The notes beneath the pieces are model-generated. The model did not search any database and was not told the origin of the DNA. It saw only the letters and a program-made list of their open reading frames with translations. A stretch of 40,792 nucleotides of DNA. Source: an uncultured Muribaculaceae bacterium. GTDB lineage: Bacteria > Bacillota_I > Bacilli_A > RF39 > UBA660. Positions 1 to 40,792 of the stretch are shown piece after piece; position 1 is the first letter of the stretch, and every line of letters begins with the position of its first letter. The position numbers were made by a program, and so were the translations under genes. The stretch spans positions 1 to 40,792 of the forward strand of contig CAYMEJ010000003.1 of assembly GCA_964389735.1 (NCBI GenBank). Reading direction: 5' to 3'.

Positions 1-699
1 AAAATGAAGTATATAAAAGAGTAAAGGATTATAGTAAAAATAAAAGTGATTTAGAAACATATTATAATGTAGGAAAACTCTTAGCAAATGCAGGTAAACA
101 TTATGGTGAAGGAATAATAAAGGAGTATTCTATTAAGTTAACTAAAGAATTAGGTAAAGGATATACAACAAGTTCATTAAAAAGAATGAGGCAATTTTAT
201 TTTTTTATAGAAAAAGGTGCACCACTGGTGCACCAATTGACATGGAGCCATTATATAATATTATTGTCAATTAAAGATGATAATAAAAGAAATTATTATA
301 TAAAAATGTGTGTCGAAAATAATTGGAGTAAAAGAGAATTAAGAAATAAGATAAAGCAAAATGAATATGAAAGGTTAGATGATAAAGCAAAGATAAGATT
401 AGTTAAGAATGAAGAAAATAGAATATAAGATTAAAATAGGAGATAGATATAATTATATAGATATTCTTTTATACAATATTAATTATAATTGTTATGTAGT
501 AATAGAATTAAAAGTAACAGAAATAAAAGCAGAGTATATTGGACAAATAAAGAAGTATATGAATTATATAGATGTTAATTTAAGAAATATTAATCAAGAT
601 AAAACTATAGGAATAATAATATGTAAGAAAGATAATAAGTTTATTATGGAATATTGTAGTGATGAAAGAGTATTTAAAACTACTTATATTTTAGTTTAA
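1..699 (+). pseudogene. DUF1016/YhcG-family PD-(D/E)XK nuclease gene, disrupted. The 5' end lies outside the window, and there is a frame break and internal loss around 400-428.
   Basis: The reading frame is open from the window edge to the stop at 426-428. It translates to ...YYNVGKLLANAGKHYGEGIIKEYSIKLTKELGKGYTTSSLKRMRQFY..., a typical YhcG N-terminal region. A second ORF (409-699, open only from 403 in another frame) carries the C-terminal nuclease core: YIDILLYNINYNCYVVIELKVTEIKAEYIGQIKKYMNYID...TIGIIICK. The segment that normally links the two parts is missing. Confidence 0.6.
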
Positions 700-765
700 A
701 AAAATTATATTTATCTTCCTTTTTTTATTAAAATAAGTTATAATTATTTATAGTGTAGAATAGGG

Positions 766-2331
766 GTGGTATATGTGATACTAAGAAAACCATATGCCTT
801 TTTAATAAAACATTTTCAAAAGATAAACTTTGTATTATTGTTGCTTGCAATTTTTACTTTCATTAAGAACAGAGAGATTTATGCTTTTGTAAAAGAGTAT
901 ATTGAATTGGGTATATATAATTCTAGTGTTGATTCAATAGGTAATTATATTTCAACAATAGTATTAATTGTTTTATTTGTAATATTAATATTATCTGCTA
1001 TATTGATTATTTTATTGAAGCATAAGGATAAACCAATTATTACGTATTCTATTATTACAATAGAATATTTATTCATGCTTGTAATGTATTTTTATACAAT
1101 AAAATATTTTGGTGAATTAAGTTCAACAAATTATGATGTAGCGTCTGCTATGATAGTTAGAGATTTAATATTTATTAGTAGTTTACCTCAATATATAGTA
1201 TTTATATTATTGTTGATTAGAACACTAGGATTAGATTTAAAAAGTTTTGGTTTTAGAGAAGACAAAGAATTCTTAGAGGCAGAAGAAGATAGAGAAGAAG
1301 TTGAAGTTGCTGTTGGTTTTGATTATGATAAAGCTAAAAGAACTTTTAAACAAAAAATAAGATATTTAAAATATTTTTTCTTAGAGCATAAATTTGTAAT
1401 TAGTATTTTACTTACAATAACAGTTTTATTTAGTGCATTTAGTATATATAACTATGTTTTTGTTGAAAATAAAATATATAAAATGGGTTATAATTTTAAT
1501 AGTAATAGTTATACCTTTAAAGTAAACGCTACTTATATTACTAATAAAGATTATGCTGGTAATATTATTACTAATGAAAATACTTATTATGTCTTGGTAG
1601 ATGTAGATGTAAAAAATAATTTATCTACTGAAAGAACTTTAGATATTGAAAAGTTTTTCTTATCTACTAGTCAAAAATATTATATACCTGAAGTAAGATT
1701 TAATACTTATTTTGAGGATATGGCTAATTTATTTAAAAAAGAATCAATTAAAGGTATGAAGAGTGCAAACTATATTTTAATATTTGAAATAGATAAGCCT
1801 AAGAAAGATGAAAACTTTATTTTATCTTATCAAGATGCTACTACTAATGATACAAAGATGAAAAAGGTTAGAATTGATATTACTGATATAAGTAATTTTA
1901 AGACTAAAGGAAAAGCAAAATTAATGGAAGATTTATTAATTCCAGTAAATCCTAAAGTTACTAAGGAAATGAATGTATATGAATATCAACTATTAGATGA
2001 AGTTAAGTATACATATAAGACTTGTGAAGTTTATGATTGTTATATGGAAGAGTCTAGAATGATTGCGGGTGCTAATAAAAAGATTTTATATCTAAGAACA
2101 TATATGGGTGATGATTCCAATAGTCAATTTTTAAATTTTACTCTTAAATATGGAAAAATAAAATATAAGGTACTTGATACTTGGTATACAGGTAAATTAA
2201 TTAACAAAGCTCCAAGAAGTTATAGAGGAAATTATTTGTACTTTGATGTAAGTGGAAATGTTCAAAATGCTAGTGAAATAGAATTGTATTTTACAATTAG
2301 GCAATTCCAATATTTCTATAAATTAAAATAG
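766..2331 (+). CDS. Polytopic membrane protein with an acidic linker and a beta-rich extracytoplasmic C-terminal domain; function unknown.
   Basis: 521-aa ORF. The N-terminal ~160 aa contain several hydrophobic helices, followed by EDKEFLEAEEDREEVE, another TM segment and a Y/N/K-rich domain. The start is GTG at 766 or GTG at 775, after AGGGGTGG. Confidence 0.65.
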   Translation: MVYVILRKPYAFLIKHFQKINFVLLLLAIFTFIKNREIYAFVKEYIELGIYNSSVDSIGNYISTIVLIVLFVILILSAILIILLKHKDKPIITYSIITIEYLFMLVMYFYTIKYFGELSSTNYDVASAMIVRDLIFISSLPQYIVFILLLIRTLGLDLKSFGFREDKEFLEAEEDREEVEVAVGFDYDKAKRTFKQKIRYLKYFFLEHKFVISILLTITVLFSAFSIYNYVFVENKIYKMGYNFNSNSYTFKVNATYITNKDYAGNIITNENTYYVLVDVDVKNNLSTERTLDIEKFFLSTSQKYYIPEVRFNTYFEDMANLFKKESIKGMKSANYILIFEIDKPKKDENFILSYQDATTNDTKMKKVRIDITDISNFKTKGKAKLMEDLLIPVNPKVTKEMNVYEYQLLDEVKYTYKTCEVYDCYMEESRMIAGANKKILYLRTYMGDDSNSQFLNFTLKYGKIKYKVLDTWYTGKLINKAPRSYRGNYLYFDVSGNVQNASEIELYFTIRQFQYFYKLK

Positions 2332-2340
2332 GAGGTTAGT

Positions 2341-4185
2341 ATGAAAAAATTAAAAAATATGAGTAAAGAACAATTGAAAAAACTTTCTATGAAATTAGGA
2401 ATTATAGGTATTGTAATAATATTATTGTATATAATTTGGTTAATCTTTTTAGAGAAAACAGTTATATTTATGTCGTATGAAGAACGTTTTCAAAATAGTG
2501 TAGAAAAATACTTAGAAAGAAATGAAAATTATGTTCCTGAAAATGGCAGAATGAGAAGTTTTACTTTACAAGAGGCATATGAAAAAGGAATTTTAGATAC
2601 TTTATATGTTCCTAAAACAAAAAACATGTGTGATGTTGATAGTTGGGTAAAAGTTAAAGTAGATGAAGATGGTGAAATTAATTATTATACATATTTAAAA
2701 TGTGGAAAGTATGAATCAAAAACTGACCATACTGGACCAGTTATTACACTTAATGGTGATTCTTCAATTTTAAATCCTTTAGGTAATGAATATAAAGATT
2801 TAGGTGTAAAGAGTGTTGTTGATGATAAGGATGGTAAGATAGATACTAAGAATGTTATCATTAATACTAATAAAGTTTTGAGTAATAAAACTGGTACATA
2901 TGAAGTTACATATAAGGTTTATGATAGCTTAAGAAATGTTACTACTATTACAAGAAAGGTTACAGTAGTTGAAAAATTATCTGATAGGATAAAAAAAGAT
3001 ACAAATGGTACTAGTTTGTATGCTGGAGTTGATCTTAATAATTATGTATTATTTTCTGGAATGGTATGGCAAATATTAGGAATTAATGAAGATGGTACTA
3101 TTAAGTTGGTATTATTTGATAATGCTGTTAATATGGCATATGATGGTGGAAATTTTAATGATTCACAAATAAAAGAGTGGTTGAACAGTGTTTTTTATAA
3201 ATCATTAACAAATGCTGAAAAGTATATTGTAAAGGATAATAAATGGTGTGTTGATACAGTTAGTAGTTATGATACAGCTTCTACTGATTGTACTACTTAT
3301 AGTGAACCTTCAACTGTTGGTATGTTATCTATTGCTGATTATAAAAAAAGCTTGGTAGGAGATAAATCATATTTAATGACTAGAAATTCTTATAGATTTT
3401 TAAATAAAGTGGATACAATTAATTCATGGATAAAATATAGTTATAAGGGTAAGCCTATTCATTCTTATGATGATACTTCTTTAGTAGGAATTAGACCTGT
3501 TATTATTCTTAAAGATAATTTATTTATATTAAGTGGTGATGGAAGAACTGATACTCCATTTAAATTAAATGATTATAAGACTGGAAATGAAAATGATTTA
3601 GTAAAGGATAGAATAATTGGTGAATATGTTTATTATTCAGGATCATATTGGAGAATTACAGGAAAAGATTCAGAGGGTAATGTAAAAATGACAATGGCTG
3701 AAACATTTAGAATTGCAAAAACTTCTGAAGTATTGAATGCTAAATATGAGGATAATGTAAAGAGAATATTTGATCCTACTGAAAAAGGAAATCTTGGTTA
3801 TAAGATTAATAATGAAATAATTGATTATATTGATGATAAGTATTTAGTTTCAAAATCATGGGATTTACCATTATATAGTATGGAGAAAAAGTATTCTGAA
3901 TTAGAAAAGAAAACTTTTAAAGCAAAAATTAGTATACCAACTAGTTATGATTTATTTTCTGGTTGTAATGGAAATGATAGTTTGAGAAAAGGATCATATT
4001 GGTTACTTGATTATATGGATGATGAAGTTGATTTATTTATGATAAATGAAAGTAATGGATTAGCATTTATTGTTGATAGAGCTTTGTATGAAACTAATGG
4101 GTTAAAGTTAACAGTATATATTAAAGGAAATTCTAAGATTTCAAGTGGTATGGGTATTTTTTCAAGTCCATATTATATAAAATAG
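2341..4185 (+). CDS. N-terminally anchored surface protein with a bacterial Ig-like (DUF5011-type) domain and two repeated C-terminal modules; putative adhesin.
   Basis: RBS AGGAGG lies 6 nt upstream. There is a single N-terminal TM segment (LGIIGIVIILLYIIWLIFL). The Ig-like signature is GPVITLNGDSSI...TGTYEVTYKVYDSLRNVTTITRKVTVVE. No LPXTG-type C-terminus is present. Confidence 0.65.
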   Translation: MKKLKNMSKEQLKKLSMKLGIIGIVIILLYIIWLIFLEKTVIFMSYEERFQNSVEKYLERNENYVPENGRMRSFTLQEAYEKGILDTLYVPKTKNMCDVDSWVKVKVDEDGEINYYTYLKCGKYESKTDHTGPVITLNGDSSILNPLGNEYKDLGVKSVVDDKDGKIDTKNVIINTNKVLSNKTGTYEVTYKVYDSLRNVTTITRKVTVVEKLSDRIKKDTNGTSLYAGVDLNNYVLFSGMVWQILGINEDGTIKLVLFDNAVNMAYDGGNFNDSQIKEWLNSVFYKSLTNAEKYIVKDNKWCVDTVSSYDTASTDCTTYSEPSTVGMLSIADYKKSLVGDKSYLMTRNSYRFLNKVDTINSWIKYSYKGKPIHSYDDTSLVGIRPVIILKDNLFILSGDGRTDTPFKLNDYKTGNENDLVKDRIIGEYVYYSGSYWRITGKDSEGNVKMTMAETFRIAKTSEVLNAKYEDNVKRIFDPTEKGNLGYKINNEIIDYIDDKYLVSKSWDLPLYSMEKKYSELEKKTFKAKISIPTSYDLFSGCNGNDSLRKGSYWLLDYMDDEVDLFMINESNGLAFIVDRALYETNGLKLTVYIKGNSKISSGMGIFSSPYYIK

Positions 4186-4192
4186 GTGTTTT

Positions 4193-4936
4193 ATGAAGGA
4201 AAAAAAAATAATAATAGTATTAAGTGTTATATCAATTTTTATAATATTATTATGTGGAGTTATATACTTTATTAATTATTATATTAATTATGATAGATAT
4301 TATAAAATAGATTCTAGAGTTGATAATGTTTATAATACTAGGATACAAGATGCAGAAACAATAGGGTGGATTAAAATCCAAGGAACTGATATTGATTATC
4401 CAGTAATTAATGAGACAGATAATGCCTATTATTCTGGGGAAGATTATTTATGGAGAATTAATTCTTACAAGGAAGGTAACAATAGAGAAGTAATATATGG
4501 ACATAATATTTTGAATGTTTCGTCTAAGCCTATTGTTACTGATCCTGATCATACTAGATTTGAACAATTAATGTCATTTGTATATGAAGATTTTGCAAGT
4601 AAAAATCTTTATGTGCAATATTCAAAAGGTAGTAAGGATTATTTATATAAGATTTATGCAATTGGTTTTATAAAGAGAAATGATGAAAAAGGTAATTCTT
4701 TTTCAACTAAAGAAGAAACTAAAGAATATATAAAATCTACACTAAATAACAGTATATATAAATATAACGTTGATGTTAATGAGAATGATGAAATAATTTC
4801 TCTCATTACATGTACTAGATATTTTGGAGTAAGTGGAAAAAATCAATTTAGAGTTGATGCAAGATTGTTAAGAAAAAATGAAAGAATTACAAAATATAAT
4901 ATTGAAACAACTGGAAATTATGATATAATCAAATAA
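4193..4936 (+). CDS. srtB: Class B sortase
   Basis: The protein has an N-terminal TM anchor. TIGWIKIQGTDIDYPVINETDNAYY matches the SrtB IVGWIKLSGTSLNYPVLQG block. The catalytic His is in VIYGHN, the Cys in ISLITCT and the Arg in FRVDARL. Confidence 0.85.
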   Translation: MKEKKIIIVLSVISIFIILLCGVIYFINYYINYDRYYKIDSRVDNVYNTRIQDAETIGWIKIQGTDIDYPVINETDNAYYSGEDYLWRINSYKEGNNREVIYGHNILNVSSKPIVTDPDHTRFEQLMSFVYEDFASKNLYVQYSKGSKDYLYKIYAIGFIKRNDEKGNSFSTKEETKEYIKSTLNNSIYKYNVDVNENDEIISLITCTRYFGVSGKNQFRVDARLLRKNERITKYNIETTGNYDIIK

Positions 4937-4952
4937 GGTAGGAGGTCTTTAA

Positions 4953-7900
4953 ATGAGAAAGGTTCAAAAAAGAAATAGGAAAATATTATTTCTAACAGCA
5001 CTTTTTGTTGCAACGTTCTTCTGGTGTGACAATGTTTATGCTGATTGGTTTGGTAATAATTATATTTGTTTGGATTACAGTGTTGTTAAAGTTGATCCAA
5101 AAGCAGATAGTAAAAAAACAAAAGTTAAGGATATTCAAAATCTTACAAAACAGGATTTATATAATAGACATATTGCATATCCTGAAAGCATAGGTAAAGA
5201 GTTCGATGCTTGTATGGTACAAACAAATAATTATAAAACTTGTCAAAAGAAAAGAAGAGAACAAGAAATTTTATATGAAATAAATGTGCAATATACAGGT
5301 AGATCTTGTGTTAGACAATGGAATCCTGAAAATAATAGCTGGTTGTTTCAAACTTGTCCAACAACAGCAGATGCGAGAAAGTATGATATGAGTGTTATTA
5401 CAGATAATGATCATTTAACTTATACTTATAATGCTGCTACTAATAAATATGATATTAGTTTTCATCCTAATAAAGTTCGTGCTGATTATGCAAGTGTTAA
5501 AGGTTTAAAACTATCAATGGCTGGAAAAGTTGCAATGACAGTTGATGGTAAAACAAAAGAAATGTTTAAAACAGATGAACTTGGAAATCCTGAAAAAGTA
5601 ATACGTGAAAATATTGGTTTAGGAAATAATGGTACAATAACTGTTAGCCTTGATTTAGGAACAGATTTTTACTTTGTTTTCTATATAGCTAATGGTGGTA
5701 TCTGTGATGGAGCTAGAATTGGATATTATCAAGGAACTGTTCCTTCTAATATACCTAATCCATATAAGGATGCTTCAGTATGTACTAATTATAAAAATCT
5801 TTATAAGGGAACTGAAAATGAAGATTTAGCAAAAGAACTTGTTCCTTTATGTTATCAAGATGAAATAGATGGTACAAAGAAAACAGAAATACTTGATGAA
5901 ATAAATAAGGGTATTGCAACAGCAAATGCTGCACTTACTACTGTACAAACTAATAGTACAACAGGGTTAGATATGTCTTGTGAATTTGAACCTAACACTT
6001 ATAATCCTCTAACAAACGAAAATACTGTAAATAAAAGAAGTTTAGTTTATACTAATTTCTTAAATGTAGGTAATACAAAATATTGGAAAGCATATTGTAC
6101 AGAGAAAATGACAATTGAATATGATGAACCTAAAGCAGTTAATGCTGGTACAGGTTTTGCTTATCAAATAAAAATAACACTTGAAAGAGCTTGCGAACCG
6201 GTTCAAGTTGCACTTGTTCCATATTATCCACAATGTTCTTATACAGTTGAATGCTATGGAGGTCCTGCAAACCATAATGGTGAAGCTGGTGCTGGTCCTA
6301 GTAAAGCATTTGATACTTGTGTTAATAGTTGTGATGGTGGAAAATATACTCAAGAGTGTATTAATAAATGTAATACAGTTACAAATCAATTAAGTTCAAC
6401 TTCTAATAGTAAGGGTTGGGTTTCATTTATGAATGCAACTAAAGAAACTGTTGGAGTTTTAAGATTAGGAGTTTACAATTATAATTATGCAAATGAAGGC
6501 TTAGCTGGTATATGTAATGATGGTGGTACAAGATTACCTCGTGCTGAAGGATGCTGGGCTACTGAAAGTAATGAAGATTGTGGTGGAGATGGTTCTACAT
6601 ATTGTACTACTGCTCATGGTGTACAATTCACATATTTAGATGGATGTAATGCTAATGGTGAAGTTGGTGGAACAAAATGTATGGAAGTATATAGACAATA
6701 TCCATGTGTTCACGATGATGCACTTACAAATTATAGAAGAAGATTAAATGATTCAAGAAATGAATTAAATAATATAATAGCAATAATAAGTGATTACTCA
6801 TCAGGTGGAGATAATCATTATACAAAAGATGAAACATTTAATGCTAATGTAATAGATTCATATACTAATAAAGCAGTTTCATTCTCATCTAAAAATGATC
6901 CTAATAATAATAAATTATCTGTTAAAGCAGTTAATTCAGTAGTTAATTCAATGTCATATAATAAAACTCAAAATGGAAAGAATGAAACAGTTACATTAAA
7001 TGCTGGAAAGATTTCTGATAAGATTTTAGGTTATGCAGTTGGTGGAGTTTCTCAAAGCGAAATAGCAGTAAGTGTTAATAGATACATTGTTAAGAGAGTA
7101 GTTACTGTTGATTTCCCAATAGCATATGTACCTAGTTCAACTAATAATGATAAAGTAAAATATTCAACTACTGATCCTTCAACTAGTGGATTAAATATTT
7201 ACTATAATGGTGGAAATAAGTATTATACAAATTTATATTCTCCAGCAATTAATTCATATTATGGTTGGAGATCATATGTTGATAATAATAATCAATTAAG
7301 ATACTTTGATATTAATAGTAAATCTACTGATTCTTATACTAAAAATATTAAATATGTTATTAATAATATTGGTAGTTGGAATCAATGGGGTGGAGCAAAC
7401 AAGAAATTAGATCTTGAATGTTTCTATGGACTTATTAATAAATATTGTGTTTCATGTAATGTAAAAGATGAAATATCATTGAAACATGCTTGTAATACAA
7501 ATACAGATTTATGTACTACAGGTATTCAATACATTTTTAGACCAATTGATTTAAATGATGTTTTCCCTAATGACAGAGATCCAAGATGGAATTGGAGCAA
7601 TGCTTCTAAAATGACATTATTTAAGAATTATAATATTGATCCTACAAAATATACTTCTATGGTAGAGGAAGTAGGAAGTAGTAATAATACAATTTATAAG
7701 AATTCTAATACAGCACCTGGTGATGATGCAAATCCAGAATTAGATTATGAAATATATTTAACAAAAGGTAATATTTCAGCTATTAAGACTTATAATAAAG
7801 ATCATGAAAATTATTTGAATTATGATAATATGTCTTGTTCAAAAAATAAAGATGGTCAAATAAGTTGTAAGAGTGATTTCATTGGAAATACTTCTTATAT

Positions 7901-7967
7901 GACTTTATACCAAAGAAGAGATAATGAGTGCAATAATTCAGTTAGTGATACTGAATGTGCATATTAG
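4953..7967 (+). CDS. Large secreted cysteine-rich protein (1004 aa), function unknown; candidate adhesin or tip protein.
   Basis: RBS GGAGG. The Sec signal peptide reads MRKVQKRNRKILFLTALFVATFFWCDNVYA|DW. More than 30 Cys residues are spread over the mature protein. There is no C-terminal anchor or sorting signal. A conserved-looking C-terminal block reads GIQYIFRPIDLNDVFPNDRDPRWNW. Confidence 0.7.
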   Translation: MRKVQKRNRKILFLTALFVATFFWCDNVYADWFGNNYICLDYSVVKVDPKADSKKTKVKDIQNLTKQDLYNRHIAYPESIGKEFDACMVQTNNYKTCQKKRREQEILYEINVQYTGRSCVRQWNPENNSWLFQTCPTTADARKYDMSVITDNDHLTYTYNAATNKYDISFHPNKVRADYASVKGLKLSMAGKVAMTVDGKTKEMFKTDELGNPEKVIRENIGLGNNGTITVSLDLGTDFYFVFYIANGGICDGARIGYYQGTVPSNIPNPYKDASVCTNYKNLYKGTENEDLAKELVPLCYQDEIDGTKKTEILDEINKGIATANAALTTVQTNSTTGLDMSCEFEPNTYNPLTNENTVNKRSLVYTNFLNVGNTKYWKAYCTEKMTIEYDEPKAVNAGTGFAYQIKITLERACEPVQVALVPYYPQCSYTVECYGGPANHNGEAGAGPSKAFDTCVNSCDGGKYTQECINKCNTVTNQLSSTSNSKGWVSFMNATKETVGVLRLGVYNYNYANEGLAGICNDGGTRLPRAEGCWATESNEDCGGDGSTYCTTAHGVQFTYLDGCNANGEVGGTKCMEVYRQYPCVHDDALTNYRRRLNDSRNELNNIIAIISDYSSGGDNHYTKDETFNANVIDSYTNKAVSFSSKNDPNNNKLSVKAVNSVVNSMSYNKTQNGKNETVTLNAGKISDKILGYAVGGVSQSEIAVSVNRYIVKRVVTVDFPIAYVPSSTNNDKVKYSTTDPSTSGLNIYYNGGNKYYTNLYSPAINSYYGWRSYVDNNNQLRYFDINSKSTDSYTKNIKYVINNIGSWNQWGGANKKLDLECFYGLINKYCVSCNVKDEISLKHACNTNTDLCTTGIQYIFRPIDLNDVFPNDRDPRWNWSNASKMTLFKNYNIDPTKYTSMVEEVGSSNNTIYKNSNTAPGDDANPELDYEIYLTKGNISAIKTYNKDHENYLNYDNMSCSKNKDGQISCKSDFIGNTSYMTLYQRRDNECNNSVSDTECAY

Positions 7968-7989
7968 TAGTAGAAAGGTGGGATAATGA

Positions 7990-8415
7990 ATGAGTAAGGG
8001 AATGTTAGCAACTGGTGTAGTAATTCTTGGAATTTTTGCACTAGCTGTAGTTAATGTAATTCAAAACTATTCTTCAGGAAATGAACTGGACTACTACTTA
8101 TTAAAAGATACAACTGAGGCGGCAATGGTAGATGCCGTCGATGTTGGATTTTATAGACTTAGTGGTGGAGAATTAAGAATTGATAAAGAAAAATTTGTTG
8201 AAAGTTTTATTAGAAGATTTGCTGAAAGTGTAAATCAAGATCGTAATTATGATGTTAGATTTTATGATATAAATGAAACTCCTCCAAAGGTAAGTATTAA
8301 GATTGGATCTTCTACTAGTGTTACTTTTAGTGGTGATGATTTTGATATAAAAAATCAAATAGATGCTATACTTGAAACTAAATATCAAGAAAATAGACTT
8401 CTTGGTGAGGTTTAA
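7990..8415 (+). CDS. Small protein with an N-terminal hydrophobic segment; possible pseudopilin or minor pilin.
   Basis: 141 aa. The N-terminus MSKGMLATGVVILGIFALAVVNVIQ is pilin-like. The gene sits directly upstream of the cpaB-like gene. RBS is AAAGGTGGG. Confidence 0.35.
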   Translation: MSKGMLATGVVILGIFALAVVNVIQNYSSGNELDYYLLKDTTEAAMVDAVDVGFYRLSGGELRIDKEKFVESFIRRFAESVNQDRNYDVRFYDINETPPKVSIKIGSSTSVTFSGDDFDIKNQIDAILETKYQENRLLGEV

Positions 8416-8437
8416 AAGATAGAAAGGGTGAAATAAA

Positions 8438-9280
8438 ATGGGTAATAATATTACAATAGCAATCAAAAGACTATTTACAAATAAAAACACAGTTACTATA
8501 GTTGGTGTTTTACTTGGAATTGTTGTATTATACGTTGGTTATAATATGCGTATTAATAAAGAAATAAATCCTACTGAGGTTCCTATTGCTAAAAAACTTT
8601 TAGCACCAGGAACAAAGATTACATCTGATGTAATTGATGTAGTAAAAGTACCTCCTGCTATGCTTAGAGGAAATCCTTATAGAAATAGTAGTGAAGTAGT
8701 AGGAAAATATGTTAATTCTGATACAATTATACCTGCTGGTAGTTTATTTTATGATAGAAGTGTAAAGTCAAAATCTGAATTACCTGCATCAATTATATAT
8801 GATATACCAGATGGTTATTCTTTAGTTAACTTTGCAGTTGATACTACAAGTACTTATGGTAATGCAGTATATCCTGGTAATTATATTGATATATATTTAA
8901 AGATAGTTAATAAGATAACTGAAGGTGCAGAATTAAAAGAAGATGCTAATAAAATTCAATTAGGTAAATTAATTGAAAATGTAAAAGTTTTAGCAGTTCT
9001 TGATGCTACAGGTCAATCTGTATTTGCTAACTTAGATGAACAAAGAACACCAGCACAAATAATATTTGCTGTTCCAGAGGAATATCATATTTTATTAAGA
9101 AAAGCAATGTATTTAAGAACTTATGAAGCAACACTTATTCCTGTACCAACTAACAATTCACTTAAAGAAGAAAAAGGTGAAATTGCTATTTCAAGTGAAA
9201 GATTAAAATCATTTATAAATACAGTTACAGTATGGGATGAAACTACTACTGATGTTGATGATTCAATCTTAAATCAATAA
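8438..9280 (+). CDS. cpaB: Flp pilus assembly protein CpaB/RcpC-like (SAF domain plus RcpC-like C-terminus).
   Basis: N-terminal TM segment. The SAF-like block is VPIAKKLLAPGTKITSDVIDVVKVPPAML...SEVVGKYVNSDTIIPAGSLF. The C-terminal block is IENVKVLAVLDATGQ...PAQIIFAVPEEYHILLRKAMYL. Confidence 0.75.
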   Translation: MGNNITIAIKRLFTNKNTVTIVGVLLGIVVLYVGYNMRINKEINPTEVPIAKKLLAPGTKITSDVIDVVKVPPAMLRGNPYRNSSEVVGKYVNSDTIIPAGSLFYDRSVKSKSELPASIIYDIPDGYSLVNFAVDTTSTYGNAVYPGNYIDIYLKIVNKITEGAELKEDANKIQLGKLIENVKVLAVLDATGQSVFANLDEQRTPAQIIFAVPEEYHILLRKAMYLRTYEATLIPVPTNNSLKEEKGEIAISSERLKSFINTVTVWDETTTDVDDSILNQ

Positions 9281-9317
9281 TATAAAAAGAAAAGAATAAA
9301 CAAAAGGGGATTAGAGC

Positions 9318-10670
9318 ATGAATGGTAATATGTTTGAACAATTGGATTTTGGCGCATTTGATGCTTATATTAAGGATGATGATATAACAGATATTTCCTA
9401 TAGTAATAATGGGCAAATATGGCTTAGATCTTTGATAAAAGGGTCATATAGGATAGAAAATCCAGCTATAAATAATGCTGTTGTTGAAAAATTAGCATTC
9501 CAATGTTCTAATGTAATGGGAACGACGTTTAATATGGCTAATCCATTTTTAGATGCAGAGAGTGCAGAGTTACGTATGAATTTTGTACATGATTCTATTG
9601 CAACTAATGGAATAGCTCTTGTTATTCGTAAAACTCCAGCTAAAATTAGATTAAAAGAAGATACTTTATTACAAGAACAATATGTTACACAAGATATACA
9701 TGATTTTTTAATAAAATGTGTAGAAGGGCATTGTAATATAATTGTTTGTGGAGAAACTGGTTCAGGTAAAACTGAGTTTGTTAAGTACTTGGCTTCTCAT
9801 ACTAAAGAAAATGAGAAATTAATTTCTATAGAAGATACACTAGAACTTCACTTGGATAAGATTTATCCAAATAGAGATATTGTAGCAATGAAAACAAATA
9901 ATATTGCGGCATATTCAGATGTTCTTGTTACTTGTATGAGACAAAATCCAAAATGGATTCTTTTAGCCGAAGTTCGTAGTGCTGAGGCTGTTATGGCTGT
10001 ACGTAATTCAATTTCTTCTGGACATAATATTTTATCTACTATCCACTCTGATAAAGCTAGTGCAGTTCCACATAGAATGTACAGTTTGATGGAAACTGAT
10101 ATTGATGTTGAACAATTCTTAAAAACAATTTATAGATATGTTCAATTAGCAGTACATATAAAGGCATATTATAGTAAAGAATTACAAAAGTTTCATCGTG
10201 AAATAGATGAAGTCACTGAGTTCTTTATTAATGATAAAAATGAACCTGAATATAGAGTTTTATATCAAAAAACAATTTCAGGTAAAATAATTAAGAGAAA
10301 TCCTAGTAGACATTTGATGAATTATCTAGAAGGTCAAAACATTATGATTAAAGATTCGTTTGAAGGTGCTACTAATAAGACTGATGAAGAACTTGAGCAA
10401 GAGGAATGGAATATAATGCAAGAGAAAATAGATAATGAAAATAGTGAAACAATTGCTGAACCGGTAGTTGAAACACCAACAGAGTCTATTGAAACTCCAG
10501 TATTAGAAACACCTGTTGTGCAAAGTATACCAGTAGTTGAGGCACCGGTTGTTAATCCAACTCCTGTACAACAACCAATTGGTATTGAAACACCTCCAGT
10601 TGTAAATACTCCGGTATCTACGACTCCAAGGTTTATACAAAATTTAGATTCAAATGAAGTATTAGGATAA
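9318..10670 (+). CDS. tadA: TadA/CpaF-type secretion ATPase (T2SSE/VirB11 superfamily) with a roughly 100-aa acidic and Pro/Thr/Val-rich C-terminal extension.
   Basis: Walker A is IIVCGETGSGKTEF, the Asp box ISIEDTLELH, Walker B WILLAEVRSAEA and the His box SGHNILSTIHSD. The tail reads EPVVETPTESIETPVLETPVVQSIPVVEAPVVNPTPV... Confidence 0.85.
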   Translation: MNGNMFEQLDFGAFDAYIKDDDITDISYSNNGQIWLRSLIKGSYRIENPAINNAVVEKLAFQCSNVMGTTFNMANPFLDAESAELRMNFVHDSIATNGIALVIRKTPAKIRLKEDTLLQEQYVTQDIHDFLIKCVEGHCNIIVCGETGSGKTEFVKYLASHTKENEKLISIEDTLELHLDKIYPNRDIVAMKTNNIAAYSDVLVTCMRQNPKWILLAEVRSAEAVMAVRNSISSGHNILSTIHSDKASAVPHRMYSLMETDIDVEQFLKTIYRYVQLAVHIKAYYSKELQKFHREIDEVTEFFINDKNEPEYRVLYQKTISGKIIKRNPSRHLMNYLEGQNIMIKDSFEGATNKTDEELEQEEWNIMQEKIDNENSETIAEPVVETPTESIETPVLETPVVQSIPVVEAPVVNPTPVQQPIGIETPPVVNTPVSTTPRFIQNLDSNEVLG

Positions 10671-10679
10671 AAAAGGTAG

Positions 10680-11582
10680 GTGATTATAGTGGAATTAATT
10701 ATTCTTCTAGCAATCGCAATATTCGTAATTATATATCGTAGATATCGTGGTGAAAACGTATATAAGTTTATTGCAGATCAAGCAGGAGTAGTTTATGATA
10801 AGTTTGCTCCTTATTCATTTAAAATTGTTCGCGAAAAGACAAAACAATTAGGACAAGAATATACAACTAAACAATATGTTACGCAAGCTTTAGTATTTGC
10901 TTTATTTGCTGGTGTAATTTCTTATATGTATTTTTATAATTTATTAATATCTCTTGTATATATTTTTGTAGTAGAATTATCTATTCCATATTTAGCATTC
11001 TTAAGATGCAAGAAGGTATATAGTGAATTTATATTTGAACAAGTTCAAATATATACAACTAATACTATTATGGAATTTGCTACAACACAAAGTTTTGTAA
11101 AGTCACTTGAAGGTGTAGTTGCATCTGGTGTACTTGAAGATCCAATACTTAGTGATGTAAATGTAATGATATCTATGGCATATGAGAATGGTTCAATTGA
11201 TGAATCAATTCAATATATGGATAATAAATATGAATACTACATAGTTAAAAATATGCATCAATTATTCTTACAAATTACTAAAGAAGGTGCAAAAGATTCT
11301 GGTGAATCTTTAGAAAATATGCAATCTGATATAGATATGCTTGTAGAATCTGTTTATCGTGATAGAATGGAGAGAAATACTTTCCATAAATCATTCCTTA
11401 AATATGGTGTTACACTTTACTTAATGGTTATGTTAGTACAATATTTATTAGGTAGGGATTCTTATATAAAATTATTATCTAATCCATTTATGGTATTTGT
11501 TCTACATGCAATATTAATTTTAAATAGTTATTTTCTTCTTAGAGGAGAAAAATATTATAACGAGAATGTAGGTGCTGAATAG
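10680..11582 (+). CDS. tadB: TadB-like polytopic inner-membrane platform protein (T2SSF-type).
   Basis: 300 aa. The topology is TM, cytoplasmic stretch, TM pair, a ~130-aa helical cytoplasmic domain, then a TM pair. The gene follows tadA directly. The start is GTG at 10680 or 10689. Confidence 0.6.
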   Translation: MIIVELIILLAIAIFVIIYRRYRGENVYKFIADQAGVVYDKFAPYSFKIVREKTKQLGQEYTTKQYVTQALVFALFAGVISYMYFYNLLISLVYIFVVELSIPYLAFLRCKKVYSEFIFEQVQIYTTNTIMEFATTQSFVKSLEGVVASGVLEDPILSDVNVMISMAYENGSIDESIQYMDNKYEYYIVKNMHQLFLQITKEGAKDSGESLENMQSDIDMLVESVYRDRMERNTFHKSFLKYGVTLYLMVMLVQYLLGRDSYIKLLSNPFMVFVLHAILILNSYFLLRGEKYYNENVGAE

Positions 11583-12368
11583 ATGGAAGTTATTATATTT
11601 GGTGTTATTATACTGTTCGTATTGATATATAATAATACTGTAGATGGTAGAAAGTTTATCAAAGATAATGAACATTTATTTCAAGCTCTTAAAGAAGAGG
11701 ATTATGATTTCTTAGTAGCAGCTAGATATGGTGAAGATGCTGATCCTGCTGTATTATTTCAAAAGAGGATAAATTTAGCGTTTGTTACGATTGTAATATT
11801 CTTATTTATATTCTTAGCTGAATTAACGGTTATAAATATAGTATTAGCTATATTTATAGGATTTGTAGTTTTTAAATCTTCTTATACTAAACTTAAAAAA
11901 TATTATAAGAGACATTTACATGATATTGATGTAATGCTTCCATATTATTTAAAAAGTTTAGAAATATTAGTACAACATTATACTGTTCCAGTAGCAATAT
12001 CAAAATCAATTGATGATGCTCCTGAAATTTTTAAACCAGGACTTAGAGATTTAATTGCTAAGATAGATTCTGGTGATTCTAGTATTGATCCTTATATGGA
12101 ATTTGCTAATGCATATCCAGTTAGAGATTCAATGAGAATGATGAGATTATTATATAGACTTGGACTTGGTTCTCAAGAAAGAAAACAAGAAAGATTATTA
12201 ATGTTTTCTAGAACTGTATCTGCTTTACAAGCTAAAGCAAGAGATCAAAAATATAAGGAAAGACTTCATTTTATGGAAAGTCAAACAATGATTATGCTTG
12301 TTGCAACAGGTGGTGGAGTCATGTTATTAATTCTAGCATCTATGTTAATGCTATTTACAGGAAGTTAG
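11583..12368 (+). CDS. tadC: TadC-like polytopic platform protein (T2SSF-type).
   Basis: The start abuts the tadB-like stop (TAG ATG). The architecture is the same TM/helical-domain/TM arrangement, with LPYYLKSLEILVQHYTVPVAISKSIDDAPEIFKPGLRDLIAKIDSGDS... Confidence 0.6.
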   Translation: MEVIIFGVIILFVLIYNNTVDGRKFIKDNEHLFQALKEEDYDFLVAARYGEDADPAVLFQKRINLAFVTIVIFLFIFLAELTVINIVLAIFIGFVVFKSSYTKLKKYYKRHLHDIDVMLPYYLKSLEILVQHYTVPVAISKSIDDAPEIFKPGLRDLIAKIDSGDSSIDPYMEFANAYPVRDSMRMMRLLYRLGLGSQERKQERLLMFSRTVSALQAKARDQKYKERLHFMESQTMIMLVATGGGVMLLILASMLMLFTGS

Positions 12369-12377
12369 AATAATTTA

Positions 12378-12406
12378 TTGAATTAGATTTATAAATTTGT
12401 TATAAT
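12378..12406 (+). promoter_or_regulatory. Sigma-A-type promoter for the pilin gene.
   Basis: TTGAAT (12378-12383), a 17-nt spacer ending in TGt, then TATAAT (12401-12406). This gives a near-consensus -35, an extended -10 and a consensus -10. It lies ~30 nt upstream of the pilin start codon. Confidence 0.65.
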
Positions 12407-12436
12407 ATAAATAATAGAGAGAGGAGACTGATATTT

Positions 12437-12601
12437 ATGAAAGAAGCGACTGGTGAATTAAATATGACAGTTGTTACAATTATAGCAATTGGAGCTGTAA
12501 TTGCATTTTTCTGGGTAATGTGGCCTAAAATACAAGAAACAATAAATGGACAATGGGATGATATTTCTACAGTAGATGAAAATAAAGGTATTGTTGAATA
12601 A
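12437..12601 (+). CDS. flp: Small Flp-like (type IVb/Tad-type) pilin, 54 aa; not present in the supplied ORF track.
   Basis: My own translation is MKEATGELNMTVVTIIAIGAVIAFFWVMWPKIQETINGQWDDISTVDENKGIVE. It has a short charged leader ending in Gly, one hydrophobic helix and a short polar tail. RBS GAGAGGAG lies at 12419-12426. The gene sits between the tadC-like and tadE-like genes. Confidence 0.55.
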   Translation: MKEATGELNMTVVTIIAIGAVIAFFWVMWPKIQETINGQWDDISTVDENKGIVE

Positions 12602-12633
12602 TATAATTAGATTATAGAAAAGTGGTGTAGATA

Positions 12634-13155
12634 ATGAGAGACGCTATTGGTGGGACTTTAACAATTCAAATAATAATAATATTCTTGATTATAGTTAATA
12701 GCTATTTAGCGTTTACTGTTAACTACACTAAGGCTTTTAGAGTTAAGAACCAGATTATTAGTATAATTGAAAAGAATGAAGGATTAACTGATCAAGCAAG
12801 AAAAGAAATAGAAGAATATATGGATAAAGTTAGTTATTCTGCTAGTTATATGAATAGTTGTTCTTCACTATCAAGAGATGCTAGTCAAGGTGAAGGTAAA
12901 GAGTGGAAATCTATGACACATCAAGGTGGTGCTAAAACATCAATATATTGTTATGCTATTAATAAACAAGATGCAACAGGTGGTGTTGATGAAGGTACTA
13001 CTTATGCTGGTTCATATTATTCTGTAGCAACATTTGTTGATATTAATATTCCAATACTAAAGACTTTTTTTGGAGAAATAGCTACTAAATTTGCTATAAA
13101 GGGTGAAACAAAAATGATATATTCATCTGGTAATAATAGTGAATTAAGTGAATAA
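12634..13155 (+). CDS. TadE-like pseudopilin or pilus assembly protein.
   Basis: 173 aa. The N-terminus is MRDAIGGTLTIQIIIIFLIIVNSYLAF, a short leader followed by a hydrophobic helix. The gene lies inside the Tad-like module. RBS is AAGTGGTG. Confidence 0.4.
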   Translation: MRDAIGGTLTIQIIIIFLIIVNSYLAFTVNYTKAFRVKNQIISIIEKNEGLTDQARKEIEEYMDKVSYSASYMNSCSSLSRDASQGEGKEWKSMTHQGGAKTSIYCYAINKQDATGGVDEGTTYAGSYYSVATFVDINIPILKTFFGEIATKFAIKGETKMIYSSGNNSELSE

Positions 13156-13183
13156 AAGATAAAAATTAAAGGGGTGGCATAAC

Positions 13184-14194
13184 ATGAATGTAATAGTTTC
13201 TAACGAAAAACAAACATTGTTAGCTGATTTAAATATAGAAATTATAAAATCAATAAATGGTGTCTTTACAGCCGATGAATTGGTAGATATGTTTGCCAAT
13301 TTCTTTTTTGGTAGAATGATTTTAGATTTAACAGCATTAAAGGATTATAAGGATCCTAGAAATTTACAAAAGATTTCTATGACTTTGGATGTTGAAAAAA
13401 TAATTATTTTGTTACCAGAAGATCCTGAATGTTTAGCACCAAAATACTTATCAAGATTAATTTCTATGGGTATTTATAATTTTACTACTAATCTTGAAGG
13501 TATTAATTATTTAATAGATAATCCTAATACTTATAGAGATGTTGCACATATACATCAAATAGATGATACGCAGATGGTAGAAACACAAATGGTTGTTAAT
13601 AATGGTGCAATGGCGAATGGTGTTCCTGGTGGGGATATTATAAATACTACTATTGTTAATAATGGTGCATTTATATTAGGAATAAAGAATTTAACTGAAC
13701 ATGCTGGAGCATCAACTCTTGCATATATGTTAAAGAAAGAACTTGAAACTAATTTTTCTGTTCCTACAGTAGCAGTAGAAATAGATAAACATGATTTTAT
13801 GTTTTTTAATGATAAAAATATGTTTTCAGTTACAAATGATAATTTGCCAACTGAATTACTAAAACATAGAGATGCTTCAGTTATTTTAGTTGATTTAAAT
13901 GAAACTGGAAATGCAGAAGTATGTACTGATGTTATATATTTGCTTGAACCATCTTCTATTAAACTTAACAGATTAATGAGAAGGGATAGAAAAGCATTTG
14001 AAAAGTTACGTGGTAGAAAGATTGTATTATCTCAATGCTTATTAAATAGTAGTGATGTTGCAGAACTTGAGTATGAAGCGAAAGCAAAATTCTTTTACAC
14101 ATTACCACCTATGGATGAAAGAGGTAATAATAGTCAAGTACTTAGTGATATGCTGATTCGATTAGGGTTAGTACAGTCAAGTAATATGATGTAA
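13184..14194 (+). CDS. TadZ/CpaE-like protein: an N-terminal receiver-like domain plus a degenerate ParA/MinD-type ATPase domain.
   Basis: The N-terminus has a flavodoxin-like pattern (MNVIVSNE...ILDL...KIIILLPED...LISMGIYNF). In the C-terminal MinD-like fold the Walker A position reads GIKNLTEHAGASTLAYMLK in place of KGGxGKT. It is followed by ILVDLNETG and VIYLLEPSSIKLNRL. Confidence 0.45.
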   Translation: MNVIVSNEKQTLLADLNIEIIKSINGVFTADELVDMFANFFFGRMILDLTALKDYKDPRNLQKISMTLDVEKIIILLPEDPECLAPKYLSRLISMGIYNFTTNLEGINYLIDNPNTYRDVAHIHQIDDTQMVETQMVVNNGAMANGVPGGDIINTTIVNNGAFILGIKNLTEHAGASTLAYMLKKELETNFSVPTVAVEIDKHDFMFFNDKNMFSVTNDNLPTELLKHRDASVILVDLNETGNAEVCTDVIYLLEPSSIKLNRLMRRDRKAFEKLRGRKIVLSQCLLNSSDVAELEYEAKAKFFYTLPPMDERGNNSQVLSDMLIRLGLVQSSNMM

Positions 14195-14231
14195 ATTAAT
14201 GTAAAATAATTTATATTGTATTGACATTATT

Positions 14232-14240
14232 TGATATAAT
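14232..14240 (+). promoter_or_regulatory. Extended -10 promoter element upstream of the T4SS genes.
   Basis: TGaTATAAT at 14232-14240, ~34 nt upstream of the 14274 start. RBS AAGGAGGG follows. Confidence 0.4.
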
Positions 14241-14273
14241 AAAGTATTCTATAAATATAAGGAGGGAATTAAA

Positions 14274-14615
14274 ATGGAATTAATTCAATTATTAGAAGGT
14301 TGTCCTGAAGATTTAGTACCAATATTCAGTTTTATTAAAAAAGGTATTTATCCTATTATACAAATTGGTATCCCAATTTTATTAATCGTTATGGGGTCAA
14401 TAGATTTAGGTAAAGCTGTTATTTCTCAAGATGATAAAGAGATAAAGGGAGCTACTAGTAAGCTTATTAAGCGTGCTATAGCAGCTGTAGCTGTATTCTT
14501 TGTTACAACTATTGTTTCTTTATTAATGGGTATGTTCTCTGAATCTGGTGCAACAGATAATTCTAATGTAGAAGGAACAACAAGTTGGAAAGATTGCTGG
14601 TCAGCAATAGATTAA
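14274..14615 (+). CDS. VirB2/TrbC-like pilin-like conjugal transfer protein, paralog 1 (no signal peptide).
   Basis: The protein forms a two-helix hairpin (IYPIIQIGIPILLIVMGSIDLG and AIAAVAVFFVTTIVSLLMGMF) joined by a basic loop, KAVISQDDKEIKGATSKLIKR. It is clearly paralogous to the product of 14711-15115. Confidence 0.55.
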   Translation: MELIQLLEGCPEDLVPIFSFIKKGIYPIIQIGIPILLIVMGSIDLGKAVISQDDKEIKGATSKLIKRAIAAVAVFFVTTIVSLLMGMFSESGATDNSNVEGTTSWKDCWSAID

Positions 14616-14625
14616 TATTATTTAT

Positions 14626-14664
14626 AAAATAATAACAAATATATGTTTTGTTATTATTTTTTTT
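14626..14664 (+). terminator. AT-rich hairpin plus T-run (terminator or attenuator) between the two VirB2-like genes.
   Basis: AAAATAATAACAAA (14626-14639) pairs with TTTGTTATTATTTT (14647-14660) around a 7-nt loop, and further Ts follow. Only one G:C pair is present, so the hairpin is weak. Confidence 0.4.
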
Positions 14665-14665
14665 A

Positions 14666-14674
14666 TGTTATAAT
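14666..14674 (+). promoter_or_regulatory. Extended -10 promoter element upstream of VirB2-like paralog 2.
   Basis: TGtTATAAT at 14666-14674, ~37 nt upstream of the ATG at 14711. Confidence 0.4.
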
Positions 14675-14710
14675 TGTATGTAGAATAGTTTACTATGAAG
14701 GAGTGTTTGC

Positions 14711-15115
14711 ATGAAGAAAATAGAAAAGATTTTGATAATACTTTTTTTAGCATTTACTGTGTTTGCAGTGTCAACTGATGTTGCCTATGCAAAAAGCTAT
14801 ACACCTGATACAAATGTACAAAGTTGTGAAGGCTTATTAGGTGCTGATTTTGTTAATTTTTTAAATGATGAAGTGTTTTTATGGGTAAAAATTGCGGTAC
14901 CTATTATATTAATTATAATGTGTACAATAGATTTTGCAAAAGCAGTTATTAATAATGATAAAGATGCATTGGCAAAGGCTACTTCTAACGTTGTAAAGAG
15001 ATGTATTGTGGCAGTTGCAATATTTTTCTTACCATTTATTATAATATATGTAATGAAAAATGCTAGTGTTGGTGGAACTCCAATTATGGAAGATCCATTA
15101 TGTGGATTGGGGTGA
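14711..15115 (+). CDS. VirB2/TrbC-like pilin-like conjugal transfer protein, paralog 2 (with Sec signal peptide).
   Basis: The signal peptide is MKKIEKILIILFLAFTVFAVSTDVAYA|K. It is followed by the hairpin VKIAVPIILIIMCTIDFAKAVINNDKDALAKATSNVVKRCIVAVAIFFLPFIIIYVM. RBS is GAAGGAG. Confidence 0.6.
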   Translation: MKKIEKILIILFLAFTVFAVSTDVAYAKSYTPDTNVQSCEGLLGADFVNFLNDEVFLWVKIAVPIILIIMCTIDFAKAVINNDKDALAKATSNVVKRCIVAVAIFFLPFIIIYVMKNASVGGTPIMEDPLCGLG

Positions 15116-15121
15116 TATTAA

Positions 15122-16825
15122 ATGCAAAATTTGATTTTTCTTGCTGATGCAAGAGGTATGGCTTTTAATATAATCCGTAATTTCTTGGTATTCTTAGATA
15201 GTGCAATATATACTTTGATGGGATGGATATTAGAAGCAATATTTAATATATCTGGAACTGAGTTATTAGAAGCTACAGTATATGAAACAATTATGCAAAG
15301 AATATATGTTATTCTTGGTATATTTATGTTATTTAAATTATCTATTTCTTTAATTGGATATTTGGTAAATCCTGATAGCATTGCAGATAAAGAAAAAGGT
15401 ATGGGAAAAGTTGTAATGAGAGCAATGTTAATGATTATTATGTTAATGATGCTTACACCTTTTTTTAAGATAATGACAAGAGTTCAAGGATATATATTAC
15501 CTGTTATTCCTAAAGTTATTTTAGGAAAAGATATGGAAACTGGTGGTGCTACTGCTGCAGCAACGGCTAAAACTGTTGGTGAAGAAATGGCGATAGTTAC
15601 ATATAGGGCATTCTTTAAACTTGATGAAACTTGTACTGATGGTGGTAGTGATGATACTAGAATTCATGGTATGACAGTATCAGAAATATCAAAACAAGAT
15701 TTGGAACAAGAACCATGTGGAAAAAATGAAGATTTATATAAATATGATTATTTACCTATTGTACCATTAGTGGTTGGAATAGTAATTGATTTATTATTAG
15801 TTGGATTTGCAATAGATATTGGTAGTCGTGTATTTAAATTAGCAATATTAAGGGTTATTGCACCTATACCAATATTGAGTTATATTGATCCTAAATCATC
15901 TAAAGATAATGGAACATTTAATAATTGGTTAAAATCCTTTATGGGAACTTGGTTGGATTTATTTATTAAATTAGCAATAATTTATTTTGTATTATTTGTA
16001 ATAGAAATAATAGCGGAGGGTGGACTTGTTGGTTTAGATATAACAACACCAGCTGGCGCATTTGCTTCAATATTTGTAATAATTGGTTTATTGTTCTTTG
16101 CTAAACAAGCTCCAGCATTTATTATGAATGCACTTGGAATAAAAGGTAAAGGACTTGGAGTTGGTCTTAGTGGTTCACTTGCAGGTTTAGCTGCATTAAC
16201 TGGTGGAGCTGGAGTGGCTGGAGCTTTTAGAGCAGCTGGTGAACAAATGGAAGCAGGAAGTGCTGCAGCAGCTGAAGGTAAACCAGTTGGAAGTGGTTGG
16301 TCTAGAGGTAAAGATATTGCAGCTCAAATTAGAACCAATGATGATAAAGCAAAAGCTCCAACAATGATGGAACGAGTATCAAAAGCTGGCGCATTATTTC
16401 ATGGAGTTAATTCTGATACAGTTGGGGAGACAAAAAACAGTATGTATCGTGCACAAGATGCAGCTGCCAATGTTACTCAATTTAGAGAAAAAGTTTCAAA
16501 CGGTCAAACTTTAACTACTACTGAAGCTATGTCAGTTATTAAACATAGTGGTGAAAGTGTTAGAAATTCTGCTGGAATTGATAGTACTACTTGGTCAACA
16601 ATGTCTGATTCTCAAAAAATCAATACTGTTAATAGTATGTCTGGTGATCAATGGAATACTCTTGTTAATACAGAAAATACAAATGCTCAAAAAGCAAAAT
16701 CTTACTACGAAAAAACTGTCAAATATGCTGTTAAACATAATGTTTCTACTGAAACACCTGTTGCAGAAGATATTGGAGTTAAAGGGTTTAACAAGAAATT
16801 CGATCCTCATAAACATGATAGATAG
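15122..16825 (+). CDS. VirB6/TrbL-like polytopic T4SS channel protein with a hydrophilic C-terminal extension.
   Basis: 567 aa with at least 6 hydrophobic helices, a Gly/Ala-rich segment (GLGVGLSGSLAGLAALTGGAGVAGAF) and a ~200-aa polar tail. It sits between the VirB2-like and VirB3/VirB4-like genes. Confidence 0.55.
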   Translation: MQNLIFLADARGMAFNIIRNFLVFLDSAIYTLMGWILEAIFNISGTELLEATVYETIMQRIYVILGIFMLFKLSISLIGYLVNPDSIADKEKGMGKVVMRAMLMIIMLMMLTPFFKIMTRVQGYILPVIPKVILGKDMETGGATAAATAKTVGEEMAIVTYRAFFKLDETCTDGGSDDTRIHGMTVSEISKQDLEQEPCGKNEDLYKYDYLPIVPLVVGIVIDLLLVGFAIDIGSRVFKLAILRVIAPIPILSYIDPKSSKDNGTFNNWLKSFMGTWLDLFIKLAIIYFVLFVIEIIAEGGLVGLDITTPAGAFASIFVIIGLLFFAKQAPAFIMNALGIKGKGLGVGLSGSLAGLAALTGGAGVAGAFRAAGEQMEAGSAAAAEGKPVGSGWSRGKDIAAQIRTNDDKAKAPTMMERVSKAGALFHGVNSDTVGETKNSMYRAQDAAANVTQFREKVSNGQTLTTTEAMSVIKHSGESVRNSAGIDSTTWSTMSDSQKINTVNSMSGDQWNTLVNTENTNAQKAKSYYEKTVKYAVKHNVSTETPVAEDIGVKGFNKKFDPHKHDR

Positions 16826-16845
16826 AAAGGAATGTGTGATATATA

Positions 16846-17157
16846 GTGAATAATTATTTAATACCTGCTAATACCAAAAGAGGGCAATTAATTGCAGGTG
16901 TATTTAAACCAATGGATTTAGTTATATTCTTAATAGGAATAGGTATTACATTTCTATTATTTATAATTGTTCCATTGGACAAAGCTCCTGTTGCTGCAGC
17001 GTGTACAATCCCTGGCTTAATTTGTACATTCTTAGTAATACCAATGCCGTATTACCATAATATTGCAACAGCAGCAATGGAGATGATTAAATTTTTAACG
17101 CAAAGACAAAAATTTGTGTGGAGAGGTTGGTGTTTTAGAGATGGCACAGACAAATAG
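16846..17157 (+). CDS. VirB3/PrgI-like small membrane protein.
   Basis: 103 aa. IPANTKRGQLIAGVFKPMDLVIFLIGIGITFLLFII is followed by a second helix. The gene lies directly upstream of VirB4 and overlaps it. The start is GTG and the RBS is weak. Confidence 0.45.
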   Translation: MNNYLIPANTKRGQLIAGVFKPMDLVIFLIGIGITFLLFIIVPLDKAPVAAACTIPGLICTFLVIPMPYYHNIATAAMEMIKFLTQRQKFVWRGWCFRDGTDK

Positions 17158-17686
17158 TAAATATACTGAAGATTGGTTACCATTACAAGCTATTAATAAT
17201 GGTATGATTGTACTTCCAAATCAAGAAAAAGTTGCTGGAGTAAAAATTACTCCTCGTAATATATTTATACTTGATGAAGATTCACAAACTAATATTATGA
17301 TTGCATTAAAAAACTTTTATAATATGTTTGATTTTGAATTTTGGTTAATAGTTGCAGATAGACCTGTTGATATATCTGTGTATTTATCTCAATTACAACT
17401 TTTATATCAAGAACAACCTAATCCTGCAATTAGAAAATTAATAAATGAAGATATTCAAAAAGGTAATATGTTTATGAATAATAATGTAGTTGATACAGAA
17501 TATTTCATATTATTTAAAGAAAAAAATCTTGAATTGATTCAAAAGAAAATTCGTATGTTAATTACTGGTTTATCTCAAGCAGGTTTAACTGCTAGACAAA
17601 CAAGTAATGAAGATATGAGAATTATTCTTGATAATTTCTTAAATGGTGGTAAAACTACTGAGTTTGGGACGGTGATGTCTGCATGA
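17141..17686 (+). CDS. VirB4-family N-terminal domain encoded as a separate ORF.
   Basis: YTEDWLPLQAINNGMIVLPNQEKVAGVKITPRNIFILDEDSQTNIMIALKNFYNMFDFEFWLIV matches the N-terminal pattern of Gram-positive VirB4 proteins (PrgJ, TcpF, Orf16). The likely start is the ATG at 17141. The ORF ends in an ATGA overlap with the next ORF. Confidence 0.6.
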   Translation: MAQTNSKYTEDWLPLQAINNGMIVLPNQEKVAGVKITPRNIFILDEDSQTNIMIALKNFYNMFDFEFWLIVADRPVDISVYLSQLQLLYQEQPNPAIRKLINEDIQKGNMFMNNNVVDTEYFILFKEKNLELIQKKIRMLITGLSQAGLTARQTSNEDMRIILDNFLNGGKTTEFGTVMSA

Positions 17687-19470
17687 TAGATATAAAAACA
17701 CAAGTAGCTCCTAAAGGACTACAATTTAATCCAAGTGATTTCTTTATTAGTGATAAGTATGCGACTATTTTGACAGTTGTATCATATCCTAAATATATTT
17801 CACCAGGTTTTCTATCTTCACTTACTAGCATGTCTGGTATTAAGATAGTTATTAAACACATTCCTGTACCTTTTTCTACAATGTCTAAAATGTTAAATAA
17901 GCAAATTGCTGAATTAAAAGTTAGATATCAAGAAGAAAAAGATCAAACTATGAAAGAACGTATAAGACAAGATGCTGAATCTTTGGAATATTTTATTTCA
18001 ATGTTAGCAGGTTCACAAGCTAAAATATTTGATTTTCAAATGCATATTATGATTACTGCAGATACTAAAGAAGATTTGGAAATGAGAAAAATAAATGTTA
18101 AGAATTATTTGGACGCAATGCAATTAAAGGGAGTTGCTTTAAGATTTGAACAAGAAAAAGTTCTTAAATCAATAGTACCAATATTCCCTAAACAAGATAT
18201 TGAAGAAAGAATAGGAACTCCAATTCCTTCTCCAACAATTGCTGCAATGTATCCATTTATATTTGATAGTATTAAAGATCCGGGTCTTTCTACATTGCTT
18301 GGTGTAGATTTCTCAGGTGGGGTTATTTTATTTAATCAATTCTTATATCAAATTAAGAAAGAAAATAACAGAAATAATGCTAATATGATTATACTTGGTA
18401 CTTCAGGTAGTGGTAAATCTACTGCTGCTAAATTAATGATGAGAAGTAATATTCGTAATGGTAATCAAATTGTTGCAATTGACCCTGAAAATGAACTTGA
18501 AGATATGACTAAGGCTTATGGTGGTGAAACTATTGATCTTGGTAAGGGTGGAGAATATGGTATGATTAATCCACTACAAATTGTAATGGATTCTGATGAA
18601 GAAGAAATTTCTCAAGGACTTGGTTATACAATCCTTACCAGAACACTACAATTCTTAAAAGGATTTATGAAGTATTATGATCCTTCTATTACTGAAGATG
18701 TATTAACATTATTTAGTGAAGTTGTACAAGATACTTATAGAAGATTTGGTATTGATTTTAATACTGATTTTACTAAACATAAAGCAGCGGATTTTCCGAC
18801 GTTCTCTGATGTGTATGCTACTATAAAAGGTCGTTTATTATCAATGACTGATCGTACACAAGAACGTGATATAATGGAAAGACTAGAACTTAAAATTAGA
18901 CCAATTACACAAGAATTAAAATATTATTTTGATGGGCATACAACAATTGATTCAAATACAGATTTTATAGTATTTAATATAAAAGAGTTAATGAATTCTG
19001 ATGAAAATATACGTAATGCATTATTCTTCAATGTACTTAAGTATGCATGGGGATTATGTCTTGATAAATCAGTTAATACATTATTGATGGTTGATGAAGC
19101 CCATGTACTTTTAGCAGGTAATAATGCATTAGGAGCAGATTTCTTAGGACAAGTTCAAAGACGTGCTCGTAAGTATAATACTGGTTCAATTATAATAACT
19201 CAACAACCTAGTGACTTTGCTGATCCTGCTGTTATAACACAAGGTAAAGCGATATTTGATAATGCATCTTATTATTTAATAATGGGATTAAAGAAACAAG
19301 CAACTGAAGATTTATCATTATTAATAGATTTAAATGAGAATGAAAAGGAAAGTATTAAACGTTATTCACAAGGTGAAGCTCTATTTGTATGTGGAGATAG
19401 ACGTATGAGAATAAATGTTATTTTATCAAATGAAGAATTAGAATCATTTGGTAGTGGTGGAGGATTCTAG
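17683..19470 (+). CDS. virB4: VirB4-family T4SS ATPase (central and C-terminal ATPase part).
   Basis: Walker A is IILGTSGSGKSTAAK, Walker B LLMVDEAHVLL. IIITQQPSDF is present, and the N-terminal block is APKGLQFNPSDFFISDKYATILTVVSYPKYISPGFLSSL. Confidence 0.9.
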   Translation: MIDIKTQVAPKGLQFNPSDFFISDKYATILTVVSYPKYISPGFLSSLTSMSGIKIVIKHIPVPFSTMSKMLNKQIAELKVRYQEEKDQTMKERIRQDAESLEYFISMLAGSQAKIFDFQMHIMITADTKEDLEMRKINVKNYLDAMQLKGVALRFEQEKVLKSIVPIFPKQDIEERIGTPIPSPTIAAMYPFIFDSIKDPGLSTLLGVDFSGGVILFNQFLYQIKKENNRNNANMIILGTSGSGKSTAAKLMMRSNIRNGNQIVAIDPENELEDMTKAYGGETIDLGKGGEYGMINPLQIVMDSDEEEISQGLGYTILTRTLQFLKGFMKYYDPSITEDVLTLFSEVVQDTYRRFGIDFNTDFTKHKAADFPTFSDVYATIKGRLLSMTDRTQERDIMERLELKIRPITQELKYYFDGHTTIDSNTDFIVFNIKELMNSDENIRNALFFNVLKYAWGLCLDKSVNTLLMVDEAHVLLAGNNALGADFLGQVQRRARKYNTGSIIITQQPSDFADPAVITQGKAIFDNASYYLIMGLKKQATEDLSLLIDLNENEKESIKRYSQGEALFVCGDRRMRINVILSNEELESFGSGGGF

Positions 19471-19504
19471 AAAAACAACAAAGCAGTTTAGGTGGTGATT
19501 ATCA

Positions 19505-22354
19505 ATGGCTGAAGACAAAAATGAAGCATCTAATTCAGGTCAATCTGAAAAAGATAAGACTAAAGAAAATTCGAAAAAATTAATCCAAGGAGCTGAAAAA
19601 GGTGCTGCTATGTATTTTGGTGGAGCTGCTGGTTCACAAGCACTTAATGCTGCAAAAAATTCACCTATTGGTGGTGCAATCGATAAAGTAGAAGACAAGG
19701 CTGCTGAAGGACTTTCAAAAGCAATGGACAAAAATCCTGCATTAAAACATATGGTTAATAAAGCTGGAGATAGTGGAGCACTGGATGCAGCTAATAAAGG
19801 ACTTGATGCTGCTGGAAGTATGGGTGCAGGAGGTGGAGGAGCCGCTGGAGCAGGTGGAGCTGCTGGTGGTTCTTCTTCTATGCCTTCATCTTTTGGTCCA
19901 TCATCCGAATTTGGAAAACAATCTGTATTAAATGACGGACAACAAGGTGCTTCAGGAGATGCTTCATCACAAATGATGTCTAAAATGACAGGTGGTGGAG
20001 GGGGTTCATCATCATCTTCTGGTGGAAGTGCTAGTGGTCAAGCAGGTGCTGATGCTGATGTATCAGGGACTTCATCATCTGCTGCTAATTCAATTTTTGA
20101 TTTTATAAAGAAACATAAATTTGAACTTATAGGTGCTGTTGCTGTAGCATTTATGTTTATATTAGTTATTATTGTTGTTCTTGCTATCTTTGTTGCACCT
20201 TTATCTGCTGTAATAGGTAAGATTAAGGGTTGGTTTGATGGATTTGTAGATAAATGGGATAGAGAAGCAGAGGAACAATATTATGAAACATTAAAAGAAG
20301 TTCAAGAAAAAATTAACGAACGTTATAAGGTTTGTATTGATGTTAATTTAGTTACTGCAACTTTGTTTGTTGATAGACAAAAAAATGAATATAATGTTCA
20401 AGGCGCAGAAGATGTAGCCGGTGAGGCAGAATTTGACAGAGCTTACTATAAAAAAGCAACCAAGGAAATTGAATTATTATCATTAATGCAGATAAAAAGA
20501 CAATGGAAATCTTATTCTACTTATGAAGGTGGACAGGGTGGAGCGTGTTGGCCTCCTGATAGTCCGGATGAATGTGTAAAAGGTGGTTTGGCTATAAAAG
20601 CTACTGCTGAAAATGAACATTGTGGATTTGGGCCAAGTTTTTATAATACTCTTTTCTTAGAAGGAACAGATAGTGTTTCAAAAGCAAAATTTAGAGATAG
20701 TTCTAATTTAAGATTAGTTTCTCGAAATGATGTTTCAAAAACTTTTGCTTTTACAATAGATTCTAAAATTGCAAAATCAGAAAAAAATTATGAATATTTT
20801 TTATATTTTCCTGATTATGATTGGATTGATTATAATAAGGATGGTGTTCAACAAGAGGAAGAACTTAAATGTAATCCGGTAGAACCGTATGAGGCTGCAA
20901 TAGTTCTTGCAAATAATGATATTAATGAGGCTCCTTATGAGGCTGAACTATCTATTGAAAGAGAAGAAGTATTTTGGTGGAATATATATGAAAGTTTTGT
21001 TGGAGATTATTATGCAGATTTCTTACCACCTGAAGAGGTAGATGATAAAGGTGCACCAGTAGGTAAATATGCTGAAGCTATTGAAAAGATAGTAAAAGAT
21101 GTTTATTTAACATATAAAGATATGGGACCTAGTCATTATTGTACTGAGTCTAATACATATTGTCGTACTGATACTGCTCCTGGTACAGGCGGTGGTACTG
21201 GTGGAGGTACACCTAATCCTACTAGACAAGGGTTTATTGATAGTATTTCACAATTAGCTGTTGATGAAATGTCAAGAACTGGTGTATTAGCTTCCGTTAC
21301 TATAGCTCAAGCAGTGCTTGAAAGTAGAAATGGAGCTAGTGGTTTATCTACGAAATATGCTAACTACTTTGGTATGACAGGTGGAAGTTGTACTAAAAAT
21401 GCTGATTTGAGTAGAAGTATTCTTGCTCCAGGAGAAGGTGGAAATAATTGTTCTCCTAATGCATATTGGTCTGGTACAATTGTTAGAATGTGTAACTCAT
21501 CAGGTGGAGATTGTCAATGGTATAGAGCTTATGACACTATGGAAAATTCATTTAAGGATCATTCTAGACTTTTGGCAACTGATTTATATGGTGTAGCTGG
21601 TATTACAGACTATAGAACTGTTACTGCTATGATTGGTGGTAAGTATGCTACTGATGGTAGTTATGAACAAAAATTAAATGAAATGATTGAAACTTATAAT
21701 TTAACTCAATTTGATATTGGTACTTGGGATGGTGTTGCACCAACAGTTCCAGATACTCCTCAATATACAATGTGTAATGATGTTGTTGGTGGAACTGGTG
21801 GTACTCAACCTGGTACAAGTCCTGGTTATTCAACTGGAGGAAGTACTTGTAAAGATGGTTTAGGTTCTTCATCAAGTCCATATTGGAGTTCGCTAAATAG
21901 TTTTAATAGTCCACAATGTACATGGTATGCATATGGAAGAGCAATAAAAGCATTAGTTGATTCTGGTTTGACTAAACAACAGGCAACTAAATTAATGTAT
22001 ACTGCTTTAGATAGGGCTAATTTAAATGGTGATGCTGGTAATTGGTATAATCTTAATGCATCAACTAAAACTTTTGATGCAACTACGAATGTTAACGTTC
22101 CAAGGGCTGGTTCAATTATTGTTTGGACTCAACAAGGTTATCATGGTCACGTTGCGTTTATTGAAAGTGTTAATTATAATTCTGATGGTTCTGTAAAGAG
22201 TCTTAATATTACTGAAGGTAATGTTTCATATAATGGAACAACTTTAAAATGTTATGCTAGAACTGTTGGTTTAGATTATGTAACTGAACATTATAGTTCT
22301 AAACGTAGTTCACCTTATAAATTTGCAGGATATATACATTTATTTGGTAATTAG
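19505..22354 (+). CDS. Bifunctional T4SS-associated peptidoglycan hydrolase (glucosaminidase/lysozyme-like plus CHAP), a VirB1/PrgK/TcpG analog.
   Basis: The first ~200 aa form a polar, Gly/Ala/Ser-rich region. A TM segment follows (ELIGAVAVAFMFILVIIVVLAIFVAPL). The glucosaminidase block is GFIDSISQLAV...ASVTIAQAVLESRNGASGLSTKYANYFGM. The CHAP domain carries Cys in SPQCTWYAYGR and His in GYHGHVAFIESV. Confidence 0.85.
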   Translation: MAEDKNEASNSGQSEKDKTKENSKKLIQGAEKGAAMYFGGAAGSQALNAAKNSPIGGAIDKVEDKAAEGLSKAMDKNPALKHMVNKAGDSGALDAANKGLDAAGSMGAGGGGAAGAGGAAGGSSSMPSSFGPSSEFGKQSVLNDGQQGASGDASSQMMSKMTGGGGGSSSSSGGSASGQAGADADVSGTSSSAANSIFDFIKKHKFELIGAVAVAFMFILVIIVVLAIFVAPLSAVIGKIKGWFDGFVDKWDREAEEQYYETLKEVQEKINERYKVCIDVNLVTATLFVDRQKNEYNVQGAEDVAGEAEFDRAYYKKATKEIELLSLMQIKRQWKSYSTYEGGQGGACWPPDSPDECVKGGLAIKATAENEHCGFGPSFYNTLFLEGTDSVSKAKFRDSSNLRLVSRNDVSKTFAFTIDSKIAKSEKNYEYFLYFPDYDWIDYNKDGVQQEEELKCNPVEPYEAAIVLANNDINEAPYEAELSIEREEVFWWNIYESFVGDYYADFLPPEEVDDKGAPVGKYAEAIEKIVKDVYLTYKDMGPSHYCTESNTYCRTDTAPGTGGGTGGGTPNPTRQGFIDSISQLAVDEMSRTGVLASVTIAQAVLESRNGASGLSTKYANYFGMTGGSCTKNADLSRSILAPGEGGNNCSPNAYWSGTIVRMCNSSGGDCQWYRAYDTMENSFKDHSRLLATDLYGVAGITDYRTVTAMIGGKYATDGSYEQKLNEMIETYNLTQFDIGTWDGVAPTVPDTPQYTMCNDVVGGTGGTQPGTSPGYSTGGSTCKDGLGSSSSPYWSSLNSFNSPQCTWYAYGRAIKALVDSGLTKQQATKLMYTALDRANLNGDAGNWYNLNASTKTFDATTNVNVPRAGSIIVWTQQGYHGHVAFIESVNYNSDGSVKSLNITEGNVSYNGTTLKCYARTVGLDYVTEHYSSKRSSPYKFAGYIHLFGN

Positions 22355-22364
22355 AGGAGGAAAT

Positions 22365-23039
22365 ATGAAGAAAAAATTATTATTTATATTACTTTTTCCA
22401 TTATTTTTAACTGGTTGTTCAACAAATTATTATATGGAAATATATAATGATAAAATAAATGAAGAATATACAATAAATTTTGGATCAGATGAAGTAGGTA
22501 ATTTAACTCCTCTTAATTATGCAAATCAAACATTATATGATTATTTTGGTAATTGCGATGATATAGGAATGAGAAAATTTAAGAATATGTCTGAAGGATA
22601 TGGAATTCAATCTTCTAATTCATATAATTATAAAGAATTTAAATCAAATTTAATAGGGATAAAGCAATGTTATAATGTAGTAGATTTTGCTTATAATACT
22701 AAATATATTGCAATTGCTACTACTAATCAATTCAAGTGTTATGAAATATTTGAAAATATGGAAAAATTAACTATTAATATTAAATCTAATCATAAAATGA
22801 TTGAAAATAATGCTGATAGTGTTAAGAATAATACTTATACTTGGAATATTAGTAAGTACAATGCAGACAATAAACCTATAAAAATTAAATTTTCTAAAGA
22901 TAAATATGTTTTTAACTATAATGGTGAATTTACAAAAAAAGTTATTTACATTGCTGTAATATCAGGTATAATATTAAGTGTTGGTTTATCAATAAGAGGT
23001 TATTTTAAACATAAAAGTAAATTAGCTAATAAAATATAA
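22365..23039 (+). CDS. Lipoprotein with an additional C-terminal TM segment and a basic tail; T4SS-associated, function unknown.
   Basis: RBS GAGGAGG is followed by the ATG at 22365. The lipobox is MKKKLLFILLFPLFLTG|C. The C-terminus reads VIYIAVISGIILSVGLSIRGYFKHKSKLANKI. Confidence 0.7.
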   Translation: MKKKLLFILLFPLFLTGCSTNYYMEIYNDKINEEYTINFGSDEVGNLTPLNYANQTLYDYFGNCDDIGMRKFKNMSEGYGIQSSNSYNYKEFKSNLIGIKQCYNVVDFAYNTKYIAIATTNQFKCYEIFENMEKLTINIKSNHKMIENNADSVKNNTYTWNISKYNADNKPIKIKFSKDKYVFNYNGEFTKKVIYIAVISGIILSVGLSIRGYFKHKSKLANKI

Positions 23040-23052
23040 GTTTAATATAAAC

Positions 23053-23100
23053 ACAATATAACAATATAACAATATAACAATATAACAATATAACAATATA
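23053..23100. repeat. Perfect tandem repeat: six copies of the 8-bp unit ACAATATA.
   Basis: Read directly: ACAATATA x 6 with no mismatch, preceded by a partial AATATAA at 23044-23050. The array lies in the 82-bp gap between the lipoprotein gene and the coupling-protein gene, 21 bp upstream of the ATG at 23122. Confidence 0.95.
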
Positions 23101-23121
23101 AGCTGAAAGAAGGTTTTAACT

Positions 23122-25407
23122 ATGAAATTAAAATTAAGAGCAGATGCACAAGATTTATTAATATTTTTTGTTTTTGCAATATTTCTTTTATATGTTGTTG
23201 CTTTAGGAGTTCTTAATTTTCCTGAATTAGCATCATCTGGACATTTTTATGGTTTAAATCCTTTTCCTGCTTTTGAAAGTGATAAAATAGTTGCAACTTT
23301 AGTGTTTTACATAATATTCTTAGCTGCTATTATTATGAGTGTAAGTTCTTATTTCTTTGAATTTGATAAAGGTGTAGGAATTTCTACTGATAAAAAGGAT
23401 AAAGGATATAGTAGATGGGCGAAAGATAAAGAAATTAAATTTGATGAAGGAATGGCTAAGGTTGATCCTCATGCTGAAACATCAAATGCTGGTGGGGTTC
23501 CGTTAATATTAAAAAAAGATGAAGTATGGGTAGATAATAAAGAATATCATACTTTAGTAATAGGTGCTACTGGTTCTGGTAAAACACAAACTGTTATTTT
23601 ACCAACTGTTAAAATTTTAGCAAAAGCTGGAGAATCTATGATAATTACCGATCCAAAAGGTGAAATTTATGAAAAAACTGGTAATATGTTACGTGCTAAA
23701 GGTTATAATATATTATTGTTAAATTTCCGTGATCCTCAAAAAGGTAATTCTTGGAATCCGATGTCTTTGCCTTATGAATTATATAAAGCTGGTAATACTG
23801 ATAAAGCTATAGAGTTATTAGATGATTTGGCTGCTAACATTTTGTATGATGAAAGCAGTAAGAATAGTGATCCATTCTGGGAAAAAACATCAGCAGATTA
23901 TTTTTCTGGATTAGCTTTAGGTTTATTTGAGGATGCAAATCCGGATGAGATTAATATTAATAGTATTAATTTAATGTCTACTGTAGGTGAAGAAAAATTT
24001 GGTGGATCATTATTTATAAAAGAATATTTTGCTGCTAAAGATCCTAATAGTGCAGCATACATAAATGCAAATGGTACAGTAATGGCACCAACTGAAACAA
24101 AAGGTGGTATTTTATCTGTATTTAGACAAAAAATTAAATTATTTGCATCACGTGAAAATTTAAGTGAAATGTTATCTTATAGTGATATAAGTTTGGAATC
24201 AATAGGTGAACAAAAGACAGCATTATTTATTATTGTTCAAGATGAAAAGAAAACATATCATTCACTTGTTACAATACTATTAAAACAATGTTATGAAACT
24301 TTAATTGGTGTTGCTCAAAAGAATGGTGGTAAACTTCCAATAAGAACTAATTTCTTATTAGATGAGTTTGCTAATATGCCTCCTTTAAAAGATATTACTA
24401 CAATGATTACTGCAGCTCGTTCTAGAGCTATTAGATTTACTATGATTGTACAAAACTTTGCTCAATTAGACCAAGTTTATGGTAAAGAAGAATCAGAAAC
24501 TATTCGTGGTAACTGTGGTAATACAATTTATTTAATTACTACTGAATTAAAAGCATTGGAAGAGATTAGTAAGATGTGTGGTGAAGTTAAATCTAAAAAG
24601 GATGATAAAACCGCTTCAACACCACTTGTTACTGTAAGTGATCTTCAACGTATGAAACAATTTGAAACAATTATTTTAAGAATTCGTAAACAACCTTTTA
24701 AAACAAAAATGGTACCAGATTATCAAATGGATTGGGGTAAGGAGTATGAAATACCTTCTGAATATCCAGCAAGAGAAAAAAGACCTGTTCATACATTTGA
24801 TTTAAAAGAATTTGTAAAAGCACAAAAGAAAAATAAATTATTTGAAATGATGGATGAAGCAAGTAATGGAAGTAAACCTCAAGGTTCTGGTAATAGTCCA
24901 TTTCCAAGTATGATGACTTCTAATATGCCACCTAGAAATAGTCAACCTGAAAAAGCATCTAATGATTTATTTAATGTTGATGATTTAGTAAAGAAAATAG
25001 ATGCTAAAATTGCAGAGATAGAAGCTGAAGAAAAGCGTAAAAAAGAAGAGAAAACTAGTAAAGTTTCTCCAGTTATTGAAGAGAAAAAGATTGAAGAAAT
25101 TGAACCAAATGTTAAAATTGAAAAAACAACTATCAAAGATTTTGATGATACAAAAGATAATGACATTACTGATATACCAATTTCAACAAAAATTAGTGAT
25201 GAACCTAAAATGGATATTAGTCAATTGTTAGGTACAATGGAACATAGTGATCCTAATATAGATAGTAAACCAATCGAAGAGGTTGTTGAACCAAAAGAAG
25301 AAGTAAAAACAGTTGATGATAAAAAAATTATTCATGAAGAAAACATACCAGTACGTGAAATATCTGTTACTGATGATCAATTCTTTGATGATTTCTTTGA
25401 TGATTAA
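23122..25407 (+). CDS. virD4: VirD4/TraG-family type IV coupling protein with a long charged C-terminal tail.
   Basis: Two N-terminal TM helices. Walker A is LVIGATGSGKTQTVILP, followed by ITDPKGEIY. Walker B is NFLLDEFANMP. Also present are RFTMIVQNFAQL and a ~170-aa K/E/D-rich tail ending DDQFFDDFFDD. Confidence 0.9.
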   Translation: MKLKLRADAQDLLIFFVFAIFLLYVVALGVLNFPELASSGHFYGLNPFPAFESDKIVATLVFYIIFLAAIIMSVSSYFFEFDKGVGISTDKKDKGYSRWAKDKEIKFDEGMAKVDPHAETSNAGGVPLILKKDEVWVDNKEYHTLVIGATGSGKTQTVILPTVKILAKAGESMIITDPKGEIYEKTGNMLRAKGYNILLLNFRDPQKGNSWNPMSLPYELYKAGNTDKAIELLDDLAANILYDESSKNSDPFWEKTSADYFSGLALGLFEDANPDEININSINLMSTVGEEKFGGSLFIKEYFAAKDPNSAAYINANGTVMAPTETKGGILSVFRQKIKLFASRENLSEMLSYSDISLESIGEQKTALFIIVQDEKKTYHSLVTILLKQCYETLIGVAQKNGGKLPIRTNFLLDEFANMPPLKDITTMITAARSRAIRFTMIVQNFAQLDQVYGKEESETIRGNCGNTIYLITTELKALEEISKMCGEVKSKKDDKTASTPLVTVSDLQRMKQFETIILRIRKQPFKTKMVPDYQMDWGKEYEIPSEYPAREKRPVHTFDLKEFVKAQKKNKLFEMMDEASNGSKPQGSGNSPFPSMMTSNMPPRNSQPEKASNDLFNVDDLVKKIDAKIAEIEAEEKRKKEEKTSKVSPVIEEKKIEEIEPNVKIEKTTIKDFDDTKDNDITDIPISTKISDEPKMDISQLLGTMEHSDPNIDSKPIEEVVEPKEEVKTVDDKKIIHEENIPVREISVTDDQFFDDFFDD

Positions 25408-25431
25408 GAGTAGAGTTTCTACTCTTTTTTT
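25407..25431 (+). terminator. Rho-independent terminator closing the T4SS block.
   Basis: AGAGTAGA (25407-25414), a GTT loop, TCTACTCT (25418-25425), then TTTTTT. Confidence 0.7.
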
Positions 25432-25442
25432 CATATAATATA

Positions 25443-25760
25443 ATGGTGATAAATAATATGTATGAATCAATTGATATTAATGATATTGATAATATAACAA
25501 TCCAAGATAATTTGATTGATATTAGAGATAGTTATGAATTTGTTATTTCTTCAATTAAAGGATCAATTAATATTCCATATAATCTACTTTTGATGAATCC
25601 AAGTGATTATTTAGATAATGATAAGAAGTATTTTATTTATTGTAAAACAGGTAACAAAAGTAGAAGGTTATGTATGTCTTTAGTTGAAGATGGATATAAT
25701 GTGGTAGATTTAATAGGTGGATATAATAAATATACAGAAAAAAATAAGGTGGAGTTTTAA
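25443..25760 (+). CDS. Single-domain rhodanese-like sulfurtransferase.
   Basis: LIDIRDSYEFVISSIKGSINIPY...KKYFIYCKTGNKSRRL...LIGGYNKY contains the active-site Cys loop CKTGNKS. The true start may be the ATG at 25458. Confidence 0.8.
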   Translation: MVINNMYESIDINDIDNITIQDNLIDIRDSYEFVISSIKGSINIPYNLLLMNPSDYLDNDKKYFIYCKTGNKSRRLCMSLVEDGYNVVDLIGGYNKYTEKNKVEF

Positions 25761-25816
25761 CTCCTTTTTCTTTTATTATTTGTTTAATTGTATTATAATA
25801 TATAGTAGGTGAAAAT

Positions 25817-26398
25817 ATGAGTGAAATAGTAGATACATTTGTAACAACAGTAGTTTCTAATCTAACAACGATAGGACCTATTGGAGGGATTATATTAATA
25901 TTATTAGAATCAATAATACCAGTATTACCTTTATCTGTATTTATAACTTTAAATATAGTTAGTTATGGTAATATAGTAGGATTCTTAATTTCTTGGATTT
26001 CAACTATTGTTGGATGTACTTGTTCTTTTTATTTATTTAGATATTTCTTTAGCAAAAAATTATATAGATTTATTAAAAGTAAAGATAGTGAAAAATTAGA
26101 TAGTTTAATGAAGTCAATAAGTAATATTAGTTTTAGTAATTTAGTAATATTAATGGCAATACCATTTACTCCTGCTTTTTTAGTAAATATTGCTTCAGGA
26201 TTATCAAAAATAAAATATAAAAAGTTTTTCTTTTCTTTAGTAATAGGAAAAGCTGCGATGACTTATTTTTGGGGATATGTTGGTACTACTTTATTAGAAA
26301 GTATTACAGATATAGATGTTTTAATAAAATTAGCAATAATAATGGCAGCCACTTTTTTTGCATCTAAATTATTTGAAAAAAGAATGCATATAAAATAG
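25817..26398 (+). CDS. TVP38/TMEM64 (DedA/SNARE-associated, VTT-domain) family membrane protein.
   Basis: 193 aa and polytopic. LLESIIPVLPLSVFITLN...FLISWISTIVGCTCSFYLFRYFF...PFTPAFLVNIASGLSKIKYKKFF. Confidence 0.7.
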   Translation: MSEIVDTFVTTVVSNLTTIGPIGGIILILLESIIPVLPLSVFITLNIVSYGNIVGFLISWISTIVGCTCSFYLFRYFFSKKLYRFIKSKDSEKLDSLMKSISNISFSNLVILMAIPFTPAFLVNIASGLSKIKYKKFFFSLVIGKAAMTYFWGYVGTTLLESITDIDVLIKLAIIMAATFFASKLFEKRMHIK

Positions 26399-26406
26399 GA
26401 GGAAGT

Positions 26407-27513
26407 ATGGAATATATAATAGTAGTAATAGGAATTATTAATTTAGTTATATTAATTTTACTTTTAACTAAGAAGAATGATAATAGTGATATGACTGAGA
26501 GATTAGGTAGATTTGAAGTTAATATTAATAAAGATATCAATGATTTTAAATCAAATCTTACAAAAGACATTAATAATGATTTTAGTAATTTAAATGAAAA
26601 AATTGAAACTAGATTAAATGTGATAAATGATCGTGTTAATGAAAGACTTGATCAAAATTTTGAAAAGACTAATAAAACTTTTACTTCTGTGTTAGAAAGA
26701 TTGAGTAAAATTGATGAAGCACAAAAGAAAATAGAAACATTATCTAGTGATATTGTTTCACTTCAAAGTATTCTTACTGATAAAAAAAGTAGAGGAATAT
26801 TTGGAGAAGTTAATTTAAAACATATTTTAGTTAGTGTATTTGGTGAGAACAATGATAGTATATATAAATTGCAATGTACTTTACCAAATGGTACAATAGC
26901 AGATTCAGTTTTATATGCACCTGATCCTTTAGGTACAATAGCAATAGATTCTAAATTTCCTTTAGAAAATTATAGAATGATGGTTGATAAAAATAATGAT
27001 AAAACTGAAAGAGGAATGTATGAAAAAAAATTTAAAGTTGATGTAAAAAAACATATTGACGCTATAGCTAGTAAATATATTATTGATGGTGTAACTAGTG
27101 ATCAAGCAATTATGTTTTTACCAGCAGAAGCAATATTTGCAGAACTTAATGCATATCATAGTGATATTATTGAATACTCATATAAGAAAAAAGTTTGGAT
27201 TTGTTCTCCAACAACTTTGATTTCTACCTTAACGGTAGTGCAAATGGTAATTAAAAATATTGAAAGAGATAAATATACTTCTATAATACATGAAGAGTTA
27301 AATAAATTGGGAATTGAATTTTCTAGATATAAAGATAGATGGGATAAACTTGCTAAAAGTATTCAAACAGTTAATAAAGATGTTGAAAGTGTACATATTA
27401 CAACTGAAAAAATTGCTAGTAAATTTAATATAATTAATCAAGTAGAAGTAGAAAAACTTGGAAATGTTGATATAATAGAAATTCCTGAGGAAAAAGATGA
27501 AAATACATTTTAA
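26407..27513 (+). CDS. rmuC: DNA recombination protein RmuC.
   Basis: N-terminal TM segment, a coiled-coil region, then KKSRGIFGEVNLKHIL...IAIDSKFPLENY...AIMFLPAEAIFAE. RBS is AGGAGG. Confidence 0.85.
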   Translation: MEYIIVVIGIINLVILILLLTKKNDNSDMTERLGRFEVNINKDINDFKSNLTKDINNDFSNLNEKIETRLNVINDRVNERLDQNFEKTNKTFTSVLERLSKIDEAQKKIETLSSDIVSLQSILTDKKSRGIFGEVNLKHILVSVFGENNDSIYKLQCTLPNGTIADSVLYAPDPLGTIAIDSKFPLENYRMMVDKNNDKTERGMYEKKFKVDVKKHIDAIASKYIIDGVTSDQAIMFLPAEAIFAELNAYHSDIIEYSYKKKVWICSPTTLISTLTVVQMVIKNIERDKYTSIIHEELNKLGIEFSRYKDRWDKLAKSIQTVNKDVESVHITTEKIASKFNIINQVEVEKLGNVDIIEIPEEKDENTF

Positions 27514-27568
27514 AAATTAATTAAATGTAATATTATATAATTTATAGTATAGAGTAGTGGAGGTAATA

Positions 27569-27784
27569 ATGAAAAAAATAGATAAAAGACTTTTAGTAGC
27601 ATTAATGATTTTAGTAATTTTAGAATTTATTTTTATTCCAATATTAATATTATCTGGAATAAAAAAGATTTTACCAATAGTAGCATTTATATTAATTCCG
27701 GTTATATTATCAGGATTAATATTTATGTTTAGTAGAAGTTCAATGATAGATACTGAAAAGAAAAAACAAGAGATTAACAAATAA
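27569..27784 (+). CDS. Small membrane protein (71 aa), function unknown.
   Basis: GGAGG lies 6 nt upstream of the ATG at 27569. The protein has two hydrophobic helices, and a hairpin terminator spans its stop codon. It is preferred over the antisense ORF at 27517-27840. Confidence 0.5.
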   Translation: MKKIDKRLLVALMILVILEFIFIPILILSGIKKILPIVAFILIPVILSGLIFMFSRSSMIDTEKKKQEINK

Positions 27785-27795
27785 TCTCTTTTTTT
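27770..27795 (+). terminator. Rho-independent terminator.
   Basis: GAGATTA (27770-27776), an ACAAA loop, TAATCTC (27782-27788), then TTTTTTT. Confidence 0.6.
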
Positions 27796-27827
27796 GTATA
27801 AAAAAAATAAAAAAAATAATACTATTA

Positions 27828-28088
27828 ATGGAATTATCAAAGTATATTATTATAGGTGATAAGGTGTCCTATCGTATTATGTTTTTTTTATTAGGATTTG
27901 GATTAATGGTAATTGGCTTTACTTATATAGTTACTTATTTAAACCTACTTACGATGGGTTTTTCTTTTATTAATTATATCAAGTTTATTTTTACAAGGAT
28001 AGAATGTTTATTTGGTATTATTGGATTTATTATTGTTACAATTACAATATTTACAAAGGATGGTGATAATTTTGATATATGTATATGA
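27828..28088 (+). CDS. Small polytopic membrane protein, function unknown; start uncertain (27828, 27864 or 27879).
   Basis: The ORF is hydrophobic (FFLLGFGLMVIGFTYIVTYLNLL...FGIIGFIIVTITIF). AGGTGA lies at 27854-27859. Confidence 0.4.
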   Translation: MELSKYIIIGDKVSYRIMFFLLGFGLMVIGFTYIVTYLNLLTMGFSFINYIKFIFTRIECLFGIIGFIIVTITIFTKDGDNFDICI

Positions 28089-28728
28089 TTTATTAGTTAA
28101 TTTTCAAGATGGAGTAAAACTATATGATTTTTATGAGTGGAATAGCAATGATCAAATTGAACACATAAAAAAAATGTGTTTAGTAAAGATTAATACTAAT
28201 CAGATGAGTGATATATTAAAGTATAATATAAAAATAGAAAAAACTTTTTTGGAATCTATTGATTCTAAGACAGAGGTTTTCAAAGGAAATAAAATTGCTA
28301 TCATTCCTTATGCTTGTTTATTTACAGATGGTAATAGAGTAGTTGCAATAGAATTTTTTGATGATGGTGTTTCTGTTTATAAAAGTAAATTAATAATAGA
28401 AGAAGAGGAAGATATATTAAGCTTGGCTGATAGAATCAATTTCTATGATTTTAAGTATAAGAAATTAACAACTAATCAAAGCAATATATTTTTAACTAGA
28501 AAGGAAATATATATAAAGAATTTTTTGGTTAGGGAAATAAATAATTGTTATAAAAATGAAATGTATTCAAAATTAAATTATTTATATTCAGAATATTTTA
28601 ATGAAAATAGTAATGATATAAGTAAGGATTATATTAAACTAGTAAATTCTATGAATATTATGCTTAATGAAAACCATTTTAGATTATATTCTATACTTAG
28701 AATGAGCAATAAAAAAAAGCAAGTTTAA
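28060..28728 (+). CDS. yjbA: UPF0736/YjbA-like (DUF3603) protein.
   Basis: IYVYDLLVNFQDGVKLYDFYEWNSNDQIEHIKK...CLFTDGNRVVAIEFFDDGVSVYKSKLI parallels, from memory, B. subtilis YjbA ([28 protein letters not shown]...VVTDGKGIIAID...RKSRLI). The gene is convergent with trpS, as in Bacillus. The start is taken at the ATG at 28060. Confidence 0.55.
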   Translation: MVIILIYVYDLLVNFQDGVKLYDFYEWNSNDQIEHIKKMCLVKINTNQMSDILKYNIKIEKTFLESIDSKTEVFKGNKIAIIPYACLFTDGNRVVAIEFFDDGVSVYKSKLIIEEEEDILSLADRINFYDFKYKKLTTNQSNIFLTRKEIYIKNFLVREINNCYKNEMYSKLNYLYSEYFNENSNDISKDYIKLVNSMNIMLNENHFRLYSILRMSNKKKQV

Positions 28729-28729
28729 A

Positions 28730-29743
28730 TTATTCAAAATAATCTAATTTCATGCTTTTTCTTGTTCTTTTCATAACTTCTTTAGCTCTTTTTCTAGCTG
28801 CTTCAGTTCCATCTTTTAATATTTGTTCAACTTCTTTTGGATGTTCTTCATAGTATTTTCTTTTTTCTTGTATAGGTTTTAAAAATTCACTTAATTTTTC
28901 TATTAATTCTTTTTTACATTGAACGCATCCTCGTTCACCTTTTTTACATTCTGTGCAAACAGTTTTAATTTTAGGATTTTCTATTAATTTATGATAGTAG
29001 TAAACCATACATTTATTAGGGTTTGCTGGGTCATCTTTTTTTATTTTGTTTGTATCAGTAACTGCACTCATTACTTTTTTTGCTATTTCTTCATTTGAAT
29101 CTGATAAATAAATTGCATTACCTAAACTTTTACTCATTTTAGCGTTTCCATCTAATCCTTTGATTCTAGGATTTTGTGATAAAAATGCTTCAGGTTCTTT
29201 ATATGTAGTTCCGTATATAGTATTAAATTTTCTAACTATTTCTCTTGTTTGTTCAATATGTGGAAGTTGATCATCTCCAACAGGAACTAAATCACCATCA
29301 AGTGCTGCAATATCTGCTGCTTGGCTTACAGGATATCCTAAGAAGCCATATGTTATGTTATTTCCATTTGTACCAAATAAATTGCTTTTTTGTCCAATTT
29401 CTGCTTTAGTTGTTGGGTTTCTATATAATCTAGAAACAGTAACTAAATTAGAAAAGTATACTGTTAATTCTGCAACTTCTGGAATGTAAGATTGAATATA
29501 TATATGAGAATGATTTGGATCTATTCCAGCCGCTAAATAATCAAGCGCTAATTCTCTTACATTTTTTCTAACCTTATCAGGATTGTCAAAGTTATCTGTT
29601 AATGCTTGTACATCTGCTATTAAAATAAATGTATCATAATCATATTGAAGTTTAACTCTATTTTGTAGAGAACCAAAATAATGTCCTAAATGTAATTTAC
29701 CTGATGGTCTATCACCAGTAATAATTGTTTTCATATTAATCAC
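28730..29743 (-). CDS. trpS: Tryptophan--tRNA ligase.
   Basis: The HIGH-type motif is SGKLHLGHYFG and the KMSKS motif is AKMSKSLGN. The length is 337 aa. The C-terminal motif GCVQCKKELIE is present. Confidence 0.93.
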   Translation of the reverse strand: MINMKTIITGDRPSGKLHLGHYFGSLQNRVKLQYDYDTFILIADVQALTDNFDNPDKVRKNVRELALDYLAAGIDPNHSHIYIQSYIPEVAELTVYFSNLVTVSRLYRNPTTKAEIGQKSNLFGTNGNNITYGFLGYPVSQAADIAALDGDLVPVGDDQLPHIEQTREIVRKFNTIYGTTYKEPEAFLSQNPRIKGLDGNAKMSKSLGNAIYLSDSNEEIAKKVMSAVTDTNKIKKDDPANPNKCMVYYYHKLIENPKIKTVCTECKKGERGCVQCKKELIEKLSEFLKPIQEKRKYYEEHPKEVEQILKDGTEAARKRAKEVMKRTRKSMKLDYFE

Positions 29744-29853
29744 CTATGTTTATTTTATCATTTTTTTTGAATCATTAATAGTAGTTATTTAAAATAAAAA
29801 AAATAAGTATATTTTTTAAAATTTGTTGAAAGATATTAGTAAAGGAGGAAAAT

Positions 29854-30393
29854 ATGAAAAAAATATTATTAGTTGTTGCATTAATATTTTTATTAGTTGG
29901 ATGTACTGATATGATGAATACTCCAACAAAAAAGGTAGAAGAGTTTTTAAATAAATATCAAACTTTACATGATGATGTTCTTAGTCAATTGGATTCAACT
30001 TTAGAAAAAGATACTTCAATGTCAGATATACAAAAGAAGGATTATAAGGAATTAATGAAAAATCAATATAAGAATTTAATGTATAAGATAAAAGATGAAA
30101 CAATAGATGGAGATAATGCAACTGTAGAAGTTGAAATAGAGGTATATGATTATAATAAATCTATAAAAGATTCTGAAAAATATTTGACTGATAACAATGA
30201 TAAATTTGTTGATGAAAATGGTAATTTAAAAGATGAAAAATTTGTTGATTATAAACTTGAACAATTGAAGAAGGTTAAAGATAAAGTTACATATACACTT
30301 GCATTAACTTTGACAAAAGTTGATGATAAATGGAAAATGGATGATATTACAGAAACAGATAGACAAAAAATTCATGGAATATATGATTATTAA
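29854..30393 (+). CDS. Lipoprotein, function unknown.
   Basis: RBS AAGGAGG. The lipobox is MKKILLVVALIFLLVG|C. The mature part is K/D/E-rich. Confidence 0.7.
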   Translation: MKKILLVVALIFLLVGCTDMMNTPTKKVEEFLNKYQTLHDDVLSQLDSTLEKDTSMSDIQKKDYKELMKNQYKNLMYKIKDETIDGDNATVEVEIEVYDYNKSIKDSEKYLTDNNDKFVDENGNLKDEKFVDYKLEQLKKVKDKVTYTLALTLTKVDDKWKMDDITETDRQKIHGIYDY

Positions 30394-30416
30394 AATTACA
30401 TTAGTGTAATTTTTTT
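30393..30416 (+). terminator. Rho-independent terminator.
   Basis: AAATTACA (30393-30400), a TTAG loop, TGTAATTT (30405-30412), then a T-run. Confidence 0.6.
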
Positions 30417-30471
30417 AATGACATAATTAGTCGTATTATGATATAATTTATATAGAATAGAGGTGCGTGTA

Positions 30472-31401
30472 ATGAAGTGTATCAAATGTGGCAAAACTAT
30501 TTCAAAAAACAGTAAAGTCTGCAAATGGTGCAATTCTACGCAAAAAAACAAGAAAAAAATAATTACTATGGTTTTGACTTTAATAATTATTTTTATTTTA
30601 TTAGGTACTGCTACAATATGTTATTTTACAATTGATTTTTTAAATGCAAAAGAAATAATGACAGAAATTAAATTAAATGATGACAGTATCCCATCTCTTT
30701 ATTCTGTAATAGGTAGAAAGAATATTAGATCTTATAGTAAATCTTTTGATAGTAATGAAGTTATTATTACTTATGACAAGAAAAATATAACAGAAAAAGA
30801 ATTAGATAAGTATTTTACTAGATTAGAATCATTAGATTTTAATAGCAATAATAGATTGGCAGAAGTTAATTTTACTAAGATATCTTATGTTACTAATAGA
30901 AAACTTAATGTAAATTTAACTATTGAAAGAAATAGATATAAATTTAAATATGAATCGCTTTTAATTAAAACAACAGGTGATGATGAAATACAAAATATTC
31001 AGACTAAAGTTAATCCATTGTTAGATGAAAATGAAGTGGTTGATGAAAATACAAAAAAAGAAATAGAAATAATAGATTTTGATAAATATAAGGAATTATA
31101 TTCTAGTAATAAATTAACTACTATATTGTTGATTAGAAATGTATGTGAGTGGTGTGATTATGTAAAACCAATATTGGAACATGTGGCTTATATTTATGAT
31201 TTAGATGTTAAGTATTTAGATATTTCTAAATTAAGTGATGAGCAATATATTGAATTATTGGGCCAAAGTAAGGATTTGTTAGGTACTAATGCACCTGTAT
31301 TTATATATGTAAGAAATAATAAAATAATTGCAGTAGATGAAGGGGCAAAAGGAACTGATGATTTAGTTTCAATGTTTAGGAATAGAAAAGTTATTAGGTA
31401 G
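30472..31401 (+). CDS. Membrane-anchored zinc-ribbon / thioredoxin-fold protein.
   Basis: The N-terminus is MKCIKCGKTISKNSKVCKWCNS (a CxxC...CxxC zinc ribbon), followed by a TM segment. The C-terminal thioredoxin-like block is LLIRNVCEWCDYVKPIL...APVFIYVRNNKIIAV. The start is the ATG at 30472, after AGAGGTG. Confidence 0.6.
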   Translation: MKCIKCGKTISKNSKVCKWCNSTQKNKKKIITMVLTLIIIFILLGTATICYFTIDFLNAKEIMTEIKLNDDSIPSLYSVIGRKNIRSYSKSFDSNEVIITYDKKNITEKELDKYFTRLESLDFNSNNRLAEVNFTKISYVTNRKLNVNLTIERNRYKFKYESLLIKTTGDDEIQNIQTKVNPLLDENEVVDENTKKEIEIIDFDKYKELYSSNKLTTILLIRNVCEWCDYVKPILEHVAYIYDLDVKYLDISKLSDEQYIELLGQSKDLLGTNAPVFIYVRNNKIIAVDEGAKGTDDLVSMFRNRKVIR

Positions 31402-31415
31402 GATGGTGAATCAAC

Positions 31416-32408
31416 ATGAGAATAAATAATATGGACACAAGAGATAAAAGAATAGAATTTTCGGAAGAGTTTAAGAAAAATAAAAATAAGCTAGTAAAAA
31501 AAATGGCATTTTTGGGAACTTTAACTTTTGTAAGTGTTGCATCATTATTAATGCTTAATAAAAAAGATGTTTATGCAGAAGAGATACCTGAAATAGAAGT
31601 TTTGGAAGAGCCTCCAATAATAACAGTTATAAACCAAAAAGTTGAGGTTGAGCCAGGAGTTTTTATTGAAATAGAAATACCTGAAGGGTATGGAGAAAAT
31701 TATAATGAAGAAAGTATGATAACATTAGAAGATAATTTGACTGTTGCAGAATTAATTGATGAATATTCACAAATATATAATGTTGATTCTTCACTTTTAT
31801 ATCAAAGAGCAAAGGAAATAACTAATGGGTTTTCGACACCTGAGTTTGTTAATCATAATTTAATAAAAGGTACTACTGCAGCAAGGCAAGAGAGAAGTTT
31901 TGAAAGTTTAAAAGCAGGTATTTTGTGCTATGTACGTTCTGTTGCGAAAAATCCTGAAATTTTTGGATTTGATAAGGATGAAATCTCAACTGGTGGTAGT
32001 TATAAGTTTAATGGATGTTATGAAGAAATGGTAGAAAAGTACTGTAATATTTTAGGATATAATCCAGAAGTTATAGTAGGTATTGCATATACAGAATGTG
32101 GTGAAGGATTGGATAGTTTAGCTTTTAGAGAAAAAAACAATTCATCCGGTACTATGATAGGTGGTACAATTACAGAATTTGATTCACTCGATGATGGTGT
32201 AATATTTACAATATTAAATTTAAAATATAATTATGCTGATTTTAATCAATTAGGAATAGAGGGATTTGCAAATAGAATGGGTCCTAAATATTGTACTGAG
32301 GGAACTGATAATTGGAAGAAGAATTTTAAAAATTTTACTGCCAAGGCTACGGATAATTTATATTATAATGCTCATTATGTTGAGGAAGGAATTTCTAGAA
32401 ATATTTAA
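31416..32408 (+). CDS. Membrane-anchored protein with a possible glucosaminidase-like (peptidoglycan hydrolase) domain.
   Basis: One TM segment (MAFLGTLTFVSVASLLML). The block VGIAYTECGEGLDSLAFREKNNSSGTM loosely resembles the LESGwG...LA...NNlFG motif of glucosaminidases. This is a weak call. Confidence 0.35.
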   Translation: MRINNMDTRDKRIEFSEEFKKNKNKLVKKMAFLGTLTFVSVASLLMLNKKDVYAEEIPEIEVLEEPPIITVINQKVEVEPGVFIEIEIPEGYGENYNEESMITLEDNLTVAELIDEYSQIYNVDSSLLYQRAKEITNGFSTPEFVNHNLIKGTTAARQERSFESLKAGILCYVRSVAKNPEIFGFDKDEISTGGSYKFNGCYEEMVEKYCNILGYNPEVIVGIAYTECGEGLDSLAFREKNNSSGTMIGGTITEFDSLDDGVIFTILNLKYNYADFNQLGIEGFANRMGPKYCTEGTDNWKKNFKNFTAKATDNLYYNAHYVEEGISRNI

Positions 32409-32409
32409 G

Positions 32410-32433
32410 ACTATCTTTTAAGATAGTTTTTTT
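32410..32433 (+). terminator. Rho-independent terminator.
   Basis: ACTATCTT / AAGATAGT inverted repeat (32410-32427) followed by TTTTTT. Confidence 0.6.
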
Positions 32434-32478
32434 ATTAATTAAAAAAAATCTTCGTCATATTATTATATAGGTGATAAT

Positions 32479-33543
32479 ATGAAAAAAATAATATTGATTT
32501 TGCTTTTATTTTTTTTCCCAACTAATGTATTTTCTTTAAATATAAGTGCTAGAAGCGCAATATTGATGGATACAGATAGTAATAGGGTTTTATTTCAAAA
32601 AAATATTAATGATAAAAAATTAATTGCTAGTATAACTAAGATAATGACCTGTATTATTGCCATTGAAAAAGGAAATTTAGATAAAGAAATAGTTGTTGGT
32701 GAAGAGGTTTTAAAAATGTATGGTTCAAATATATATTTAGAATTAGGTGAGAAGATAAAATTAAAAGATTTACTATATGGACTTATGCTTAGAAGTGGAA
32801 ATGATGCTGCTATTGTTGTTGCAATTAATGTAGGTAAAACTGAAGAAAATTTTGTAAAGATGATGAATAGCAAAGCAAAAGAACTTGGGATGAATGATAC
32901 GATTTTTAGTAATCCTCATGGTTTGGATGATACTACTAAAAATTATTCAACTGCATATGATATGGCATTATTATCAAGTTATGTTTCTAAAAATGATATA
33001 TATATGGAAATAACTGGAACAAAAAAATATAAATTAGCAACTGCAAATAAAAGTTATTTATGGAATAATAGAAATTTATTGTTGAAAAAATATAAATATG
33101 CTATAAGTGGTAAAAATGGATACACGCCAAGCGCTGGTAGGACATTAGTTACAGTTGCAAAGAAAGATAATTTAGCTTTAACTGCTATTACTTTAAATGA
33201 TGGAAATGAATATATAACACATGAAACTTTATATGAGTATGGGTTTGATAATTATAATAATTATATTATTTTAGATAAGAGTAAATTTAAAATAGACGAT
33301 GGTTTTTTAAAAAATCAAGTATATATAAAAAATAATTTTAGTTATCCTTTAACTGATTCTGAAAAAGATAATATAAAGGTTTTACTAAAAATAGAAAAAA
33401 CAAAAAACATTTTAAATAATGATAGAGTAGGGATAGTTATAGTAAAATTAAATAATAAAGAAATACATTCACAAAATATTTATGCAAAAACTATAAAAAA
33501 GAAAACTAATATATTTTCTTATATAAAATCATTATTTAAATAA
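32479..33543 (+). CDS. D-alanyl-D-alanine carboxypeptidase (S11 family, low-molecular-weight PBP; DacB-like by position next to rluB).
   Basis: A signal peptide is present. The SxxK motif is ASITKIMT, the SxN motif RSGNDAA and the KTG-like motif GKNGYT. Confidence 0.9.
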   Translation: MKKIILILLLFFFPTNVFSLNISARSAILMDTDSNRVLFQKNINDKKLIASITKIMTCIIAIEKGNLDKEIVVGEEVLKMYGSNIYLELGEKIKLKDLLYGLMLRSGNDAAIVVAINVGKTEENFVKMMNSKAKELGMNDTIFSNPHGLDDTTKNYSTAYDMALLSSYVSKNDIYMEITGTKKYKLATANKSYLWNNRNLLLKKYKYAISGKNGYTPSAGRTLVTVAKKDNLALTAITLNDGNEYITHETLYEYGFDNYNNYIILDKSKFKIDDGFLKNQVYIKNNFSYPLTDSEKDNIKVLLKIEKTKNILNNDRVGIVIVKLNNKEIHSQNIYAKTIKKKTNIFSYIKSLFK

Positions 33544-33592
33544 AGATGGACTTTTTATTAAAATTCCTGTATAATTAGCGCAGGTGATAAGT

Positions 33593-34321
33593 ATGGAACG
33601 TTTACAAAAAGTAATAGCATCTTCAGGAATAACTTCTAGAAGAAAAGCAGAAGAATTAATTGTTAGTGGAAAAGTAAAAGTTGACGGAAAAGTAGTTACT
33701 GAATTAGGAACTAAGGTTACAACAAAAAATGTTATAGAAGTAAATAATACAATAATAAGCAATGAACAAAAAGTATATTTTTTATTAAATAAACCTCGTG
33801 GAGTTGTAACTACTACTAGTGATGATAAGCATAGAAAAACTGTATGTGATTTAATAAATACAAATGCTAGGATTTATCCTGTTGGTAGATTAGATTATGA
33901 TACTACTGGAATTTTAATTTTAACAAATGATGGTGAATTTGCAAATAATTTAATGCATCCATCTAATGAAATAGAAAAAACATATATTGCAAAGGTAAAG
34001 GGAATAGTTACTCCTGAGAAATTGATGATGTTAAAACAAGGTGTAGTATTAGACGATGGTATTAAAACTCAACCTGCTAAAGTTAAACTTAGAAAGAAGG
34101 ATTCTTTGGGAATATCTATGATTGAAGTTGTAATACATGAAGGAAAAAATCATCAGGTAAAAAGAATGTTTGAAGCTGTTGAATTAGAAGTTTTGAAATT
34201 AAAAAGAGAAAAGATAGGTTTTTTAAATTTAAATGGTTTAAATTCAGGTGAATATAGAGAATTAAATACTAAAGAAATCAGACAATTATATGATTTATCT
34301 CAAAATAAAAAAAGTAAGTAA
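33593..34321 (+). CDS. rluB: 23S rRNA pseudouridine synthase, RluB/RsuA family.
   Basis: MERLQKVIASSGITSRRKAEELI (S4 domain), then the catalytic block VGRLDYDTTGILILTNDGE, then GKNHQVKRMFEAV. The start is the ATG at 33593, after AGGTGA. Confidence 0.9.
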   Translation: MERLQKVIASSGITSRRKAEELIVSGKVKVDGKVVTELGTKVTTKNVIEVNNTIISNEQKVYFLLNKPRGVVTTTSDDKHRKTVCDLINTNARIYPVGRLDYDTTGILILTNDGEFANNLMHPSNEIEKTYIAKVKGIVTPEKLMMLKQGVVLDDGIKTQPAKVKLRKKDSLGISMIEVVIHEGKNHQVKRMFEAVELEVLKLKREKIGFLNLNGLNSGEYRELNTKEIRQLYDLSQNKKSK

Positions 34322-34337
34322 TACTTACTTTTTATTT
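34305..34337. terminator. Bidirectional hairpin terminator between convergent genes.
   Basis: An A-run, AGTAAGT (34313-34319), an AAT loop, ACTTACT (34323-34329), then a T-run. It overlaps both stop codons. Confidence 0.55.
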
Positions 34338-35093
34338 TGTTTTTTGAATATTTTCTATTGTTGCTGGCATCTCTTTAATTTTATTTCCGTCTAACTCATA
34401 ATTATTAGTTGTTACACTTGCCATTTGTTTTAATAAATTTTCTGCTATTGTTGTAAATTCATCATATTTAGTTGTGCTATCATAACTACCGTTTCTTTTA
34501 CATTGTTTCAATGAATTTGTTTTTGTATGTAAATCCATTAATGATTTTGGAATATTAGCTTGGCTAATATTTTTTGATTCATTATCGTTTTTTATAGTTA
34601 TTACTAATTCAGAGCCTGCATCAAATTGAATATTTTCAAATGCATAATTTTCATTACTTGTTGAATAATTTACTTCATGTTTCATTAGTAAATCTGCTGT
34701 TTGTTCTAATTTTGGTGCATTTGCTACTAATTGTTGTTGAAGAAGAGTTTTTTCTTCATCGTTCTTAGCTTCTTTGATGGCAATTATTATATTTCTTATA
34801 TCTGTTACATTATTTAATAATGCCGCTTCTTCATCTTCCATGACAATATTAAGTTCTTCTTCAAGTGATGTGCTTAGCAATTCATTACTTATTGTCCATT
34901 CTGGAGAACAAACAATTTTACTTGCTTCAGCAGCTGGAGTTTTTCCACAACCAGTTAACATCAATGTAGCAATAGTAAGTGCTACAATTGCTTTACCGAT
35001 TCCAATTCCTTCTTTACTCTTTGATTTTGGTAAAGTATTAGAATTAAAAATTACTTGATCTATATTATCAATACTTTTATGATTTAGAGTCAT
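34332..35093 (-). CDS. Lipoprotein, function unknown.
   Basis: AAGGAGG lies 8 nt upstream of the ATG at 35093 (MTLNHKS...). The lipobox is ALTIATLMLTG|C. Confidence 0.6.
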   Translation of the reverse strand: MTLNHKSIDNIDQVIFNSNTLPKSKSKEGIGIGKAIVALTIATLMLTGCGKTPAAEASKIVCSPEWTISNELLSTSLEEELNIVMEDEEAALLNNVTDIRNIIIAIKEAKNDEEKTLLQQQLVANAPKLEQTADLLMKHEVNYSTSNENYAFENIQFDAGSELVITIKNDNESKNISQANIPKSLMDLHTKTNSLKQCKRNGSYDSTTKYDEFTTIAENLLKQMASVTTNNYELDGNKIKEMPATIENIQKTK

Positions 35094-35107
35094 TTGAAAT
35101 CCTCCTT

Positions 35108-35302
35108 TTATTCTTCTATTATTTCGATTGCTCCTACTGGACATCCTTCTGATGCATCTATTACATCTTCTTTACTTTCTTCATCAACGTTTTCAACTTT
35201 AGTAGTAGCATAACCATCATCTCCAAGTTCAAATACTTTATCAGCAATGACTTGGCATGCTCCACATCCTATACATATATCTTTATTAACTTTTGCTTTC
35301 AT
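35108..35302 (-). CDS. Small [4Fe-4S] ferredoxin.
   Basis: 64 aa. KDICIGCGACQ ... ASEGCPVGAIE is the classic single-cluster ferredoxin pattern. Confidence 0.9.
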   Translation of the reverse strand: MKAKVNKDICIGCGACQVIADKVFELGDDGYATTKVENVDEESKEDVIDASEGCPVGAIEIIEE

Positions 35303-35381
35303 ATTATTACTCCAATCTATATTAATATTATACGCAAAAAAAAATCAAATAACAATTATTAGCAATTAGTGTTTACATATA

Positions 35382-35411
35382 TTTACAAGAAAGGACTTTT
35401 TATGATATTAT
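35382..35411 (+). promoter_or_regulatory. Sigma-A-type promoter.
   Basis: TTTACA (35382-35387), an 18-nt spacer ending TGa, then TATTAT (35406-35411). It lies upstream of the 35437 CDS. Confidence 0.45.
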
Positions 35412-35436
35412 ATTTATATGGTAAGAGGGTGAAGTA

Positions 35437-36252
35437 ATGGCAAGCCGTATGGAACGTTATCAAGAATTAGACGAAGTAAAAGATGATAGAATTACTAGTA
35501 GCAGAACTAGTAAAAACAGGAATGTTTATGATGAGTTGTATAATAATGCTACTTATACAGAATTTACTGATGTAAATGATAGAATGGTAGTAGAACTTGA
35601 TAATAGTAATAGAAAAATTAACACAAGAGAATCTTATCATAAAACTAAAGAATTTCATGATGTTATTGCACCACTAGAAAATAAAAGACCAACTAGGCCA
35701 ATAGTAATAGAAGAAGAGAAAAAAAATTATGATTTAAACTCTGTATTACAAGAAGCAAAACAAAATAGAAAAGAAATAGATGACTTAGAAAATAAAAGAA
35801 AATTAAAAGTTTCTGAATATGATATTTTATCTGATTTAAGTGAAGAACAATTAGAAAAATATAAGCAATCAAAAAAGGAAAGAAATAAAGAAGATCCAGA
35901 TGAATTAGAAGATTTAATAAATACAATTACTTCTAGAACATTAAGGGAGGATCTTGATCAAGATTTGATGAGTGATTTGCTTCCTTCTGGAATTGAAGAA
36001 ACAATAATAACTGAATCTTTAAGTAAGGAAATATTAGATAAATATAATGATGAAAATGAGGAACCTAAAGAAGAAGATGAAATAGATCATTCTTTCTATA
36101 CTAAATCAATGGATTTATCTACTGAAGATTTTGATATAGAAGATACTTCTTTTGTTGAAGAAAAAACAAAATATATTATGTTAAAACTTGTTTTAACAAT
36201 AATAGCATTAATAATATTAATAATTATTACGATAATAACTTTATTAAAGTAA
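35437..36252 (+). CDS. Acidic, charged protein with a C-terminal TM anchor; function unknown.
   Basis: RBS AGAGGGTGA. The 271-aa protein is D/E/K-rich. The C-terminus reads MLKLVLTIIALIILIIITIITLL. Confidence 0.5.
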   Translation: MASRMERYQELDEVKDDRITSSRTSKNRNVYDELYNNATYTEFTDVNDRMVVELDNSNRKINTRESYHKTKEFHDVIAPLENKRPTRPIVIEEEKKNYDLNSVLQEAKQNRKEIDDLENKRKLKVSEYDILSDLSEEQLEKYKQSKKERNKEDPDELEDLINTITSRTLREDLDQDLMSDLLPSGIEETIITESLSKEILDKYNDENEEPKEEDEIDHSFYTKSMDLSTEDFDIEDTSFVEEKTKYIMLKLVLTIIALIILIIITIITLLK

Positions 36253-36256
36253 CAAA

Positions 36257-36279
36257 GAGTAGTTTTACTACTTTTTTTA
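36257..36279 (+). terminator. Rho-independent terminator.
   Basis: AGTAGT, a TTT loop, ACTACT (36258-36272), then TTTTTTT. Confidence 0.5.
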
Positions 36280-36296
36280 TTTTTGCATAATATTTA

Positions 36297-37070
36297 ATGG
36301 GTGATAATATTAGAAAAAGAATTAAATTAAAACGAAAAATTAAATTGACTAAATCTAAAAAATTAATATATACAGTTATATTTTCATTCTTATTTGTTTT
36401 TTTTGCACTTGTATATATTGGAAATAAGATTACTCCTATTTTAATAAACACTGCAGAAATTGAGGCAAATAAATTTTCTACTATTATTATTAATAATGCA
36501 GTTTCACAAATAGTTGATGATAAAATAGATGTAGATGAAATATTTGTTTTAATAAAAAATGATCAGGGGGAAATTCAAACTATTGATTTTAATCCTACAG
36601 TAGTAAATCATATATTAAATGTTGCAACTACTGTAGTGCAGGAAAATTTAAAATTATTAGAAAATGGTAATATTGATTCAATTGGTATATATGATATGGA
36701 TCTTACTAAAGAAAAAATAGAGGAGTTAAAATCTGGAGTAATTGAAAAAATTCCAATAGGTATAGTTACAGGAAATACAATATTATCTAATTTAGGACCT
36801 AAAATACCAATAAAATTAAAGTATATTGGGGATGTTAATAGTAATATTACTACTAAAATAGAACAATATGGTATTAATAATGCAATGGTAAAAGTTGGTT
36901 TAGAATTAGAAATGACAGCAAGAGTTATTTTGCCTTTTTTTAGTAAAAAAATAGTGATGACTAATAATATGCCTGTTGCAATTAAAATAATTCAAGGGAA
37001 AATTCCTAATTACTATAGTACAGGAATTGATAAAAATTCTAATTTATATTCTTTACCAATTGTCCAATAA
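36297..37070 (+). CDS. yunB: Sporulation protein YunB-like.
   Basis: 257 aa. A basic N-terminus and one TM segment are followed by ITPILINTAEIEANKFSTIIINNAVSQ and IPIGIVTGNTILSNLGPKIPIKL, which fit the YunB family pattern and size. Confidence 0.65.
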   Translation: MGDNIRKRIKLKRKIKLTKSKKLIYTVIFSFLFVFFALVYIGNKITPILINTAEIEANKFSTIIINNAVSQIVDDKIDVDEIFVLIKNDQGEIQTIDFNPTVVNHILNVATTVVQENLKLLENGNIDSIGIYDMDLTKEKIEELKSGVIEKIPIGIVTGNTILSNLGPKIPIKLKYIGDVNSNITTKIEQYGINNAMVKVGLELEMTARVILPFFSKKIVMTNNMPVAIKIIQGKIPNYYSTGIDKNSNLYSLPIVQ

Positions 37071-37105
37071 ATTAATACTGTGGTATAATGGATTAGGTGA
37101 TAGTG

Positions 37106-37387
37106 ATGAAGAGAATAATTTTAGATAACAATGAATATGAATTAGTTAAGGAATATAAGAATTCTTTTAATGAGGAAGATGTAAGAGAAAAATATACTGA
37201 TTATTTTGAACCATATGATTATATTTTTGTTGATTATGCATATGATAAACTTAGATTAAAAGGTTTTTATGAAGATAATAGTAAAGAGAGCAATGATATT
37301 AATAAGATAAGTAAATTGGATGATTATATAAAAAATTATTGTGCTTATAATTGTGGTTATTACTTATTAAAAAAAATAAAGAAGTAA
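37106..37387 (+). CDS. yutD: YutD-like protein (DUF1027).
   Basis: YELVKEYKNSFNEEDVREKYTDYFEPYDYIFVDYAYDKLRLKGFYED carries the LRLKGFY signature of the YutD family. Confidence 0.65.
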   Translation: MKRIILDNNEYELVKEYKNSFNEEDVREKYTDYFEPYDYIFVDYAYDKLRLKGFYEDNSKESNDINKISKLDDYIKNYCAYNCGYYLLKKIKK

Positions 37388-37410
37388 TTAGTATTTAATT
37401 ACTTTTTTTT
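37382..37410 (+). terminator. Rho-independent terminator.
   Basis: AAGTAATT (37382-37389), a loop, AATTACTT (37397-37404), then TTTTTT. Confidence 0.65.
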
Positions 37411-37490
37411 GTTAAAAAATTATAATATTTAGTTGAAATATATTAAAAATATGATAAAATAGATATATAAGATAGAGGAGGATATAAAAT

Positions 37491-37757
37491 ATGGATAAAA
37501 GAGTAATGTCAATTGTATTAGAAGATGGTTCTATTGATGAAGTAGAAGTTTTATTAACTTTTCAATTTGATGATACAAAAAAAGAATACGTTATTTATAC
37601 AAAAAATGAAACAGATGAAAGTGGAAATGTAACAATTTATGTTGCATCAATTACTAGAACTGAAAATGGACCAAAATTAGGAAATGTTGATAGTGATGAA
37701 GAATGGTCTAGAATAAAAGATGTTTTACGCGAATTATCAAAAAATGATGAACAATAG
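37491..37757 (+). CDS. DUF1292 (UPF0473-like) small protein.
   Basis: RBS GAGGAGG. VLEDGSIDEVEVLLTFQFDDTKKEYVIYTKNE...IYVASI is the typical DUF1292 pattern. Confidence 0.7.
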   Translation: MDKRVMSIVLEDGSIDEVEVLLTFQFDDTKKEYVIYTKNETDESGNVTIYVASITRTENGPKLGNVDSDEEWSRIKDVLRELSKNDEQ

Positions 37758-37769
37758 AAAGGAGAATGC

Positions 37770-38987
37770 ATGATGGAAGAGTATGGATTCAGTATAATTG
37801 ATGATCTTGATACAGTTGAATTAGAAGGAAATCCCTCTAAAATAAAATTACAAGAATCTTCAAATTTTAATTTTAGAAATAAAATCAGTAAATTCTTTTC
37901 ATATTTAAAAGAAAGAAAAGAACAAAAAATTGAAGACAAGAAAGAAGATATAGTTGATAGTGCCTTAAATATTGTTGATCATTATAACGATTTGCAAGAA
38001 GAAGATAAACATTATGGTTTATTAATTGATAAATTATATAAAAAATCAATTAAGTTAGGAAAATTATTTGGAGAAGATAGTTTAGAGTTAGCTTCACAAA
38101 AATTTAGTTTAGTAAAAGATTATTCTCCTAGGGCAATTAAATTAAAATCTTTTATGGTACAAGAAATGATGAATAAAGTTGGAGATACAGAATTAATAGA
38201 TAAATTGAATGGAGTGTTTAGTCAAAATGTTCCTGAAGTTGTTGAAACTGAAGATAAACCAAAGAAACAAAAGAAAGTTAAAAATGATCCAATCAATTCT
38301 ATTGTTAAACCAGTAGAAATGGCTCCAGTTCAAGAAGTTGTTCCTAGTGATCAAATGGTAGAAGAAAGTGATTCAGTTAATTTAGATGCTGAAATTGCTA
38401 ATGCTGAGGAAAAGGTGGAAGAAAATATGAATGATAATATGAAAGAAGAACCTGTTGTTGAACAACCAGTAGTAGAAGAACAAACTGAAGCAGCTGAATT
38501 AGCTAGTGTTAATGAATTATATAAGCAATTAGAACAAACTAAACAAGAAGTTATTAATAAAGCAAAGGAAGCAGAAGAAATTAGAAACAAAGCTGATCAA
38601 AAAACAAAAGAAGCAGAAGAAATTAGAATGGCAAAAGAAGAAGCTTTAAAGAAAAAACTTGAAGCAGAAGAAGCAGTAAAAGAAGAACGCAAGGCTTTAG
38701 AAAAAACAATGCGTGATCAACAGGCTATGCTATTACAACAAAAAGAAGAATTTGCAAAAGAAATTGAACAAAACAAAGAAATAGTTTCACAAAAAGAAAC
38801 TGAAATAGAAGAAGATAATAAAGTTACTGATCAAACAAATGCAGAAACAGAAGAAGCAAATAATCAATTAATGAAATTAACAGCATTAAGAGAAGCAATT
38901 ACTACTTTTGATTTAGGACAAATAGTTGGTACTAATGCACCAGCTGTAGAAGAAACTGCACCTGAAGTAACAGGACCAGTAAAATAA
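37770..38987 (+). CDS. E/K-rich coiled-coil protein, function unknown.
   Basis: RBS AAAGGAG. The C-terminal half is long and charged (KEAEEIRNKADQKTKEAEEIRMAKEEALKKKLEAEEAVKEE...). Confidence 0.5.
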   Translation: MMEEYGFSIIDDLDTVELEGNPSKIKLQESSNFNFRNKISKFFSYLKERKEQKIEDKKEDIVDSALNIVDHYNDLQEEDKHYGLLIDKLYKKSIKLGKLFGEDSLELASQKFSLVKDYSPRAIKLKSFMVQEMMNKVGDTELIDKLNGVFSQNVPEVVETEDKPKKQKKVKNDPINSIVKPVEMAPVQEVVPSDQMVEESDSVNLDAEIANAEEKVEENMNDNMKEEPVVEQPVVEEQTEAAELASVNELYKQLEQTKQEVINKAKEAEEIRNKADQKTKEAEEIRMAKEEALKKKLEAEEAVKEERKALEKTMRDQQAMLLQQKEEFAKEIEQNKEIVSQKETEIEEDNKVTDQTNAETEEANNQLMKLTALREAITTFDLGQIVGTNAPAVEETAPEVTGPVK

Positions 38988-38994
38988 AAAATAA

Positions 38995-39020
38995 AGCAGA
39001 GTTTAGAACTCTGCTTTTTT
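38995..39020 (+). terminator. Rho-independent terminator.
   Basis: AGCAGAGTT (38995-39003), a TAG loop, AACTCTGCT (39007-39015), then TTTTT. Confidence 0.7.
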
Positions 39021-39063
39021 CATATGTATATTTAATTTATCATACTATTAAATAGGTGATAAT

Positions 39064-39969
39064 ATGAAAAATTTGATTCTTTATCATTATAATTTGGATA
39101 TTTACAATATTAGATTTATTGATGGATTATATTTTTTTGAAAGTGATAATAAAAAGTATATGCTTTATAATTATGATAGAAATATTGATGAGATCAATGA
39201 TTTATATTATTTAAATAATATGTTATTAGAAAATTGTAAATTTTATCATAAAATAATATTAAATAAGGATAATAAAATTATAATTGATCATAATCAAAAA
39301 TTATATGTATTATTAGAATTAAGTCATATTGTTTCCGATGATATTTCTATTTTTGATATAAATAGTAATTTTAAGCAGTTTAATTATGGTTATTTTAAAA
39401 GAATAAGTAAAATTGATTGGAAAACATTGTGGATCAATAAAATAGATTATTTTGAATATAAAATTTTTCATGAAAAGGGAGAAGATATAAAAAATACTAT
39501 TATTTATAATTATTTAATTGGTTTAAGTGAGAATGCTATTAGTTACTTTTTAAATATACAAGAATTATATAATTTAAATGATGCTATTATTTCTATAAAC
39601 CATCGTTTGTTTAAGAAAAATATGAATCTAATTGATTTATATAATCCACTTGAACTAATTATAGATTATAGAGTTAGAGATATATCAGAATATATAAAAC
39701 AACTATTTATAACTGATAAATATGATAGTTATAGCATAGAAGAGTATTTTGATAATATGGATTTTAATCAATTAGATTATAATTTATTGTTTTGCAGATT
39801 ATTATTTCCAAATTTTTATTTAGATTACTATATATGTAATGATATTGAGGAAAAAAAATTGAAAAATATTGAAATAGAATTAAGTAAATATCAAAATTTC
39901 TTAAAAGAAATATATTATTTAATAAAAAAAAGAGCAAAGCTCTTAAATGTTGATTGGATTACTAAATAG
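39064..39969 (+). CDS. Putative CotS/YutH-like spore-coat-associated (kinase-fold) protein.
   Basis: 301 aa and rich in Y/N/I. The call rests on the N-terminal pattern (ILYHYNLDIYNIRFIDGLYFFESDNKKYMLY) and on proximity to yut-type genes. It has not been verified. Confidence 0.35.
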   Translation: MKNLILYHYNLDIYNIRFIDGLYFFESDNKKYMLYNYDRNIDEINDLYYLNNMLLENCKFYHKIILNKDNKIIIDHNQKLYVLLELSHIVSDDISIFDINSNFKQFNYGYFKRISKIDWKTLWINKIDYFEYKIFHEKGEDIKNTIIYNYLIGLSENAISYFLNIQELYNLNDAIISINHRLFKKNMNLIDLYNPLELIIDYRVRDISEYIKQLFITDKYDSYSIEEYFDNMDFNQLDYNLLFCRLLFPNFYLDYYICNDIEEKKLKNIEIELSKYQNFLKEIYYLIKKRAKLLNVDWITK

Positions 39970-40204
39970 TATTTCTTACTTCTATAACTTCTGGTATCTC
40001 ACTTGTAATGGCTAATTCAATACCATCTTTTAATGTTACGTCCATCATTGGACAATCACTACAATGACCCATCATTTTTACATATACAATACCATCTTCA
40101 AATTTAACAAATTCAATATTACCACCATCGTTTATTAAGAATGGTCTTAATTTGTCAATTATTTCTATTATTTTCTTTTCAACATCATTATTCATTAATA
40201 TCAC
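39962..40204 (-). CDS. NifU-like (Nfu/YutI-type) Fe-S cluster scaffold domain protein.
   Basis: IDKLRPFLINDGGNIEFVKFEDGIVYVKMMGHCSDCPMMDVTLKDGIE contains the CxxC motif of the NifU C-terminal domain. Confidence 0.9.
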   Translation of the reverse strand: MILMNNDVEKKIIEIIDKLRPFLINDGGNIEFVKFEDGIVYVKMMGHCSDCPMMDVTLKDGIELAITSEIPEVIEVRNTI

Positions 40205-40280
40205 CTTTTTAATTATACTATTAAACTGTTATTGCAGTAAAGTGTTTTTTTATGTTATAATGTGTTGAGAAGGTGATTTG

Positions 40281-40649
40281 ATGGCTACTTATGAACTTGG
40301 AAATATAGTTACAGGCTGTGTAACTGGGATAGAAAAATATGGTATTTTTGTTAGTTTGGATGAGTATTATAGTGGTCTTATTCATATTTCAGAAATTTCT
40401 TCAGCATTTGTTAGAAATGTAAATGATTTTGTTAAAATAGGGGAAACTATTAATGTGAAAATTGTTGGAATGGATGAAAAAACATCTCATTTGAAATTAA
40501 GTATAAAAGATATTGATTATAAAATTCAAAAGAAAAATAGGGTTAAAATAATTGAAACAGAAATGGGGTTTGAACCATTGAAGGAGCAATTAAATCATTG
40601 GATAGATAATAAAAAAATAGAAATGCAGGAGCAAAGTAAAAAAAATTAA
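40281..40649 (+). CDS. S1 RNA-binding domain protein (YugI/CvfD-like).
   Basis: GNIVTGCVTGIEKYGIFVSLDEYYSGLIHISEISSAFVRNVNDFVKIGETINVKIVGMDEKTSHLKLSIK. The ATG at 40281 follows AAGGTGA. Confidence 0.85.
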   Translation: MATYELGNIVTGCVTGIEKYGIFVSLDEYYSGLIHISEISSAFVRNVNDFVKIGETINVKIVGMDEKTSHLKLSIKDIDYKIQKKNRVKIIETEMGFEPLKEQLNHWIDNKKIEMQEQSKKN

Positions 40650-40678
40650 AAAAATTTGAAAAAATTTTTTATATTGTA

Positions 40679-40707
40679 TTGACAAAATATATACAAGATG
40701 GTATATT
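40679..40707 (+). promoter_or_regulatory. Sigma-A-type promoter upstream of the tRNA gene.
   Basis: TTGACA (40679-40684), a 17-nt spacer ending TGg, then TATATT (40702-40707). It lies ~27 nt upstream of the tRNA 5' end. Confidence 0.6.
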
Positions 40708-40733
40708 TAATGTCGTCTCATGAATTAATTTAT

Positions 40734-40792
40734 GGGTGATTAGCTCAGTTGGTTAGAGCACCTGCCTTACAAGCAGGGGGTCGTAGGTTCGA
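40734..40792 (+). tRNA. tRNA-Val (anticodon UAC), with the 3' part cut off by the window end.
   Basis: Acceptor GGGTGAT, D arm GCTC-AGTTGGTTA-GAGC, anticodon stem CCTGC/GCAGG with loop CTTACAA (anticodon TAC), then the T stem GTAGG and TTCGA. Confidence 0.9.

Follow-up and report, generated by a model that had tools for sequence, protein, structure and literature searches.

A Tad-like gene module and a predicted monoderm T4SS are linked in a vertically inherited locus on the chromosome of gut and rumen Bacilli

The linkage of a Tad-like module to a T4SS in uncultured gut Bacilli is real, recurrent and not coincidental. In the window, a stretch of 40,792 nucleotides, it takes the form of 21 co-directional genes on the + strand (766-25407), encoding surface proteins with a sortase (g01-g04), the Tad-like module (g05-g12) and the T4SS (g13-g21). 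Gene content, homologies, synteny and conservation characterize this block as a vertically inherited chromosomal locus, not residing on a mobile or conjugative element, and it is maintained by selection. With slightly better than even confidence, we read this operon as a complete pLS20-type apparatus for cell contact and transfer, fixed in the chromosome, combining surface proteins and sortase B, a Tad-like filament module and a monoderm T4SS. The features are as follows.

g01, 775..2331, +: polytopic membrane protein, ~5 TM segments, extracellular DUF4352-like Ig-type domain (TM scan)
g02, 2341..4185, +: N-terminally anchored surface protein, bacterial surface Ig-like domain (PF16403, 52.7 bits)
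g03, 4193..4936, +: class B-type sortase (C. perfringens SrtB 5b23, E 4.7e-14)
g04, 4953..7967, +: secreted Cys-rich surface protein of 1,004 aa
g05, 7990..8415, +: DUF5411 protein, N-terminal TM helix and globular domain, marker gene of the module (PF17424, 176.5 bits)
g06, 8438..9280, +: CpaB/RcpC-like SAF protein (NCBIfam TIGR03177, E 1.3e-11)
g07, 9318..10670, +: CpaF/VirB11-family secretion ATPase, Pro/Val/Thr-rich C-terminal tail (T2SSE, 92.5 bits)
g08, 10680..11582, +: TadB-like inner-membrane platform protein (hhalign against bona fide TadB 93.7%, E 1.9e-7, 219 columns)
g09, 11583..12368, +: TadC-like inner-membrane platform protein (hhalign against TadC 77.6%, E 1.9e-5)
12378..12406, +: promoter-like site, extended -10 (TTGAAT-17-TG-TATAAT), in the 68-bp gap before the 54-aa gene (consensus match only)
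g10, 12437..12601, +: 54-aa pilin-like protein (leader, hydrophobic helix, hypervariable tail)
g11, 12634..13155, +: 173-aa protein, conserved M-R-x-x-x-G N-terminus, TM helix, fast-evolving globular domain
g12, 13184..14194, +: TadZ/CpaE-like two-domain protein (receiver-like N-domain, MinD/ParA-fold C-domain)
14221..14250, +: promoter-like site, TTGACA-18-TATTCT, in the 79-bp junction of the Tad-like and T4SS modules (consensus match only)
g13, 14274..14615, +: VirB2-like T4SS pilin, two TM helices (PF18895, 19.6 bits, below threshold)
g14, 14711..15115, +: second VirB2-like protein, signal peptide
g15, 15122..16825, +: VirB6-like polytopic membrane protein, seven TM segments (NCBIfam, TM scan)
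g16, 16846..17157, +: VirB3-like protein, two TM segments (fused Mycoplasma VirB3/VirB4 model, positions 2-94, E 0.037)
g17, 17141..17686, +: VirB4 N-terminal (TraC-like) domain as a separate ORF (PF26593)
g18, 17683..19470, +: VirB4 ATPase core (NF045975, 360 bits; CD1110 family, 175 bits)
g19, 19505..22354, +: membrane-anchored peptidoglycan hydrolase, glucosaminidase and CHAP (PF01832, 79.8 bits; PF05257, 52.4 bits)
g20, 22365..23039, +: lipoprotein, C-terminal TM segment, basic tail (lipobox LFLTGC)
g21, 23122..25407, +: VirD4-type coupling protein (NF045973, CD1115 family, 306.9 bits, cut-off 250)
25406..25426, +: intrinsic terminator-like stem-loop, clean, followed by a T run, at the 3' close of the block

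The ORF listing reproduces exactly the co-directional genes and gap sizes given in an earlier note on this DNA. Successive gaps measure 9, 7, 16, 22, 22, 37, 9, 0, 68 and 32 bp from g01 to g11 and 28, 79, 95, 6, 20, -44, -4, 34, -32 and 82 bp from g11 to g21; four, and no more, fall in the 68-95 bp range. That note had placed promoter-like, terminator-like or repeat elements in precisely these gaps. This holds only in part: two of them do carry promoter-like sites, and a terminator-like element closes the block, but promoter-like sites as a whole are no more frequent than in shuffles (111 observed, against 121 +/- 11). The gap before the 54-aa gene, of 66-131 bp, is conserved in 52 of 55 species. 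The site in the 79-bp junction would suit an explanation in which two independent machines simply share a location and a transcript, the Tad-like part making adhesive pili for gut colonisation and the T4SS being separate. Tad pili serve gut colonisation in Bifidobacterium.

Profile comparisons and structure models support the assignment of the middle module as Tad-like, in agreement with the earlier note. A CpaB homologue, a CpaF/VirB11-family ATPase, a paralogous TadB/TadC-like pair and a two-domain MinD-like protein of TadZ type follow the gene order of canonical Tad loci. The CpaB-like protein also matches SAF, scores 28.5 bits against Pfam RcpC (cut-off 28.8) and has a homologue in a Priestia plasmid (E 1e-15). 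The two platform proteins, labelled T2SSF-like in the earlier note, have no match in Pfam but are supported as TadB- and TadC-like by the profile-profile tests; they are paralogous to each other (hhalign 96.7%), cross-pairs are weak and the negative control gives 0.3%. The AF2 model of g08 has the EpsF cytoplasmic domain as its highest-probability PDB match (prob 0.69), and g09 has a Priestia orthologue (E 1e-12). The C-domain of g12 has a degenerate Walker A. Its AF2 model (mean pLDDT 74) matches MinD, ParA, BcsQ, FlhG and FleN at prob 1.0 in Foldseek, where 3fkq, a two-domain protein of E. rectale, covers both domains; no profile match to proteobacterial CpaE was found, and the protein appears TadZ-like at fold level only. 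The marker family of g05 occupies the equivalent position in Priestia and B. cytotoxicus plasmids, with weak similarity at the position of gene 36 in pLS20.

The two small proteins lose their earlier labels. The 54-aa protein has an invariant leader, MK[EA]A[TS]GELN[ML]T, among 58 orthologues compared, and its pilin-like anatomy speaks for the Tad-like identity of the module, but it matches no Flp or other pilin model and lacks the Flp G/XXXXEY motif, so that the label Flp-like is not supported. Likewise, TadE homology is absent from the 173-aa protein (hhalign 0.1%), which is weakly DUF4320-like (tblastn to a pLS20-family DUF4320 gene, E 1e-3), with a dN/dS of 0.47. Neither the locus nor the 10 kb around it encodes a prepilin peptidase.

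The ATPase could also be the T4SS's own VirB11, with the neighbouring membrane and small proteins as T4SS accessory subunits and no separate type IV filament; if anything, its part would be to energise transfer or to aid VirB4 in assembling the VirB2-like proteins. Its top NCBIfam match is indeed VirB11 (118 bits), its top PDB matches are HP0525-type VirB11 structures, VirB2-like genes lie directly 3' of the module here as in pLS20, and the parts missing from the module are a canonical pilin, a TadE homologue and a prepilin peptidase. However, the ATPase is about equidistant from VirB11, FlaI and CpaF structures and equally far from canonical VirB11 and canonical CpaF, its nearest relatives being a Gram-positive plasmid clade, and it is surrounded by CpaB, the TadB/TadC pair and TadZ in canonical Tad order. 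We know of no VirB11 system with a CpaB, a TadB/TadC platform pair and a TadZ. On balance, we hold this explanation to be unlikely.

To judge from its profile matches, the T4SS set is monoderm and MPF_FATA-like. These tests bear out the composition proposed earlier, namely two VirB2-like proteins, VirB6, VirB3, VirB4, a hydrolase, a lipoprotein and VirD4, and show VirB4 to be encoded in two pieces; every motif quoted in the note was found in the module ATPase (GETGSGKTE, IEDTLEL, LLAEVRSAEA, SGHNILSTIHS), VirB4 (GTSGSGKST, MVDEAH) and VirD4 (GATGSGKTQ, LLDEFANMP). Both g13 and g16 are present in 57/57 species. The second VirB2-like protein is tied to the first only by mutual tblastn cross-hits at identical coordinates in relatives, and its enlarged relatives (322-449 aa) carry PF18895, weakly. 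The VirB6-like protein matches two NCBIfam families of membrane proteins from Mycoplasma ICEs (E 4.5e-10 and 1.2e-5). Furthermore, g16, g17 and g18 map in gene order onto the fused Mycoplasma VirB3/VirB4 model, g17 aligning to VirB4_plasma positions 99-276 (E 1e-12). The hydrolase is a VirB1 analogue and evolves fast in the dN/dS comparison, the lipoprotein has no family match in Pfam or NCBIfam, and VirD4 scores 179.7 bits against PF02534.

The first protein of the block starts at 766 (GTG) or 775, is recorded as a 518-aa form in public assemblies and reaches 21 bits, below threshold, against Pfam DUF4352; the second has a single, N-terminal TM segment in the TM scan. The sortase is of class B and has the residues His (YGHN), Cys (LITCTR) and Arg (RVDAR), with 67 bits, under the model's cut-off, against TIGR03064. 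The name 'adhesin/sortase module' does not hold, since none of the block's proteins carries a sortase sorting signal. A Pfam search gave no match for g04, which lies where plasmid modules have their large surface or 'conjugal transfer' protein and where pLS20 has Tie. It has two short colinear motifs in common with the corresponding Priestia and B. cytotoxicus proteins, themselves homologous to each other (E 4e-93).

Housekeeping DNA extends for 10 kb on either side of the block. Neither the block nor these flanks contain a relaxase or an integrase, and the flanks show no tRNA gene or att-like repeat; this copy is not on a conjugative element. The left border carries a DUF1016/YhcG nuclease gene in split form. 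Relatives about 20% diverged, a 1.44-Mb contig among them, have the block at the same chromosomal site. Species-representative genomes contain about 540 matching stretches, and all 80 fetched loci come from MAGs of gut or rumen Bacilli, whose closed chromosomes measure 1.31 and 1.52 Mb. The hosts are low-GC, small-genome and uncultured, and their MAGs bear the labels 'Bacilli bacterium', 'Tenericutes', Ca. Onthousia or Ca. Scybalousia. In one low-coverage assembly the TadB-like and hydrolase genes are split.

It could be imagined that the block is a decaying, non-functional remnant of an integrated conjugative element, its adjacency purely historical; the split genes and the lack of a nearby relaxase or integrase would fit. 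This is strongly disfavoured and very improbable: ORFs are intact in nearly all of 80 species, across which VirB4 is 79-91% identical, the site is conserved, and the dN/dS values of VirB4, TadB, TadC, the ATPase, VirD4 and the pilin-like gene (0.12-0.26) are as low as those of the housekeeping neighbours RmuC (0.21) and DedA (0.50).

The Tad-like and T4SS modules are adjacent and in one orientation in 53/57 species, and the T4SS occurs without an adjacent Tad-like module in 4/57, which would suit two independent machines. Conjugation loci on pLS20-type, Priestia and B. cereus-group plasmids contain the same ordered module: it is located in the pLS20-family operon, adjoins VirD4 in a Priestia plasmid and accompanies a Tcp-type T4SS in B. 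cytotoxicus pCh3_53, and thus meets two different T4SS classes. The TadC-like family occurs on 367 plasmids, 359 of them in Bacillus. Unlinked modules in relatives would have refuted the idea of the earlier note; adjacency in relatives and recurrence in plasmid conjugation loci therefore leave it unrefuted on this point.

The gene set has already been catalogued at gene level (PMC8557374, PMC9673590, PMC9523054); we found no paper, these three included, that reads the module as a Tad-like filament joined to a T4SS. Gene 37 of pLS20 and the pAW63 ATPase are annotated 'VirB11' (PMC8557374, PMC9673590), which favours that identity. In Clostridia, a DUF5411-CpaF-GspF operon has been predicted and described as stand-alone (PMC9523054), so Tad-like and T4SS machines can exist apart, as two independent machines would. 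On the other hand, a module found with two unrelated T4SS classes, and without a T4SS in Clostridia, fits the behaviour of an autonomous machine, not a VirB11 with its accessory subunits. Chance co-location fails as an explanation because at least three plasmid groups, with two T4SS classes, have the module independently embedded in their conjugation operons; together with the 53/57 adjacency, this makes two unconnected machines quite unlikely.

Of the proposal that a Tad filament serves a monoderm T4SS, the Tad-like module and the linkage stand, and the filament is what we infer. pLS20 is a proven conjugative plasmid whose Tie is surface-located and required for transfer (PMC11730352); it has an equivalent module, whereas the present copy is chromosomal. 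For this copy, the alternative of a contact-dependent machine outside classical conjugation fits better.

For the favoured pLS20-type apparatus, the filament, the coupling of the two machines, and the direction and substrate of transfer might be pictured as follows. The TadZ-like protein would position the machine, and the ATPase, docked on the TadB/TadC-like platform, would pull small pilin-like subunits out of the membrane and assemble them into a short, wall-crossing filament or pseudopilus. CpaB may be the envelope-spanning partner, with DUF5411 and the 173-aa protein as putative minor subunits. The filament would present or export the large surface protein, leading to capture of a partner cell; the hydrolase would open the wall and the VirD4-fed T4SS channel would move a substrate, DNA-protein or protein, between cells. 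No substrate or effector was identified.

Widespread uncultured small-genome gut bacteria thus carry a conjugation-type secretion machine together with a Tad-pilus-like motor module, permanently in the chromosome. The pLS20-like combination suggests that some Gram-positive transfer systems regarded as 'pilus-less' may build a type IV filament.

The 21 open reading frames between positions 766 and 25407 (g01 to g21) all lie on the + strand, and they overlap or are separated by 0-37 bp, save for four gaps of 68, 79, 95 and 82 bp. This is the layout that the earlier note had described, and the ATPase, VirB4 and VirD4 motifs that it cited were all found, each in the gene named. Its observation on the block is confirmed; its interpretation, a Tad-type filament dedicated to a monoderm type IV secretion system (T4SS), is supported in part. 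The window is very AT-rich (GC content of 18-36%), and promoter-like hexamers are not enriched in such DNA (111 observed vs 121 +/- 11 in shuffles).

Parts and signals of the block
766-25407, + strand: 21 genes; g01-g04 surface proteins and sortase, g05-g12 Tad-like module, g13-g21 T4SS
12378-12406: extended -10 promoter-like site (consensus match), directly upstream of the gene for the 54-aa protein g10
14221-14250: TTGACA-type promoter-like site (consensus match), at the junction of the Tad-like and T4SS modules
25406-25426: clean stem-loop with a T run, right after virD4 (g21)

Family matches of individual proteins
g02, surface Ig-like protein: PF16403
g03, sortase B: E 5e-14 vs SrtB of C. 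perfringens; catalytic His, Cys and Arg present
g05, DUF5411: 176 bits
g15, VirB6: Mycoplasma ICE membrane protein families, E 4.5e-10
g16, VirB3: weak, E 0.037; colinear with the fused VirB3/VirB4 model
g18, VirB4: NF045975 (Mycoplasma ICE VirB4 model), 360 bits; CD1110 family, 175 bits; TraG P-loop and AAA_10 domains
g19, large cell-wall hydrolase: Glucosaminidase and CHAP
g21, VirD4: NF045973 (CD1115 family), 306.9 bits, above the cut-off of 250; PF02534, 179.7 bits

The best-supported reading is that of a chromosomally fixed, pLS20-type contact-and-transfer apparatus, in which a Tad-derived motor and platform is combined with a monoderm T4SS. With VirB4, VirD4, VirB6- and VirB3-like subunits and a cell-wall hydrolase, the second half of the block provides the components of a monoderm T4SS of the MPF_FATA-like type. 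A VirB8-like subunit was not recognized in Pfam or NCBIfam, neither in the lipoprotein g20 nor in any other open reading frame. VirB3, the TraC-like N-terminal domain of VirB4 and the VirB4 ATPase core are encoded by three separate, overlapping frames (16846-19470). On Mbov_0397, the single fused protein of Mycoplasma, they align colinearly to residues 2-94, 99-276 and 295-893. Since this three-way split is kept across species, it is not a frameshift artefact. The T4SS of Mycoplasma ICEs (Mbov_0396/0397 and MMCAP2_0566 families) is the best-scoring one for VirB4 (360 bits) and VirB6 of the window, but the scores remain under the family cut-offs, and VirB3/VirB4 is one fused protein there, whereas the window has three frames. 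We know of no Tad-like module in Mycoplasma ICEs. Depending on the species, the interval between the first VirB2-like gene (VirB2a) and virB3 is 1.7 to 5.1 kb long (~80%-identical relatives L016-L021 and species loci L022-L101); encoded in it are VirB2-domain proteins that have grown to 322-449 aa, along with VirB6 proteins 567-715 aa in length. The region is hypervariable, probably exposed at the surface, and recalls the VirB2 arrays of Patescibacteria.

The module g05-g12 is regarded as Tad-like because it combines a CpaB homologue, a TadB/TadC pair and a TadZ-type fold in the canonical gene order (Denise et al., PMC6668835). The protein g06 matches the CpaB/RcpC model TIGR03177 with E 1.3e-11 and 44 bits, under the equivalog cut-off of 71, and in Pfam it matches RcpC with 28.5 bits, vs a cut-off of 28.8, as well as SAF; it corresponds to the CpaB/RcpC component of a Tad/Flp system. 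The ATPase g07 matches T2SSE with 92.5 bits. Its NCBIfam scores are 118 bits for VirB11, 93 for the TadA type, 90 for TrbB and 81 for FlaI, each under the respective cut-off, and PDB chains of VirB11, FlaI and CpaF all fall inside the same range of 57-67 bits. The nearest relatives are "CpaF/VirB11 family" proteins on Gram-positive plasmids (114-163 bits), while canonical VirB11 (72-94 bits) and canonical CpaF (76-87 bits) on plasmids are equally remote. The protein can be placed within the CpaF/VirB11 family, its membership of the TadA subfamily not being clear. Its last ~110 residues (ETPVLETPVVQSIPVVEAPVVNPTPV...; residues ~340-450, window 10340-10670) form a low-complexity tail with a high content of Pro, Val, Thr and Glu, which is found neither in VirB11 nor in CpaF structures and lies outside the orthologue alignments; the ATPase itself is cytoplasmic.

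It is at this point that the main rival explanation has to be weighed, that of a genuine VirB11 ATPase in a system that makes no filament. Such a reading is compatible with the gene content, and the ATPase is indeed named VirB11 in pLS20 and pAW63 (PMC8557374, PMC9673590). On the other side stand the genes surrounding g07, on which the reading as a Tad-derived motor and platform depends. The two proteins encoded after the ATPase, g08 and g09, were compared at the profile-profile level (hhalign) with reference profiles built from bona fide TadB and TadC proteins of three proteobacterial Tad loci.

Profile-profile comparison of the platform proteins
TadB-like family (g08) vs TadB: 93.7%, E 1.9e-7
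TadC-like family (g09) vs TadC: 77.6%, E 1.9e-5
TadB-like vs TadC-like (paralogy): 96.7%, E 4.4e-10
TadB-like vs TadC (cross-pair): 12%, E 0.0024
TadC-like vs TadB (cross-pair): 29%, E 0.00058
TadB-like vs TadZ-like (control): 0.3%, E 0.18

Judged from these profiles, g08 and g09 are two separate single-T2SSF platform proteins, placed after the ATPase as in Tad systems. Neither of them reaches the Pfam T2SSF threshold, and their orthologue on a Priestia plasmid scores 24.2 bits vs a cut-off of 25.2. Against PDB sequences the TadB-like profile gives spurious helical-bundle matches only. The AF2 model of g08 (pLDDT 80) has the cytoplasmic domain of EpsF as its highest-probability PDB match in Foldseek, which is not significant and suggestive only. 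The near-identical assembly ERZ4240422 (~6x coverage) has two split genes, the TadB-like one (58 + 257 aa, L002:11363-12251) and that of the hydrolase (258 + 723 aa, L013:6354-9265), which could reflect strain-level pseudogenisation or an assembly error.

The 336-aa protein g12 is modelled as a receiver-like domain followed by a MinD/ParA-type domain with a degenerate Walker A motif. Foldseek retrieves MinD, ParA, FlhG and FleN at a probability of 1.0 and aligns the Eubacterium rectale structure 3fkq over both domains at 0.98. The latter we take to be the TadZ structure reported by Xu et al. 2012, to which Denise et al. refer as the E. rectale TadZ. At the sequence level there is no profile likeness between the g12 family and proteobacterial CpaE (0.8% in hhalign), nor any match of g12 to PDB sequences. 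In Pfam and NCBIfam, no match was obtained for the TadB- and TadC-like, pilin-like, 173-aa, 336-aa and g20 proteins.

The block falls short of full Tad membership in three respects: the pilin motif, TadE and the peptidase. The 54-aa protein g10 has a pilin-like anatomy as far as its alignment indicates, with an invariant N-terminus MK[EA]A[TS]GELN[ML]T in 58 species, a hydrophobic helix and a hypervariable tail. The label "Flp-like pilin" is not borne out, as the G/XXXXEY processing motif is absent and Flp_Fap gives no match even at E<=10. The description of the 173-aa protein g11 as TadE-like also has to be abandoned, because its family, which is weakly DUF4320-like, reaches 0.1% against the TadE family in hhalign and has no Pfam TadE match; TadE/TadF-type minor pilins were not found in the block. 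A prepilin peptidase (TadV/CpaA, peptidase A24) is encoded neither in the block nor in the 10 kb on either side of it. Prepilin peptidases may serve more than one system (PMC6668835). Between the TadC-like and pilin-like genes, ~80%-identical relatives have one or two extra genes whose products have no Pfam match, one of 461 aa on the opposite strand (L016:11726-13111, - strand) and in some relatives one of 444 aa (L018 and L020:11843-13177). The gap between these genes exceeds 1 kb in three of the 55 species-representative loci.

Related operons are found on Bacillus and Priestia plasmids. Megablast of the block against plasmids retrieved nothing, and neither did tblastn of the window's DUF5411 and TadC-like proteins at database-level E-values; the link was made via the ATPase and the Priestia orthologues. 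The TadC-like family occurs on 367 plasmids, 359 of which are from Bacillus. The pLS20 family (pLS20, pBatNRS213; genes 34-52) shares with the window the order of a surface adhesin (Tie), a small N-terminally anchored protein that is weakly DUF5411-like, and a CpaF/VirB11-family ATPase 34% identical to that of the window. These are followed, again as in the window, by two membrane proteins, a DUF4320 protein, 47-aa single-TM proteins and a VirB2-like protein (PF18895), before a T4SS part with VirD4, VirB6, frames of 103 and 192 aa and VirB4. The exact order in pBatNRS213 is Tie, small proteins, a "VirB11-like" ATPase, two membrane proteins, DUF4320, two 47-aa proteins, a 78-aa protein, VirD4, VirB6, two small frames and VirB4. 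A comparison by annotation and by pairwise and profile alignment with pBatNRS213, the Priestia plasmid and pCh3_53 shows that this co-directional pLS20-type order, from adhesin, anchored protein, ATPase and membrane pair through the DUF4320-like, TM and VirB2-like proteins to the T4SS, is also that of the window. In contrast to the window, pLS20 is a plasmid with a relaxase, surface exclusion, Rap-Phr/Rco regulation and proven conjugation; CpaB and TadZ-like genes are not annotated in it, its VirD4 lies ahead of VirB6, and it has a VirB8-like gene. The window is chromosomal and has CpaB, a TadZ-like gene and a sortase. The pLS20-family paper denies any VirB2 homologue in these operons, but the two-TM 78-aa protein of pBatNRS213 (L102:14977-15213, at the position of pLS20 gene 45) passes the PF18895 T4SS_pilin cut-off with 28.8 vs 26.6 bits, with a weak match to TrbC/VirB2.

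The fullest match to the Tad-like module is seen in plasmids of the pHT73/pE81-53 type in the B. cereus group (pCh3_53 of B. cytotoxicus) and in a plasmid of Priestia koreensis. Like the window, these encode a large secreted protein, DUF5411, a CpaB-like SAF protein, the ATPase, two platform proteins and DUF4320, and their ParA-like ATPase has a P-loop without lysine. In the Priestia plasmid the order is an Ig-like protein of 993 aa, DUF5411, SAF, ParA-like, ATPase, a T2SSF-family protein, its paralogue and DUF4320, with VirD4 upstream of the module. Plasmid pCh3_53 differs in its Tcp-type T4SS (TcpD, TcpE, two large ATPases) and its replication-relaxation protein, and the position of its TadZ-like gene, ahead of the ATPase, is that of canonical Tad; the TadZ-like gene of the window comes after the pilin-like genes. 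On pXO1 of B. anthracis (~181 kb), a partial, unannotated TadC-like match (62% coverage) and a CpaF/VirB11-family gene suggest a remnant of the module on a non-conjugative virulence plasmid.

The genomic setting of the window is a different one. The 10 kb upstream are occupied by housekeeping genes (ATP_bind_3 family, NUDIX, sigma factor, PRC, peptidase U32, SpoU, thioredoxin), and rhodanese, DedA, RmuC, TrpRS, PBP5, RluB, YunB and YutD are encoded downstream. Neither the block nor the 10 kb flanking it on each side encodes a relaxase, an integrase or a replication protein; no tRNA gene was found, and border repeats do not exceed the chance level. The marks of a self-transmissible element (relaxase and oriT, integrase or replication genes, att/tRNA insertion) were not found in this stretch. 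An ICE was considered and rejected, given the housekeeping flanks, the absence of a tRNA gene and att repeats and the conserved site. In this sublineage only, a nuclease gene (DUF1016_N / YhcG PDDEXK) lies between the thioredoxin gene and the block, split into two overlapping frames of 80 + 96 aa (window 186-699), the first being shorter than the 157-aa version in the near-identical contig L002; in the ~80%-identical relatives the block directly follows the thioredoxin gene. Proteins of ~80% identity occur on thousands of metagenomic contigs. On one of these, of 1.44 Mb, the genes follow the thioredoxin gene in unchanged order, just as in the window, and this chromosomal site is shared by diverged species. 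As no relaxase lies within reach and the copy does not move, classical self-transfer of this copy is unlikely.

A VirB4-anchored scan with one genome per species gave ~540 matching stretches in species-representative genomes; the TadB-like alignment is too divergent for scanning genome contigs, and an exhaustive search of the representatives yielded mostly fragments, with only ~10 full-length distant relatives. In the 80 loci fetched from the ~540, VirB4 is 79-91% identical to that of the window; all are MAGs recovered from the guts of humans, mice, rabbits, chickens and ruminants and labelled as uncultured "Bacilli", "Tenericutes" or Ca. Onthousia. Closed circular chromosomes of 1.31 and 1.52 Mb account for two of them. 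The label "Tenericutes" (or "Mycoplasma") on related MAGs is nominal and misleading, because peptidoglycan and sporulation genes are present; going by these genes, the bacteria have a wall and probably form spores. The flank at 28730-40000 encodes YunB, a YutD-like protein, a PBP5-type carboxypeptidase and a second glucosaminidase-like frame (31416-32408).

Co-occurrence of the two modules in relatives, which had been put forward as a check, is what was found. Among 57 species with >=9.9 kb upstream of virB4, 53 carry the TadB-like, TadC-like, pilin-like, 173-aa and TadZ-like genes in adjacent and co-directional positions, and all 57 possess VirB2a, VirB6, VirB3 and the TraC-like gene; where the sequence extends far enough downstream (61 species), VirD4 comes next in 60. 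Four species (L048, L058, L070, L073) keep the T4SS and the rhodanese flank, but what immediately precedes their VirB2-like genes is a set of housekeeping genes (P-type ATPase, DUF2099, amine oxidase), so the modules are separable; the Tad-like and adhesin modules of these species would either be elsewhere in the genome or be lost. The frames are intact nearly everywhere. By the NG86 method, with dS near 1 and values comparable relative to each other, dN/dS is 0.12-0.26 for VirB4, TadB, TraC-like, TadC, ATPase, VirD4 and pilin-like genes, 0.21 and 0.50 for the housekeeping genes RmuC and DedA, and 0.47-0.85 for VirB6, VirB2b, the hydrolase, g20 and the 173-aa protein. Such values are consistent with a working machine whose core is conserved and whose exposed surfaces change fast. 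Both the intact frames and dN/dS led us to reject a decaying remnant. We infer that the Tad-like module and the T4SS are functionally coupled, because their adjacency is conserved and the module has been embedded repeatedly and independently in conjugation operons with two T4SS classes.

At the start of the block, the proposed adhesin/sortase module retains its sortase B with the catalytic residues and loses its anchored substrates: a C-terminal sorting signal (motif, hydrophobic segment, basic tail) is found in no protein of the block. The 1,004-aa surface protein g04 contains NPLTN (residues 351-355, window 5998-6012), similar to NPQTN, the motif of S. aureus sortase B, with no C-terminal hydrophobic segment and basic tail after it; being internal and not C-terminal, it was set aside as a signal.

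Several other known systems share single aspects with this block. With the canonical Tad/Flp (Cpa) pilus of Caulobacter, Aggregatibacter and rhizobia it has in common the CpaB homologue, the ATPase family, the order of the paralogous TadB/TadC pair, and a TadZ-type protein that has a MinD fold and an atypical Walker A motif (PMC6668835). Unlike that pilus, the window lacks a secretin and CpaD, which would not be expected in a monoderm, and it shows no TadV peptidase in the locus, no Flp motif and no TadE/TadF/TadG homology; it encodes DUF5411, DUF4320-like and large surface proteins instead. The DUF5411-CpaF-PilC/GspF "secretion-related system" of Roseburia, Ruminococcus and Eubacterium (Miller et al., PMC9523054) agrees in its core, which consists of DUF5411, the CpaF ATPase, a membrane protein of the GspF type and a large surface or invasion-domain protein, but it is a predicted stand-alone operon of 8-9 genes, described without any link to a T4SS. 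A type IV filament encoded beside a T4SS is also known from the diderm IncI R64 thin pilus, TP114 and PAPI-1, where it promotes mating-pair formation, especially in liquid (PMC12857230, PMC9045228). The likeness is one of concept: these are type IVb pili with PilS/PilV pilins on mobile elements of Gram-negative hosts, and the module architecture is not homologous. The closest conceptual parallel is the chromosomal, relaxase-poor and VirB2-rich T4SS of Patescibacteria, which is likewise MPF_FATA-related and chromosome-fixed in small genomes, mostly without relaxase, has several variable VirB2-like (PF18895) genes and is believed to have been co-opted for a lifestyle that depends on a host or partner (PMC12102498). 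It belongs to another phylum, and the paper associates those organisms with type IV pili and not with a Tad-like module sharing the operon; the window keeps VirD4 and a large cell-wall hydrolase.

The gene set as such was known; its chromosomal, lineage-wide fixation and the Tad-like reading are new. In the open-access literature, no paper was found that reads the module as a Tad-like filament on a Gram-positive T4SS, nor one that interprets pLS20, pXO16 or any further Gram-positive T4SS in terms of a Tad or type IV pilus. It is a tentative and rather doubtful proposal that pLS20-type systems and their chromosomal descendant assemble a true Tad-derived type IV filament, the relaxase-less gut copy having been co-opted for obligate contact. 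The pilin-like proteins of 47-54 aa would be the subunits, the ATPase now named "VirB11" the driver, and the filament might capture partner cells and display the large adhesin. The gut copy could then engage in obligate contact-dependent exchange of DNA or protein with other cells, as proposed for Patescibacteria; its substrate could be DNA that is donated, DNA that is taken up, or proteins.

If true, Gram-positive bacteria would have a conjugative pilus that belongs to the type IV filaments. Both reviews and recent primary papers state that Gram-positive T4SSs are without VirB11 and without a pilus or similar structure (PMC12857230, PMC11730352). The proposal bears on how these systems find and hold recipients, especially in liquid, where pLS20 mates efficiently. 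The position of the "VirB11" of pLS20-type systems within a module with Tad hallmarks makes the hypothesis genetically testable in B. subtilis. The gut Bacilli system would be a Bacillota parallel to the T4SS of Patescibacteria. With the same apparatus fixed in the chromosome, no relaxase in the block or within 10 kb, purifying selection and ~540 matching stretches, the evidence points to a contact-dependent lifestyle trait in common, unstudied gut bacteria of animals and humans.

Follow-up and report, generated by a model that had tools for sequence, protein, structure and literature searches.

The means by which Gram-positive type IV secretion systems (T4SS) make contact with their partners and keep hold of them are not settled, and VirB2-like pili were first proposed for them in a December 2025 preprint (10.64898/2025.12.18.695078). 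In our window (the whole 40,792-nt stretch of contig CAYMEJ010000003.1 that was analysed), a Gram-positive-type T4SS lies downstream of genes for a secretion ATPase and two polytopic membrane proteins, and the ORF track is blank between positions 12368 and 12634. An initial annotation placed a hidden 54-aa pilin gene with its own promoter in this interval. We asked whether the interval holds a genuine gene, whether that gene has a promoter of its own, and whether its product could build a filament.

12437 to 12601, + strand: small pilin-like gene, 54 aa (sequence, ORF list, homologues, synteny, codon constraint)

The reading frame runs from an ATG at 12437 to a stop codon at 12599–12601 (54 codons), with sequence and ORF list agreeing on the coordinates and translation originally given, and it is missing from the ORF track because 54 codons fall below common ORF cut-offs (60 aa by default in the tool used); it had been hidden, as described, by the length threshold alone. 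At least 499 close homologues of 47–66 aa, found by protein search, had previously been called as genes in public data, and all of these lack both Pfam domains and informative names. When the family profile was searched against 1.84 billion cluster representatives, 690 clusters (50% identity) matched at E ≤ 0.001, of which 238 also passed E ≤ 1e-10, and the match began at residue 1 in every case.

To avoid bias, loci for the synteny test were fetched through the membrane protein encoded upstream and not through the small ORF itself.

11583 to 12368, + strand: 261-aa polytopic membrane protein, TadC-like platform candidate and synteny anchor (lies after the ATPase and a 300-aa protein)

Relatives of this anchor are encoded in at least 549 species genomes, the carriers being nearly all uncultured gut Bacilli, 'Tenericutes' or Mycoplasmatota MAGs, and 80 loci from different species were retained. 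A family HMM run on the six-frame ORFs of these loci found the small gene downstream of the anchor, on the same strand, in 75 of the 80, and the five misses comprised two contig ends and three breakpoints at which all downstream genes had been lost too. We looked for relatives without a small ORF at this place, and the gene followed the anchor in every related locus that kept its downstream synteny (75/75). Some loci carry two small genes in tandem.

Among 48 gap-free orthologues, pN/pS was 0.17 over codons 2–30 and 0.50 over codons 31–40, and 2–4 synonymous codons were used at invariant residues (e.g., A4, T5, G6, T11, T14, and A20). No Rfam match covered the small-gene region, and its mRNA fold was unexceptional (z = −1.8). 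From the low pN/pS and the synonymous variation at invariant residues, along with the synteny and the clusters, we concluded by sequence comparison that the small ORF codes for a protein and is strongly constrained. The shortness of the frame, the AT-rich DNA and the lack of a curated family match could be taken to favour a chance ORF or a non-coding leader, and we regard the probability of either as negligible: the constraint on codons 2–30, the unbroken synteny and the 690 clusters refute this reading, and the Rfam search and the RNA fold also speak against it.

Upstream of the start codon, the following signals were identified.

12378 to 12383, + strand: −35 hexamer TTGAAT (sequence; hexamer in relatives)
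12398 to 12406, + strand: extended −10 box TGtTATAAT (sequence; conservation across loci)
12419 to 12426, + strand: ribosome-binding site GAGAGGAG (sequence; conserved in relatives)

All three had been pointed out in the initial annotation and were found where it placed them. The two promoter elements are separated by a 17-nt spacer, transcription is predicted to start near 12413, and the entire promoter falls inside the 68 nt that follow the upstream gene's stop codon (12368). The gap from AGGAG to the ATG is 10 nt, and a GAAAGGA/AAGGAGG motif is kept at an equal distance in related loci. The window is very AT-rich (22–34% GC), and a lone promoter-like match therefore carries little weight: a consensus scan of positions 600–20000 found 125 promoter-like sites where 144 were expected from shuffles, and the site at 4902–4929 (11/12, with a TG extension) scored above that of the small gene. 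The claim that this is the best promoter in the block is thus false on score alone.

Conservation told a different story from score. In 62 of 70 loci, a strict TGNTATAAT was present in the 110 nt before the start codon; the expectation drawn from the rest of the same loci is 0.012 per locus. TGNTATACT or TGATAAAAT occurred in four further loci. The distance from the end of the −10 box to the ATG was 22–55 nt (median 34), and a TTGTTA/GTTACA/TTGTAA-type hexamer stood 16–17 nt upstream of the box across loci, with the sequence around these elements diverging. The TGnTATAAT box preceded the small gene in 61/69 loci (88%) compared with 0–18% for the other 12 conserved genes, making the small gene the only member of the 13-gene conserved block with such a box. 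In several loci, 1.5–3.2 kb of unrelated genes (in L081–83 including one on the opposite strand) separate the upstream gene from the pilin gene, and the box still lies directly before the latter; the divergent variant L084–86 retains TTGATA-17-TATAAT. Within the window, the promoter is internal to a run of same-strand genes with no terminator before it, and the small gene heads the downstream gene run. We judged the promoter real from its conservation and not from its score within the window. In keeping with the claim of an internal promoter of its own, the small gene has a conserved, predicted sigma-A-type promoter dedicated to it inside the gene block, and this promoter may raise the dosage of the subunit.

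The encoded protein can be divided into three parts.

12437 to 12454, + strand: predicted leader MKEATG, with an invariant Gly at putative −1 (alignment; cleavage predicted)
12455 to 12526, + strand: nearly invariant hydrophobic helix ELNMTVVTIIAIGAVIAFFWVMWP (alignment, hydropathy, pN/pS 0.17)
12527 to 12598, + strand: variable acidic C-terminal tail, predicted extracytoplasmic (alignment, pN/pS 0.50, Cys counts)

Residues 1–30 are nearly invariant across the family (MKEATGE[LM]NMTV[VI]T..IA...FFW.MWP), with K2, A4, T5, and G6 invariant and leader residues 1–7 conserved as strongly as the helix, and hydropathy analysis gave a single hydrophobic segment at residues 8–29. The residues after Gly6 are E-L-N-[LM]-T-V, in which the only acidic residue is the invariant Glu at +1. 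The tail is hypervariable in both length (about 20 to 110 aa) and sequence across the family, and is rich in Asn, Thr, Ser, Asp, and Gly. Among the 93 members whose tails contain Cys, 96% carry 2, 4, or 6; these even counts imply disulfides, which would place the tail outside the cytoplasm. In the evolution of type IV pilins, the buried helix is conserved and the exposed part varies. The pilin-like layout first described, a short leader ending in Gly followed by a single hydrophobic helix, was recovered across the family, in which the Gly is invariant and the tail varies and is predicted to be exposed. Two broad features of type IV filaments were found: an N-terminal helix that is conserved while the exposed C-terminal portion varies, and a gene encoded alongside an ATPase of the PilB/TadA superfamily.

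To which pilin family such a protein might belong was examined with profile methods. The small protein matched none of the Pfam and NCBIfam models at E ≤ 0.1, nor any pilin model when the limit was relaxed to E ≤ 10; 30 members of its family gave no match to the Flp (PF04964) models even at E ≤ 10, and hhalign of the family against two annotated Flp pilins was null (E = 0.23 over 4 columns). The Flp motif G↓xxxxEY is absent from the family, as the initial annotation had already noted: ELNMTVV follows the Gly, with invariant Thr and Val at +5 and +6. The size is that of an Flp-type pilin (54 aa, within a test range of 50–80 aa, with a helix after a short Gly-ending leader). Flp family membership is nevertheless not supported, given the failed HMM and profile tests and the absent motif. 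Of the original Flp/type IV pilin reading, the layout thus stood, and the Flp assignment did not. There was likewise no TIGR02532 or PF07963 match that would indicate a classical type IV pilin (Thr at +5, no Glu5), and a single member of 30 matched the archaeal Pilin_N model (PF07790), at E = 0.1. VirB2/PrgF conjugative pilins resemble the small protein in being small hydrophobic subunits linked to a T4SS, but they are two-helix hairpins with a Sec-type signal, whereas here there is one hydrophobic segment and no match to PF18895.

Neither the pilin nor the DNA matched plasmid or phage records, so there is no existing annotation and no sign of carriage on sequenced plasmids, and no mention of the pilin peptide motif was found in the literature searched. 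No window ORF carries a Peptidase_A24 domain or a GxGD motif, and tblastn with two annotated TadV sequences gave no match in either the window or the 80 related loci (about 1.2 Mb). Since there is no A24 peptidase at the locus, processing of the leader stays putative.

The gene directly downstream encodes a larger protein that begins in the same way.

12634 to 13155, + strand: 173-aa protein, MRDAIGG plus helix, candidate minor pilin or pseudopilin (alignments, AF2 model)

In its family, M1, [RK]2, [DE]3, A4, and G6 are conserved, while the residue before the Gly is I, F, V, L, M, or Y; Thr occupies this position in the small pilin only. A scan for M[KRQ][DEAN][AS]xG over the 21,999 possible starts of the window plus 85 related loci gave 166 matches, and in 163 of them a hydrophobic helix came next. 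Every one of these 163 is on the operon strand and is a member of either the small family or a family of 125–175 aa, with 1–3 such genes per locus and two paralogues of the larger protein in some loci. Hhalign of the small family against the 173-aa family gave as its best local match exactly residues 1–7. These 163/166 matches in two adjacent families point to a major and a minor subunit sharing a class III-type leader.

The AF2 model of the 173-aa protein (pLDDT 77.9, pTM 0.72; pLDDT ≥ 90 over residues 1–60) has a 46-residue N-terminal helix (2–47), two short helices, and a four-stranded sheet. Foldseek found no match to this model in PDB or BFVD at E ≤ 0.001, and the modelled pilin-like lollipop, or "pilin fold," is for that reason a description of topology only. 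Also, the 173-aa family aligned weakly with true TadE at the homologous helix segment (E = 0.015, hhalign).

Upstream of the anchor, the window holds the following genes.

4193 to 4936, + strand: sortase-like gene (PF04203)
4953 to 7967, + strand: 1004-aa secreted protein (with the sortase-like gene, the head of the conserved block)
7990 to 8415, + strand: DUF5411 protein with an N-terminal helix (PF17424, 3.2e-52)
8438 to 9280, + strand: CpaB/RcpC-like protein (TIGR03177, PF16976)
9318 to 10670, + strand: secretion ATPase of the VirB11/FlaI/CpaF clade (Pfam T2SSE, NCBIfam, PDB)
10680 to 11582, + strand: 300-aa polytopic membrane protein, TadB-like platform candidate (position)

The sortase-like gene scores 27.2 bits against PF04203 (cut-off 26.6) and is conserved in 69/80 loci, and the 1004-aa secreted protein in 71/80. 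The presence of the former raises the possibility that a sortase-like enzyme, and not an aspartyl prepilin peptidase, processes or links the proteins at A-T-G, for which one could cite the invariance of A-T-G in the pilin, the missing A24 peptidase and the absence of any LPXTG-type substrate from the window. Sortases require Thr, and their active sites are extracellular. Given that the residue before the Gly is not Thr in the 173-aa family, and that the motif is N-terminal and predicted to be cytoplasmic, opposite in topology to those active sites, we judged sortase processing highly improbable; a C-terminal sorting signal is absent as well.

A further reading of the conserved leader is that it is never cleaved and that the small protein is a membrane-anchored, surface-variable protein, such as a recognition or exclusion determinant of the transfer system, with its N-terminus as anchor and docking site. 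The variable, exposed tail on a conserved anchor agrees with this, as does the lack of a peptidase nearby, and conservation of residues 1–7 to the level of the helix would be unusual in a segment that is discarded. A tail of 20–25 residues would, though, be very short for a receptor, and the occurrence of the leader on the 125–175-aa proteins, in the context of an ATPase and platform, suggests a shared assembly route. The leaders of classical type IVa pilins are likewise short and highly conserved. We consider an uncleaved surface protein very unlikely.

The ATPase matched Pfam T2SSE at 2.8e-26 and also the NCBIfam VirB11 and TadA-family models. Its PDB matches were HP0525/VirB11 (1e-17), FlaI (5e-17), and CpaF (1e-14), with PilB and PilT much further away, and it stands about equally near VirB11, FlaI, and CpaF. 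Its nearest plasmid-borne relatives come from conjugative plasmids of Bacillus and Listeria and are labelled 'CpaF/VirB11 family'. Directly after the ATPase, in the place of TadB/TadC, come the two membrane proteins. Neither matched Pfam, the 261-aa protein also found no match in a profile search against PDB sequences, and hhalign against five annotated TadB/C proteins gave E = 0.2–0.4 (0.4 for the 261-aa protein), which leaves the pair as candidates for T2SSF (PilC/TadB/TadC) platform proteins. The two showed weak paralogy to each other (hhalign E = 0.004, probability 8%). The AF2 model of the 261-aa TadC-like protein was of low confidence (pLDDT 54), which we attribute to the aligned homologues all being at least 73% identical. 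For the CpaB-like gene, matches to TIGR03177 (1.3e-11) and PF16976 (28.5 bits vs. a cut-off of 28.8) were below the curated cut-offs, and an RcpC annotation is recorded for its orthologues. The DUF5411 proteins begin with MNK[GA]MLTVGIILL across loci; an 'A-T-G' motif that this protein appeared to have in common with the pilin was dropped because it occurs in the window alone, without conservation across loci. The order of the machine genes is conserved in the 80 loci and in a divergent Clostridia-type variant.

Downstream of the leader-sharing pair, the block continues into the secretion system.

13184 to 14194, + strand: 336-aa conserved protein (conserved in 73 loci)
14274 to 25407, + strand: Gram-positive-type T4SS (domain matches, annotation)

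The 336-aa protein had no Pfam or PDB match, and its identification as TadZ/CpaE was not supported (hhalign to CpaE, E = 0.09). The T4SS comprises two weak VirB2-like genes (at 14274 and 14711, the former matching PF18895 weakly), a VirB6-like gene, VirB4, a T4CP coupling protein, and a cell-wall hydrolase of the glucosaminidase+CHAP type.

Taken together, we think it reasonably likely that the product of the small ORF is the major subunit of a divergent Tad- or archaeal-type type IV filament coupled to the T4SS; layout and context support this pilin reading, and homology does not. The prepilin would insert into the membrane with the MKEATG leader in the cytoplasm and the tail outside, and a prepilin-type peptidase encoded elsewhere would cut after the invariant Gly6 to leave a mature subunit of 48 residues beginning with Glu. 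In classical pilins, Glu5 neutralises the buried N-terminus; here the first Glu may do so. The VirB11/FlaI/CpaF-clade ATPase, acting through the two polytopic membrane proteins, would pull subunits from the membrane and stack them through their invariant helices, with the variable, often disulfide-bonded tails coating the filament surface and the leader-sharing 125–175-aa proteins priming or tipping it. The filament would probably be used for cell contact by the adjacent T4SS.

Comparison with Tad (type IVc) systems bears on this proposal. Like the Flp/Fap pilins (PF04964), the small protein has 50–60 aa, a Gly-ending leader, one helix, and a short variable tail, and the block resembles Tad loci in its CpaB-like gene, in having two polytopic proteins right after a TadA-clade ATPase, and in its larger, TadE-like proteins. 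A further likeness is the occasional tandem duplication of the small pilin, given that Tad loci have both flp-1 and flp-2. The small protein differs from Flp pilins in having Glu at +1 and not Glu5-Tyr6 and in lacking HMM or profile similarity, and there is no TadV in the locus; the setting differs from Tad loci in that the host is monoderm, the pilin gene comes after the platform genes, and the block is fused to a T4SS. With archaeal type IV pilins and archaellins (PF07790, PF04021), the small protein has in common the lack of Glu5 and a short, basic leader, which in those proteins is cleaved behind Gly or Ala, and the ATPase is about as near FlaI as CpaF; the host here, though, is a bacterium, and a FlaK/PibD-type peptidase was not seen.

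The closest arrangement on plasmids is that of genes 37–41 of the pLS20 family, which have been presented as a putative VirB11 and four T4SS parts of unknown function (PMC8557374). As here, this series lies inside a Gram-positive T4SS operon and encodes, in order, an adhesin, the ATPase, two membrane proteins, a helix-anchored protein, and a one-helix protein of about 47 aa; it has no MKEATG leader and no CpaB-like gene. The 120-aa protein of the pLS20 family resembles the 173-aa family (E = 0.004). Homology between the small protein and gene 41 was tried and rejected as not significant (shuffle p about 0.04).

This synteny is an argument for the main rival, in which the small protein crosses the membrane once, does not polymerise and belongs to the ATPase/T4SS machine as an assembly factor or a stator-like part, comparable in position to gene 41. 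The pLS20 plasmids pair a syntenic VirB11 and two membrane proteins with the 120-aa protein and the 47-aa one-helix protein, the ATPase of our locus is equally VirB11-like and CpaF-like, and the lack of pilin homology and of a peptidase in the locus agrees with a machine part. A hypervariable tail with even Cys counts would be odd for an internal component, however, and the strong dedicated promoter, unique in the block, fits such a role poorly, as do the tandem duplication and the leader held in common with helix-plus-sheet proteins. With the similarity to gene 41 also falling short of significance, we regard a non-polymerising subunit as unlikely, and retain the filament subunit as the preferred reading.

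That reading would also bear on a system described in a 2022 study, an uncharacterised operon of CpaF, PilC/GspF, and DUF5411 in Roseburia, Ruminococcus, and Eubacterium, the remaining genes of which resembled nothing known and included no recognisable pilin (PMC9523054). Our locus has the same combination of DUF5411, a CpaF-type ATPase, and a membrane platform, and the loci of long-tailed members of the small family are ordered like that operon. If the pilin reading is right, the small gene would fill the missing-pilin gap there.

The candidate main subunit was unnamed, belonged to no Pfam family, and did not appear in the literature searched; its family spans at least 549 species-level genomes of uncultured gut Bacilli, with longer-tailed forms in Clostridia-type loci. 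Naming it opens three systems to testing: its own module, the CpaF/PilC/DUF5411 operon, and, by synteny, pLS20 genes 37–41. For Gram-positive T4SS, the locus adds a second filament candidate, unrelated to the VirB2-like one, in the form of a Tad- or archaeal-like module, and the combination of Glu1, no Glu5, and a missing peptidase bears on what is essential for type IV filament assembly. A bolder version, which we hold to be quite unlikely, is that the protein represents a new branch of type IV filaments (Glu first, no Glu5), matured without an A24 peptidase from the locus, by an unrecognised enzyme or not at all, and integral to a relaxase-less Gram-positive T4SS of reduced-genome gut Bacilli. 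If true, the locus would encode a hybrid type IV filament–T4SS apparatus for contact-dependent exchange of DNA or protein, as distinct from ordinary plasmid conjugation. In this scenario, the filament is inherited together with the T4SS, which is kept in hundreds of species of gut Bacilli. Digestion of the 54-aa protein with trypsin would yield the peptide IQETINGQWDDISTVDENK.

The T4SS block, which encodes VirB4, a hydrolase, a coupling protein (T4CP) and VirB2-like proteins, is directly followed by housekeeping genes (rhodanese, RmuC, TrpS, a PBP5-type carboxypeptidase and RluB), and relatives were found in at least 549 species-level genomes.

766-25407: whole block
25443-40649: flank

No relaxase, integrase or tRNA was found across the entire 40.8-kb window; possibly, the block is a T4SS that lacks a relaxase and is retained by vertical descent, of the type reported in Patescibacteria (PMC12102498). 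Within the flank, we also observed a YunB-type sporulation protein domain (36297-37070, 5e-26); the genome carrying it has relatives that are recorded as MAGs of Tenericutes or Mycoplasmatota-like Bacilli.

Besides the 54-aa pilin-like gene, the block has genes for two small proteins of two helices each, of which one weakly matches PF18895 (T4SS_pilin). In related loci (L006, L010), such genes are present in 2-3 copies.

14274-14615: small two-helix protein
14711-15115: small two-helix protein

These proteins look like VirB2/PrgF-like conjugative pilin arrays, in which case the locus would hold two different filament candidates.

At the head of the block lies a sortase-fold gene, kept there in 69 of the 80 loci compared, whose PF04203 match is just over the cut-off; an LPXTG-type sorting signal was found at the C-terminal end of none of the proteins in the window.

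4193-4936: sortase-fold gene
4902-4929: promoter-like site, TTGAAA-16-TATAAT with TG extension

This site, located within the 3′ end of the sortase gene and 24 nt upstream of the gene for the 1004-aa secreted protein, is the top-scoring promoter-like site of the block; it scores above the pilin promoter, which the initial annotation had ranked as the best match there. Only 13% of loci have the conserved TGNTATAAT box before the 1004-aa gene.

Insertions of 1.5-3.2 kb recur at the point where the TadC-like gene meets the pilin gene.

L002, L004, L005, L006 and L010, about 8780-12030: inserts at the junction
L081-L083, 7010-10000: inserts at the junction

In L006, the inserted genes code for a polytopic protein of 511 aa and a flavoprotein of the amine-oxidase type; in L081-L083, the insert carries two genes (444 and 461 aa) of unassigned function. 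In three genomes (L001, L063 and L076), the block is broken immediately 3′ of the TadC-like gene, followed in L001 (8786-16780) by housekeeping genes for an aminopeptidase, RimP and NusA; here, the pilin and the T4SS half are either located elsewhere or lost.

The divergent loci L084-L086 encode long, Cys-rich pilins in tandem (94 and 82 aa), with genes for a thioredoxin/PedC-like protein and an Rce1-like CPBP intramembrane protease in divergent orientation upstream, which could form a disulfide-forming, and possibly processing, pair.

L084-L086, 519-1676 and 10001-10552: features of this variant

A syntenic module is present in pBamB1895, a plasmid of the pLS20 family.

L087 (pBamB1895), 3302-11235: syntenic module

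The module comprises a MucBP adhesin, an ATPase of the CpaF/VirB11 type, a pair of membrane proteins (243-267 aa), a protein of 120 aa similar to the 173-aa family, and small proteins with one or two helices. This synteny suggests that pLS20 genes 37-41, whose function is unassigned, are part of the same kind of apparatus.
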